A stretch of DNA of 64,000 nucleotides from positions 186,001 to 250,000 of the forward strand of contig NW_026782230.1 in assembly GCF_031769215.1 (NCBI RefSeq), in the 5' to 3' direction. The DNA is from Ylistrum balloti. Lineage: Eukaryota. The notes below the pieces were generated by a model. That model was not told where the DNA came from and did not search any database. It worked only from the letters and a program-made list of their open reading frames with translations. Position 1 is the stretch's first letter. Each line of letters begins with the position of its first letter. The position numbers and the translations under genes were made by a program. Shown one piece after another: positions 1-64,000 of the stretch.

Positions 1-32
<32 letters not shown>
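1..32. repeat. (AC)n microsatellite, cut by the window edge
   Basis: 16 AC units visible. Confidence 0.95.
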
Positions 33-38
<6 letters not shown>

Positions 39-1526
39 TTTACACGGACAACTATGTAAAAGGAGAATAAGACCAGGTGTTTCAGAAGTGAAAGCGTCTT
101 CTCTTCCTTTGACCAAACTACCATATAAACCTTGGTTAATATGGTAAACTTGGTAAGAAATGTCACGTTTCCAAATCAGAATAAGGTATACAACGGAACC
201 ACCAGGCTTACTTATGTCCAACTTCATATCACACAAGGTAAAAGAATATTTCCCAATAAGATCATTGTGACAACCATACCCCCCCTCTCCCATAATCTGT
301 ATCATTCCGTACCCTCGCATCCCTGTGCTTTGATGTGTTTATCTGACATTTGTGAGCATCTGACAGGGAAATCGTGATACTGAGAACAAGATATTTAAAA
401 TCGACATGTAAACACTATTAGTTGTGGAAACATAGTTAGTATATCAAATGTTGTTAGTGCCTCAGTCATTCTATTGAGAACGTCACATTGATTTGATTAG
501 TTTGTTCTCTTTATTTTCCCAGTGAAACACAATGGCATGTAAATCTACATTTTTTCTATTTTACCAACATCGTCAGAGCGTGGTTTGATTATAAAATATT
601 ATAGGCATGTAAATGTTCATATCATAATCATCATAATAGCTATCTGCTCGCTTTAACATTTCCCGACACAACAATCCCGTGTGTTGACTTTTCTGAGGAA
701 CTGATGTTATAGAGTTTATGTTGGCCGTTTTCGTCAGTAGTCTGATGTATTTACTTGTGTTATTGAATTTCGTGGAACTTTTCTTTGATTTCGTTAGTTT
801 GCAGTGCTAACATTCAAGAAATTATGCACCACGGGACTACGGGGAATATGCTATAATTCCTTTTGATAAAGGGTATTCGTGTAGACCCCTTTCATCCTCG
901 TGTCCGACCATATCCGTGGTAATGGCTACTTCTATTGTTGATCAAGACAAAGCTACAGCAAACAGGGAGAAAATTAATCTGTTGTAGAAGGAACCTGAAA
1001 CATGTATAAAATTCCAGTATATCGCCATACATAAACTATCCAGCGTGCGATTTACGCACGTGCTGTAAGTATACCGATAGGATGCACGTGCTGTGTATTA
1101 CCGTTATGATGTACCAATGTCATAGATCAGAAACAAAAGCGCGATGTTTGTGATTTGTGCCGTGGTAACTCCCCGGACATTCTGACATTTTGAGGAGATA
1201 TATGTCCGATGTGGGAGTTGAGAAGGCTCCCATTTCTACCGATCAATGTTTGCTGGCACCGAACCCATGGGTACAGTAACACACAATACGGAGGCCGGAT
1301 AATTAGAAGGTTTGGTCGAGCACTTGCCTATCTACCAGGCTTTCATCAATGAAGTCTGTGGCCGGTGATAAAATCCCGGTACACCGGCAGTGTTTATGTC
1401 GATCTGTTTCCATTGCTTCAAGTACACACCTATAAGTCCACCCAAATCAAAAATCTATAAAAGACACACGGGTGTAGACTACAAATCCAGCGTTATATTC
1501 GGTAGAGCCAAGCAATAAATTAAACT

Positions 1527-1615
1527 GCATCATACAGCTGTTTCGTCCTTCTAGGACTAGTCAGTGATGCTACATCATACAGTTGTTTCGTCCTTCTAGG
1601 ACTAGTCAGTGATGG
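1527..1615 (-). ncRNA. Tandem pair of minimal hammerhead motifs, both with core substitution CUGACUA (G8U)
   Basis: Minus strand 1570..1527 reads GCATCA CTGACTA GTCC TAGAA GGAC GAAA CAGCTG TA TGATGC. A second copy lies at 1615..1572 (stem III CAACTG). Same family as 22610. Confidence 0.75.
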
Positions 1616-2133
1616 TAAGGCCCTAAATTTCGAGGTTTAGGAAGCGACTTGGGTAAGAAAAGTACAACAAATCTAGTCAGTTTCGCTTATCCCACAAAGA
1701 TGATGTTGTTTAAAGGTGTGTTAAAGTATTGAGTAATTACTGACACCTTATTTTAATTTTTTCACCCCGCAGAGAAATGCTTTCAACTGAATAAGACCAC
1801 CGCAGTTTTGAAAGGTACTGATAATTTAATTTGACACATTTCAATATAACTTATTGTGGAAAGCCAAACCAGATTGTACATAAGCACTTTATCGGCAAAT
1901 TCATTTGTATTAAAGAAACAAAAAAAACTGACTTCGTGTACAGAAGTCTCTAACTTGATGGAAGGTCTATGATTTTAGTCAAGAGACGGGTGTACCCGGT
2001 AATTAAATTACAAGTGTCCCTTCCGTCAAACCCTTCCGGAGCAACAGACCACGCCTTATGTATGTTGAAGGGCTCATTTTTTTTTCTTTTGTTATGATTA
2101 TTCTCCGGCTCCTACTGTTTTCCATATTCACGT

Positions 2134-3790
2134 TTACTGATGTTTTGGTATCTCCCTGTTAACTGATGTTTTGGTGTGTCCCTGTTAACTAATATGTTTG
2201 TGTCTCCCTGTTAACTGATGTTTTGGTATATCCTTGTTTTCTGATGTTTTTGGTAACTACCTGTTAAGGATTGTTTCGATATCTCCCTGTTAACTGATTT
2301 TTTGGTGTCTCCCTGTTAACTGACGTTTTGGTATCTCCCTGTTAACTGATGTTTTGGTATCTCCCTGTTTTCTGATGTTTTTGTGTCTCCCTGTTAACTG
2401 ATGTTTTGGTGTCTACCTGTTAAGTGATGGTTTGGTGTCTCCCTGTTAACTGATGTTTTGACGCCTCTCTGTTAACGGCTGTTTCGGTTTCTCCCTGTTA
2501 ACTGATTTTTTGGTGTCTCCCTGTTAACTGATGTTTTGGTGTCTCCCTGTTAACTGATTTTTGGTGTCTCCCTGTTAACTGATGTTTTGGTATCTCCTTT
2601 TTGACTGATGTTTTGGTGTCTCCCTGTTAACTGATTTTTGGTGTCTCCCTGTTAACTGATATTTTGTTATCTCCCTGTTAACTGATGTTTTGTGATCTCC
2701 CTGTTAACTGATGTTTTGGCATCTCTCTGTTGACTGATGTTTTGGTATCTCCCTGTTAACGGCTGTTTCAGTATCTCCATGTTAACTGATTTTTTGGTGT
2801 CTCCCTGTTAACTGATGTTTTGGTATCTCCTTGTTAACTGATGATTTGGTGTCTCCCTGTTAACTGATGGTTTGGTGTCTCCTTGTTAACTGATGTTTTG
2901 TGATCTCCCTGTTAACTGATTTTTAGGTGTCTTCCTGTTAACTGATGTTTTGGTGTCTCCCAGTTAACTGACATTTTGGTGTCTCCCTGTTAACTGATGT
3001 TTTGCTGTCTCCATGTTAACTGATGGTTTGGTGTCTCCCTGTTAATCGATGTTTTGGTATCTCCCTATTAACTGATTTTGGTGTCTCCCTGTTAACTAAT
3101 GGTTTGATGTGGCCCTGTTAACTGTTGTTTTGGTGTCTCCCTGTTAACTGATGTTTTGGTATCTCCCTGTTTTCTGATATTTTGGTGTCTCCCTGTTAAC
3201 TGGTGTTTTGGTGTCTCCCTGTTAACTGATGTTTTGGTATTTCCCTGTTAACTGATGGTTTGGTATTTCCCTGTTAACTGATGGTTTGGTGTCTCCCTGT
3301 TAACTGATGTTTTGGTATCTCCCTGTTAACTGAAGTTTTGGTGTCTCCCTGTGAACTGATGTTTTGTTATCTCCCTGTTAACTGATGTTTTGGTGTCTCC
3401 TTGGTAACTAATATTTTGGTATCTCCCTGTTTTCTGATATTTTGGTGTCTCCCTGTTAACTGGTGTTTTGATGTCTCCCTGGTAACTAATGTTTTGGTAT
3501 CTCCCTGTTAACTGATGTTTTGATATCTCCCTGTTAACTGATGTTTTGGTATCCTCCTGTTAACTGATGTTTTGTTATTACCTTGTTAACTGATATTTTT
3601 GTGTCTCCATGTTAACAGATGTTTTGGCGTCTCCCTGTTATCTGATGTTTTGGTGTATTGCCCCTTTTTGGCTGTTTTGTTTGATGTCTCCTGGTTTACT
3701 ACCGTTTTGATGTCTCCTTTTACTGCAGCTTGTGTCTCCTTACTGCCTATTATTTTAATGTCGCCACTATTTCTGTTGGTTATGAGACCT
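2134..3790. repeat. 26-bp minisatellite (GTCTCCCTGTTAACTGATGTTTTGGT), ~60 copies
   Basis: Direct tandem units, degenerating beyond ~3600. Confidence 0.95.
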
Positions 3791-4026
3791 TTTGACACAA
3801 GAGAGAATTCTACATTAATCCTTCCCAATGCTTTCATTCAATGTACTCTTCGTTCAGATATAGCAATTAAAAGAGATGTATCTTGAGACATCAGTTAATA
3901 ATAGGATATTTTGCTGCTAAAACCAAAGATGTCTGTCGACTAACACGTGTTTATTGGCCAATGTTTGATACTATGTCATTGATATCAGGTTGCTCTTCTA
4001 TTTCTGAGAGGAAGAACTTATAACTA

Positions 4027-4371
4027 TACGAGGGATGATTGATAAGTTGTGAGCCTCATATTTAAGGGTTTGACTCTTGGTGGACATATTGCATTATCTA
4101 TCAACATTTGTCAAGTTTGTAAAGTTCTCAATGCCACTTTTAAAGAAATATCGATATCCTTAGGTGCTAACCCTTTCTTAGGCAAATATTGAATCACTTC
4201 TCTTTCAGCGATTTTGTCCATTTTGCAAAAGTCATTTGTCTTGTGTACTTTAGAGTGCTACCTCTTCGACATAAACTGACCAAATGACACCAGTCTTCGG
4301 GTACACATCCTTAAGCACTCGGGGAACAGTAGAGCTGATAAATGACATCCCTGCATCAATCAGTCCTCGTG
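4027..4371 (-). mobile_element. Internally deleted, non-autonomous Tc1/Mariner (mariner-type) element
   Basis: Left end TACGAGGGATGATTGAT; degenerate inverted copy ATCAATCAGTCCTCGTG at the right end. Minus-strand ATG at 4221 reads MDKIAEREVIQYLPKKGLAPKDI (mariner transposase N-terminus), fused by deletion and frameshift to FFKSGIE (mariner C-terminal FF..GI..L..RW region). Confidence 0.75.
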
Positions 4372-5257
4372 TTTTTAAATATTCCGATACTAATTTTATT
4401 TATTTTATGTGTCTGTCACTTTGTTAACACTGTGGGTATATCGGCGTTGGCGGTATCCGTGCTGTATTATTGGGTTGGTAAAGTATGATCTATACCAGGC
4501 GGTCATGAGGCACAGCACTCTGTTACGTGCCAGAAAATCCTTCTATGAAGATTGAGTAATGAATAAGATGATGTGGTTGACGATATCGTTTGATACGCAA
4601 GATACAGAAGACTATCGAATTGATTTGTATGATAGACTATTCAAATGAACCACATTTTCTATCACATTATTAAATCAGTTTAATTATGTAGTGATGTAAT
4701 AACGTTTACATTCTTCTGAGCGCACGTGTGTACAAATATAGACGTAAACATGCTATCTTATTCATCAAAATTCCTAATTGTACATGTTCTCATGTACATA
4801 CATAATCGTAAACATATGAATAAGTAATTATTTTCGGATAAATAAATAAATATAAGCACGAAAAAAAATTACTCCTAGCACATCTATCCATTATCGATGT
4901 ATACGCCTAATGATGGTTACGAGTATATATATATATATATATAACTGTTTACATAAAAAAATCATTGTATACAGGCAAACACAAATATGCATGTAATTTT
5001 TTAATTGTATATATATGTGGGTATTCTGGGTATAACATATGTTAAATAATTTTTGTTTGCGTGAAAGAACAAAATTGTGTGCGCATTCATGTGTCGTTGA
5101 TTGCATATTTATAAATACTGAAGTTTCAGAGTGATCAATATTTTATCACACGGCTCTTTATGTGGAATTTTAAGCGCGTGAGGCCAAACTTTCTAGTCAT
5201 TAATCAACGCAGTCATTAATTGCCTCTTTATCCATATCTAACATACATAGAGTTGAT

Positions 5258-5760
5258 TTATTTTCTGTCTATGTGTCTCCAATGACTACAAACCCTAATT
5301 ATTATAATAATTTTTTTCTGTTTCACTTTCTGAATGACCCGCCTGTCCAATGGTAGTGCCCGTACCCAGTAAATAGATCCCGCAAATTCCTCTTTCTGTT
5401 GTTTTTTTCGTTTCTTCCTCAAGGCTGTTTTCCTTTTCTTTTGTAAGGTCATCATTTCTTATCCATACTCTAGAATGTTTTCAGTTGGTTGTTTTTTTCA
5501 TATTCTGAATGTTCCTGAATACTGTTTTCTTTGTTTCTAGTGAGTCCAAAGTATCAAGAGCAGGCCTCTCTATTTACGTTTTGTGATTTTCCAAGTCTTA
5601 TCTTGTTGACCCTCTCGTTACCGACAGATGATACTCCAAATGTTGGTAAGAATTTCCGTATTTCTTCTTTGTCCGAGTCCAAGCGATCCTTTCCATTTTT
5701 GGTTGAAGTTCCGGGATCCAACTTGTTTTCTGATTGTTTTCTTTATTGTTTATCATTTTA
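5258..5760 (-). pseudogene. Degraded ORF1 C-terminal fragment of a CR1/L2-type non-LTR retrotransposon
   Basis: Hand translation gives ...DSDKEEIRKFLPTFGVSSVGNERVNKIRLGKSQNVNR (stops follow), then ...KEEFAGSIYWVRALPLDRRVIQKVKQKK. This resembles the RLGK and SG..YRVRGPPW.R.I.K motifs of invertebrate CR1/L2 ORF1p as I recall them. A coiled-coil-like EKIENDVKEMVKELK near 5900-5950 may extend it. Confidence 0.5.
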
Positions 5761-6351
5761 TCTGTGTACGACAGTCGTGTTGCTTAGATAATTTTACATG
5801 TAGTAAGTAGTCTGTTGATCTGTACTCTACAGCATTTTCATTTAGGATTTACCTCATTTCAAATTGAACAAACACTCGAGGTGACTGATGCGGTTTTTCA
5901 ACTCCTTTACCATTTCTTTTACATCGTTTTCTATTTTCTCCGTCTACAATGATGGTCTTCTCAACCACTTGCCTATATCGCATGAAATCCAAGTTTCATG
6001 CAATTTTGAAGTCCCAATCTTCTATTTCAGTATATTTCCGAGAAACACAACGACCGTCTCCATGTCGTGACGTCACAATCCTCTTATATGGTGATGTCTA
6101 TTTATTTAATGATGTATGATTGTACAGGTGAAATTGTATACTTGTATATACGTAAATGTACGTATTCATAAAAGTACAAAAGTATACATAACATACATTT
6201 CATCGTATAGATATAGATTAAGAGGTGTATATGTTGAAGCAGATTGACATGTGTGTTTCTATTGTCAGACATGAATAGCTGTTCTTGTGTGACAGACGAA
6301 CGCCCTAGGTTTGGATAATTTACATCATAGCTGGCAGTCATCTTTTTTCCT

Positions 6352-7030
6352 ACTACCAAGTGTCGTTTGATATGTCAGAGATACTACCAAGTGTCGTCCG
6401 ATATGTCAGAGACATTACTATGTGTCGTCTGATATGTCAGAGATACTACCAAGTGTCTTCTGATATGTCAGAGATACTATCAAGTGTAGTTTGATATGTC
6501 AGGGATACTAGCAAGTGTCGTCTGATATGTCACAGATACTACCAAGTGTCTTCTGATATGTCACAGATACTACCAAGTGTCGCCTGATATGTCAGAGAAA
6601 CTACCAAGTTTCGTATGATATGTCAGATATACAGCCAGGTGTCGTCTGATATGTCAGAGAAATTACCAGGTGTCGTCTGATATGTCAGAGATACTAACAG
6701 GTGTCGTCTGATATGTCAGATATACTACCAAATGTCTTCTGATATGTCAGAGATACTAACCAAGTGTCGTCTGATATGTCAGAGATACAACCAGGTGTCG
6801 TTTGATATGTCAGAGATACAACCAAGTGTCGTTTGATATGTCAGAGATACAACCAAGTGTATTCTGATATGTCAGAGATACTACCAAGTGTCGTCTGATA
6901 TGTCAGAGATACAACCAGGTGTCGTCTGATATGTCAGAGATACTAACAGGTGTCGTCTGATATGTCAGAGATACAACCAGGTGTCGTCTGATATGTCAGA
7001 GATACTACCAGGTGCCTTTTGATATGTCCG
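6352..7030. repeat. 31-bp minisatellite (CTACCAAGTGTCGTCTGATATGTCAGAGATA), ~22 copies
   Basis: Direct tandem units; internal inverted repeat TCTGA-TATG-TCAGA. Confidence 0.95.
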
Positions 7031-7721
7031 AACGTGTACATTACGTCGTGTTACAATTCCCACAGAATAGGCAGGTCTGAATTCATTTTTGCCAGAAATG
7101 AAAACGCCAAAGATTCTTATATACATCAACTGTAGTAGTTATACATACAGGTACTTTAATCAATAAACAACAATGTAATAATTATGTAAAACAAAATTTT
7201 AAAAACCGAACGAGTGACGTCACTTCCGGTTGATTGAAGAACAGCGATATAAAATTAAAATACGATATTTAGATGTGTATACAAAGATAGATCATTACAA
7301 TTGAAATAGTTTCGGGAATAAACAACAATGGGTTTATAAATAAAATTAGGGACCTCTAGCACATCTCGACACCATTGACAAGTAAAACATCTTTGATAAT
7401 GAACAATTGACAGTACATGCAGTAAACATGGTCACTATATCATCAGTCAAACTCGATAGTAACTAAACATAAACTGTCACCTGGTAATTAATGTTACGTA
7501 TTTTATTGAAACTACTGATGTAATTCCCCAGTACCTCATTTTATAGAAATGTGTTTAGATGTGTTCTAAAGGATTTATTTCACAATTTTGACAGAAACTG
7601 AACTTTGTATATTAATCGATCTTCATGTCCACAGTACCTGTAGATGTCTGGATTTTAAGAGCATAATAATCTGCCCGTAATTGTAGACTGCAAATTAATC
7701 ATAAATGTGGCAATAATGATC

Positions 7722-9977
7722 TCTGTATGTAATAAGTATTTATCTGTAACTGTGTATGTAATAATTCAGTAGAACGTATTTATCTGTAACTGTGTAATAA
7801 TTCACTAGAACGTTTTTATCTGTAACTGTGTAATAATTCACTAGAACGTATTTATCTGTAACTGTGTAATAATTCACTAGAACGTTTTTATCTGTAACTG
7901 TGTAATAATTCACTAAAACGTATTTATCTGTAACTGTGTATGTAATAATTCAGTAGAACGTATTTATCTGTAACTGTGTATGTAATAATTCAGTAGAACG
8001 TATTTATCTGTAACTGTGTGTGTAATAATTCACTAGAACTTATTTATCTGTAACTGTGTAATAATTCACTAGAACGTATTTATCTGTAACTGTGTAATAA
8101 TTCAGTAGAACGTATTTATCTGTAACTGTGTAATAATTCACTAGAACGTATTTATCTGTAACTGTGTAATAATTCACTAGAACGTATTTATCTGTAACTG
8201 TGTGTGTAATAATTCACTAGAACGTATTTATCTGTAACTGTGTAATAATTCACTAGAACGTATTTATCTGTAACTGTGTAATAATTCACTAGAGCGTATT
8301 TATCTGTAACTGTGTAATAATTCACTAGAACGTTTTTATCTGTAACTGTGTAATAATTCACTAGAACGTATTTATCTGTAACTGTGTAATAATTCAGTAG
8401 AACGTATTTATCTGTAACTGTGTAATAATTCAGTAGAACGTATTTATCTGTAACTGTGTAATAATTCACTAGAACGTATTTATCTGTAACTGTGTAATAA
8501 TTCAGTAGAACGTATTTATCTGTAACTGTGTAATAATTCACTAGAACGTATTTATCTGTAACTGTGTAATAATTCACTAGAACGTATTTATCTGTAACTG
8601 TGTAATAATTCAGTAGAACGTATTTATCTGTAACTGTGTAATAATTCACTAGAGCGTATTTATCTGTAACTGTGTAATAATTCACTAGAACGTATTTATC
8701 TGTAACTGTGTAATAATTCAGTAGAACGTATTTATCTGTAACTGTGTAATAATTCACTAGAACGTGTAATGATTCACTAGAACGTATTTATCTGTAACTG
8801 TGTAATAATTCACTAGAACGTATTTATCTGTAACTGTGTAATAATTCACTAGAACGTATTTATCTGTAACTGTGTGTGTAATAATTATGTAATAATTGTG
8901 TGTAATAATTCACTAGAACGTATTTATCTGTAACTGTATGTGTAATAATTCACTAGAACGTATTTATCTGTAACTGTGTAATAATTCACTAGAACGTAAT
9001 TATCTGTAACTGTATGTGTAATAATTCACTAGAACGTATTTATCTGTAACTGTGTAATAATTCACTAGAACGTATTTATCTGTAACTGTGTAATAATTCA
9101 CTAGAACGTATTTATCTGTAACTGTGTAATAATTCACTAGAACGTATTTATCTGTAACTGTGTAATAATTCAGTAGAACGTATTTATCTGTAACTGTGTA
9201 ATAATTCACTAGAACGTATTTATCTGTAACTGTGTAATAATTCAGTAGAACGTATTTATCTGTAACTGTGTAATAATTCATTAGAACGTATTTATCTGTA
9301 ACTGTGTAATAATTCACTAGAACGTATTTATCTGTAACTGTGTAATAATTCACTAGAACGTATTTATCTGTAACTGTGTAATAATTCACTAGAACGTATT
9401 TATCTGTAACTGTGTAATAATTAATTAGAACGTATTTATCTGTAACTGTGTAATAATTCACTAGAACGTATTTATCTGTAACTGTGTAATAATTCACTAG
9501 AACGTATTTATCTGTAACTGTATGTGTAATAATTCACTAGAACGTATTTATCTGTAACTGTGTAATAATTCACTAGAACGTATTTATCTGTAACTGTGTA
9601 TGTAATAATTCACTAGAACGTATTTATCTGTAACTGTATGTGTAATAATTCACTAGAACGTATTTATCTGTAACTGTGTAATAATTCACTAGAACGTATT
9701 TATCTGTAACTGTGTAATAATTCACTAGAACGTATTTATCTGTAACTGTGTAATAATTCACTAGAACGTATTTATCTGTAACTGTGTAATAATTAATTAG
9801 AACGTATTTATCTGTAACTGTGTAATAATTCACTAGAACGTATTTATCTGTAACTGTGTAATAATTCAGTAGAACGTATTTATCTGTAACTGTGTAATAA
9901 TTCAGTAGAACGTATTTATCTGTAACTGTGTAATAATTCACTAGAACGTATTTATCTGTAACTGTGTAATAATTAAT
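7722..9977. repeat. 36-bp minisatellite (TTTATCTGTAACTGTGTAATAATTCACTAGAACGTA), ~60 copies
   Basis: Highly homogeneous array about 1 kb downstream of the Lhx2/9 stop; it generates the spurious NYYTVTDKYVLV ORFs. Confidence 0.97.
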
Positions 9978-10806
9978 ATATCTATTATTTAGTTGAAATT
10001 GTAACTGGATAAGAAATTAATCAGATTTGTAACTTATAAAAATACTCTAGAAATTAGACAGAGAAAAAGACTAGTTGTATCCTTCATTATATATGAAAAT
10101 AAACAAGGTCTGTGAAGACGCTGTCAATATTTGCGTCCGAGTCTATTCAGAAGCGGTAGCTCTGACTACGAGACAAATATTCAAAACCAGATTTTCTACA
10201 TGGAAAATTATGAACATTTTCAAGCGAGTAAAAACAGAACTTTTGTAAAATGGTTATTTCTATTTCTGTCTTGCTATTTAAAAAAAGGTCCAACAACGAC
10301 GTTACAAATGTTGCTTTCTGTTTGATTTCACCATTAGTTCTACCCTATCCCTGTGTTGTTTTGGTCAGTATCTAACCAGACAAACAGCCTATAAATAGTG
10401 TTAAATGTTAAAAAGGCGTAATACTAAAGCAGATCAGTAGAATAGTTAGAGAATATCACAGACACATCTGATTTACACTTATCGTCCTTCACTATGGGTT
10501 TGGTAATAAGTGAGGTACAATGTATCAAGGAAACAGAAAGATTGTAAAATACACAGATTGACACCATTGCACACATAATGAAAACAAATATCATTTACTT
10601 ATAATATAATATCATTTTAGCACTATCACACCATATACCAATGTGGTCCAAAACATACCGCAGTATAGATAACACCATCTATTTCACGGTACTCAGAGCA
10701 CTCAAAGCCTTTTGCTTCAGATGAATTTGTCGACCAGAAGTTGTCGTACAGCTTCTATATGTGAACGTTCATTTTGGTCAAAGTATTTTATGATATCCGA
10801 TGTCTT

Positions 10807-10812
10807 TTTATT
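10807..10812 (-). terminator. Candidate polyadenylation signal (AATAAA) for Lhx2/9
   Basis: First AATAAA found on the minus strand after the stop codon (~170 nt downstream). No transcript evidence; the real 3' UTR may be longer. Confidence 0.3.
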
Positions 10813-10980
10813 CGAACTCGTCACACACATTTAGCCGAATTCCTTCTAAAACAGACTATCAACTGTTCAACACCAACAGAGCGTCAAGAACAAATTGCTT
10901 CAAACATTTTGATTCTGGCATTTTCTTTTGAACAATAAACGTATTGATTGTTTCGTTATTGAACACAAGTGATCGTTGAT

Positions 10981-11271
10981 CTAACTGATTGAATTAATGG
11001 AGTTTGTAAACAGATCTGATAAACTACTGCTTGAGTGGTCCGATTCCATATGGCTACTGTGCAGTTCTGATAACGAGGGGGACGAGCTGATGTCAGACAT
11101 AGCTGGGGAGCCGCTGTCAGTCATCTCGGATAGCGATTGGTTCTCTTTGGATTTCTCATCCTCGGGACTGTCTCCTGCTTGACTTCCGCCCTGACTTCCG
11201 CCCCCGCCAGGTTTGTCGTCCTGTTTGAGTACGTTCCTTCTGTACTTAGCTCTAGCGTTCTGGAACCAGAC
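10981..11271 (-). CDS. Lhx2/9: Lhx2/9 coding exon 5 (recognition helix and Ser-rich C-terminus)
   Basis: Absent from the ORF track because it has no start codon; translated by hand. ATTCTACAG|GTC TGG TTC CAG gives VWFQNARAKYRRNVLKQDDKPGGGGSQGGSQAGDSPEDEKSKENQSLSEMTDSGSPAMSDISSSPSLSELHSSHMESDHSSSSLSDLFTNSINSIS, then TAG at 10983-10981. Confidence 0.96.
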   Translation of the reverse strand, partial: VWFQNARAKYRRNVLKQDDKPGGGGSQGGSQAGDSPEDEKSKENQSLSEMTDSGSPAMSDISSSPSLSELHSSHMESDHSSSSLSDLFTNSINSIS

Positions 11272-14200
11272 CTGTAGAATATGTTTAGAAAGAAGATTGT
11301 AAGAAAGGATGTTTATAAGACAGCATGCTCATTAGATATCATTGATTCTAAGTACACCTTGTAATCGACAACCAGAACAACATTCTTAAATGCATTTTAA
11401 AACGTATTTTAAAAAGTGAATGTCGATTGCTTCTTAAAGAAAGGTAACATGATACTGAGTTAAAATTGAGAGAAAGAAGAATCATGTTAGAACCCTCTTC
11501 AGCACGTGTATATTAATTAGAACGTCGATTGGTTGCACGTGCTCTAATGGATGCACCCGCATACGTTTTGGCGCACGCGCACCTCATTGAAGATGGGGGA
11601 ATGCGACAGCAGGTGCGCTGATCGTGGCGTTAGGCCCTTAAAGCAAAACTATCATTAACGGTCCACAGAGACTCTGAATTCTCCAGGAATGTTCAGTTCC
11701 AGACATCTCCTGATCCTCGATCGATAAAGTTTCTAAGAAATATATCAACTGGATGGGTCTATCGAAAAGGCGGTCGTAAGTCGGAGCACACTAAGTTTGG
11801 CCAATAGGCGGTCGTAAGGCAGAGCACACTAACTTAGTGTGACCAATAGATTCATGATTCAAATTTTATTCAAAACTTAAGGACATTGGCCCCTCAGCTC
11901 AGCACAACAACACAACAAATAGAGAATAATTCTCTTTTATATGAAACAATACGTATGATTCTCAGTTTGTTGCTTCCCAAATAAATTTCCTTAACGCACA
12001 TAATTCGTTAATGTTCTGGATATCTAACAACTGACTAGCCTTAAAAACGAGAGGGGGTTGGGTTCAAACAATATCTCACTTTTAGGTTTTGAAATTTACT
12101 AGAGATTAATCCAAAATTACATTCATCTTCTACATTAAGGGAGTTACATTGTTTGACAACGCTTTTTTCTGTCGGCATATTTCTGTATCTCCTTTACTCT
12201 GTAGTCAGTGACTATGAAGGTGGTCATAAGCCAGAGTACAACAACTTAGTGCGGCCAGTGGGCGGTCAGAAGTAAGATGTTACTAACTTAGTATATCGAA
12301 TGGGCGGTCGAAAGTCAGCTTTCATTAGTCCAGCAGAAAGAATTTGTCTCGACTGTGATGTCACAAGATAAAAAGCCTATTAACAAGCCACGTTAATAAA
12401 AGATAACAATATTCAAGTTTTACTGTATATATTTAAATTCTTTGTAGAGTAAATGTTCTCTGCACTTGTGCCTAACTTGGTCTCGATGTTTTACTTTGAT
12501 GCCCCCCCCCCCTCCCCACCCCCTTTCTTATTTTCCTTTCTGGTCGACGCTATTGTTTTATTTGTATTGTTTTGAAACAGCAGTTGGTTGGTATTACAAG
12601 TGCTTTTCATATCAATCTGCGTGATGTTAAATGTAATAAAACTAACCACACAAGCGTACCGGATGGTAGCGATATTTTGGTGGCGGCTTATGCGGGACAG
12701 CAGGGGGTATGTGCTGTGTCTATAAGATGAATTAACTCGTACCTTTGTGTTGACAGTACACTAAGGTATAACATTCGAATACTGTTAAACAATACACTAG
12801 TTTCAAATTCACACCTTCAATTTTGCTTTAAACTTGAAAACATCTTTAAGAAAACACTAAAAGACATGGAAAATCTTAGTTTAAATTCGCGTAAAAGGCT
12901 TAGATCGTGTCAATGCTTGGAACCGAGATATCTTCAAATATTTGATTATCTTATGAGATCCCTGTCGACCAAACACTCATGTTGGCTGGTCTTTGTGTGT
13001 CGGTGATATTCCGCCCACACCAGCCATCATCATGTCAGCTTCGGATCGACACAGGTGTCCAGGCCTGAGGTATCGCTTTCAGAAGTGCTATTTATACGGC
13101 AGTACTGTATTCCTTTTTCCCATGCAGAATATCAACACCTTCATAGGCATGAATCTTCATGGTTTACTTTACCGCCCATGTGCCCTTGTCAATAATGCAT
13201 ACGAAATTTCAAGTTCAGTCAACTTTGTGGCTGTTTTAAAGGACACTTGGAAAAACCACCCTTGGCTAAACATTACAGTATACAAAGTTCCTACCTGTAG
13301 TACGCGTTTGGAGAGACCCGTTTTCTGCGCTAACTGCTTGAGGTCTTTGGCATCCGGGTTATGATTCAGTCCGAAGTACGACTTCATCGTCCTTAACTGA
13401 TGATGTTTAAACGACGTCCGCACTCTTTTCTGTCGCGGAGGTGGATGTGTCCCGTAACCATCTTGCCGCATCATGTCTCCTCCGCGTTCGTGTCCATCTC
13501 CAGGAACCAACCCTGCAACAGCACGGAACGTTTTAATTTTAAATAGAAAAAAGTTAAATAACAGTTCATATATACATGCGCAACTAAACACGGGACACTT
13601 TTATCGTTAGCGCGAATCTTTCTTTAAAAAATAAAGCTTTCAAACGTGTGACCTTTCTTACAAATTTTTGTTCTCAATATGTGAACAATTTTTTAACAAA
13701 AAAAAACTGCACTTTATCGGGAATAATTTTGAAATATATATATTCTTCCTTTTCAACCAATATCAGTTTTATATTCACTGACAAACCATGCGATAACGTC
13801 TTTCCAGTTAGTGATGAGAGAAATGCGTTAATGTGGGCTCGGCTTGTTTATATTGTATACGTTATTTGTCCATCATTTTCAACAACTTGCATAGACTATC
13901 GATGGTTTCCAATCGTAAAATCAACACAAGTACTACAAAGACGGTCTAGTTAAGATGAAACGTGGACTGACATTGGACCGGAGATTGTTTAGTCACAGAG
14001 CGTGGTATTCAATGAATGATAATATACTCCTGCTTTCATGTTCAAAACTATTCCATGTTATCTTTACGGCAGACGAAGAAACAATGGCGTGTGGAGTAAA
14101 CAACCTGCCTACCCCATCAGTACTGGCAGGGAAAATCCAGCAGACCAGGGCAGCATTTACACTCGATTTAAAAACCGTCTTCATTGCAGTGATAGAATCA

Positions 14201-17200
14201 GGTATTTTTTTGGTTTTCACGCTCTTATTCCTAAACGCCTGTGATATTTTGGCTTGAACATGACTGTATTCAATACCCCTCCCTCCTCACAATAAGAAAA
14301 TTAGTATCATTACAGAGCTCCCAGTTAAAACATCCGTAAGTACGACCCAAAATGGTTGTTATAATGCTACAGAATATCTAAAGGATGATTACAAGTCCTC
14401 AGATGTTAAGATAAATTTGGTACAATCACACCACATTGGTAAGTCTTCGGGCGTTCGTAATTTTATGCCACAAAATGCTTTGTTACAACACCTCTAACAT
14501 TTCATTGAGGTTCTCGGGTACAAGGGTTAAGCTGAGTACTGTTTAGATAATGAAATTCGTTACATTTCCATAACACTTGAAAGTAGTACTTCGAAATACG
14601 AAGAATAATATAGACCAACGCCACCTCACAAGGGGGCGTGTCCACATACTCTTTAGGTGTATTGTGCCATTCGTTGTGAAGGTTTAGTCTGGTACAACAT
14701 ACGAACACTACTCAGTAATATATCTGTACTCCTGAAAGGGTTGGATGAGAACATCGTTTTTGTTTACTTATCAACATGTTGATTTCACTGGTACTATTAA
14801 CGGAAGGAAAATTCTTGTATTGATTTGTTTTATGGATTTATTATCTATCAAGGTTTTGTTTGTTCATAATGTCAAAATATAGATATTTTTCTCTTAAACC
14901 ACTATTCCAGCATATAAACTTTATATTTATCATAGTTTTAGCTTTGTTCATGCTAATAGAAATTATTATTTATCTTTTTATAATTAAAGATATAATATTA
15001 CCTACATTTCAATTTTCCTATATTAATATCTTTTCATGACGTCATTAGATGTATTTACGTGTTTATTGAGTATGTTAAAATATGTTTCTGTTTACAATGT
15101 TTCAATGATAATTTTTACAAAATCAACATGTTACAATACATTGACAGCATTATATAGATAATCACACGTATAGGTATATATTTGTTATAACACTTTCGCA
15201 CGTCAATCAATTTAATATATTTTAGTATATCTATTTTAACAATGTTTTATCCTTTTTCTGCCAGTAGACACCTATTTGGTATTTGTGTTTCAATAGATTG
15301 GCTAACAGTATGACGATTTATCATGTTTTTCTATATTTTTATGTTCAGTGTATATCAATGTATTATATCTTAGTATTTATCGGTTCAATACTATGTTAAT
15401 ATCTATTTTAGTACATCTTCATTGCTTTACCTCATTTAAGTTATGTCTGCTAGGAAGATATCGTTTTACACAATATCAATATATAATGTAATAAAGAGAA
15501 ATGATTATTCTACATTTACGATTACTGTAGTCTGTAGTGATTCAGTCATAACATATAGACCATATTTATTAATTATTATGAACGATAAAGATATAAATTA
15601 CTTTGACGTCCAAAGTAACAAAACTGATACACAGGTGCTTTTTTCCTGTAAGATCTGATCAAGTCAGCAGAATACGTTACAAGTATTTTTATTTGTCAGG
15701 CTAGAAAACCTGGTAAACATTATTGGTTTGATGGCGGATTCAGTAACGCTAATTATGTGAGAAAATGCTTCGAATTACTCAATGGACGCGGACGTGTTCA
15801 GATACTTTTTTTCTAATGTTGGAAAATGGTGTGAAATTTACTGTAAATGTTGAGGTAAAGCTTACAATGATATATGTCTTGAGTCTGGATCCTATGTATT
15901 GACTATCATGGTAGTGATGTGGTAAACAGCGTGATAGATATTACCCAGGCCTTTCTCTACATACCAAATACACGGCACTCTCCCCGATCAACACGCCACA
16001 TAAATCAACCTTACCTCCTGCATCAAACCCAATTAATAACAGACCAGCCCTCGTCAACTTCTATAGTATCATATAAACTAATAGTGGTCAAGATTTATCG
16101 AAAAGTTTGTGATCTTATGTGCCTGCTCTGTAACTTCAAAATTAATACTATGACAACAGTTCCATAACATTATGTTAGTAGTGTATGCAAATAGAGGCTT
16201 GTCCTGGTTATTGTACTAGATTACCAAATATCCTAGATTAGTATTTTCTGACATGAAAATATTTGACTCATAGCTTCATATATGCGTTCTTGAACAGACA
16301 AACAGTATCTTCGACAATAATGTATCTAGCTGTTTTGAAAAGTTAATTTGTTTATTCAATTAAACTTCTGTGACATTTTTGCACAATTTTGTATATTTCA
16401 TAGCTCCCCATGTCTTTTTAGAACGCAGACAATATACTGTCTTATGGTACTCATCAGCATCCCATTCCTTTCATTCTATATCTATGTGTACTTCTGCCGA
16501 GGCAAAGTTATCCCAGGTGCAAATATGTCCTATTTTTGTGGGCATTTTTTGTTCATTCATTGTGAATCCAATTCTTCATCAATCAGCGCCTTCATCTCCC
16601 TCTCCACTTCACCTACGTTACATTGACAGAAGCATGTAGGCTTTACAGGCCGCTCCGCACGATTTGGCACCCTCCGCATCACGACCGTAAATCCGTCGTC
16701 CCCATCTCGCGGCTCCCCCCTCCCCAGTACATGGTTATTTATGCGAGTCTCGATATCGTCTTGATAACGGCAATCTGTATCAGAGAAGAGCGCACCTGTT
16801 GTCGCTTTTCTGTCATCTGCCAGTTCAACTTCCGCTGAAGTCATCTAGGAAGTTATGACTTTGGTTACAACGACAAATCGGTTTCACTTCCGATCTTACG
16901 AGTTACGAGGGGAGGAGGGAAGGGTAATGGGGAGCATGTGCATGAAGTTTGTCGCTGACAAATTCATGGACTGACAGTTTCATCGACTCTGGGGTGTAAA
17001 ATATCTTGACATGACATTTTGACTTTTCAGCGTAGTTCGACTCCTTTTCAAACACATATCTTGCTATAACCTTACGTGTTATTTTCGGAACATATTCAAA
17101 TATTGACAACAATCTATCTCATTATTAGAGTCATATAATTGAATAGGACCGCACTAAAATGCAATACAAACTCTTCTTGGCATTAAAACAATACATGTCA

Positions 17201-20200
17201 GTCTACCGTTCAATCATATTGATAGAAAAAGAGTTTAACATCGATAAACCAATATAGGATAACATTTGAATACACCAAAGTGTATCAGAAAGACGTTTAT
17301 TTCATCGCCCAGTGGCTTAATTAAGATTGATTTGAAATTCATGTTTTTCATATTAAACACACAGAGAGCAAAGATGCACATAAACCTTTTTTTATTGACA
17401 TCAAATATTAAATATGCACTTCTAGACAACCATATCAACACAAGAGTTATTAGAAGTCGTAACATCTAAAAGTAAGGTTTTTATTGCTTAACATGACGTT
17501 TGTATTAGGTTATAATTATCTCGTGATGTCGTCTGTTTGGATGTGATATTATGGCATTTTTATATGTCTTCCAGAAAATTTATTCAAAACAAGAGTCAGA
17601 ATCTGTCTTGTTATTACCTCGGCACCTGAATGTTAATCCTCATCTGTTACAATTATTATGAATTTGTTGGGGCTGTTGTTGTGCAACCATTTATTCTCAG
17701 TGCAATAACATTTCAGCAAGTCTTTAAACTATCACTCAGCACTAGGTGGATGTTTCAGAATAATTGGGTTTAAAAGTAACCATAAAACATCTCAAATGAC
17801 TGGTTTACAAGCGATTCTACCATCGGTATAAACACGGACTAGCTTTCAACGCTCTCGTCATCAACAAAAAATCATCTTCAGTTATACTCATTTCTGTCAT
17901 TTTTGCTTATAACTTTATGAATATTGATTGAAATAATAATAATACATTTTAATTTTTGTTTTCGAAAAAAAGTAATATTGTTTGTTTAAAATCTATATCA
18001 ACATATAAAGCTGATTGTGCTCTCTTCAAATATATTGTGTTTGACAACAGGGGGCGTTTTATTCGTTCAAGAGAGTGAAGCCCCCCCTCCCCATCGCTAT
18101 ACAAGATCCCCCATGAAGATCGAGTGATAATTCTTATTGCCATGTTATCACGTGGTTTTAACAGCCGCCATTAATTCTCATCCCCTCTGTCATTTTCACT
18201 ATAGTTCCAAGTTTTCTACACAGATACATAAGACATAGATTGGCAGAGCGGCAATTCCTAACTGGTTCCCTACCCTTGTCCTCGTTTGTCGAGTTTCTAT
18301 GACGACGAACTGATAGTCTGTCTAATTAGCCGATTCTTTCACACAAAAACGAAGTTTTCAACTGTCCCTTTACAACTCAAGTGCAGATACCTCTGAAGTC
18401 TGGTCGTTGGTTTGTTTTATTCGCGCTGTCTCGGTTAAAGCGATGCTGTTCTATTCCATATTTCACGATACGCCTACCGTGTGATACAAATGTCACGTGG
18501 TTTTTGAAACTGACATTTTCATGTCTCCGCGCGGGATACTATAAATCACGTACTTGTTATCGGACCCGAAGTTCGGAACAGCTTTCACGCTGGGCACAGC
18601 ATTTTTTGTGGCGGATCGACACTAAACATGGTGTGCACGACGGTGCTTACAAATTATTCCGCTGCAGGAACTATCAGCGAAAATGATTCTGATCCATAAA
18701 ACTGTATGTAGTTATGAATTCCCCCTGATAATAGTACAGATTATGATGAGCCTCTTTATAAAAGCAGACCATTTATGAATGTGGAAGGATTTCCCCAAGG
18801 AGACCCTGATTGGCTGTAGAATATCGGATTTAGACTTGATTCCACTGAAATCGCGCCGATGCATGTTGTTGAGGATGATCATTAAAGTTCTTTTGATACC
18901 AAAGCTTGGAAATTAAAATGAGATTATGGAAATCAAAAACAAAATGCAAGAATTAAAATAAGATAAAAAAGATCAGAGATTAATCATTATACTTTAAAGG
19001 GTCAAGTTTTAAACAATCTTACCAATGTTACGACTAAGCTGTACACGACAGATTGTCATGAGTAGAAAGGGATTACGACATGCAATGTCTTGTATTGGCT
19101 TATCATGTACCTTCCGCTTGGCAAAGGATTACCTTTTAGTACAGCTTAAACAGCGACAGTTATCTCCTTTTAAAAATCGTATATGTCACAATAATACAAA
19201 AAATATCAAGGAAATAACAACTACACAACATTATCATAACTTCAGTTCACTTTAATGAAAGTTTAATAAACGTTTATTTCTCACTTAACAAAAATATAAA
19301 TAAAATAAACGCTTTGCAGTCTTCCAAAATTTTATATTATTTTTAAGTTCCAATGTAATTAGGCAATTTTAGATCAGGGCGGATAAAGCATAAGCCTTCC
19401 GGGACGTATTCTAACGTCTTTCATCATGGACGGCAATAACTGGTATGAGATATTATATCAAAATTTGTTATCAATGTAAACGGAACAAATATAACGAAGA
19501 AACTTGTATTCAATTTTCTATTCATCAAGGAACCAGAAAATAATATGTCGGCGATCATAGGTATATAATACCATGTAAGCATGTTCTTTTAACATAGTAA
19601 TCTAACAAACTCGGTTTCTCAGACTCAATTTTCACTCAATAATAAAATAAAAGAAGATATGTATAAAATATATTGTCATAATTTCCTATGAACTTTATTA
19701 TATTGGTCCTTGATTGTAATGGCGCTCTTTTATTACAATATTTCCCACGTGTTATTTTTCTCAAACATTCCATTTAATGTTTTCCATATGGTCGCCATTA
19801 CCTTTGAAAGGTCAAGGTCACTTCTGATAAATGTATACGAATTGTAGATGTAATATTAATTGGTAAAATAAGCAATAGCAACATACACGAGGTTCCTCCT
19901 CGGCAACACATACAAATAATTCACAAAGATACACAACAAAAGCTACACTTAATATATAGTATGTATATAACTTGTGAATCGCGTACTGTGATTTTCTTTC
20001 GAGCTTGTACGTAACCTCTAGTAAATAAAAGGGGATTTTTATCAAAGAGTCCCAGCCAACCTATATCGGTATCCCTCTGTTGTTTTTGACGCGATCGTCT
20101 GTCCTTGCCAACATCACTGTGTAGCATTCCTTCTGTGGTACTTATCCCTTTCAACATCTAGAGAATGTTCATTCTGTTCACGAAGTAATACTACTATCGA

Positions 20201-23200
20201 AAAGCAAACGAAACTTTTCGAAATATTCCTAGACAATGACTGTGAAACACTGTGAAAGTTGAAATGCTTTTCTTTAGGGAATTTGATGTACAGACAATCT
20301 TCTCTTTTGACGTGTGTGTGTAAAAGCCTTAGTTTAGTGTATAAAAGAAATACTCTGAATTGGTCAGGATTTCCTTTGTCTTCATGTCTGTTCGAGAGTT
20401 CACAGATCGTTTAGTCTCTGAAACACGAATGTCAATCTTTGACGGATGCCATGTCCAACGAATACATTGCGTGTTTGTGCTCATACAAACATTTCCGAAA
20501 TCACAAGACCCGTGATTCCAATATACCGCTTTGGCTATAAAACTTGATAACGTATGATTAACTAAAATTTAGCCCTAGAAACTGACGACGAGAAAAAACC
20601 TCGTGCACATGAACTTATCAAAATACATTTCAAGAATAATTAAAATAAACCTTAGGTCATTTTCGCAACATATGTATATTCAAGAAAAATACTTCCCTTA
20701 TATTATGTTATCTGCTTTTTGTTTTGTATTGCCGACACAACCAGACGAATAAAAAATGACGTGGACCTTTTTTTTCTTCTTTTCTATTTTTTTTTTTTTT
20801 TATTATTATTATCATCTTATTTTAGGTCTGTTTATATGAAATACCAATGCCATTGTGTAAGAAATTGTTTAAGCCTGTCGTGTTTAATTGTCACCAACTG
20901 TTCACTGTTGTCAGTATCACGTCCATTATTCTTTTTCAAAAATTCTATATCTAAGTAAACTGGTAACATAGATGTATATCACGTGATCACACTTCTAGAG
21001 AAACGAAAATGTTTCGTTCTTTGTCATTGTATCTATGCCAGTAAATACCACTGATTCGCAAGAGACCGGATGCATTTAAAAAAAACTTGGATCAAGCCCT
21101 AACGGTTTCTTGGTTCTAAAACCCTTGATAAATCATCCAAAAGATATCCCTACACACTGAAACTCCTCAAAGTCTTCTGTAAATAGCTGAATTACGCCCA
21201 TAGTTTTTACATTACTAAATCGTCTTTTGAGCCACATTCCTTTTTATTTCTCAGTTCGTCCAGAAACGTCCTTATATATAAGCTTCACAGAAAAAAAAAA
21301 TCTGAGAGCTACTCTCGGAGATAGAAAATAATAAATATTTCATACAGCTCAGCATATAAACGATAAAACATCAAGTCAAAACTCGAGCTCTTTGACTGTA
21401 AGAACACACGCTAGTTTGATGCTAGTTGTTTTATCCTTATTAAATAAAACGGAACAATTAGGGTGCATTAGTGAGCCAGAAACCACGTGGGGGAGAGAGG
21501 TAAAATTGTATAGCCATACCCCCTCCCTATAACTACCCCTCTCCCCAGTAAACACCACACACACTGATTCTTACGTCATCTACATACGGGGCTTTTTAGT
21601 ATTCATTGAGGGAGTATTCACTTTCCTTCTCCGGTATCACATAAGTTATATTTGTATTTGACACAACATATTTGATAGTATCATTTATTCTTATATTTTT
21701 TATTTTAAAAAATGTTATTCTAATTACACTGGCAATAAATACTATCAGTACTGACATGGAAAATGCTGGAGATGTACTGAGATATTCTTACTTAACAAAG
21801 TCATTTATCGGGTTTGAAATACACTATATGCAATGTTCTTTTCATCATGTTTATGACTTTGTCTTTGTTAGAGTTTGAACTCCGTTTGACGTAATCATAC
21901 TATCCCTGCTTTAGGTTCTCAAATAAAAGTAGAGTTTTGAGCTCTTGTATACGAACACAACATGACACGGATCAAAGCCGTAATACAAGACGTTAAAGAT
22001 TGGATACAAGACCCGTAAGTGGCCGAAAGCGTTTTGTGGCAGCTAGTAGCTTGGCAGCCTTAGTAGTAAGGTGCTCGACTGTTGTTGACCTCGGATAATA
22101 TATTCACAAGATCTGTAATACCTTCAGAACACAAACATCACGAGTCAGATACAAAGTTCGGTCAAAAAATATAGGCATCAGTACCCAAGACAATATTCAA
22201 CAGCCGCATTATTACATTGATATCATCTTAACTATCCGTGACAATTGATATTCTTAGTCGAATTATACCATTGCTCACTTTACTTTCCAGATATCATCTC
22301 TATTTCTAAATGGCGATTTTTCGTCATGTCATCATGCAGGGATATACTTGTCAAATGTAACAAAAGTAACCTCATCATTTGTATGTCTTTTGCACAATAT
22401 TTGAGACTGCGAGTGTTGGACGTTGTTGATGGACATTTGATCAACGGGGTTTTAATTCATACTGATAGTGGCACGAACAGTCTTTTGAAATTATGCTATA
22501 TTCAAATGTATCAATTTTACTGAATTTTGAGATTAGTGCACTTCTCCATCTTGTTTTTGGACTTTCGACCAATTTTGAGTTTCTTCAAGGTTTCAGATTT
22601 TGGCCTTTAGCATCACTGACGAGTCCTAAAAGGACGAAACAGCTGTATGATGCAGTTTGGCTCTACTGTATCTTATACAAAATTTGTATTGAAAGGTGTT
22701 ATTTAGTTGTATGTCTTTTGAATGTTTTTTTCACGACGTAAATAATCTTGCACACGTATTTGATTCAATTCCATATACAATGGCTATATCATAGAATATT
22801 TGGATTTTATCAATCTCATATTAAAAGGAAACATTTTAATCTTAATTAATCGATGTCATGAACTTGGATGAAACATTTTACCAACATTCGATAGAAACGG
22901 TAAATCATCAGTTCAAATTGACAAATGTGGATGACTGAAGTTGAAGCAACAATGACATCAAGACAAGCTGAGGCACCCATATGCACGTGACCTTTTCACA
23001 ATTAGGTAAGGCAAACTAATGACAAAGCCATTCACAAAAAATGTAGGTCAAGAGTTGCTGCGGGGTTCACACAGTCAAAGTTTCACCTACATTCAGGGGC
23101 GGAAGGATATCAGAAGTACACAGACAAAGTACCGCCATCCTTTAAGATCCTATCAGCGGATGTACATTTACGACTTCCGGAGCAAGTGGTTATTTTAAGA

Positions 23201-26200
23201 CAATTTCGAGAAATGATCACGTATGTTGATTTCTAAATGTTATCGCAAAAATAACAACTGTGATATAAAGATATGCGATACAACATCGGCAGTTATATTT
23301 AGATATAAAGATACAAATGAGGCACACGTATAAGGTGCTGGATTATAATGAGTTCCATAAACATTTGATAATCACATTGACGTATAATTGTTGATATCAT
23401 ATCGCAGATATAATCTTAGAATGTTACAAACATTCACTGGGAGTCTTTAGGAGAGAAAGGAACGACAATCCATCAGCACTTACACCCTTCTAAACTTCAA
23501 ATGTCACGTTCCGTTCTTACACACGCCCACGGTGTTATTGTGATTTTTCATTGTGGGACTATATTTACCAAGGAAATGGGGTTTATGGACATTTTGTCTC
23601 CGTAAGATCACTAGGCAAGACATACGTCACTTCAATTGAAGATTTGACAACACGTGTCTACGTCTATTAGTCAACACTTATCGACTACATATGTCTTACT
23701 CTATTAGTCAACACTTATCGACTACATATGTCTGACCTTATTCATCAACGTGGGCTGAATTGCTATCTCGTGTATCTTTCACAATCTGTCGACGAGATTT
23801 AATGTCGTGTAGGTCATCACACTGACGTTAAAACAGATTTATAATTTGGTTTTTATTCGTTAATTGATTGCGTATTGTATTTCTATAAACCACCTGTTCG
23901 TGGTATTGCATAACATCCACACAATCTTTCTAAAATGATAGTGTGGGTGGAATTAACCGGTGAATTGTATTCTTCGACAGTCCCACTGAAAATGGTAGAG
24001 TTCCTGACAAAGCCTTCTTCGCACGTCGCTAAAGAAGATTTATACCGGTTCTTCGTTATCGCTTTGATCACTAGTAGGTAAACACGTGCTTAACTATGCT
24101 TTGTAGCATATACTGTCATGTTACCTAGAACGTGTTACCAACTGAATATTCAAGAATTCAATTTAATCAACTGATCAGCAGTAACACTTATCTCAAGATT
24201 TAGAATTTTTAAAAAAATGTTCAAAGAGAATGCTTTTATCATCTAATACCATTCTGGTACTGTTTTGGCGGAAGAAACTCACTCCGATGGGTTACCATCA
24301 TCTCACCATATCAGTGATGTATATATCTACAGTCATATCAGTACCTTAGGTCATTCTGTTTAGATACAGCCGGTAACATTCTGCGGTCAAATCAGAAATG
24401 TTTATTCCGCTGGACTGACCATAAACTACATCGCCAGTGTCGGAATACAACTCACGAGACTTCCATAGCTGGAGCCCGTCTATGTTAATCTTATCTTTGG
24501 CCCCGCCCTCCGAGGTTTTCCTAGCCCCGTCCCTGACAGGCCCGATAACGACGTCGACGCCGTATCAGGCTGCTGCGACAAGTCTCCAGGGGTGACTATA
24601 AAACTAGAGTTTAAGTGTAAATTTGTTGTTGCTCGGGGTTATCACAAGGTTCAAGTGCTGTAATACCTCACGCTGCAAGCACAGATAGCATATCAACCGA
24701 CCAAACGTTTGTGTAGCGTACTTAGTGAGAGTTCAGAGAGTATAATTCCTAGTAAAACAGAGTTCTCAGAGAGTAAAAATTAATGAATATCACACTATCT
24801 TGTGTTATACTATTTTTGCTATACCACAGAATCACTTGCTAACAGTGAACTATCACTCGACATATCCGGACCTCGTCTTAAAATCTTTCCATAAATCGAG
24901 ATGACAGGTGATGTTCACTCAGGTAACCTATAATAACAGATATGCTAACAAAATCAAAGTTCTCACTCAACAAAACCGTAGTTCTCTCTCCAAATTGATT
25001 AAACGAGTGCAAATTATTTTTTTAAAGTACTTACATGTGAAACACTCAAGAGATACAAAGAAAAAAGATATATTGCAGAGTAGTAAGTTATACAAATATC
25101 CATAGCTGTAACTATGTACTATGGTTAGTCGAGCGGGAAATAGCTGTAACCATGTACTATGGTTAGTCCAGTGCAATATAGCTGTAACCACGTACTATGG
25201 TTAGTCCAGTGGAATATAGCTGTAACCATATACTATGGTTAGTCCAGTGGAATATAGCTGTAACCACGTACTATGTTTAGTCCAGTGTAATATCGCTGTA
25301 ACTATGTACTATGGTTAGTCCAGTGTAATATAGCTGTAACTATGTAATATGGTTAGTCCAGTGGAATATAGCTGTAACCATGTACTATGGTTAGTCCAGT
25401 GTAATATAGCTGTAATCATGTACTATGGTTAGTCCAGTGGACTATAGCTGTAACCATGTACTATGGTTAGTCCAGTGGACTATAGCTGTAAATATGTATT
25501 ATGTTTAGTCCAGTGGAATATAGCTGTAACCATGCACTATGGTTAGTCCAGTGGAATATAGCTGTAACCATGTACTATGGTTAGTCCAGTGGACTATAGC
25601 TGTAAATATGTATTATGTTTAGTCCAGTGGAATATAGCTGTAACCATGCACTATGGTTAGTCCAGTGGAATATAGCTGTAACCATGTACTATGGTTAGTT
25701 CAGTGGAATATAGCTGTAACCATGTACTATGGTTAGTCCAGTGTAATATAGCTGTAACTATGTAATATGGTTAGTCCAGTGTAATATAGCTGTAACCATG
25801 TACTATGGTTAGTCCAGTGGAATATAGCTGTAACCACGTACTATGGTTAGTCCAGTGGAATATAGCTGTAACCATGCACTATGGTTAGTCCAGTGGAATA
25901 TAGCTGTAACCATGTACTATGGTTAGTCCAGTGGAATATAGCTGTAACCATGTACTATGGTTAGTCCAGTGTAATATCGCTGTAACTATGTACTACGGTT
26001 AGTCCAGTGGACTATAGCTGTAACCATGTACTATGGTTAGTCCAGTGGAATATAGCTGTAACCAGGTACTATGGTTAGTCCAGTGGACTATAGCTGTAAC
26101 CATGTACTATGGTTAGTCCAGTGGAATATAGCTGTAACCATGTACTATGGTTAGTCCAGTGGACTATAGCTGTAACCATGTACTATGGTTAGTCCAGTGG

Positions 26201-29200
26201 ACTATAGCTGTAACCATGTACTATGGTTAGTCCAGTGTAATATAGCTGTAACCATGTACTATGGTTAGTCCAGTGGAATATAGCTGTAACCATGTACTAT
26301 GGTTAGTCCAGTGGACTATAGCTGTAACCATGTACTATGGTTAGTCCAGTGGAATATAGCTGTAACCATGTACTATGGTCAGTCCAGTGGACTATAGCTG
26401 TAACCACGTACTATGGTTAGTCCAGTGGAATATAGCTGTAACCACGTACTATGGTTAGTCCAGTGGACTATAGCTGTAATCATGTACTATGGTTAGTCCA
26501 GTGGAATATAGCTGTAACCATGTACTATGGTTAGTCCAGTGGAATATAGCTGTAACCATGTACTATGGTTAGTCCAGTGGACTATAGCTGTAATCATGTA
26601 CTATGGTTAGTCCAGTGGACTATAGCTGTAACCACGTACTATGGTTAGTCCAGTGGACTATAGCTGTAACCATGTACTATGGTTAGTCCAGTGGACTATA
26701 GCTGTAAATATGTACTATGGTTAGTCCAGTGGACTATAGCTGTAACCATGTACTATGGTTAGTCCAGTGGAATATAGCTGTAACCATGTACTATGGTTAG
26801 TCCAGTGGACTATAGCTGTAACCATGTAAATTTGAGAATCTGTTATAAACAATAATGTAGAAAAACATAAATTCAATTTCGTCCAAATCTTTGATGTCCA
26901 AATTTATTGGTGAGGAATTTTGTTTTCAAAATTATCTTATAAATTTTAATTTGAAATAATTAGAAAAAATTAGAATGCCATCTTTCAAATTGAATACTGA
27001 AGTTGGGAGATGTGATAACAAAGAAAGAAATGACTGGATTTGTACTTTTTGTAATAATATCGACATTCTTCAGATTTAAGGAAGTGTTTCATTAAGAAAC
27101 GTTATTCTAATAGACCTAACATGTTGAAATCTGTCCAACTTATGGAATCTATAAACAAAAGCGAATTATCAATATGCGTAACAAGAAAAGTAAGGATTGA
27201 AATATACACGGGTAATATGTTGAATTCCCTCTACACAATGGTAAATGATGAATGTAGGGGTTGCGGTTGAGCATTTAGTATTTTATTACTTGTTCACTTA
27301 CATTATGTATATATAATTTCATATTTAACTGATGATCCCCAAGGCTTATATTGATACAATAATTCATAATGTAAAATGGTTCTGTTGTACAATATATAAT
27401 TCACTCTTCTTGAAAAGAGATAAATGTACTCTTATGTACTCTGATACATCCGGAGGGTTTCATGGATGGGTATATTTTTAATTTCGTCAACACAGTATGA
27501 ATGTGACAAGATTTCTTCCTTCAATTTTCATTAAGAGTGTTAATATAAATTCAAACTAATTCTGAATAAATATGAAAAAATAAAATCATCCTCAAAGTTT
27601 GTAATAGCGTTGTACTTGAGCAATGTTGACCTGCTTCTAATAAAGTATTGTTTATGTGTACATACTAACCGTTCACTAATGTGAACGGATATTAAGACCA
27701 ATCAGAGCTAATAGGGGAACAATGTTTATAGTAGAAATACAACTCTACCAATTAGTCCACGGAACTAAAGTACATACAAATGAACACCACACAATATTTT
27801 GTCCGACAGCAAATGAACTTTTACAATACACGTATCGACATTTGATGAGGTAAATATGTATTTTATGAACCAGGTAAATTTGATATCAACCGACGCGACG
27901 GTTAATTCTCGAAGATTACGTTATATACTACAAAAAGGTCAAGTTGCCCAATCTGGCAAACATAACTACTGTTGACAATTGAAGACTTTGATTGTGTCAA
28001 AGAACTGGCAAATTTGATTTTCAGAGAAACAAAAAATCGTTTAGTAAATTATTTTCGATGCCAATATTACCACAACTCTTGACCTAGAATTCATTAGTTC
28101 TGGCTGTTGTAATCACTCCATATATTTTTTTTCTGCTGTAGATCCTATCTACACATCTAGGTTCACGATATTGTGACTACGTCATCAGGACATTCAAGTA
28201 GGCCACACTCCCTGATTATCTAATGAACATTTCTAATTAGTTCTAGTTTTAAGCGATTAAGTCTGGCATATGACAGATGGATTAATAAAGTCATTTACTT
28301 TCTACCTAATCAACAACACAGGAAAATCTAACTAAGCGGCTAACGTTATTAAGTAGACTTTTTGTGTCGCGAAGCAGTGTAGAGAGTATTAGATCATCCC
28401 TAGATCCCGTCCACTGCAGCTCTGCTTCATCAACTTATCACACACGGCGACGAGCATTGGTTTTGTTTTCAATTAACAACATAATTTTTAAATCTCCGTG
28501 CACTTGATCATACGAATATCTATTGCATAATCGAATCACGTAAGATAATACAATTTATGCTAACAAAGCCAGAAAATGCTACATTGATAAATTTGAACGT
28601 TTGCATCTGAAGGGAAAATCTTTGAAGAATAAAACCAATACTGGTTGTACGTTGTTCCTAGTGTAACGGAAAACTAGATTAGCGTTTATATCTTTTATTT
28701 ATATATTTTTTGAAATTCTACTCCAATGTTTTGAAGTTTTCTTTCAATAGATCAGCCCTATCTTGGATTTAGCCTATTTTGTTACTATAGCATCAGAGGA
28801 CAGCTTCTGTCGGCATTTCTATCCAATGTAATGATAATCTACACAACGTTGCCATCAACTGCAGGTTTCTGAATTACAATATGTCTAGTTAATTCTACTT
28901 TTTATTAATTAGAATAACTTTTATTGTCAGAAATATATTAAGCATGGTGAATTCTTTTAATATTATGTAATGTACCTAACATACCGTTGTATTTGATGTT
29001 ACTTGTACAAACAATGTTTATTACATTCAATCTGTATTAATGTTACAAATCTTCAAATAAAAAAATCTACTTTTACAATATGCTATGTAATAACTTGGTC
29101 CAACTACTACTTTTTTAGATGATTTCTTTATTAGTGATGAACCTGTCATCAGGAATTGGACGCCGGCCTAAACAACAACTACTGACCACATATACAGTTT

Positions 29201-32200
29201 AAAGAATGTTTGTACTATTTAACAAGTGGGAAGTCACCAGACCATAACACCAAAACAAGGCACTGGGAGGACCCATAGTAAAGCATGTCTTGTCACATAG
29301 AGCTGAAAACCTTGCCCAGGGTGATTTGCAGGATACCTACAGCGTTAGCTACTTTACCCACATTTTGTCAAAGACAAGTCGTGTTCAGTATTGATAATCC
29401 TTTAAACCGTTCTACGGATCATACATAGTTCAGGGTTACCGGGATAGCCATCGACAGTTACAGAAAAAGGCCAGGAGAACAATAAGATAAAAAAAATGTT
29501 TAGTAAGATCAAAACTTGAAATCCACGGGGGTTTTAGTCTTTTGTTACAGACAAAATTTCCTTTGGATCAGGCAGTAGCAAAAATCGCGGTTATGCCTAC
29601 GGCAGTTTAGACCACCTTCAACGCTGCGTCAATGGAAGTTAAAAAGCGTTACAAACGTAGGGGAGAGGGAATACTGTGAAGGAAACGCCCCGTGAAGTTT
29701 TGCAATTGTGAAGTGTTTAGAGGGTAAATCAACCGTGAAACATCCTACATTCTGTCAAAATCTGTCAACAAGTTGAAAGCGGCGCGACAACTTCCTAACT
29801 TTATCTGAAGTTTCAGCTTATGTCACATCTCCTAAACTTCATTTGAAGTTTTGTGTCATATGTTGTGTGTATGTTAACGAGATGATCTCCTATGCAAGGC
29901 CGGAATTCCATCTTAATGCTTTAATTCTAAATCAATCATACGACACTATCTTACATAAATGTTCTTGTTATCAACTTTTTGATATATTATTGTAAGATAT
30001 TTCTTATGGTTGTTATCGTAGAAGTGCACATATATCTATGTCTTTGTGAAAATTACACACATGTACAGACCTTTCATAGGTTCTAACGTGTCTTGTTCTG
30101 TACGCGAATGAAATTATATGTCTTTATTTTCTCTTACCCAAATCCTCGTTCAATATTCATATTTTAAACATTTCACATGGTGTAGTGATAATTGTAGTTT
30201 TGCACGCCATTTACATTAAAGAATGTATTTTTTGTTACTTACATGCATTTGTGTCGATAAAGCTTTAATTAAAATTAATCTAATTAATAAGAACATGAAT
30301 TTAAATTGTCAATACCCATAAACAAGTACAGAAATACAAAGTAAACATTTATGTACATTTCATTAACATGCGTTCCTTTATTGAATCACGTTTCCACCAG
30401 ATATAAAGGCATCAGGGAAATTTGTTTGATGGAGAATTCGGGAAGCATTCAGTTTATATTCATGATTATGAGGTTACAAATCATTTATGCCAATTACAGA
30501 TAACCTATCAAAATAAATCTTATGGCATCCATAGCTAATTCCTGCGAAGAAACAGTGCATCGTCGGTAAATTTTAAATTTGTGTATTATTTCAATACCAG
30601 TATATACTCTTAATTATTTATGAGAGTGTTCCGAATTCCAGTTTTTGAGATGAGCAATTCATTTGCGCTAGTAGGCGCGTGACAGTAACTAATAGGCCTA
30701 TTACCAGCAGGAAGAGTGAGGCTTGAATAAAGAGCCCTATCTAGTGGGGATCGCTCATTAATTCCTAGTTGTGATAATCCCATGCTTCAAGTATGCACAT
30801 GACATTTATAAGATACAGGGCTACTCTTCAGAGAGCGCCATCCTCCTTACCAGTAGATGGAGCCCAGAAGCATGTGGAACTTAATTTATCTCTTAAACTG
30901 TTGACATTAAAAACAAGAAAAACGATGCTTGAAAAGAAGACCGTGGAAACATAGAATAATTGTGATCAATATCGAAGTTCCAGCAAATACGCGACTTACA
31001 AAATCCTTGTAAACATATTTATGTATAAAGGGAATTGAACTATACTAACCAGACTTTACTACAACTATTTTCTAGAAAGGGTAGTTGCTCTATGAACAGA
31101 TATGCCGAAGACAACTTGTCTCATTAATAAGTGTCAACGACTACGAGCCAGCCCATGAAAACTCTATATGCAATATCTTCTGAAACTGCAAACGAAGTGA
31201 GTATAACGATATCGTACTGCGGTGAAAGAAAATTGTAGTTTGCCTCAGATTTCAAATAAACAATAGCATTGATGTGGAATCACATGACACAGAGTCTTCG
31301 TCTCCCTTTTTGTTTTGTTTCTATCTCAGTGCTGTGTATGAAACATTAATTTATTTACCTGTTATTCTTTAAACAAAAGACGTGCATATCGATTTTTTTT
31401 CTGCTGTTCATATATTAACGCAATTTCTATTTGGGATTTTTCATGATATCAAAATACCTTTTAATGCTAGGTAGAAAAATGTCATACTACCAACAGAAAT
31501 TTAGGCTACCATTATTATTCATTTATTCATTTTGCCTTAAAATCTATTTCATCAATTCAAAGAAAAGGTAATAATTATGTTAAAGCTAATACATTTTTAA
31601 TACTGAATTAATTATTTTAGAAATGATTATTTGTTTGTAGCATACATAATCTCTGTAGCATGGAGACTACTGATGTTGAGCATGTGTATTTCTGTAATCA
31701 GTTATTATGTTGAGCGCTGATCTGTTTATCTCTAAACATACGTATAGTAATATTATTCGATGCATTAGCCGCTTTCCAAGTTAATGATAAGTTACTGTTT
31801 GAAATAACGATTGAAGAAATCAAGTTACACTCACACTTAATTCAGTTTGAAAAGTTAATCTAACTTTCAGCATTTTTGAGGAAATGGATTAATTCATAAT
31901 AATGTCTGTTGAGTAAAATGGATTCTAGCAAAGGGTGAATGTGGTTAAAGTCTGATGCACGGATATAGATTCAGTTAATTCTTATTGTATTAATACCTAA
32001 ATGAAGAATTATCCTACAAAAAGCTCTTTTTGAGTGTGTGTATACCATGTAAATCCAATTTTAGATGAAGATACAAAGCACTGTGTAAGGTTCAGTCAGT
32101 ATCATGATCGATTCCGTGAATCCGAATGTTGTAATCACATCAAACCTGTCTAATCTGCTCAATGTTATCAGTGTGTGTTGTTACGGGGACGAGTACTACA

Positions 32201-35200
32201 CCCTACTCTGTAATTACGTGTTAACAGCGCTCAAGGTGGCTTTACAAATTACTCTACAATGGAACAGGATTATAACAACTGTTTAGGAATGATTAATAAT
32301 TGGGATTTTTCTCTAAGTCAATTATCAAAAACATTGCCCATTTGATTAACAACACATGCTGTTCAATGAGATTTAGTAAAGAAATTAACAGCGGTTTACG
32401 TTGTACAAACGAGAAACATCTTTGTATTGTTTTACAAAATGGTTTTGTACCGACAGAATGTTTTAACTATTATTTTCATTCTAAAAAAGAACGAAAAGAA
32501 ATAAACAGAAGCAGAAAAATAAAATATTTTATAATATATATAGCAACAAATTTCAAAAATAGAAAAGTACTCATAGTGTCGTGTATGATTATAACAGGGA
32601 CTGTTAGAGCTTCCGACTGTTTCAGGGTTTAAGGCGGGAATATGACTGGATCAGAAGCAGAGGTGGTAAGTAGATGTCCACTTATCACTACTTACAGTCA
32701 CGGTAAAGGATATCTACATTCTGAATGTATCAAATTACCCACCTACATGTTACCTTCGTAAGTCACTATAATTGTAGCGGTATACTAACAAATCGTATGC
32801 AGAATAGAAAATGAAAAACATCAAAAAATCAATTTTGGAAAAAAAATTCCACGGTTTCTGATATTAGTACATTGAATGTGTTACTATATCTATATTTTTA
32901 CATGTGAATAAATAGGTATTACAATAAATACTATAAAGATAATAATATTCTTAGAGGAATTGAATTTGTACCGGTTAAGATTACAGAATTACAGCATCAT
33001 CAATTAATAACGCATTTTAAAGTTGCATAATTACTCATCGTTACTACACCACATATTTTACCGACGTACCGGTTAAGATTTCAAATTAAGATAATTATCT
33101 TATACCCATGATGACTACAAAATATATTAAACAGGCGTACCATCTAAGATTTCTAAGTAAGTGATAAACTAATACTCATAATGTTAGATATATATTTAAT
33201 AGACGTGCCGGTTAAGACTAGTGATAACTATGAAATATATTTAACTGACGTACCAGTTAAGGCTTGAGATAACTTTAAAATATATTTAATGAACGTACCG
33301 GCTAAGGTTTCAAATTTTGATATTTATGATAACTTAAAGATATATTAAACAGATGTACCAATTAAAATTTTTAATTAAGACAATTATTTAATACTCGTTA
33401 AATATACTTAAAGATATATTAAATAGACAAACCGATAAAAACAATTCAAAATAAGTTAATTATATTAAACAAACGCCTGATCAAAATTTGAAATTAAGAT
33501 AATTGTATATTTGTCATTGTTACTTTAAGATATATCAAATAGACGCTTGGTCAAGATCTGAAATTAAGATAATTGTATATTTGTCATTGTTACTATAAGA
33601 TATATAAAACAGACGTGCTGATAAAGATTTCAAGTTAAGATGATTTATAGATATTACTATAAATATATTAAACAGACGTTCCGGTCAAGATTTCAAATAA
33701 TTTAACACTCATTGTTACCATATGTTATATTAAAACTAATCAACGAAAATTTGAAATTTACAAGGTGATAAATTATACATTGTTAACATCAGACAGAGTA
33801 TTAAGATCTCAAATTTATATTTCTACCAATTGATTTGCAGAAAAGAATTTACTAGATATATAGTTAACGAATTCAACTGAATCTCTCTTTACTAGAGACA
33901 TTAAGATGAGAATATATGACATAAAATACATCTATAAAAATCTAATAATTGACAGCTAATTAATGGATTGATTTTATGAAATAGACATTGCACAAACGTA
34001 TTCAACTTGATATGATAGTTAACTATTCATTGTTAATTTTTCGTTGTTCACACTTATATAATTGTAAACTCTATTATCATTGAACATTTAACTTTAATCT
34101 AATATATGAATACACATAAAGTTGAACTCATTTTCATAGAAAGAAATTAGTACATCAAAATATTTTAGCAAAACATCAAATGTATTTAAAATCTCTATAG
34201 TTATAGATTGTTGTTTATCTGGAGAGACCAGTTTTGATAAAACAATTCTTTAGCAATCGCTGATATAACAATGTTTCTCCAGACATGAAATGAACAGTTT
34301 ATGTAAATCATAGAAAGTACATTCAACTTATTATAAACTAAATTATTACGATGTAGAATCAGTTTTCAACATGTTTTTGTTAGGTATTTATAATTATTTT
34401 TTGTTAAAATACATTTATGATAATTACATCTTTGTCACCGTAACGTTGTTTCACAGATTACCAACACTATCAAACTTTTCAACATAATGTCTTTGGTGAA
34501 TTGTTTAATTGAATTATTTACCACATCGTTGGAAAAAAAACTTAAAATAGAATTGTTAGTTTTTAACATTCAAAGCAGCGAAGGAAAATTAGAATAGAAG
34601 GTTCTTTGAGAAAAAATACATCAATTATAAAAATGATAAAAATAAAAGAAAATATAGCATATACTTTATAATCGAGTTTTGAGATATCAAAGAACTACCA
34701 AGGGAAAGTTTATCGAAAACACATTGTAGAAATCGAAACACAGACAACCGACCAAGAAATTAAAATACATTTAAATAACACTAACAAAATTCAATAACGC
34801 TTTGAGATTAAATAATTCCGTCACATGGATGTTTGTGTTGCAACAGAGTAACGTTGTGTACGCTTTGGTAATATCATTAGTGAACTGAAAGCGACGTTCT
34901 GTGAGTTTTATCCCCGTTTCATAATCCGTTTAACAATATCTTTGAACTTTACAATAAGCGAGTATTAAGTAAAGAGCTTGGTATTTCATCAGCAACGTTG
35001 TATTAGCGAAATCTTGGCTATAATTCCGTTTTAGAATAGAATGCATGGCTGTAATTGGAAAAAATCATATTCCATTGTTTTTGCAAAAAACAACGTATAA
35101 TTCGGTTTTAGAGAAAATGAAGGTAATTGAAAAAGCTTGCAGTTCATCCGTTTCATTGTATTATCAAAATCCTGAGTATTATCGCATAAGAAAAAGATAA

Positions 35201-38200
35201 AAAGGTAGCCAATTTTTGTACGTAAACTGAGCCCTCTGTACGTTGACAAGTTAATCTGGGTATTTTATATGTACATACATTCCTAAAACAAAAACACTTG
35301 CTATTGACTATCGGAGCCGGCGTTTGACTATGCGTCGGCCTACATCTTAATGCTCCGTCTTAATCTACAACTAAAATAACGTTTTCATCGTTACTTACGT
35401 CAAATGTGAACAGATAAGATTTAGTGTACTTAATTTAAGATATCTATCACAGACGAATGATTAGGGAATCGATATATATTATCACTTGAAATGATATTTA
35501 ACCAGTCAAGATCTTTGTGGATTAAACAGCATTTAGTTGGGGAAAATCTGATGACACCTTCTGACTACCAATCAAAACGTGTTTTGAAATAACATGGCAG
35601 TTATTTTTATTTTATACATAATTTTCCGATTGTATCAGCTCCGCTGGATCATGTAATTCAAAACACGTTTCGTATCATATGACGATAAGTCGGGCCCAGA
35701 TAAAATCTCTTCATTGAAATCTCGGCCTCCTTTTACACTGATAGCGTCGAAGATTTCTGTCTTCGTGGTAAGATTAGTTTGTTTATTTAATCAAATCATA
35801 TTTTTTTCTATCCTGGCGTATATAATAGTGATAACAGTCTTTGCCACCTAATAGTTTTATATGTACAGTTCTGTCATCGTGTCTATTCGATCACCTACAC
35901 ACTGTGTAAATTGATGAAACACATACGGACACTTATATATTATAATCATATTATGTTATCCCCTGTTAGTGTTATTGATGACTGGACGATATCCTTCATA
36001 AAATTATTCTGGTAGACATTACATAGCAATCAATACTTGAATCCATTATGATCCGACATATCATTAATAGTAATTGTAGCAGTGGATTTTATTTCAGCTA
36101 AATTCCTATAGGAAAAATGAACTATTTGACACTTATAGATATCTTAAAACGGCTGTCCATATCGTGTTAAATATCATAACATAACACGAGGAGAGTCAGG
36201 CGAGTGCTGTGGAAATACTGCAGTGTTAATTAAGCGTGTGCCGGTCTGATTTGGCGCGAGGAATGCCGGACTTATCAGGCTCCCTCTCCAGCCGACTCAG
36301 CAGGCTTGAACAAGGCCTTGATAAACCAGGGTGACAAACGAATCACAGAGTACAGAGATGCTAAAACGTTCAGGGGCCAATGTCCGTGAAATGGAGGAAC
36401 AAAATTAGCCAAAAGAAGACATAATATCCAGATTATTATACCAGAAATTATTTCCAAATGACACAAATTCACATTGAGCCACATTTTGTGTTTGTAAAGA
36501 ATATGATTTTCTATCATCAGAAAAATATCTCCGTTTAATTCCTTTATCAATTTTTAATATGAAAATGTTCTTAATGGCACAATTCTTTTACCATTGCAGA
36601 GTCACAGAAACGACAAGTATAGAATAGGAATCTCTATACATGGAAGGTCGTTTCTTTTACCATCAATTCCCTCACAGCACCTTATAGCAACATTTTAATC
36701 TGTGGTTTGAATTAATTTTTTCTGCAAACTAAATACTAGAAATCTGTCAAAATTACTATACAATTATGCAAATCTAACGATTTACTATAACTAAGTCGTA
36801 CTGTATGCCTATTTATAGCATTAGAATACTGCAATGAGAACTCGAGGGTTTTTTTAGCAATTGCAAACACATTGATTTTTCTTAAATATTTTCAATGAAG
36901 AGTTCACAACATATGCTCTTTTCATCGATTCTGAGCAAATAGAAGCGTAGTTCCTGCCATGAAAAAAAACTATACATTTGTAATTGAATACTATTTTTGT
37001 ATAAATCGAATCCCAAGAGAAATGACGATGTGAACCGCCTGCCAGTCGAGTGTAACTACTTCAGATGGTATCAATAGAGCTCCATACAATATTTATAAAT
37101 CCTATTTGTTTTAACGATAGGAAATGGAAAGGACAACACCCTTTCGTTGGCCTAGCAAATATTTACCGTGGTCAATGTAAAGATTCGACGGATACCAGAC
37201 CAAATCCGAACAAATACCCTACAGCAATTGCACCATATTGACTCAGTAATTATCACCATCTCGCTCCTCTGGTGCTAAACGCTACGATGCAGTTCCGTCA
37301 CAAAATGCCCGTGAATATTAATATCTCTTAATTTGCATTGAATTAACATATGCGCCTATTCAGAAATTCAATTACTGTTAATTTTGTAACCTTTACTCGA
37401 TTGAAATTTCATTATTTCCAATTATGTTTTTGAATTTGGTGTTTTTATGATACTGGTGGATGGCGGTTATACCAACACAGTGCATAAATGATAAAAACCA
37501 AATAGGCTGAGAGATCACAAAATTGCCTGGAAATAATACAACACTCAAAGGAAGGAAGTGAAGTGCATTCACGATGTTGAGTGAAAAAATCAGGGTTATG
37601 AACAGAAAAGGAAGAGACTGAATCTAATGCGAATGAACCTCTCCAAGTCCGAAGGTCTACGAACCCTCCAGATGCCGATGTGGCCAATTTTAATGAAGTG
37701 TATGATCACGTGGCTGGCGTATGAATGAAGTGAAGTGATGCGACTCACCCATGCCTGGAGGACACCCTTCTCCATCCGCGATAGGATTCTTTCTCTTCCT
37801 AGGTCGTCCCTTTTGTACCGTTCCGACACCATTGTAGTAAGGGAAATGCCCCCCAGACGAACACGGGAGTCCTGGAGTCATTCCGTGAAAAAATTCGCCT
37901 TGGAACAATAGTTCATAATCCGTTCTGCAATAAACTAAATTTTCTTTCATTCCGAATTGGTCTCCCGTAGTAAGAGTTTTATTGCATGCCATACATGTGA
38001 AACACGTGATGTGATAGACCCAGTCCCGTGCTCGCATCACTAGTTCATTAGCAGATATTCCTAACTGACACCTTGCACACCTTTTCACAGCAAATCTTCT
38101 GAAATAAATAAAAAAAAATATGTAAGCATATTTCAACCTTACTGCAAACGCATTAGTGTATGAAGAATAATATATGTTATCCGTTTTGTTGATCATATTT

Positions 38201-41200
38201 CATAAATGACACCATTTCTGTCGTAAAATTTTTCTGGGACAACAGATAATGGATTCACACAACTGGTTATAATGTATCGGATCATAGTGTATTTATCAAT
38301 TTACAAACATGATATGCTTGACATTAATGAAGAGAATATGATTGAATCGCTGACAGCATCTTTTTTATTTATTTTACAACAATTTCAAAATGTTTTTGAT
38401 TAAGTTACATTGAGTGCTTTAGTCTCTTGCGGTGTCATTTTTAAAGGCCGGCTGAGTACGAAGGTTCTTAATACTGTGCAAAGAAACTAACCAGGGATTC
38501 GAACCGTGATCGCCTAGGTGAGGGGCGTTACCATTTTTTATGGATAGGATATCTAATAAAAAGTGTTGAATATCAGGAAGAGTGAAATCACTTATAATAT
38601 CACAAGGACTGACGATTTTGAGAGTTAAGTATTTTCATACAGAACATTTTTATATGAAATAATTTTTGCTGAAACATTTTGAACTGATTCAAACTAGTTT
38701 GTCCGCAAGGGATACGTTTACTCTGTCATTTATAAAAGTCTATAACATACATCTACATCAAAATAGAACAATTCACTTAGTTTTGTTGAAATAATAGATT
38801 TTATGGTATTCTCTGATATCACACGACGTTGTGAGAAGTATGAACAGGGAGTGTGATAACGACAAACACATGACGGAATCCTATAGCTTTGATGAACCAG
38901 CAAAAGTCAATCTAAAACACCAATGGGTTAGTAGGAGAACTATTTCAAATCTTTATCACGTAATGTTATATATAGTGGGAATGGAGATCAAACGAATAAG
39001 AGGCAGTATTGATATGTTAATAGTTGCCATGATGGATTAATCTGTAGTGCAGAAGGAGTAAAAAGTGTTGCGTCCAACATTTAGACTGATTGCAGCCATA
39101 ATCGCCGCCCAATGTGAATATGTGGACTCTTTGTAATGCTAGGATTTCAAACCTAGTAAAGAGCTTAATATATGTAGGTAACGATGTTTTAATATGAATT
39201 TGCATATGACAGAAGTTTACATGAAGGATATCAAGAGGAAAAAAATCATAAAACAGAAAAACGGAAATGCGTTGAAAATATAAAATCAAAAGTCAAACGC
39301 ACGTGTGGAAAAAATGACTGTCTGGATCCAGTTAAAGTTGTAAGAGTGAGGACTACCAACCACAGACCTCACCAACATGTGTTTACCCTCAAAAACAACA
39401 AAAGAGACAAGGGAGCAACAGAAACTAACAAAATGGCCAAAAGATTCATATTCTTATAGGTTTTCTCGTTCCGGATCAAACAAAACATATTTCAGTCCTG
39501 CCCCTGTTGAAGGCTGGGTACACGGCCCCTCCGTGTACAAACCCTCCAAAACAGGAATTAGGGGTTCAAAGACACACGCGCGCTCTGCCAGATGCATATA
39601 CCCAGAGAGAGCCAGATGTCTTTAGCCAGTGATCTGGGAGCATTGTACGCATGCCTTGGTCTCAATCTAAGGCTGCACCTGCAAACAATGGATAATCTAT
39701 AGGATATAGAACTTAAGAGTACAATTATACAGGGAAAAAAATTCAGATCGGAGGTACGGTTTTGTGCTAATGCCGAATCCAAGTTACGAGAAAGCAACAC
39801 ACAAGTGTCTTTAAATAAACAAATGGTCAATGATTTCGGGCCATCGCTCCTAAAATATCAGATAATTTACAGTGACATTCATAATCTGTCGTCCTAATGT
39901 CACTATTGTTACCGTGTGATAAAATTTTAGAAAACGGTTGTTGCCATAGAAACATGACAGTAGAGCACGTGACATGCGATAACTAAATAGGACGATTTTA
40001 TTCTGTTTATTGAATATTTGGAAATTAAAAGGGAAATTCTGATTAAACATTAGGGAAGGATATTTTCAATAGAAGTGTGACGACAAATAAAACGTTTAAA
40101 TATCTTACAACGTTTTACATATTGACATACAAAATCCTCCAATATGCAAGATCTACAGATATAAAAGGGATGATATTGTGAGCTGTATGTTTGATATGAT
40201 AACTCCTTCTTTTCAGTTATGCAATCAAAATTTCATATTAATGCTTCAAAATAATTGAAATATTCAAATTAAAAGAAGAAATTATATTTTATTTGCGTCA
40301 TTGGAAACATCGAATATATTTGTGTCAATTACAAAATATTTTACGGAAATAAAATATTGCTGTATAAAGCTTACTGTACTTATGTATCTGGTAGTTTGAA
40401 TGGCCCTAAGACGGGTAAATAGTGATGAATTACCTTATCACGCGAGGCGCGGGATATAAACACTGTTGATTACAATCCAAATACGGATCCTTTGCTGGTT
40501 ACAATACATTGTTAATGCATTACATCGGGACGTACAGCTAATATTTACCAAGGAGTTTGGTCAATATTGGTTTAGCAACCAAAAAATCGCAGGTGCCCAT
40601 CTCATAACGGATTCAAACTCTCAGACAAAATCAAGCACTTCATTCACTGTATTACACAGACGATATATCGACTTTCATAGCTCAAAAGAAATCAAACATT
40701 TTATCCAAAATTCATTACTACCGTGTCCAATATTATCGAGCTGTTTCTGTGGTTAATTAATGGTGTGTGTGTAATTTTAAATGTAATATTTCCGATATAT
40801 CTGTGAAAATTTCCTGTGTACATAATCCCGTGTGTGTAAAATCTCAGGCTCTATCCGATATGTGGGCCTGGTATACAGGTGTTTACAGGAATGTTTACAA
40901 TAATATATACAGTGGAAATACAACACACTATTGATACAAACACACATTCATAAACAATTCTTGTCCTATAAAATAATCGAAAAGGCCTACCCAAATATTC
41001 TAGGGGTATTTGACCAAACCAAGACAGGGTTTCTGAATGGCCTTTTTTGTATTATAAGACGAGAAGGGATTCCAAAATCCCATAATTACTCATCATAGTA
41101 TAAGTGGCACAACCAAAGGGGCATTCAGTACTAATTTGATATACTTGTGGAAAGTACCTTTTCATACAAATTTAGAGTTAGATACAGTACAGACAAACAA

Positions 41201-44200
41201 TGAATAAAACTGCATCATACAGCTGTTTCGTCCTTTTAAGTATATTCTTGAAATTCTGTACATGTAATATTTTGTACAATCTTCAACACTGAAGGTGGTT
41301 AGATCCCGAGGTCTGCCGTAACCTGCATGCTACGTTTCACTCCATGTACTTGACCTTTTTCTAAAATTATTCGATATATAAAAATCAATCAAATGATTGA
41401 AATCAAATTATTAATCGTTTTACGGTTAATAATGACATGTATTGTAATCAAAGATTATTAATCAAAACTCACAGAAAATAGATTAAACACGGAGTTATGT
41501 TTCCCTCCAATTGCTATTTTGCTATTTCTTAAACATTACATTCCTTATGGGGATGGCGACGTACCGATTAGACTTATACCAAGGTATGCATCCGGAATAA
41601 AGAGAGAATAAAAAAATATACACATGAACATCAACAAAGTAATCTATGTATTTCATTTCGAACAATTCCTGGCACAGCAGGATTCCGGATAGCTACAATC
41701 CGACCTACCGGAACGTATTAGAATGGACCACCATTACAATGTTTACACATCGTCATATAACTTAATTCGGGATACGCTCAGTGTTAAATAAACGTTATAA
41801 TACGGAATGATTAAGCTTTTATAATTTTGACACAAGAGGTTAAAAGGATTACTGTAGGTCAATCCCTAACATCTTGTCGCCAAATAGCTGGCCTTTTGTA
41901 TCGAAGATCACGCCTATAATTATACGCATAATGCAGTCTTTACAGTTTCTGAAAGCAAACCAAACGCAATGAACTTAACTTTATAATTCCGAGTTAGGGG
42001 ATAAGAGCATTTTAAATTTCATAGTTGTGGCACTTGAATTGCACTTTTTTCTATAACAAATTACATTTAAAATGAATATTATTTTCTGTGTATTTTATAC
42101 AGTTTTTAGTTCGTTTCAGAATTTTTAATTGATTTGGGTACAATTTCCATTACATCTTGGACAGGTTACCTCAGTACAGTCTTTGATAGAAGATTAGAAC
42201 ACAACTAAACAGGATTTGTCAAAGATTGGTCGACCATATCGAAATATGACGTAATATTGTGGTAAGAACCTTCACAGCGGAATAATTAAAGATTTCATTT
42301 GATTATGATATATAACGGGTTTTGTTACAAGAATCTTATAAAAATGTACATCATAGCTTGAATTTTATGGAGAATCTTTCAATCAGATTTTATATTTTAT
42401 TCCTGTAAAATTGATTTCTGGCAAAGAAATGTATCAACATTACAAGCAACGCCTAGATATTATATTGATATTATATGCAAATTAACATTTTTAATCTAGT
42501 TTAAATTTTCTGAGTAAATTGGCACGATGACCACGTTTGTTATCGACCCACTAACGATAATTAGGGATGTATTTTGGTGTGTTTGTGCCTTGGTGTCTAG
42601 GTATAACCATATTCCATTCTTAAAGTTTAATTCTGGCATGTCGTATTTTAAATATTTCATCAACCAAAATGATTGAGATTTTCTTCAAAGCCTCGACACA
42701 AACATGTTAATAAGCATAAAATTATAACTCGGTTTGCTTCCGAACGTACTCTTGTTCACATTGCTATAACTAGATCACGACAGCCTGGTAGCACTTTTAA
42801 TCGGACTGGTTGGCAGTAACATAATTTGCATACGTTGTACGATCTAGCACCATCCTCAACATATTCCACCTTTCATGACGAAGAATAAACACAGATTGAA
42901 TTTTGGTCTAGAAGTTTGTACACGCCGCAACAACAAACTGAATGAGAGAAGAGGGTCGTTAGGCCAGGAGTATCAAAGAGGGCGAAACAATGAAAGAATT
43001 GGATATTGAAAGGCTGGCTAAATTAACGGCCACGCCCCCTCCTTGTGTTGTCAAGATTCCGTCGACTAGCCGTTTGATTAGACTCCTGTCATACGCGTGT
43101 CTTCTAGGGGCTTAATATTCGCAAAACAAGCGTGCACATGCATGTGCGTTCTCTTCCATGTACCGCCATGGTCGAGTGCCGACAATTCCAATTTACTTAG
43201 CGTAGAACATGCGGTATGCCTCCTGGATGTAACAATGCTATCTAAATGCATGGAAAAACATGTTGTATATTAATTATCGGGTAAGACACATCCGTCTGTC
43301 TCAAAATACGTCGTTAACATTATTTTTTATTTTACGCGCGCCATTTAAATGTTTCCCGTCTGATTTCAGTATAACGGTATATCATCTGGTTTTTTTGATA
43401 GAATATTTCATTAACATCATAATAATGTGTCGAGCGAAAATGGGGATGCTCATAAATGCTGTGGGTATTTATCACAGTGATGCTATATCACAAAGTTAAA
43501 CTCCAAAAGGTTCTACAGTTAAACGAAATAGTTGAAGCAGTACACAACTAAGTTTTCATTGATACCTGTCAATCATCGAGAGACAAACGAGTTAAACACA
43601 CAAATTATATCTGATATCCATAAATATTTCATGAAGTATTTTGATAATAAATAGAACAGAAAAATAATCTAGAAACGTTTTCCTTCTTGCAGAATTAAGA
43701 AAAAAACATCGGACACGCATTGACACAGCGTCACCGGCATGTATCGCCAAGAAAGTTTTGGAAATCAGCGAAAAACGAATCATCATATTTCAGAAAGCAC
43801 CGAACTCCCTCCCCAAGCATTGATGACTACTGGCTGGTAAATCAATTTTCTGGAGTTCATACAAGTGCATAGCCCCGATAGAATTCTCTTACCAACTGTC
43901 ATTTTCCGAACTTTGAATTCATGCGAAGGAAAATCAAGTTCGCTCTGACGTTTCCTGTAGCCCAAGCCGTGCTTTTCTTGCCCCGAGACGATTTGAACCA
44001 ATGACAGCCTGCCTCCTGTGTCAATAAAACCGCGAATGTTTCGGAATCTCGCACCTGGACCCCAGTTTTAGACAAAAATAGTGCTGTCTGCTTTGTTTCT
44101 ATCGTTGTTGGTTTGTATTTCCGAGAAGGAATACCATATTCGAACTATCTTCATATTTCTAAAACAAATTCATTATATTTGTAATAATAAAGATCATTGG

Positions 44201-47200
44201 AAGAGAAAACATGTAGTTTTGATTTGGGTAAGTGTGGCAATGCTAAGTAGACCATGCTCCCCCAAACTCTCTCCTGATCACTTTTTCAGAGATAATAGAA
44301 AGCTTATAGGGAATGTTTCCAGGCGGGACACTCGCAATAGGTGGTCTGTAGAAGAAAAGAGCGGGAAACATGTTGTGGAGTCCGTGTGTCTTACGCATGT
44401 TTAGGATTCCCTGAAGTGAAGAAAGATGCGATGACGGTAAATTACACGTCGAGACAGACCTCCTAAATGTTGATGCAAAAAATGTCAACACCAACGTGAA
44501 AGCACGACTTGGATAACACCACAATGTTTGCAGGAGTAGTACTGATTGTCTCCAACCTTACACAAGCACCATGTATTATGATGGTAATGCTAACTCAAGC
44601 GTAGTTATGAAAACACGTGTTTTTGCTGTACCTGAATTCATCGTCTTGTTTGTTTTTTTAAATTCTGTTTAAGATAACTTTTCACATTGTGTCACTGCAA
44701 ATACCGTTGATAAATGATAATTATGTGAAGGCATACGATTTTCACGTTAGCATTGAAACGAGTTTTGGTCTTCACTATAGAGTTTCATCGTTGTTTTCAA
44801 TGTAAAGTTCACGATTCAACTCTGTCCTAAAAGAGGACTGAAAGTGAAAACCGCTCAAGAGTAACAATTTTTAACCTTTACAGTTTTCCACGCCAATTTC
44901 TTTATTCTTATTTAATTTAAGGAACCATTAAAACACTTTTTGTTTTGCTTTTCAAAAACGCTAGATCAAGACGTACTTTTTAAAATATTTTTTCTCTTTA
45001 AAATAAACTTCCGATAACATATCAATGGCGTTCAATTAATATTGCGAAATGTTTTGTTCACTAGATACAAATTGCATCTAGCTTATCGGTTACTTTGTTC
45101 TGCATAGTTAGCGTTTTGATATAATTATTTTGTTCTGTTTCATTTACAACAAATGTATTTTTTACCAAAGTCCTGGAAATTAAATTTTGATGTGAATTCA
45201 AATATAGTATTTCGGTATGTTTAAAGCTAGTTACGATGACGCTGTGGAAATAATTCGGTAGAATTTTAAACACATTTTAAAATACATCTTTAACATTCAA
45301 CATCTTCAATTCTAAAGAGAAACATATTTAATGTTCACCAAAAACTTTCTTCAAAACATTTTTTTAATTAGAAAAGATACAATGTTTATGTGTGTTATCA
45401 AAAAAAAGGGAAGATTTTTCATATCTTCTATCGATACAATATTATCTGATTCATCATCTAGATTCAACATGGACAAAAATAAAGTTCTACCAGTCAGCTG
45501 TCATGTTGATGTAATAAACAAATCGAATTATTTTTCTGACAAGTTTACAACATATTTATAGACAAAAATGATGTATATAAATTAATATCACTACGGAAAA
45601 CGATATACGATGCAGGATATCGGCACACAGCAAATAAAATATATTTTATGTGTCCGCGATATTACAACAAACATCAAACTGAATGTATTTACATTTTGTG
45701 TATCTGAAAAAAAAACAGAGATATTATTTCCGAAATTGTGCTGAAATGACAAACACTTTTATTATGCACAATAACACATTTATTACATTTACCAAAAAAA
45801 AAAAAATAAAACTCAATTATATGCACCAATAAAATTGTATACGCACAAACTGCGTACCAGTTTTACAGTCGGCAAACAGACGGGTAGTATTTACATCAGT
45901 GTCAACAATGACCAAATATTACCGACCACCTGTACGAAGGTCTCAACAGCTATCATATGCTTATCCTCAAGTACACTATCACCTACCAAGAAATGGGCCA
46001 TAGAAAATCAGTCAGGCGAGCCTTATGAAATTATAGCCCTTAAATACACATTATCCTGTTTCCATTGATTTCCCAGTGTGCCCCGTGTCTTTCAGTGAGG
46101 CAGGTTTTTCGTCTGTTCGGGATTCGATTCTTTATAGAAAAATAACCACATTTATACTGAATTCAATATTACCTAGTTTTACTTTAGTATGTTGACTAGT
46201 GTGAATAGGCAGCAATGTTTCATTTTTTAATTTTAAAAAATTCTGATGTTAAGCACTGAATTTTAAAGAAATATATAGTGTAGCATAATATGCATAAAAT
46301 TGTAGCTAAAATCCTACATGATATAAATTCTGAGAGACGGAAATATAAAATTTGCGTTGTAACTTCGAATTTTCGCTGTCAAATTTGATTTCAGTTGAAA
46401 TATTTATTTACGGTTGAAACATCTATCGCTTTAAAAATATCATACGCAAATAATATCATTAAAAATATTCTCCAGAGAAATGTAACATTTTATCATACCC
46501 GTGAAAATATAGACGATATTCCGTTCAATAAATGCTAAATATCCACAGGTCACCTAATGTCGTCTAGATTTGCGGTAGTTATGGAAACGAAACGGAAAAA
46601 TGAATTCTAAAACAACGTGGTTTTATCGAGAAAAGTTTCATTCTCTCATTAAGATATAGTTGTTGTAATTGATTTCAAAATCGATATCATAAAGATGCGT
46701 GTGTAGTATTTTCAATATTGACAAATTATGTCTGTAAATTTCCTGCGGAAATATAATGATGACGTGTTCCTTGATGGCGACCCCACATTAACAACATCCC
46801 TCCCGGTAATCGTTCATCCATACTCCCAGGATATTGAACCATAATCGGACAAAACAATCCGGAAATAGACTCTCCGTAGACCGGTCCTTTGATACTTGAG
46901 TTAATTTTTTTTTATACTTCAAAATTGATATACAAACAGGTCTGTAGAAACACGTCTTTACTTGGTGATTTTAACCTAATCTTAAATATGTAACCGGATT
47001 TTCTTTATAAGTTATCCACACTCAACAAGTGGAGACATTTTATAGGATATGTAGAACTATTTAAATGCTAGATTTTGTTTCCAAACGCAGATTAACGTGT
47101 TTCAAAATGAAAAAAAAAATTTTGTCACATTATTTTGATAATAGCTACTCTACTATTTTAAAGTTACAATTGATAATTTATGAAAAGTTGTAGAAATTAG

Positions 47201-50200
47201 TTACATATTAATTCTAGTTACCTACTGTACACTATAAAATTAGTAACTCTGTCTCTTTTAAAAGTTACGATTCATGTTTATATATTAATTTCAATTACTT
47301 CCTGTACATTGTAATATTCTGCAAGAATTTACAAAAGACACACAAGTGAAGCACACCTTTTAATACAGAGTTAGATACAGTAGGGCCAAACAATGAATTA
47401 AACTGCATCACCGAGTAGTTTTCGTTCATCAAGGACTCGTCAGTGATGCTAAGGGCCTAATTTTTTGAAGCCTGGGAGATGACTGAGGAAATAATAAGTG
47501 TTTAAAATAAAAGTGAAAATCCGGAATGGGAGGTGAACTTATAATATCATATTGACGAGTAAATTAATTCCTTCTATTGTCTCTCAGTTAAGTCGTATAT
47601 AATGTTTTTCTTTTCTTACAATGTAAGATAAGTTTGGTATTGTGATATTTGCAATTTTGTAACAGTGATAAAGTTAAAAAAAAATGTAATAAAATTTTGA
47701 AATATTTTAGTATAAGCCACCTTCGCAGAATTTAAACATTACCATTACTGTATTTTTTTTTGTTACTTGCATACCTGAAAGTTTCTATGTTTAGATGGAG
47801 AGATGATTGGTGGAGACGCAATTCTAGACGATTTAAATGTGTTTATCATACAACGTGTCTCTCTTCATGATAGAAATAGAATCAAATTACTTATCTATCA
47901 TCAACTTCATGACTTTTAAAAATTAATTAAATGTCATATGTTTATTGATATACAAAGGAATAGGCGGCCGTTTTGTACAAAAATTTGTCCTTCACTACAG
48001 AGAAAAACGCCATCTTCAATGTAAGTGTTAAATCAGTGAAAACATCTCTGTTTAAGGTATGTGTCTAGATTCTCATTGTCTACGAATACGGAAATTAACA
48101 TAAAAGACATGCGACTTATTATCTGTAATTCAACAAGGAAAATAAAAGTATAAAATTTCAGTTTGAACTGTTCAGATTCCAACCTGTTACGCCATCAATT
48201 ATTTTTAATTACAAACTAATTAATTTCATTATGGTCCGGAATTTTTGGATTCTTTGAGCGGGTAAGGTTACTGGTAGTGATTTACGGACACGGAGAATTC
48301 ATTATGTTGAACAGCAGTGCCAAGGTATAACATTATCAAAGTTACCCTGGTCCTGAAATCTGAAATACAGTATATACAACACAAAAAATCATACATTCAA
48401 CCATTCAACAACTCACAACAGAGTCTAATTAATGCCTTCCCAAGCACAGAATGCAAACCCGATAATGACGCAATAGAGAGGAAGACAATGTAAGTTACGA
48501 CACAGGTAAAACTTTGATGATGATCAAGTCAGCATTACTCTTTATAAATTTCATTCTATCGATCTAATCCTGCATAAAACGTCATATTTGATGCTTTTAT
48601 CACCAGGACCATACTCCAATACTTCTTTATAACTGAGGGACTTTTTAAAAAAATTCTTTCCATTTTTTAATGTCCTTGATTTTGATTATCGACTCTTCAT
48701 ATCCTGTTTCAAATAGGTTCATAAATATTTAACTGTTTTAATTGATGTTTTGTTAATTGGTGTTTGAGGGTACAGCCCTTTATAATATCTCTAAAAGTTA
48801 TGTGGTTCTGTTTTTGCGGGAGTGTAGTATTCACGACGGCAGTAATGAGTGGAGAGCATGCCTTTTAGTGACCAGACCGGACTGAACGTTTTAGTTCAAA
48901 AGTATTGGTTGTTTTAAGGTAGTCACTGATACCGAAGTTGTGACATCGTACCGTTCTACAAAATACCATCGGCTAAAATGTAGTGAGATTAGACAGCAAC
49001 TTCTAGGGGGGGGGGGGGGGGGGGGGTATGCGGTTTTAGATAATTTAACATCTCATCTATTGATATTTTAAAGTGTTATGAAACATAAAATAGCGGATTT
49101 ATTTGTCACTGTCCAAGTTGGAACACCAAACGGAGTACACCAATTATTTGCCATGTCGATGTCCAGCTACCATTTTGTCCTCTACCTTCCCTCTAGAGCA
49201 TCTAGCCCGGTTACTAAGCCATAGTTACTCCCGATTTGTAAATAATGATCATACAAGAATGCCTAAAATGATAATGCTTTTCTCACTGATGTTGGTAAGT
49301 TTAGTCTATTCGGTAATGGATTAATGTTTGGTATACATTACTGACTTAACATGGCTGCGCTCATAATTTCCAGTTGTAAAGAAGTGAATTTAGAGTTGGA
49401 TGAAGATACACAAATTGTATTCGGTTGACTAAGAAGGGATTTGGTTTGATATCTATGTAGAATTGTGAGTTTCTTCAACGACCGTTGTTGATGTAATGAG
49501 TTTTCACCAACTACATTTAACGTCATTACCTCATTAGCATGTTTGTACAACGTGAAAATTGTTTCCATGCCACTGAAAATATCTAAGAATTGGGACAGAA
49601 AGTATAATCTGGAAGATGTTGATAATTGTTATTAGTTTAGAAATTGTCTGGTATATTGTATTTACATGTAAAAACATCAAAGATCTACCAGTAGAGCTAC
49701 CTGTGATGTACTTACCTGTCATAAAATGTAAGATCTACCTGTGATGTACTCACCTGTACTAAAATGTAAGATCTACCTGTGATGTACTTACCTGTAATCA
49801 AATGCAAACACTACCTGTGATGTACTTACCTGTAATCAAATGCAAACTCTACCTGTGATGTACTTACCTGTAATCAAATGCAAACACTACCTGTGATGTA
49901 CTTACCTGTAATCAAATGCAAACACTACCTGTGATGTACTTACCTGTAATCAAATGCAAACTCTACCTGTGATGTACTTACCTGTAATCAAATGCAAACA
50001 CTACCTGTGATGTACTTACCTGTAATCAAATGCAAACTCTACCTGTGATGTACTCACCTGTAATCAAATGCAAACTCTACCTGTGATGTACTTACCTGTA
50101 ATCAAATGCAAACACTACCTGTGATGTACTTACCTGTAATCAAATGCAAACTCTACCTGTGATGAACTTACCTGTAATAATCTTCTTTACAGTAAATATT

Positions 50201-53200
50201 TCCATCTCGTGCAAAACACGTGAGTTCTGTATCCAATCGAATTTTGCATTCACAACACTTGAGGCATTGCATGTGCCACTGTCGATCCACAGCTAGGAGA
50301 TAGTGCCTGTCTAATATCCGGGCCCCGCACCCGGCACAGAAACTCGGGATTTCACCGTTGTTAAGGACTGGCATCGTCTGTAAAGAGGGGACATTGTTAT
50401 AAAGAGGGAATGCAGATCATATATATATATGTCATTGTGGAATAACCTTTATATGTAATGGTTCTATGTGGAGTGAAAATACGAATAATTTTCATTGAAA
50501 CCCATAAATTGTAGCATAACGAGGAAATAAACACCACATATAGCGCTATTGTTAAAAAGGGCATAATCAAGTAGATATTGATGTGGTAAAAGGAATCATT
50601 CATCCAACAGTCAATATAAGAAGAGAGTGCGTTATTTTTTTTAACTAAAAGTCATTATATAAACACATGCATTTGTATAGTTTCTAGATGAAACTTACAA
50701 ATCCAAATGTTTGTATTTATCGATATTTATGAAAAGCGATTAGGCTTGCGCAAGAGTACACAGTCTTGTCACTACTTAAACCGATTGTAAATCTGCAAAG
50801 TTTGCCTACATAAACTAATAATTTGACCTCGGAACTATTTTGTTGCTGTTCGCGTTGTCAATGACGCCAAAGTGGCGATACTTATTACTTCCGGTATAAT
50901 ACGACTGCTCAGTTGACCTCTGCACTGTTCTCACGGTGTGTATTGAGTAATTTGGTAATTCTTAAATGAAAATCTATCATAATCAAATGTAAAAACAAAG
51001 CTTGCTACTTCTTTTCTGTACCTGATTCGAAGTGTATTTACAATGGGGAAACCACAAATTTAGCTTGTTCTTGTAGCGAAACTTGTAGGTGATCACTGTC
51101 AATTAGTGGTACATTGCTGGCGTTTTAAATATGCTCACTTTCCTTTACAGGACGGCATATTCCTATCCGTTCCTGCACCTACGGAGTGAATCCCGCCCTC
51201 CATACGTCGTTGTACGTGGAGGCAGGCGTGTCCCCTGCATTGCTTGGAGGGCATAGAATCTCTCCCGTGGTGGGATAATGTGTTGACCGAACTTTTGACT
51301 ACAGGTTTCATCAACCATGTCAGTATCGTTAGTGCCACAAGGTCCGATTACTATCTGACGTGGTGATAGATTTAGTGCGGTCTACAGGGCGACAGCATCA
51401 GTCGACTCACACTTCAACCCTTGTCACACAACACTCATTTACCAACCTCATACCCACCCCCCGCGGCTTATACCCCTGTTACACAACACTCATCCCCCAC
51501 CCTAATACCCGTCCCCGCGGCTTATACCCGTGTTACACAACACTCATCTCCAACCTCATACCCCGTCCCCAGCCGCTTCATACTCTTTTCACAAAAAATA
51601 TGTTTTCTTGATTACTTTGAAATAATACAACGGGAAATTTTACATAAACCAATATTTTTATTCATCATTTACATCAATTGTACATTTAATCAGTAAATCT
51701 AATGGTGCTTAACTTGTTGTCACAGAAATCATTTTAAATCTCTGTTCCTTATCAAAATATAATTATACTTAATTATGGATGGATGTGTATTCGGGGTCAA
51801 TGAAGAATTCGTTACTACTGTTGGGTCCTACTAAATTCAGCCGGATTCCATTGCATTGTCAGAAGTCCGTACTGTTGGCTCTAAGGTACTGGTCTGTTAG
51901 ACTGGCTCCATACTTTTGGATCGAAGGTACTGGTCTGGTGGATCCAGGGTAGGGTCAATCACTCTATAAAATATACATTTAAGTACTCGTCTTTAGGGTA
52001 CTTCGTACTGTTGAATCTAAGGTGCTCATCTTTAGGGTACTCCGTACTGTTGAACCTAAAGTACTCATCTTTAGGGTACTCCGTACTGTTGAATCTAAGG
52101 TACTCATATCTAGGGTACTCCGTACTGTTGAATCTTAGGTACTCATCTTTAGGGTACTCCGTACTGTTGAATCTTAGATACTCATCTTTAGGGTACTTCG
52201 TACTGTTGAATCTAAGGTACTCATCTTTAGGGTACTCCGTACTGTTGAATCTTAGGTACTCATCTTTAGGGTACTCCGTGCTGTTGAATCTTAGGTACTC
52301 ATCTTTAGGGTACTCCGTACTGTTGAATCTTAGGTACTCATCTTTAGGGTACTCCGTACTGTTGTATATCTACCGTACTCTTCAACCAGATATACTCAGC
52401 ACTATTCGTTCTTCTGGTTTGGTTCTCCATCGCCATGAAATTTCGTTGAGTTGTCTGTCGGATATCATCATGCAAATACGTCCATCTTTGTGCCACTCAA
52501 CAAAAAAAAATCTCTTGGCTTCCAGTTATTTCTGTCAGATTATCAACAACCCCGTGTAACATTAGAAACTAATTTTGGCGTTCGACTTAAGATAACATAC
52601 CCTTGATATTTATTTTCACGAAAACCTCATACTTTTTAGTTTTGTACAAGAATTTATGAGAAGTAAAATTGAAATGCAGAAAATAACAAAAAATTTTTGC
52701 TACTAAAACCTACAGCAGATACGGTTGGAGGGCGGTTCACCGACGTACAACATTGTCACTTACCATCAGAATCATTCCAGCTACACACTAATATTGTTAA
52801 AGCGTTTGTTTGCCAACTCTTCAGAGCAGCGTGAACGATATTCCGTCAATCACGGGACATTGAATGATACAGAGACAGGGCTATAATTAGAGCGGGGTCA
52901 GGCTGGACTAAAACCTTAATTATTAGATCCGAAGGGCTTCCGATATCGGCTCCATGATAAGGCTTTGATACATCACAGGCTGAGAGCGTTCCGAACATTA
53001 AAATCATAGTCCCACTATCTCAGTGGAATTTTTGTCACTCTGCGGAGATCTACAGTAAATTTGTCACTCTGGGGAAATGTAAATTTAGGTAGATCTACAT
53101 TTAGGTAGATAAACATTTAATTTATCTTTCTGGGTAGATCTAAACTTAGATAGATCTACATTTAATTTGGCTTTCTGGGGAGATCTACTGTTGGGTAGAT

Positions 53201-56200
53201 CTAAATTCAGGTAGATCTGCATTTAATTTGTCATTCTGGGGAAGATCTTAATTTAGGTAGATCTAAATTTAGGTAGATTTAAAATTAATTTGTCACTCTG
53301 AGGAGAGTTGAACTTCATTTGTAACACGAGATAGATTTAAAGTTAATTTGTGAATCTGGGTAAATCTAAAGTTAATTTTTCACTCTGGGTAGAGATCAGA
53401 CACACTTGCATTAATTAGACATATCGATAGAATTATAAAAACATTGATATAATTTGTAATTAAATAAGAATTACCGTGTTGGTGTGAATTGTTAAATAAT
53501 GACCTAACGATGACTTATCTCTAGTCAATGGCGTGTATGAACCGCAAATGCTTTTCTGGAAGATAAAATCCTAGGAGTTGATTAGAGGCGATTTTCTGTG
53601 TAACACTACAGTGGGTACATATTCCAATAAATAACACATTGAAATGATATCAAGTTATTTCCTTACTTTAACGTTCACACGAGCTGGTCTGACCGGACAA
53701 AGCGTTATAGGTCATCTAGTAAAAAATCATTTATATTACAGTACAAATTCTATGTATTAGTTGCTTTTTTTTTGTTGATTAAGTGATAATAATGTTTGCG
53801 ATATTAAAAACAATATGCTTTGTTTTCTTTTAAACATTTTTTTCTGGTTAAGAAATATTTCACATTAACATGCACGTTCATATGCACAAATATTAATGTT
53901 ACAAACAAAATTCAAACCAAAATAAAAAAAACAAACAAAAACAAACAAAAAACAAAACAAAAAATTATGCATACAGTGCAGTATACGATATGTGGGTAAA
54001 AATACTAGGGATATGTAATTATTGTTTTGGAAAAGTAGGTGTGAAACTCCTCTCCCAATCCCCGGAGTGATGGGGTCGGCTATCGAGAACCCAAGGGATT
54101 CATATTTACCAACGTATGTACTGACCACACTATCAGATTATCCAAACACATTACTAGCTTTATATACCCAGTCTGGTGGTCATTTTACACCCAAACTGAC
54201 CACGACATCTGCTTTTTTAAAGATAGTGATGATAAAATCAACGCGGTCTGAAAAATTCTTCCGGAATTTCTGTATTTTAGTTAAATGGCACCGTGTCAAA
54301 CTTTAAGACTATCTGTCACTGTCGTCAAGTCGAGTCAGACTGACATTCCTTATAAAATTGTATTTTTACCAAAGTACGTACACGTGTAATATTGAGCTAT
54401 CCGAAAATATCAACATCTCGGTAGTGGTAATTAACATTAACAAGAAAATGAGTTATCACAGAAAGGACGAACAATTAAGAAGGATGAGGGCAGGAATAGT
54501 ATTGTCACTATCAAATTAAATTAATGTCGCTACAAGAATTCCTACACGACTGACACATCGTAATATGTTAACAACAATGACAACACGATAATAAATGGTC
54601 CAATCACATTGATAAATTCAATAAGGAAATAAGTTTATCGATATAATATTTCACAATATCTAGTAATTATCTACATTCACTAAAAGTTATCGGTTGAAAT
54701 AGTTTATATAAGAAAATCCCTAAAAACTAAAATATTTGGATAAAATTCAGAAAAAACTAAGCAGACAATATGTAGTGTGAAAGCGATGGTTAATCGTGTT
54801 TCAATCTGAACATTTTCCACCTATCTGTGTAACAGTGTGAAATGAAACATAAAAAAACAACAAATGAGTGAAGTCTTTTTCTTTAAATGATTTTTTATAA
54901 GATTACAAAAATCTGTTATTTTACACGAGAATTAAAAATATAAAACCACTTTTAAATAGAAATCCTCTTCATATTCAATACACAAAAGCAATCGACTTAA
55001 ATTTGTAAAATAACAAAATTTTCAAAATGTAATGGTATCGACTTTTAGAAAGACTAATCATGTTGTGATGGTAGAACCTGACAGACGGGTATGTTAAGTT
55101 TTAATCTATAACAACATGTAAGACTTAAAATACCTTAATCACATCAGAAACTAAATAATCATTTATGACAGAAATCTTTAACTGTTTTTATCTACTTCTA
55201 TATTTTCGTTATAATAATAATTCCATCATATTCCGCGCCGTGTTTATTAAAACTAATTTCCATGTATATTATTTATTCTTTTAATATTCAATAGAAATAC
55301 CATACCATCTTTATCCTACAGAATAACTGGTAGTATCCTTACTTATTACCGTATACAATGCACATATTTATTCAAACAATTGTATTTGTAAATTTACTCT
55401 ATAACAATCACATTTTGTTGATTTTCAAGGCAAACTTTATATCATCATCAAGTATGTTTTAAAATCACTGACGAGTTAGAGACAGATTTTAATCTGTTTT
55501 ACTCAATTATCCAATTTTATTGTTATAATAATTACATAAAAACAGATAATTTATTTTGCTTTTTATTCTGTGTAAATTTATTTTTGAATGTACATCAGAT
55601 CCAGCCGTAGTCAAGACACCCTTTGCCCTTCATTATCGTAACTGTATCGGCCAGATAATGTTACAACGTGTTCAACTCGGGTCACCATACTGCTGTTACG
55701 TGTCCTTATTTAAGCTGTGATTAGAGTTTTATAAACATCAGCGTTAATTCACTTTAACTTTATTATTCAATAAGCTGGTAAATCGGTCTGTAACAACGGC
55801 GCTGGGACAACGAATTGTGGACAGCTTAAATACCACCTGTTAGACGGCTAATTAAATTAATTAATAGATTTATTAATACTTTCTTTACAAACTTGTATAT
55901 TTATATTTATATAATTGCTTACAAAATATTTCGGAGTTCCGTTACAATTGTTTGGGGTAATATTTGCAGTAGCCATTGATGCCACACACCAAGTAATGAC
56001 ATTCCGGGCGGAAGTTGACTTACCCGTCTAATATGATGATCCGGATACTGGAGTTCCTCTCCGTGGTAATGTGGGTTGTTATTATGGAACTCTCCCGGAT
56101 CGGAAAGTCCGAGATTTGACTTTTCAACCATCTCTCTCCCCTCTGTCCAAACGCCTAACTTGACCATAGACTTAATGCTGCCCACTGTGAACAATGAATC

Positions 56201-56209
56201 CGATAGCAT
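10981..56209 (-). CDS. Lhx2/9: LIM-homeobox transcription factor, Lhx2/9 (apterous) subfamily; spliced CDS join(56024..56209, 50172..50377, 37749..38098, 13295..13512, 10981..11271), 416 aa
   Basis: Assembled by hand. Exon lengths 186+206+350+218+291=1251 nt form one open frame with GT-AG junctions in matching phases. The protein has LIM1 (CAGCGARILDRHYLLAVDRQWH...CKEDYY), LIM2 (RCARCQLGISANELVMRARD...YCRTDY), the subfamily motif GTVQKGRPRKRK and the Lhx2/9-type homeodomain RQKRVRTSFKHHQLRTMKSYFGLNHNPDAKDLKQLAQKTGLSKRVLQVWFQNARAKYRR. Confidence 0.97.
11769..12318. repeat. Split ~38-42 bp repeat (GGCGGTCGTAAG...ACTAACTTAGT..CCAAT): 2 copies at 11769-11849, 3 degenerate at 12219-12318
   Basis: Unit starts at 11769, 11807, 12219, 12261 and 12303. 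Confidence 0.6.
13295..13512 (-). CDS. Lhx2/9: Lhx2/9 coding exon 4 (homeodomain helices 1-2)
   Basis: Acceptor GCTGTTGCAG|GG TTG. Encodes (G)LVPGDGHERGGDMMRQDGYGTHPPPRQKRVRTSFKHHQLRTMKSYFGLNHNPDAKDLKQLAQKTGLSKRVLQ. Donor CAG|GTAGGA, phase 0. Confidence 0.97.
22610..22653 (+). ncRNA. Minimal type-I hammerhead ribozyme with intact core (Penelope-like-element type)
   Basis: GCAUCA-CUGACGA-GUCC(UAAAA)GGAC-GAA-ACAGCUGU-A-UGAUGC. Stem I 6 bp, core CUGANGA and GAAA, stem II 4 bp, palindromic stem III (ACAGCUGU), GUA cleavage triplet (cut predicted after 22647). Confidence 0.85.
23663..23733. repeat. Short tandem duplication (34 bp, period 37)
   Basis: TCTATTAGTCAACACTTATCGACTACATATGTCT occurs twice. 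Confidence 0.85.
25100..26828. repeat. 38-bp minisatellite (TATAGCTGTAACCATGTACTATGGTTAGTCCAGTGGAA), ~45 copies, in intron 3
   Basis: Direct tandem units with internal inverted repeats. Confidence 0.97.
32960..33720. repeat. Old degenerate tandem array (core GACGTACCGGTTAAGATTTCAAATTAAGATAATT), ~12 copies at 45-95 bp spacing
   Basis: Core recurs near 32968, 33064, 33133, 33201, 33246, 33291, 33352, 33427, 33472, 33542, 33612 and 33676. Confidence 0.75.
37749..38098 (-). CDS. Lhx2/9: Lhx2/9 coding exon 3 (LIM domain 2 and linker)
   Basis: Acceptor TATTTATTTCAG|A AGA TTT gives YYR-RFAVKRCARC and continues to QKGRPRKRKNPIADGEGCPPGM. Donor ATGG|GTGAGT, phase 1. Confidence 0.97.
38491..38535 (-). 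mobile_element. tRNA-derived (SINE-head-like) fragment
   Basis: Minus strand GGTAACGCCCCTCACCTAGGCGATCACGGTTCGAATCCCTGG has a perfect Pol III B-box (GGTTCGAATCC) and a D-loop-like GGTAA. No full cloverleaf. Confidence 0.35.
41173..41238 (-). mobile_element. 5'-truncated copy of the hammerhead-bearing short element
   Basis: Minus strand keeps only AAAAGGAC GAAA CAGCTG TA TGATGC plus the shared 3' flank (...TACTGTATCTAACTCT). CUGANGA and the 5' strands of stems I and II are missing. Confidence 0.7.
47364..47465 (-). mobile_element. Degenerate copy of the hammerhead-bearing short element
   Basis: Minus strand 47449..47405 reads GCATCA CTGACGA GTCC TTGAT GAAC GAAA ACTACTCGG TGATGC: stem II has a mismatch and the cleavage triplet is lost. 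Flanks (AATTAGGCCCTTA upstream, AGTTTAATTCATTGTTTGGCCCTACTGTATCTAACTCT downstream) match the other copies. Confidence 0.75.
49006..49026. repeat. Poly-G run (21 nt)
   Basis: Directly visible; poly-C in the pre-mRNA. Confidence 0.9.
49697..50176. repeat. 38-bp minisatellite (ACCTGTGATGTACTTACCTGTAATCAAATGCAAACACT), 13 units, abutting the exon-2 donor
   Basis: ACT(T/C)AC donor complement every 38 bp from 49710 to 50166. Confidence 0.97.
50172..50377 (-). CDS. Lhx2/9: Lhx2/9 coding exon 2 (LIM domain 1)
   Basis: Acceptor TTTACAG|ACG ATG CCA. Encodes TMPVLNNGEIPSFCAGCGARILDRHYLLAVDRQWHMQCLKCCECKIRLDTELTCFARDGNIYCKEDYY. Donor TACAG|GTAAGT, phase 2. Confidence 0.97.
51421..51585. repeat. Three ~55-bp C-rich tandem units (GTTACACAACACTCAT...CCCCGCGGCTTATACCC)
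   Basis: Directly visible in intron 1. Confidence 0.8.
51975..52372. repeat. 39-bp minisatellite (TTAGGGTACTCCGTACTGTTGAATCTAAGGTACTCATCT), ~10 copies
   Basis: Direct tandem units; source of the spurious ORF 52011..52559. Confidence 0.95.
53030..53400. repeat. Degenerate low-complexity array built from GTAGATCT and TTTGTCACTCTGG motifs
   Basis: Both motifs recur irregularly. Confidence 0.65.
56024..56209 (-). CDS. Lhx2/9: Lhx2/9 coding exon 1 (MLSDSLFTVG...YPDHHIRR, 62 codons)
   Basis: Start of ORF 55919..56209. Donor CGG|GTAAGT at 56023, phase 0, joins in frame to exon 2 (RR|TMPVL). The N-terminus is not recognisably conserved, so the start codon (M1 vs M15 or M27) is less certain. Confidence 0.8.
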
Positions 56210-56579
56210 GTAACGCCGAAAACGTCACTTGACGCCTCTTCCAGAAGTCTTTCACTTTTCCATCAGATATCTGTTGATGAACCCTGTTACTGGAGTTTAA
56301 TATACTGTTACTGACACGTTATCTGACCACTGACCACCGTCCACTGTAACACTTAGTCCCAATAATTGTCCGAAATTACTTCGCAATCACCTTGACACCT
56401 CCCTGTGAAGTCCCTCACGTCGCTATCTGATAACAGTTGCTGAAATATTTTGGACGACTTTTAAGCACTGTCCATCGTAATTCCGATTAAGTTTTAAGCA
56501 CTGTCCGCTAAACTAAGTCCAACTGATCGTCCAAAATCAATTCAATAGATCAGACGACAGTTAAACAAGAAACATTCCA

Positions 56580-57130
56580 AATTTCCTCCAGATGGCCCGG
56601 TAGCTTCGAAAGTCACCGTTTTCTGTTTACTTCCAGATTCGAAATGAAACCTTGTAACATGATATGTGTGTTCTCTATATGTAAATATCACATCAGACGA
56701 AGTAACTGCATGACATTCTTAAAAAGTCGCCAAATACATTATATCACTTTGAGGCTCGTAATGTTACGATGGTGTAAATGGACACATTTGAGGCGTATTC
56801 TGTCTTTGGATAATACTAGACAGTGTTGAGCAAGTTCTCGTCTATTATATATGAAATAAAACCACGTCTCTCTCGTAGATCCCACATGCCGTTTTCCCGT
56901 TGTATGTAAGCTTTTCTTTTTACTATAGGTGAAGTTCTAACTGAGCCTAGCTTTGGATAATGAAGGGGGCGGGGCGACCGCGCCGATTGTAAATTTCAAC
57001 ACCAGCTAACCTCTCCACATCAATGGCGGTTCGGATTTCCTGCTCAAACGATCCCATTGGCTGAAAGCTGACAATGGAATCTATTGCCGAGCGGTGGGCG
57101 TGTCTTTTTCTCTTTCGCGTTCAAAGCACA
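56580..57130 (-). promoter_or_regulatory. Probable proximal promoter region of Lhx2/9
   Basis: Locally GC/CpG-richer segment 0.4-0.9 kb upstream of the ATG. Contains GC box GGGGCGGGGC (56966-56975), CCAAT on the minus strand (57056-57060) and GGTGGGCGTG near 57095. TSS not determinable from sequence. Confidence 0.5.
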
Positions 57131-59974
57131 TGTTCTTCGAGTCGGCTTAGCTCAGCACCGTCAGTTTCATGATTAAACGTAATTGAATTTTGTTTACAAA
57201 ATAATCGTTATTCAATTGTATAGTTTCATACACTTAACTATTTTTGTCATTATGTTGTGAAAAATTAGTAAACTGCTCCCGATTCCTACCAGTATAACAA
57301 TGTTTGTATGATCAACCAAACGATTCTAAGACGTATGAAGTTCGCCAGTGTTTACACTTGATGCGGTAGTACTGATCCAACATCCAAAGATTTTCAATAT
57401 ATTTTATTACGTACTTAGACATATCATCGAATACACGACACACGTGCACACATAAATTAGCAATTATACGCAGTGTAGTTACATTAAATGTATATATGTT
57501 ACGGATTCTTTGAATGGTTACGTCAGTTTCCATACTTTATTTGATACACCGTCGTTTAAATAGTGATGTAGACCCACGAGTCTCTCTAAATGAAATCGGA
57601 AGCTAGAAAGTTAATTTCACAAATTTCTTGTGTATAAAATGTATATGGTATGACCGTAAGCAGTGGTTTACATGTGCACGTGCCACCTGTTTTACACCAA
57701 CTTGTGGTAAACCTCGGAGTATCCGCGTGTCCCAGAAGTCGCCGCCGACTCGCTATTTGTATTTGTTCCACAAGCTAATGTTTATATATCTTTATGTTTA
57801 TAGGTCTAGGTGTTGACCATTGGACTTAAGGAAGCGAGTGACCAGTCGTTCACAAACGTTGTTTGACCACTTGAGTACAAGGGTCAATAGCTATGCACCT
57901 ATCCGTTAGTCTCTCCATCTTATTGCCATCCGCAGCACCTCATAGTGACATGAGTTCCGTATGCTGTTTCTGTTCACGTGATTTATTACAACTGTAAATG
58001 CTGATTGTAATTGTCGATAAAGTTGTGTTTTAGCAGTAAAGGAACAGGTAGTTAAGTAGAAACAGACGAAAACCAAACTTATCAAACCTTGTGTGAAATT
58101 CACATTGATTCCCTATTTTTAATCAAATCACAGATAAAACACTTTTAAGACGTGAACTGTTTTATTATCGCCCAGGAACACTAACTATGACCACTTTGGT
58201 ACATGTCATTTTTAACATTAATCTTGTTACATGGAAAATAGCCTTGTTTACTTGCAGTATTCCAGATAATGAGCTTCTAATACACAACTGTCTATGGTAA
58301 GGTTTCACTGTATCGATGCTATGGTAAATATTAAGTGAGAACACGACTGCTACTTTCAAAATGTTACATAATTATTCAACCAATTGAATCAGCGTAGCAG
58401 TATGTGTCTGACCTGTGTATATTTGTACACTGAGGTACCCGCTGTTCTGCTGTGTGCTGACATTACGACAAGGTACGTAAGAATTACTGTTGACTACATT
58501 CGTCATCGATCTTACACGACCAACCTTTAAGATCCTTTCGGGTGGTCTCGTATTTTTGCTTTGAGTATTTGAAGGATTAAAAGTAAACACTACAGTTTTG
58601 AGTGGAAAAGACAGATTTTTAACACAAAACCTGACCTAAGACGAAAATCAAACCTGTGACGCAAGCCGTATTTGGAGTTCCGTCTCCGGCTCTCTATTGT
58701 ACATTATGATTATTTTAGACAGGTGAGCCCCTACACGGCAACCATAGCTCCACAAAGGTTAGCGGTGTTGTTTCTGTCAATATTGGATCAACACCGTTTT
58801 ATTGAACCTAGATTGATATCATTGGAATTCGGAATGTACCAAAGTAAAAATTGATTTGTCAGACTATCGTGTTACTTTACGGTAAGGACCCGAACTGGAG
58901 ACATGGAAAGGTTTGATATATCTCGATGTACCTCTCCCACCCCAACCTCTGAAGAGTCGGGTTTGTGGGCCGGTAGGGCGGGGGAGGGGAGAGGGGTCTT
59001 AAGTGGCCTTTACTAACGGGACATAAAAGAGAAAAAACTTAGAAAATTGATATTTTCAGTTCGTTCCTATCTTTTTCCTTGCTTTATTTTCCGCACTTTT
59101 GGTGTCCCTCTTGTCAGTCATCTTTATATGGCTCTTACTGTTGCCGAGACGTCAAACCCGTAAAACAAAAATAAATTGTTACGATCAGGAGAGAAACCGC
59201 TACCTAGGAAATAACAGACCTTCCGTATTGTCTACAGACTGTTCTTATCCATGGTGGCTTCACTGAGGTTCAGTGAGGTTTAGATACATATATATCCAGT
59301 TGACAAACTGTAACTTCTATATCAAATCCTCGCCTGGTTTTTGTCTTATACCAGAGTAGAACCAGACTAAGCACGTGTTTATTTACCTTAATACGTGAGG
59401 TGTGATTTATACATTTGAAGTGAAAACAATACCATATAACATAAAATTAAAAGACACATCACAAAGTCAAAAACATCCCTTTTCGTACTAATGAACGTTT
59501 AGACATTTAGCATCTCAGGTACAAATCTCTCTTTCTCAGGGGATTTGAGAATGAAAAAAAATGCTCGTATAGAAACCACAATGAATGTATTTGCTCGACC
59601 GGGACTCCGGCCATGTTTTACAATAAAAAAAAACTGGCCAAAAACTGGCCGAAAACTCTACATCATAACTTAAAGCAAATGCTATACATGAAATTTAACC
59701 CCGAGTACTTTCCTGCCCAGGAGGACGCCGAGTGAAAACTGCTGTAATCCTCATCCTTCACGATATGAAGGGAGGAACATTTTTATCACAGAGATGTTTA
59801 GCAGAATAATTCATAGTGCTGTAGTTTAAGGTATAAACCTGCTATAGCGTTTAAGTGGGGACAAGTGATTGTATGGTTATGGTCTCTTATTGTAATATTG
59901 TAGGGATTGGTGGAGGGGGGAGGGAAAGGGCTGTATGGTGTATCTTTCTCTAGTATTCTGGTTGTAACAATCTC

Positions 59975-62142
59975 TAGGGTGTGTATCGTGCTTTGGTCTT
60001 TGTGTGGTGACCCGCTATATTGTGTGTATCGTGCTGTAGTCGCTAGGTGATGGCCCGCTATATGGTGTGTATCGTGCTGTAGTCTCTAGGTGATGGCCCG
60101 CTATATGGTTTGTATCATGCTGTAGTCTCTAGGTGGTGACCCGCTATATGGTGTGTATCGTGCTGTAGTCTCTAGGTGATGACCCGCTATATGGTGTGTA
60201 TCGTGCTGTAGTCTCTAGGTGATGATCCGCTATATGGTGTGTATCATGCAGTAGTCTCTAGGTGATTACCCGCTATATGGTGTGTATCGTGCTGTAGTCT
60301 CTAGGTGATGGCCCGCTATATGGTGTGTATCGTGCTGTAGTATTTAGATGGTGACCCGCTATATGGTGTGTATCGTGCTGTAGTCTCTAGGTGATGATCC
60401 GCTATATGGTGTGTATCATGCAGTAGTCTCAAGGTGATTACCCGCTATATGGTGTATATCGTGCTGTAGTCTCTAGGTGATGGCCCGCTATATGGTTTGT
60501 ATCATGCTGTAGTCTCTAGGTGGTGACCCGCTATATGGTGTGTATCGTGCTGTAGTCTCTATGTGGTGACCCGTTATATGGTGTGTATCGTGCTGTAGTC
60601 TCGAGGTGGTGACCCGCTATATGGTGTGTATCGTGCTGTAGTCTCTAGGTGGTGACCCGCTATATGGTGTGTATCGTGCTGTAGTCTCTATGTGGTGACC
60701 CGCTATATGGTGTGTATCATGCTGTAGTCTCTAGGTGGTGACAGTCTCTAGGTGGTGACAGTCTCTATGTGGTGGCCCGCTATATGGTGTGTATCGTGCT
60801 GTAGTCTCTATGTGGTGACCCGCTATATGGTGTGTATCGTGCTGTAGTCTCTAGGTGATGATCCGCTATATGGTGTGTATCGTGCAGTAGTCTCTATGTG
60901 GTGACCCGCTATATGGTGTGTATCGTGCTGTAGTCTCTTGGTGGTGACCCGCTATATGGTGTGTATCGTGCTGTAGTCTCTATGTGGTGACCCGCTATAT
61001 GGTGTGTATCATGCTGTTGTCTCTAGGTGGTGACCCGCTATATGGTGTGTATCGTGCTGTAGTCTCTAGGTGATGATCCGCTATATGGTGTGTATCGTGC
61101 AGTAGTCTCTATGTGGTGACCCGCTATATGGTGTGTATCGTGCTGTAGTCTCTAGGTGGTGACCCGCTATATGGTGTGTATCGTGCTGTAGTCTCTATGT
61201 GGTGACCCGCTATATGGTGTGTATCGTGCTGTAGTCTCTAGGTGGTGACCCGCTATATGGTGTGTATCGTGCTGTAGTCTCTATGTGGTGACCCGCTATA
61301 TGGTGTGTATCGTGCTGTAGTCTCTAGGTGATGATCCGCTATATGGTGTGTATCGTGCAGTAGTCTCTATGTGGTGACCCGCTATATGGTGTGTATCGTG
61401 CTGTAGTCTCTAGGTGGTGACCCGCTATATGGTGTGTATCGTGCTGTAGTCTCTAGGTGGTGACCCGCTATATGGTGTGTATCGTGCTGTAGTCTCTAGG
61501 TGGTGACCCGCTATATGGTGTGTATCGTGCTGTAGTCTCTAGGTGATGATCCGCTATATGGTGTGTATCGTGCAGTAGTCTCTATGTGGTGACCCGCTAT
61601 ATGGTGTGTATCGTGCTGTAGTCTCTAGGTGGTGACCCGCTATATGGTGTGTATCGTGCTGTAGTCTCTAGGTGGTGACCCGCTATATGGTGTGTATCGT
61701 GTGCTGTGATGGCCCGCTATATGGTGTGTATCGTGCTGTAGTCTCTAGGTGGTGACCCGCTATATGGTGTGTATCGTGCTGTAGTCTCTAGGTGGTGACC
61801 GTCTCTAGGTGATGACCCGCCATATGGTGTGTATCGTGCTGTAGTCTCTAGGTGATTGCCCGCTATATGGTGTGTATCGTGCTGTAGTCTCTAGGTGGTG
61901 ACCCGCTATACGGTGTGTATCGTGCTGTAGTCTCTAGGTGGTGACCCGCTATATGGTGTGTATCGTGCTGTAGTCTCTAAGTGATGACCCGCCATATGGT
62001 GTGTATCGTGCTGTAGTCTCGAGGTGGTGACCCGCTATATGGTGTGTATCGTGCTGTAGTCTCTAGGTGATGGCCCGCTATATGGTGTGTATCGTGCTGT
62101 AGTCTCTATGTGATGACCCGCTATATTGTGTGTATCGTGCCA
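59975..62142. repeat. 43-bp minisatellite (CCGCTATATGGTGTGTATCGTGCTGTAGTCTCTAGGTGGTGAC), ~50 copies
   Basis: Direct tandem units with two CpG per unit, 3.8-5.9 kb upstream of the Lhx2/9 ATG. Confidence 0.97.
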
Positions 62143-63419
62143 TGACGATTCACTATAAAGTGAGACAAACACTGACAAAATCACGGACATACCTACCTTG
62201 TCCTATTGTCTCGTAAGGGCATTGGTTATGGGAGAATGTCGACTCTAATCGCCTTACCAGTGTCCAGTGTCCACGACTGGTCAAGGGAAAAGGAGAGCCC
62301 CCTACTGGTTACCAGACAATGCCCTGGTCAGTTGGCAGCTCTTGTGTATGATCATCCCAGGAGAATTCACCTGGACAGTTGCCCTCTAGACAAGGACTGG
62401 ACGGCGAGGGTGACAGGCGTGTAGAAAGTGGAGCAGAATGAGTGTTACTCAGGCCACAGGGGTCCTGCGTGTTACATTGGTAATACAGTCTGTTACGGCG
62501 ACTAGAGAAAAGTTGTTCACAATTGAAACAAATACAGAAAAGTACCGATAATACAAACAACAATCGAAGGAGTGCCAAGCCTCTAACTATCAAGTGTCGA
62601 TCATATCTGTTTTCAAGGAACTACCGCTTTCACATCTTAATTTTTGTAACCGCCAATAACTTACCGTTTAAAAAGCTCAAGTATTTATACGACAATCTAA
62701 GAATATTTCATCAGTCATTATAATTTCACATCGCCCACTTATCATAACACAGGGGATTACAAACGGGTGCAAATGCTCCATCTATTCTGCTTCCGCCCAT
62801 CGCGCATGCTACTTACAACTTCCGCTGATTTCACTGATAACAAATATACCATTTCCGATTTACCGTTTTTAAAGGCGGATGCTGTCCTTGAGGTTCATCA
62901 GTATGAAGGAGTGAATAGTCCCGAAATATGCTGATGTGTGGGAGTGGGTGTGTACCACTCGTCCCTCGACTTTCGCCCCCCTTTTTGAGCTTTGATGTCT
63001 CAATGTCGCAAACCAACATCAACTTTTTGACGCCAGCGTTCGCTTTCTACACTGCAGATGTCGCCGTACACGATATCTCAAATCGCTCCCTGGAACATAT
63101 TTAGTCGGAATGTAAATGGCAGGATATAACATGTAACTTCACAGCTACAGATATGATCTCTGACAAAGAAAACATCTATCAATTAAACAACTAGGAAGTC
63201 TAACAGTAATACTGTGTGATGTAGTTCCGTTCAGTTTTAGGTTGGCATTTATTATGTCAATTTTTGGATTAAAAGGATAATTCACTTTTCAAGTGTTTTT
63301 GTACATTGACTTATGAAATTGTCCTGATCAATGTATAATAAGGGGTATTTTAAACTCAACAACTTGCTTTTTTGTTACTGTTTCTGTTTTTTGTTTGTTT
63401 GTTTGTTTTTCGTTCTTTT

Positions 63420-63427
63420 GTGTGTGG

Positions 63428-63464
<37 letters not shown>

Positions 63465-63475
63465 TTTTTTTTTTT
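63420..63475. repeat. (GT)n microsatellite followed by poly-T
   Basis: Directly visible. Confidence 0.95.
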
Positions 63476-64000
63476 CCAAATAAACCGATTACTTAAAAAT
63501 AACATAATAATTGTATCTGATGACTGACATAGTGCCTTCATTTCTCTAATGTATTGGTTTGGTAAGAAATGTATTTACTAGTTTTGTTTCATATAAATAA
63601 ATTACTTAAAAATAACGTAATTATAACAAAAAATGGCAATAACATACATACATTTTATTTTAGACATTTCTGCTGTAGTGGTTGTATTAACAGACTGTAT
63701 TGTGACTACCGTGACTACATCATGATTCTGTCCTGGATATTCCCGCCATTATTAACGCCACGGATTGATGTCTGGACGTTACCGTGACGTTTGTTAACGT
63801 CAAACTGTACTATATATTTAGACTCTAGCCCTAACGCTTTAATTCTATCATTATTTAATCTCCACAACAAGGAATATTGAGATTTATGTTCATCATAAAT
63901 ATCTTGTAATTCATATTTTATGTCCTCTTATAAAACACACGTTTTGGTTTGTCAAGATATATTCAGTTTTCTCTCTTTGAAACATATAACCTTGCTCCAG

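What the first reader, a model, noticed from the sequence alone, without database searches (positions are those of the whole stretch)
1490..47465. Dispersed hammerhead-carrying mini-element family with an orientation bias
Seen: five copies at four loci (1527, 1572, 22610, 41212, 47405) sharing ~100 bp including flanks. The two copies in pre-mRNA sense within intron 2 are disabled (one truncated before CUGANGA, one lacking the cleavage triplet). The sense pair downstream of the gene has G8U. The only intact core is antisense. Inference: the family is very abundant if this density is typical, and selection may remove or inactivate self-cleaving copies that would cut host pre-mRNA. The sample is small, so this is a hypothesis. 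The family may be an undescribed non-autonomous ribozyme retroelement.
Basis: partly seen in the sequence, partly recalled or inferred. Interest (0 to 1): 0.75.

Follow-up and report, generated by a model that had tools for sequence, protein, structure and literature searches.

The report
Hammerhead-carrying retrozyme-like repeat, ordinary decay
The five hammerhead-ribozyme copies are real members of a roughly 390-base mobile repeat present thousands of times in this animal genome, a kind already described (retrozymes linked to Penelope-like elements), and one intact copy among five matches ordinary decay, not selection by orientation.

Summary
A type I hammerhead sits at 22610-22653(+), above Rfam's threshold. 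Related copies lie on the minus strand: a tandem pair with G8U at 1527-1615, a truncated copy at 41212 and a degenerate copy at 47405.

The family is a non-coding unit of about 391 nt: about 270 nt of 5' region, then one to more than 50 hammerheads of 45 nt, then a tail of about 100 nt. It has a fixed 3' end, graded 5' truncation, partial tandems and copies longer than one unit. The genome holds 3,484 exact intact cores and at least 5,000 tails (about 8,700 estimated).

This matches published non-LTR retrozymes and hammerhead elements associated with Penelope-like elements (PLEs), for example mussel repeats of 350-390 bp. It is not the terminal repeat of any PLE copy I could inspect.

The orientation hypothesis is not supported. 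Only 13 of 52 sampled copies (25%) are intact whatever their position. Fisher's test on the window gives p = 0.2-0.25. The lesions are of different, ordinary kinds. Single copies are predicted not to fold as active ribozymes. A genome-wide test needs gene annotation, which I did not have.

Earlier notes of this scan describe the same family many times elsewhere in this genome.

The parts
22392..22729 (+). Nearly full-length element copy with internal deletions, antisense to the host gene. It has about 30 nt of upstream tail end, the 5' region, one hammerhead and the tail.
   Evidence: Alignment to genome copies, blast census, own-genome matches.
22610..22653 (+). Intact type I hammerhead. Helix I is 6 bp and helix II 4 bp. 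Helix III is 2 bp with the palindromic loop AGCU. The cleavage triplet is GUA, with predicted cleavage after 22647.
   Evidence: Rfam RF00163 at 36.7 bits, above the gathering score of 34. The core is intact in my classification. The lowest-energy fold of the single copy is not the hammerhead fold.
1452..1675 (-). 5'-truncated element copy with two hammerhead units and the tail. It lies about 9.4 kb downstream of the gene's stop codon, on the gene's strand.
   Evidence: Tandem Repeats Finder gives period 45 and 1.9 copies.
1527..1615 (-). Head-to-tail hammerhead pair (1527-1570 and 1572-1615). Both units carry G8U (CUGACUA), so this is one mutation followed by a duplication or conversion at the DNA level.
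   Evidence: Sequence. Sub-threshold Rfam match across the junction. G8U is sporadic genome-wide: 38 matches against 3,484.
41128..41245 (-). 5'-truncated copy with the tail and the 3' half of the hammerhead (41212-41238). It is sense in the intron between the two LIM exons.
41262..41405 (+). Inverted fragment of the same element (tail end plus the first ~140 nt of the 5' region), abutting the truncated copy head-to-head.
   Evidence: Blast to element units, alignment. This layout matches the inverted 5'-truncated copies described for Penelope-like elements (PMC8557442).
47305..47560 (-). 5'-truncated copy with about 110 nt of 5' region, a degenerate hammerhead at 47405-47449 and the tail. It is sense in the same intron. 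A private cluster of changes replaces helix III and the cleavage triplet and creates a 10-bp hairpin over the core.
   Evidence: Fold z-score -4.7. The variant is unique in the genome.
10984..50416 (-). Context only: the host LIM-homeobox gene (Lhx2/9-like). LIM exons lie within 50171-50416 and 37693-38199. Homeodomain exons lie at about 13.3-13.5 kb and within 10984-11328.
   Evidence: Pfam LIM at E = 8.8e-16 and 6.7e-18, Homeodomain at E = 2.9e-4. Motif scans.

Best explanation
The five copies are decayed insertions of one non-autonomous, non-coding retroelement family. The unit is about 391 nt: roughly 270 nt of 5' region, then one or more 45-nt canonical type I hammerheads, then a tail of about 100 nt. 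It is of the animal 'non-LTR retrozyme' kind.

Proposed life cycle:
1. Tandem or partly tandem source copies are transcribed.
2. Neighbouring hammerheads pair through their self-complementary ACAGCUGU segment into a double hammerhead and cut after GUA.
3. Unit-length RNA is probably circularised by a host ligase.
4. The reverse transcriptase/endonuclease of a resident Penelope-like element (PLE) starts cDNA at a fixed internal site (...UGUACAAUCUU) and copies a variable length.
5. This yields 5'-truncated, inverted or longer-than-unit insertions.

After insertion the copies decay neutrally, and about three quarters of them now have a dead core.

Shown here: the anatomy, the copy numbers, the absence of an ORF, the fixed 3' end with variable 5' ends, the presence of PLEs, and the predicted dimer fold. 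Inferred: transcription, cleavage, circularisation and mobilisation by PLEs.

The pattern in the window (one intact antisense copy, the sense copies dead) is what this decay gives by chance.
For: - Hammerhead identity: Rfam match above threshold.
- Abundance: 3,484 exact intact cores against 0 in the control. The tail 20-mer with up to 3 mismatches matches 5,109 times against 66 in the control. In my sample 30 of 52 copies pass that filter, which gives about 8,700 copies.
- Anatomy: a sharp common 3' end and graded 5' ends. Copies of 409-612 nt exceed one unit, with the tail running straight into the 5' region.
- Arrays: runs of 3 to about 55 hammerheads always sit between the 5' region and the tail.
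- Non-coding: the longest open frame is 68 aa or less, and G+C is 34-39%. There is no tRNA-, 5S- or 7SL-like head.
- PLEs are present: ORFs with RVT_1 and GIY-YIG domains, including 755-aa open frames in 5.36-kb tandems. They carry their own, different minimal hammerheads downstream of the endonuclease domain.
- Fold: a tandem pair folds as a double hammerhead with an 8-bp helix III. The single copy's lowest-energy fold pairs core bases instead.
- Decay: 13 of 52 copies are intact (7 of 28 primary hits, 6 of 24 incidental). Divergence is 11.3% in the core, 9.6-9.7% in the helices, 12.8% in the loops and 15.9% in the tail.
- Literature: mussel retrozyme repeats of 350-390 bp, about 5,000 hammerheads, circular RNAs, PLEs proposed as mobilisers (PMC7229834); partial tandems, inverted truncated copies and 30-40-bp tails as PLE signatures (PMC8557442); internal initiation by a PLE reverse transcriptase (PMC11167929).
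Against: - No RNA evidence. The only runs available were contigs whose RNA status is a guess, and their unique flanks had zero depth, so low-coverage DNA cannot be excluded.
- No target-site duplications were detectable: 0 of 30 copies beat the shuffled-position control.
- No autonomous PLE sharing this element's tail or hammerhead was found in 30 GIY-YIG loci plus 4 extended loci, so the mobiliser is inferred from co-occurrence and insertion style only.
- Most copies are solo and 5'-truncated, unlike the head-to-tail unit arrays typical of published retrozymes.
- Inserted ends do not coincide with the ribozyme cleavage site, so the insertions themselves give no direct sign that cleavage shaped the template.
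Confidence: 0.78

Rival explanations
1. One reading: intact self-cleaving copies are removed or inactivated by selection when they lie in the sense strand of introns, because they would cut host pre-mRNA. This would give an orientation bias of intact cores.
For: In the window the only intact core is antisense, and the intronic sense copies are dead. Retrozymes are reported to be depleted from introns and exons in Xenopus (bioRxiv 10.64898/2026.07.22.740005, read).
Against: - Numbers: 0 of 4 against 1 of 1 gives Fisher p = 0.2. Counting the pair as one event, 0 of 3 against 1 of 1 gives p = 0.25.
- The base rate of intact cores is 25% whatever the position. Three independent dead copies then have probability 0.42.
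- The lesions are of different kinds. One is a truncation and inversion made at insertion. One G8U was later duplicated. The pair is not in an intron at all.
- Core sites are not more diverged than helices, loops or tail.
- A single copy has a 2-bp helix III and is predicted to misfold. The literature says such monomers cleave poorly (PMC4209133).
- Unverified scan notes list about 8 intact or near-intact sense-intronic copies and about 6 antisense ones elsewhere in this genome.
Confidence: 0.07
2. The copies are simply 3' ends or pseudo-LTR fragments of an autonomous Penelope-like element (PLE), not a separate non-autonomous family.
For: - PLE-style insertion features: partial tandems, an inverted truncated copy, and a ~30-nt extra piece of tail in front of two full-length copies.
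- PLEs are present in the genome.
- Family copies cluster near some degenerate PLE fragments.
Against: - Copies longer than one unit run from the tail straight into the 270-nt 5' region and on to the next hammerhead, with no ORF between.
- Two 98%-identical PLE copies lose homology 185 nt after their stop codon, and the mini-element lies at different distances beyond that point.
- The PLEs' own hammerheads have long helix II, no loop 3 and a different sequence.
- Blast of the unit against 30 GIY-YIG loci found only independent mini-element copies.
Confidence: 0.08
3. The family spreads at the DNA level, as a satellite or minisatellite seeded around the genome or as a MITE-like element. The hammerhead would be a passive passenger with no RNA-mediated copying.
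For: - No target-site duplications were found, and there is no RNA evidence.
- The 45-nt arrays behave like ordinary minisatellites. Dead G8U units are multiplied locally. The same 64-kb window holds at least 8 unrelated minisatellites with periods of 26-43 nt.
Against: - Thousands of dispersed solo copies share one sharp 3' end and have graded 5' truncation. This is the signature of copying from a 3' start site, not of DNA transposition or unequal exchange.
- There are no terminal inverted repeats.
- The closest described relatives are expressed and are thought to be retrotransposed (PMC7229834).
Confidence: 0.05

Closest known systems
Animal non-LTR retrozymes (Cervera & de la Pena 2020, PMC7229834), especially the Mytilus galloprovincialis repeats of 350-390 bp
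   Same: - Non-coding unit of about 391 nt with low G+C (34-39%).
- One canonical type I hammerhead: helix I of 6 bp, helix II of 4 bp, and a short helix III with a palindromic loop.
- Thousands of copies.
- Autonomous Penelope-like elements with a different minimal hammerhead in the same genome.
- Partial head-to-tail tandems.
   Different: - Here most copies are solo and 5'-truncated, with a fixed 3' end about 100 nt downstream of the ribozyme. They are not arrays of whole units.
- The 45-nt ribozyme itself is multiplied inside the element, from 1 to about 55 units.
- No expression or circular-RNA evidence could be obtained.
Minimal hammerheads in the pseudo-LTRs of Penelope-like elements (Cervera & de la Pena 2014, PMC4209133; Craig et al. 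2021, PMC8557442)
   Same: - Type I topology and a palindromic helix III that implies action as a dimer.
- Massive dispersal as solo truncated copies.
- Partial tandems, inverted truncated copies, and a short extra 'tail' piece.
   Different: - This element has no RT/GIY-YIG ORF between its repeats.
- Its hammerhead is the canonical form, not the minimal form with a long helix II.
- It shares no sequence with the PLE 3' regions I could inspect.
Newt satellite 2 and the Schistosoma Sm-alpha hammerhead repeats (cited in PMC4209133; details from my own knowledge)
   Same: Repeats of a few hundred bp in animal genomes, each carrying a type I hammerhead with a weak helix III that works best as a dimer.
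   Different: Those are long satellite arrays (newt) or a SINE-like element (Sm-alpha). No sequence relation was tested. No pol III-type head was found here.

Membership tests
Hammerhead ribozyme, type I (Rfam RF00163) | Score at or above the family's gathering threshold, with the CUGANGA and GAAA boxes and helices I-III | tested here: met
   22610-22653(+) scores 36.7 bits against a threshold of 34. The other four window copies fail: two have G8U, one is truncated, and one lacks U16.1 and the cleavage nucleotide H17.
Hammerhead ribozyme, type I (Rfam RF00163) | Self-cleavage at the NUH triplet | not testable with these tools
   Folding only. The single copy's lowest-energy fold is not the active one, and a tandem pair folds as a double hammerhead. 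Laid contigs cannot show RNA ends.
Animal non-LTR retrozyme | Non-coding unit of about 170-400 nt with low G+C carrying a type I hammerhead | tested here: met
   Unit of 391 nt, G+C 0.34-0.39, longest open frame 68 aa or less. Hammerhead.
Animal non-LTR retrozyme | Head-to-tail tandem organisation of whole units | tested here: inconclusive
   Partial tandems and copies longer than one unit exist (L008 612 nt, L017 468 nt, L003 409 nt). Most of about 30 sampled copies are solo and 5'-truncated.
Animal non-LTR retrozyme | [quoted passage not shown] | tested here: inconclusive
   Runs X1, X4 and X6 hold the hammerhead region, but they are contigs, their RNA status is a guess, and the unique flanks have zero depth.
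Penelope-like element (autonomous) or its pseudo-LTR | Repeats flank an ORF with a reverse transcriptase and a GIY-YIG endonuclease | tested here: not met
   Between successive hammerheads there are only about 350 non-coding nt. Of the GIY-YIG loci checked (30, four of them re-read over about 8 kb), none carries the element as a regular terminal repeat.
Penelope-like element (autonomous) or its pseudo-LTR | Insertion style: partial tandems, inverted 5'-truncated copy, 30-40-bp tail extension | tested here: met
   Partial tandems. Inverted fragment at window 41262-41405 against 41128-41245. About 30 nt of tail end precedes the unit in L003 and in window 22392-22729. This shows a like mechanism, not membership.
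Retrotransposed element (target-primed) | Target-site duplications flanking insertions | tested here: not met
   0 of 30 copies had a flank match better than random positions at p <= 0.05. The copies are old and their boundaries fuzzy, and target-site duplications of Penelope-like elements are often not discernible (PMC8557442).
SINE | Head derived from tRNA, 5S or 7SL with a pol III promoter | tested here: not met
   ARAGORN found no tRNA in 6 loci. An Rfam E-value scan of 6 loci found only hammerhead matches.

The most novel reading that the evidence does not exclude
A real but modest orientation-dependent filter exists. Among young copies, especially tandem pairs that can form the active double hammerhead, intact cores would be under-represented on the sense strand of introns relative to antisense and intergenic sites. 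This would show that genomic hammerheads cut host pre-mRNA often enough to be selected against.
Probability: 0.08. Interest if true: 0.6.

Novelty: new member of a known kind. Interest (0 to 1): 0.22.

Why it matters
As it stands, this is routine repeat annotation. It shows that hammerhead hits in introns of this genome are passengers of one abundant retrozyme-like repeat and need no gene-level explanation.

It would matter only if a properly powered, annotated, age-stratified test showed orientation-specific loss of intact ribozymes. That would be the first population-scale evidence that dispersed hammerheads are active on host transcripts in vivo.

The family is also a clean system for asking how Penelope-type reverse transcription starts at an internal site on a tandem or circular template.

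Tried and rejected
- Strand-composition proxy for transcription direction. AT and GC skew along the window show no consistent sign across the 40-kb gene, so it could not stand in for gene annotation.
- Genome-wide orientation test. I could not sample more copies or fetch whole Penelope-like element (PLE) units.
- PLE partner. I blasted the unit against 30 GIY-YIG loci and 4 extended loci. The only hits were independent mini-element copies. Two 98%-identical PLE copies end their homology before the mini-element.
- Target-site duplications: none above control.
- SINE head: none.
- G8U as a dead-on-arrival subfamily: rejected. There are 38 matches against 3,484, scattered over about 28 loci.
- The 47405 variant as a subfamily: rejected. 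It is unique in the genome.
- RNA evidence. The look-up of sequencing runs gave only contig-level runs of guessed RNA type. Laying them showed the hammerhead region and 45-nt 'goes back' joints but nothing about strand, ends or transcription. This gives no verdict.
- Literature search with 'scallop' returned hammerhead-shark papers.
- Conservation of the hammerhead in the old 22610 copy as a sign of local function. With about 10% private divergence, the chance of one change or fewer in 44 nt is about 0.06, and the copy was picked after the fact. I did not pursue it.
Full report
**Observation**

Rfam at gathering thresholds finds one family in the window: a type I hammerhead at 22610-22653(+), 36.7 bits against a threshold of 34, E = 1.4e-5. 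Reading the four stated places and aligning them confirms the other copies, all on the minus strand.
- 1527-1570 and 1572-1615 form a head-to-tail pair. Both units read CUGACUA, that is G8U.
- 41212-41238 keeps only the 3' half of the ribozyme.
- 47405-47449 keeps the CUGACGA box but has lost helix III, U16.1 and the cleavage nucleotide.

At relaxed thresholds the pair is seen as a sub-threshold type III match across the junction of the two units. The window has no N.

**Host gene**

Motif scans and Pfam place two LIM domains at 50171-50416(-) and 37693-38199(-). The first homeodomain exon lies at about 13.3-13.5 kb(-) and the last exon within 10984-11328(-).
- 41212 and 47405 are sense in the intron between the LIM exons.
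- 22610 is antisense in the next intron.
- The pair lies about 9.4 kb beyond the stop codon.

**What the family is**

A 181-nt query around 22610 gave 2,885 first-look candidates in the window's own 648.5-Mb genome. Orienting and aligning 30 loci shows:
- a sharp common 3' end (...TGTACAATCTT, within a few nt);
- graded 5' ends;
- in several loci, a tail that runs straight into a further conserved stretch leading to the next hammerhead.

The unit is about 391 nt: about 270 nt of 5' region, a 45-nt hammerhead and about 100 nt of tail. Insert lengths range from 130 to 612 nt with one hammerhead. Four copies exceed one unit, so the template was longer than a unit or circular.

The unit has no open frame above 68 aa and 34-39% G+C. 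It has no tRNA-like or other Rfam-recognisable head.

The hammerhead number varies. Arrays of 3 to about 55 units with a 45-nt period always lie between the 5' region and the tail.

Whole-genome pattern counts:
- 3,484 exact intact cores, against 0 for the reversed control;
- 5,109 tails within 3 mismatches, against 66 in the control.

In my sample 30 of 52 copies pass that tail filter. This gives about 8,700 copies, or about 13 per Mb. The window, with four loci in 64 kb, is about five times denser than average (Poisson p about 0.01).

**Window census**

Blast of element units against the window gives the full extents listed under parts.
- The 22610 copy is a nearly full-length unit with internal deletions, preceded by about 30 nt of tail end.
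- An inverted fragment (tail end plus about 140 nt of 5' region) lies at 41262-41405(+), head-to-head with the truncated copy at 41128-41245(-).

That layout, a 3' piece in one orientation and an upstream piece inverted with a gap between, is the kind of scar made during insertion. It matches the inverted 5'-truncated copies described for Penelope-like elements (PMC8557442). The 'truncation before CUGANGA' was thus most likely present from the moment of insertion and is not a later disabling.

**Ribozyme architecture**

The motif has a 6-bp helix I, a 4-bp helix II and a 2-bp helix III closed by the palindromic loop AGCU. This is exactly the 'canonical' metazoan type I form, described as unstable as a monomer and active as a dimer (PMC4209133). 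Folding agrees:
- The single 22610 copy's lowest-energy structure pairs core bases C3-G5 with loop 3.
- An intact tandem pair from an array folds into the double hammerhead with an 8-bp ACAGCUGU/ACAGCUGU helix III.

A solo intronic copy is therefore a poor candidate for cutting pre-mRNA.

**Relation to Penelope-like elements (PLEs)**

A GIY-YIG search of the genome found 51 matches. They include 755-aa open frames arranged in 5.36-kb tandems. One of these frames carries RVT_1 and GIY-YIG domains, so autonomous PLEs are present.

Downstream of their endonuclease domains they carry their own hammerheads, of the minimal PLE type: long helix II, six-base palindromic helix III and a different sequence.

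Blast of the mini-element against these 30 loci, four of them re-read over about 8 kb, found only independent mini-element insertions. Two 98%-identical PLE copies lose homology 185 nt after the stop codon, and the mini-element lies at different distances beyond that point.

**The orientation hypothesis**

I classified 52 tail-adjacent hammerheads from all loci in hand. 'Intact' meant all eleven invariant core positions, H17, no indel, the G10.1-C11.1 pair, at least 3 of 4 pairs in helix II and at least 4 of 6 in helix I.

Thirteen copies (25%) are intact: 7 of 28 among the loci retrieved by the query and 6 of 24 among incidental copies. Against that base rate:
- One intact copy among the window's four loci is the expectation.
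- Three independent dead sense loci have probability 0.42.
- Fisher's test gives p = 0.2 for 0 of 4 against 1 of 1, and p = 0.25 for 0 of 3 against 1 of 1.

Per-site divergence is 11.3% in the core, 9.6-9.7% in the helices, 12.8% in the loops and 15.9% in the tail. Cores are not preferentially hit.

The three sense lesions have unrelated origins:
- An insertion-time truncation and inversion.
- A single G8U substitution shared by both units of the pair, hence multiplied as DNA. G8U is a sporadic variant with 38 genome matches at about 28 loci, several of them multiplied locally.
- A private cluster of changes found nowhere else in the genome. It turns helix I into a 10-bp hairpin over the core.

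The pair is not in an intron.

Scan notes, which I did not verify and which are biased by what readers chose to report, list about eight intact or near-intact sense-intronic copies and about six antisense ones elsewhere in this genome. This gives no hint of a strong bias.

A proper test needs gene annotation and all copies. I could not run it. A strand-skew proxy failed.

**RNA**

The only runs offered were contig-level and of guessed type. Laid on one element with unique flanks, they hold the hammerhead region and many 45-nt 'goes back' joints, which reflect arrays. They have zero depth on the unique flanks and cannot show strand or ends. This gives no verdict on transcription or cleavage.

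**Comparison with what is known**

The closest description is the animal non-LTR retrozyme (PMC7229834). That paper reports non-coding repeats of 170-400 nt with type I hammerheads. In a mussel the repeats are 350-390 bp, with about 5,000 hammerheads and abundant circular RNA, and PLEs are proposed as mobilisers.

A 2026 preprint derives such elements from PLE pseudo-LTRs and reports their depletion from introns in Xenopus (10.64898/2026.07.22.740005). It contains no orientation analysis.

The fixed internal start of copying fits the internal initiation shown for a PLE reverse transcriptase (PMC11167929).

The differences here are the dominance of solo 5'-truncated copies and the multiplication of the 45-nt ribozyme inside the element. 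The multiplication looks like ordinary minisatellite growth: the same window holds at least eight unrelated minisatellites with periods of 26-43 nt, and dead units are multiplied too.

**Verdict**

The family is a new member of a known kind. The selection and orientation reading is unsupported and, from this window, untestable. Earlier notes of this scan had already met the same family many times on other pieces of this genome. They call the organism a scallop, which I did not test.

Noticed in passing
window 47405-47449 (-): A private cluster of about five substitutions plus a 1-nt insertion replaces helix III and the cleavage site. It makes the 3' arm complementary to helix I plus the CUGA box, giving a 10-bp hairpin (fold z-score -4.7). 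The variant is unique in the genome. It may be a quasi-palindrome templated mutation.
   Followed up: partly
window 2132-3656, 6351-7028, 7736-9974, 25102-26828, 49697-50178, 51979-52364, 59978-62140: At least eight unrelated minisatellites (periods 26-43 nt, 10-62 copies) lie in one 64-kb window around a developmental gene. The genome seems very prone to minisatellite growth. The weak Rfam MIR4371 hit at 6826-6976 is one of these arrays.
   Followed up: no
G000 C422:240415-261997 (loci L042-L045, L059) and C129 (L036, L037): Penelope-like elements with 755-aa open RT/GIY-YIG frames, in head-to-tail tandems of 5.36 kb. They look young, and their own minimal hammerhead lies about 1.4 kb downstream of the endonuclease domain.
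   Followed up: partly
L003:1579-1640 as laid (run X7): In the probable source-species DNA run, summed contig word depth over the hammerhead is about 1.5 million, against about 9-15 on the unique flanks. This is no copy number, but it hints that 45-nt hammerhead arrays are far more abundant in reads than in the assembly. Runs under two other organism labels also hold near-identical hammerhead contigs.
   Followed up: no
L061 (C643:62500-70500), L063 (C879:50000-58500), L064 (C526:193000-201500): Two to four copies of the mini-element lie within 8 kb around degenerate Penelope fragments. This is much denser than the genome average. It may reflect repeat-rich neighbourhoods or a shared target preference.
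   Followed up: partly
L061:2640-2723 (-): A tail-only copy whose homology begins within about 3 nt of the predicted hammerhead cleavage site. It is a single case. A tail-anchored sample would show whether such 5' ends are over-represented, as expected if cleaved linear RNA is sometimes the template.
   Followed up: no

What the first reader, a model, noticed from the sequence alone, without database searches (positions are those of the whole stretch)
22585..22680. Intact minimal hammerhead ribozyme hidden in Lhx2/9 intron 3
Seen: a complete type-I core, GCAUCA/CUGACGA/GUCC-UAAAA-GGAC/GAA/ACAGCUGU/A/UGAUGC, with a possible distal extension of stem I (GGCC/GGCU) beyond an internal loop. No ORF is nearby. 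Known: minimal hammerheads with a palindromic, unstable stem III mark Penelope-like element terminal repeats and are reported to self-cleave as dimers. Inference: a solo-terminal-repeat or non-autonomous retrozyme-like element. It is antisense to Lhx2/9, so it could only act on an antisense transcript, possibly defining its end.
Basis: partly seen in the sequence, partly recalled or inferred. Interest (0 to 1): 0.8.

Follow-up and report, generated by a model that had tools for sequence, protein, structure and literature searches.

The report
Solo hammerhead ribozyme repeat copy
The 44-base self-cutting RNA motif is real and complete, but it is one lone copy of a short mobile repeat present in tens of thousands of copies in this bivalve genome, so it is most likely an ordinary transposon relic in an Lhx2/9 intron and not a device of the gene.

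Summary
Window 22610-22653 (+) matches Rfam Hammerhead_1 (type I) at 36.7 bits, above the curated cut-off of 34 (E 1.4e-5).

It is not unique. The window holds four loci of the same roughly 150-220-bp repeat, with five hammerhead units; only this unit is intact. In a DNA run of the same species, about 5,800 contigs pile on the motif. Summed depth there is about 279,000 against about 11 for the flanks, and dozens of 45-nt "goes back" joints show tandem hammerhead arrays across the genome. No reverse-transcriptase or other ORF lies beside any copy.

The host gene is Lhx2/9-like, on the minus strand. The motif lies antisense, between the LIM2 exon and the first homeobox exon.

As a monomer the RNA is predicted to misfold (-13.6 against -7.8 kcal/mol for the hammerhead fold). 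As a dimer it forms the classic double hammerhead (-33.3). No second unit lies in cis, and no RNA data exist.

Verdict: a solo, non-autonomous Penelope-type or retrozyme-like repeat copy, a known kind. The scan has already flagged this same repeat type many times on other pieces of this genome. Interest is low.

The parts
22610..22653 (+). Complete type I hammerhead ribozyme motif (44 nt). Stem I 22610-15/22648-53; core CUGACGA 22616-22; stem II 22623-26/22632-35; loop II 22627-31; GAA 22636-38; palindromic helix III/loop 22639-46; predicted cleavage after A22647.
   Evidence: Rfam RF00163 at 36.7 bits, above the gathering score of 34, E 1.4e-5; sequence read; energies.
22602..22662 (+). Possible distal extension of stem I: GGCC 22602-05 pairs with GGCU 22659-62 across an internal loop (UUUA / AGUUU).
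   Evidence: Present in the minimum-free-energy fold of 22598-22666. The same pairing is possible in the copies at 47.4 kb and 1.5 kb, with one G-U/G-C difference. Weak support only.
22577..22720 (+). The repeat copy that carries the ribozyme: a leader of about 33 nt, the hammerhead, and a 3' tail. Homology may run on to about 22775. It lacks 12 nt (AATTCATTGTTT) that the family has just after the hammerhead.
   Evidence: Pairwise local alignments give 22582-22720 against 47479-47332, 81% identity. Multiple alignments. The family flank consensus comes from loose ends in run X1.
1527..1615 (-). Related copy: two head-to-tail hammerhead units (1572-1615 and 1527-1570, period 45). Both read CUGACUAG (G8 to U), so both are predicted dead. 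The shared 3' tail runs to about 1448.
   Evidence: (TRF period 45, 1.9 copies, 97% matches). Rfam reads the unit junction as a permuted type III hit at 34.3 bits, below the gathering score of 48.5. G8 changes abolish cleavage (PMC11167929).
47332..47479 (-). Related copy on the gene's sense strand. The hammerhead at 47405-47449 has a C-A mismatch in stem II, an extra A after GAA, and a destroyed helix III and cleavage site. Predicted dead.
41156..41238 (-). Related copy on the gene's sense strand, 5'-truncated inside loop II. It has no CUGANGA box and no 5' strand of stems I and II. Dead.
37693..38199 (-). Stop-free stretch holding the LIM2 exon of the Lhx2/9-like gene; it bounds the intron on its upstream side in the gene's direction.
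   Evidence: Pfam LIM, E 6.7e-18; sequence.
13172..13600 (-). Stop-free stretch holding the first homeobox exon of the Lhx2/9-like gene; it bounds the intron on its downstream side.
   Evidence: Pfam Homeodomain, E 5.1e-11; translation; best solved-structure match is Lhx9 (2dmq), E 1.9e-24.

Best explanation
Window 22577-22720 (+) is one solo copy of a very abundant, short, non-coding retroposed repeat of a bivalve genome. The conserved heart of that repeat is a 44-nt type I hammerhead ribozyme. In the repeat's active source copies the ribozyme presumably processes multimeric or tandem transcripts: two neighbouring units pair their palindromic ACAGCUGU segments into an 8-bp helix III and cut after GUA. 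This is the scheme described for Penelope-like elements and animal non-LTR retrozymes, which are thought to borrow the Penelope reverse transcriptase and endonuclease. The copy here landed in the intron between the LIM2 exon and the homeobox exon of an Lhx2/9-like gene, in antisense orientation. It has no partner unit in cis and is predicted to misfold as a monomer. It most likely does nothing for the host; its core is intact because about one copy in five would be at this level of decay. Shown: motif, family membership, abundance, tandem arrays elsewhere, absence of an ORF, gene context, predicted energies. Inferred: retroposition by a Penelope-like enzyme, lack of cleavage as a monomer, lack of host function.
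For: The hammerhead is real. Four loci with five units share a leader, the hammerhead and about 70-130 nt of tail at 81-91% pairwise identity. One is 5'-truncated, as retroposed copies often are, and one is a 45-nt-period dimer. In DNA run X1, 5,802 contigs were laid. The bin holding the motif has summed depth of about 279,000 against about 11 in unique flanks. More than 25 'goes back 36-51' joints, mostly 45 and 42, show tandem arrays. Loose-end consensus reproduces the family flanks, and the locus itself is present in X1, where contigs from both flanks run into the motif. Five units per 64 kb points to the same order of abundance. No Pfam reverse-transcriptase or GIY-YIG hit was found in 10 stop-free stretches beside the copies, and no ORF of 120 aa or more lies in the intron. 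Predicted monomer minimum free energy is -13.6 against -7.8 kcal/mol for the hammerhead fold, and the dimer minimum is the double hammerhead at -33.3. One intact unit of five matches a neutral expectation of 4-21% for about 30 critical sites at 5-10% decay. The literature describes this kind of element: PMC4209133, PMC7229834, PMC6765202 and the bioRxiv preprint 10.64898/2026.07.22.740005.
Against: No autonomous Penelope-like element carrying this hammerhead was seen, so the link to Penelope enzymes rests on the literature and on architecture. Helix sizes match the 'canonical' retrozyme hammerheads, and the coral and mussel ones do cleave as monomers (0.8 and 0.1 per min, PMC7229834). This copy could therefore be active alone despite the thermodynamic prediction. 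The 44 nt differ from the neighbouring dimer's units by only 2 bases, while the flanks are 10-20% diverged and carry a 12-nt deletion. That could hint at constraint, though subfamily structure explains it equally well. The element's ends and target-site duplications could not be fixed. No RNA data exist, so transcription of the plus strand is unknown.
Confidence: 0.85

Rival explanations
1. Co-opted element: the intact antisense hammerhead cuts an antisense (plus-strand) non-coding transcript of the Lhx2/9 locus and so sets its 3' end or stability.
For: The core is complete. It is the only intact unit of five in the window and the only one antisense to the gene. Domesticated intronic hammerheads exist in amniotes (PMC6155905).
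Against: No RNA run holds the locus. The monomer is predicted to misfold and no second unit lies on the plus strand in cis. It belongs to a family of an estimated 10^4-10^5 units. One of five intact is what neutral decay predicts. The known domesticated cases are sense-oriented and conserved across species; the first is not met here and the second is untested.
Confidence: 0.04
2. Terminal repeat (pLTR) of a full or recently deleted autonomous Penelope-like element at this site.
For: Penelope-like elements carry hammerheads in their pLTRs, often in tandem (PMC4209133, PMC6765202).
Against: No ORF of 120 aa or more lies within 9 kb on either side. Flanking stop-free stretches give no reverse-transcriptase or GIY-YIG Pfam hit. 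No second repeat copy lies within 18 kb. The shared homology is only about 150-220 bp.
Confidence: 0.03
3. A genuine retrozyme source locus: the unit is transcribed, cleaved with partner RNAs in trans and circularised into a small circular RNA.
For: Helix sizes equal those of invertebrate non-LTR retrozyme hammerheads, and such RNAs are abundant in mussels (PMC7229834). The region is low in GC and has no ORF.
Against: Retrozyme sources are head-to-tail arrays; this is a single unit with a private 12-nt deletion. A fold of 22560-22780 is not unusually stable, z -1.6.
Confidence: 0.05
4. A chance match with no ribozyme ancestry.
For: None beyond the short length of the motif.
Against: E 1.4e-5 above the gathering score, homologous flanks in three other loci, and thousands of matching contigs.
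Confidence: 0.01

Closest known systems
Animal non-LTR retrozymes with canonical type I hammerheads (Cervera and de la Pena 2020, PMC7229834; Li, Clavereau and Pollet 2026 preprint, 10.64898/2026.07.22.740005)
   Same: Type I hammerhead with helix I 6 bp, helix II 4 bp and helix III 2 bp capped by a palindromic tetraloop. Non-coding, AT-rich and very high in copy number. Found in molluscs. Monomer 'offspring' copies are scattered through genomes, introns included.
   Different: This locus is a single unit, not a head-to-tail array of a 170-400-bp unit. In this genome the tandem unit is often the 45-nt hammerhead alone. Circular-RNA expression was not testable.
[quoted passage not shown]
   Same: Palindromic, very short helix III implying action as a dimer. 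Units occur directly in tandem. Most copies are solo and dispersed, away from any full element. Variability within one genome is high.
   Different: The 2014 min-HHR consensus has no helix III, a helix II of 6-8 bp, an extra base between positions 9 and 10.1, and a helix I of 4-5 bp. None of these holds here. No reverse-transcriptase/endonuclease ORF is adjacent.
Schistosoma Sm-alpha SINE-like elements and newt satellite 2 hammerheads (the Rfam RF00163 seed type; PMC6765202)
   Same: Nearly the same core and stem II (GUCC/GGAC) as the Rfam consensus, carried on a short non-autonomous repeat.
   Different: No tRNA-like Pol III head was detected (ARAGORN found no genes). The carrier sequence is unrelated.
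Domesticated intronic hammerheads of amniotes (RECK, CTCL, DTNB; reviewed in PMC6155905)
   Same: A type I hammerhead inside an intron of a protein-coding gene, derived from retroelement hammerheads.
   Different: Those are in sense orientation, conserved across classes and effectively single-copy. This one is antisense and a member of a huge repeat family, and its conservation is untested.

Membership tests
Hammerhead ribozyme, type I (Rfam RF00163) | Covariance-model score at or above the curated gathering score | tested here: met
   36.7 bits against 34, E 1.4e-5, full-length model match.
Hammerhead ribozyme, type I (Rfam RF00163) | Conserved core C3 U4 G5 A6 N7 G8 A9 / G12 A13 A14 / A15.1-U16.1, and an NUH cleavage triplet | tested here: met
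   CUGACGA, GAA, A22639 paired with U22646, triplet GUA with cleavage after A22647.
Hammerhead ribozyme, type I (Rfam RF00163) | Three helices, with the open end at helix I | tested here: met
   Helix I 6 bp, helix II 4 bp, helix III only 2 bp plus an AGCU loop. The hammerhead fold scores -7.8 kcal/mol against -13.6 for the monomer's alternative fold.
Hammerhead ribozyme, type I (Rfam RF00163) | Mg2+-dependent self-cleavage | not testable with these tools
   Needs in vitro transcription of monomer and dimer.
Penelope-like element min-HHR (sensu PMC4209133) | Helix III absent, helix II 6-8 bp with an extra base between positions 9 and 10.1, helix I 4-5 bp | tested here: not met
   Helix II is 4 bp with no extra base, helix I is 6 bp, and a 2-bp helix III is present.
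Penelope-like element min-HHR (sensu PMC4209133) | Palindromic positions 15.2-16.2 and loop 3, allowing a dimeric active fold | tested here: met
   ACAGCUGU is self-complementary. The cofold minimum is the double hammerhead with an 8-bp helix III at -33.3 kcal/mol, against 2 x -13.6 for two monomers.
Penelope-like element min-HHR (sensu PMC4209133) | Lies in a pLTR flanking a reverse-transcriptase / GIY-YIG ORF | tested here: not met
   No ORF of 120 aa or more in the intron. No reverse-transcriptase or GIY-YIG Pfam hit in flanking stretches of any copy. Most published copies are also solo, so this does not exclude a Penelope origin.
Animal non-LTR retrozyme | Canonical type I hammerhead on a short, non-coding, low-GC repeat | tested here: met
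   (GC 0.36).
Animal non-LTR retrozyme | Head-to-tail tandem repetition of the unit | tested here: not met
   Single unit at this locus. The family does form tandems of the 45-nt hammerhead unit elsewhere.
Animal non-LTR retrozyme | Expressed as linear and circular unit-length RNA | not testable with these tools
   No RNA run holds the stretch.
Domesticated intronic hammerhead (amniote RECK type) | Sense orientation in the host pre-mRNA | tested here: not met
   The motif is on the plus strand; the LIM and homeobox exons are on the minus strand.
Domesticated intronic hammerhead (amniote RECK type) | Conserved at the orthologous site across species | not testable with these tools
   No related genomes are at hand. 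The copy is present in a second sample of the same species only.

The most novel reading that the evidence does not exclude
The copy is transcribed from the plus strand and, by pairing its palindromic helix III in trans with RNAs from the many other copies, self-cleaves at 22647/22648, so it shapes an antisense RNA that modulates Lhx2/9. More broadly, host selection may tolerate intact units only in antisense orientation within this developmental gene: all three sense-strand copies in and just after the gene are dead.
Probability: 0.03. Interest if true: 0.6.

Novelty: new member of a known kind. Interest (0 to 1): 0.15.

Why it matters
For Lhx2/9 biology it matters little, because the motif is a transposon relic. 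It adds one verified data point: a bivalve genome carries a very large family of compact type I hammerheads, an estimated 10^4-10^5 units, often as 45-nt hammerhead-only tandem arrays, scattered through introns in both orientations. That family, rather than this locus, would be the object worth a genome-wide census (intact fraction by orientation, link to an autonomous Penelope-like element, circular RNAs). It sits between the published 'min-HHR of PLEs' and 'non-LTR retrozyme' categories.

Tried and rejected
1. Public metagenome scans with two patterns of the motif. The first found nothing. The second found one contig, L001, whose two hammerheads have long helix III and lie between ORFs; this is an unrelated phage/bacterial type.
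2. RNA evidence. No RNA run holds the stretch. The only holder, X1, is kept as DNA contigs, so starts, ends and strand of any RNA could not be seen.
3. Penelope protein remnants. Pfam on 10 stop-free stretches beside the four copies gave nothing relevant. Only about a third of the window's stop-free stretches were scanned, so a remnant elsewhere in the window is not excluded.
4. A 328-bp tandem unit, suggested by a 14-nt exact repeat at 22379 and 22707. Alignment showed no further homology and nhmmer gave E 0.76, so I treat it as chance.
5. tRNA-like SINE head: ARAGORN found none.
6. Rod-like retrozyme fold of 22560-22780: z -1.6, not remarkable.
7. Target-site duplications: the element's ends are too uncertain with four decayed copies, and no convincing duplication was seen.
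8. Covariation in the stems: the five units are nearly identical in the stems, so this is uninformative.
10. The Lunse, Weinberg and Breaker paper is not held, so it is cited only through PMC6765202.

Full report
OBSERVATION. Stem I is 6 bp (22610-15 with 22648-53). The CUGACGA box is 22616-22. Stem II is GUCC/GGAC, closed by loop UAAAA (22623-35). GAA is 22636-38. The self-complementary octamer ACAGCUGU is 22639-46, followed by A22647, so the cleavage triplet is GUA. A scan of the whole window, both strands, against all 4,227 Rfam families gives one hit at gathering level: RF00163 Hammerhead_1 (type I), 36.7 bits against a cut-off of 34, E 1.4e-5, matching the whole model. The motif is therefore real and far beyond chance. 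The proposed distal GGCC/GGCU extension of stem I exists and appears in the minimum-free-energy fold. Its only comparative support is one G-U to G-C difference between copies.

IT IS A REPEAT. Self-comparison of the window shows three more loci with the same leader, hammerhead and tail.
- 1527-1615 (-): two head-to-tail units with a period of 45 nt. TRF reports 1.9 copies at 97% matches. Both units read CUGACUAG, a G8-to-U change. G8 changes abolish cleavage (PMC11167929).
- 47332-47479 (-): a stem II mismatch, an inserted A after GAA, and a wrecked helix III and cleavage site.
- 41156-41238 (-): truncated at the 5' end inside loop II.
The shared part runs from about 33 nt before the hammerhead to about 70-130 nt after it. 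Pairwise identity is 81-91%. The copy under study spans about 22577-22720. It lacks 12 nt that the other copies have just after the hammerhead. Only one of the five units is intact. With about 30 critical positions and 5-10% decay from the source, 4-21% of copies would stay intact, so one in five needs no special explanation.

ABUNDANCE. One public run, X1, holds the locus. It is DNA of the same species and is stored as contigs; unique flanks have depth 9-14 and about 0.5% differences. Contigs from both flanks run into the hammerhead, so the insertion is also present in that sample. In all, 5,802 contigs were laid, nearly all on the motif. The 167-nt bin that holds it has a summed depth of about 279,000, against about 11 beside it. 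More than 25 joints 'go back' 36-51 nt, mostly 45 and 42; these are tandem arrays of the hammerhead unit. Loose-end consensus reproduces the family's leader and its 12-nt stretch. Summed contig depth is not a copy number. It does agree in order of magnitude (10^4-10^5 units) with five units per 64 kb in this window. Earlier notes of this scan, unchecked by me except as stated, report the same thing on many other pieces of this genome. They describe it as bivalve or scallop-like, and they include 45-bp hammerhead minisatellites in introns in both orientations.

SURROUNDINGS. The gene is on the minus strand.
- LIM1 exon within 50171-50416.
- LIM2 exon within 37693-38199 (Pfam LIM, E 6.7e-18).
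- Homeobox exons within 13172-13600 and 10984-11328.
The homeodomain's best solved-structure match is Lhx9, at E 1.9e-24 against 6.6e-7 for the next protein, so 'Lhx2/9' is supported. The hammerhead lies in the roughly 24-kb intron between the LIM2 exon and the first homeobox exon, antisense to the gene. 'Intron 3' assumes an exon 1 upstream of the LIM1 exon, which I did not verify. No ORF of 120 aa or more lies in that intron. Ten stop-free stretches beside the four copies gave no reverse-transcriptase or GIY-YIG match. ARAGORN found no tRNA-like head.

MECHANISM. Taken alone, the 44-mer prefers an alternative fold, at -13.6 kcal/mol against -7.8 for the hammerhead fold. In that fold the CUG of the core box pairs with the CAG of helix III. 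Two copies together have as their minimum the double hammerhead, in which the two octamers form one 8-bp helix III (-33.3 kcal/mol, against -27.2 for two separate monomers). This is the dimer mechanism described for newt, viroid and Penelope-type hammerheads (PMC4209133; PMC6765202, citing Forster et al. 1988 and Lunse et al.). In a 45-nt tandem array the same pairing forms in cis. Rfam even reads the junction of the dimer at 1535-1585 as a permuted type III hammerhead, at 34.3 bits, below its cut-off. The copy at 22610 has no partner on its strand anywhere in the window, so a plus-strand transcript would carry a lone unit. One caution applies. Invertebrate retrozyme hammerheads of the same helix sizes do cleave as monomers (coral 0.8 per min, mussel 0.1 per min; PMC7229834). 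Inactivity is therefore predicted, not shown. No RNA run holds the locus, so whether the plus strand is transcribed at all is unknown.

COMPARISON WITH THE KNOWN. The architecture (I 6 bp, II 4 bp, III 2 bp plus a palindromic tetraloop, no extra base after A9) is that of the 'canonical' metazoan type I hammerhead found in animal non-LTR retrozymes (PMC7229834). It is not that of the helix-III-less min-HHR defined for Penelope-like pLTRs (PMC4209133). Direct tandems of the bare hammerhead and dispersed solo copies are features reported for Penelope-type hammerheads. [quoted passage not shown] The copy fits that continuum. It works like these elements. At this locus it fails two locus-level criteria: the tandem array of retrozymes and the adjacent ORF of Penelope-like elements. 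It is best called a solo copy of a non-autonomous hammerhead-bearing repeat. It does not resemble the domesticated intronic hammerheads of amniotes, which are sense-oriented and conserved (PMC6155905).

RIVALS. Co-option as an end-maker for an antisense RNA cannot be excluded without RNA data and sister genomes. Nothing supports it beyond the intact core. All three sense-strand copies in or just after the gene are dead and the single antisense copy is intact, but this is four loci, and other scan notes (untested by me) list intact sense-strand copies in other introns. A full Penelope-like element at the site and a chance match are both rejected.

VERDICT. The core of the interpretation (a solo, retrozyme-like or Penelope-type repeat copy) is supported. 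The functional suggestion is unsupported. This is a new member of a known kind, already met many times by this scan on other DNA of the same genome, and interest is low.

Noticed in passing
window 1527-1615 (-), and about 1673-1690 (-): A head-to-tail pair of 44-nt hammerhead units (period 45), both with the same G8-to-U change. Either the duplication came after the inactivating mutation or the source already carried it. About 60 nt upstream lies a collapsed remnant, CGAAAC joined to TGACTAG.
   Followed up: partly
window 47332-47479 (-) and 41156-41238 (-): Two dead copies of the same repeat lie in the intron between the LIM1 and LIM2 exons, in the gene's sense orientation. With the pair at 1.5 kb, every sense-strand copy in the window is inactive and the only intact unit is antisense. 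The sample is far too small to show selection.
   Followed up: partly
window 25102-26828; also 2132-3656, 6351-7028, 7736-9974, 49697-50178, 51979-52364, 59978-62140: The window is rich in long minisatellites with periods of 26-43 bp and 10-62 copies. One lies in the same intron as the hammerhead and one abuts the LIM1 exon. The 36-bp array at 7.7-10 kb creates long stop-free stretches with spurious sub-threshold KKLCAg1 Pfam hits.
   Followed up: no
run X1 laid on window 22538-22704: Contigs of a DNA run pile on the hammerhead at about 25,000 times the unique depth, with many 45-nt and 42-nt back-joints. The genome-wide family of hammerhead-only tandem arrays is the more interesting object.
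   Followed up: partly
L001 151-210 and 1092-1151 (metagenome contig Ga0315295_10477680): Two hammerheads with a long helix III, about 940 nt apart, flanking coding sequence. The second reaches Rfam Hammerhead_1 at 36.6 bits. They look like the phage/bacterial type and are unrelated to the window's family.
   Followed up: no
window 22379-22392 and 22707-22720: An exact 14-nt direct repeat, TTGTATGTCTTTTG, 328 bp apart, the second copy inside the repeat's tail. No further homology around it; probably chance.
   Followed up: yes
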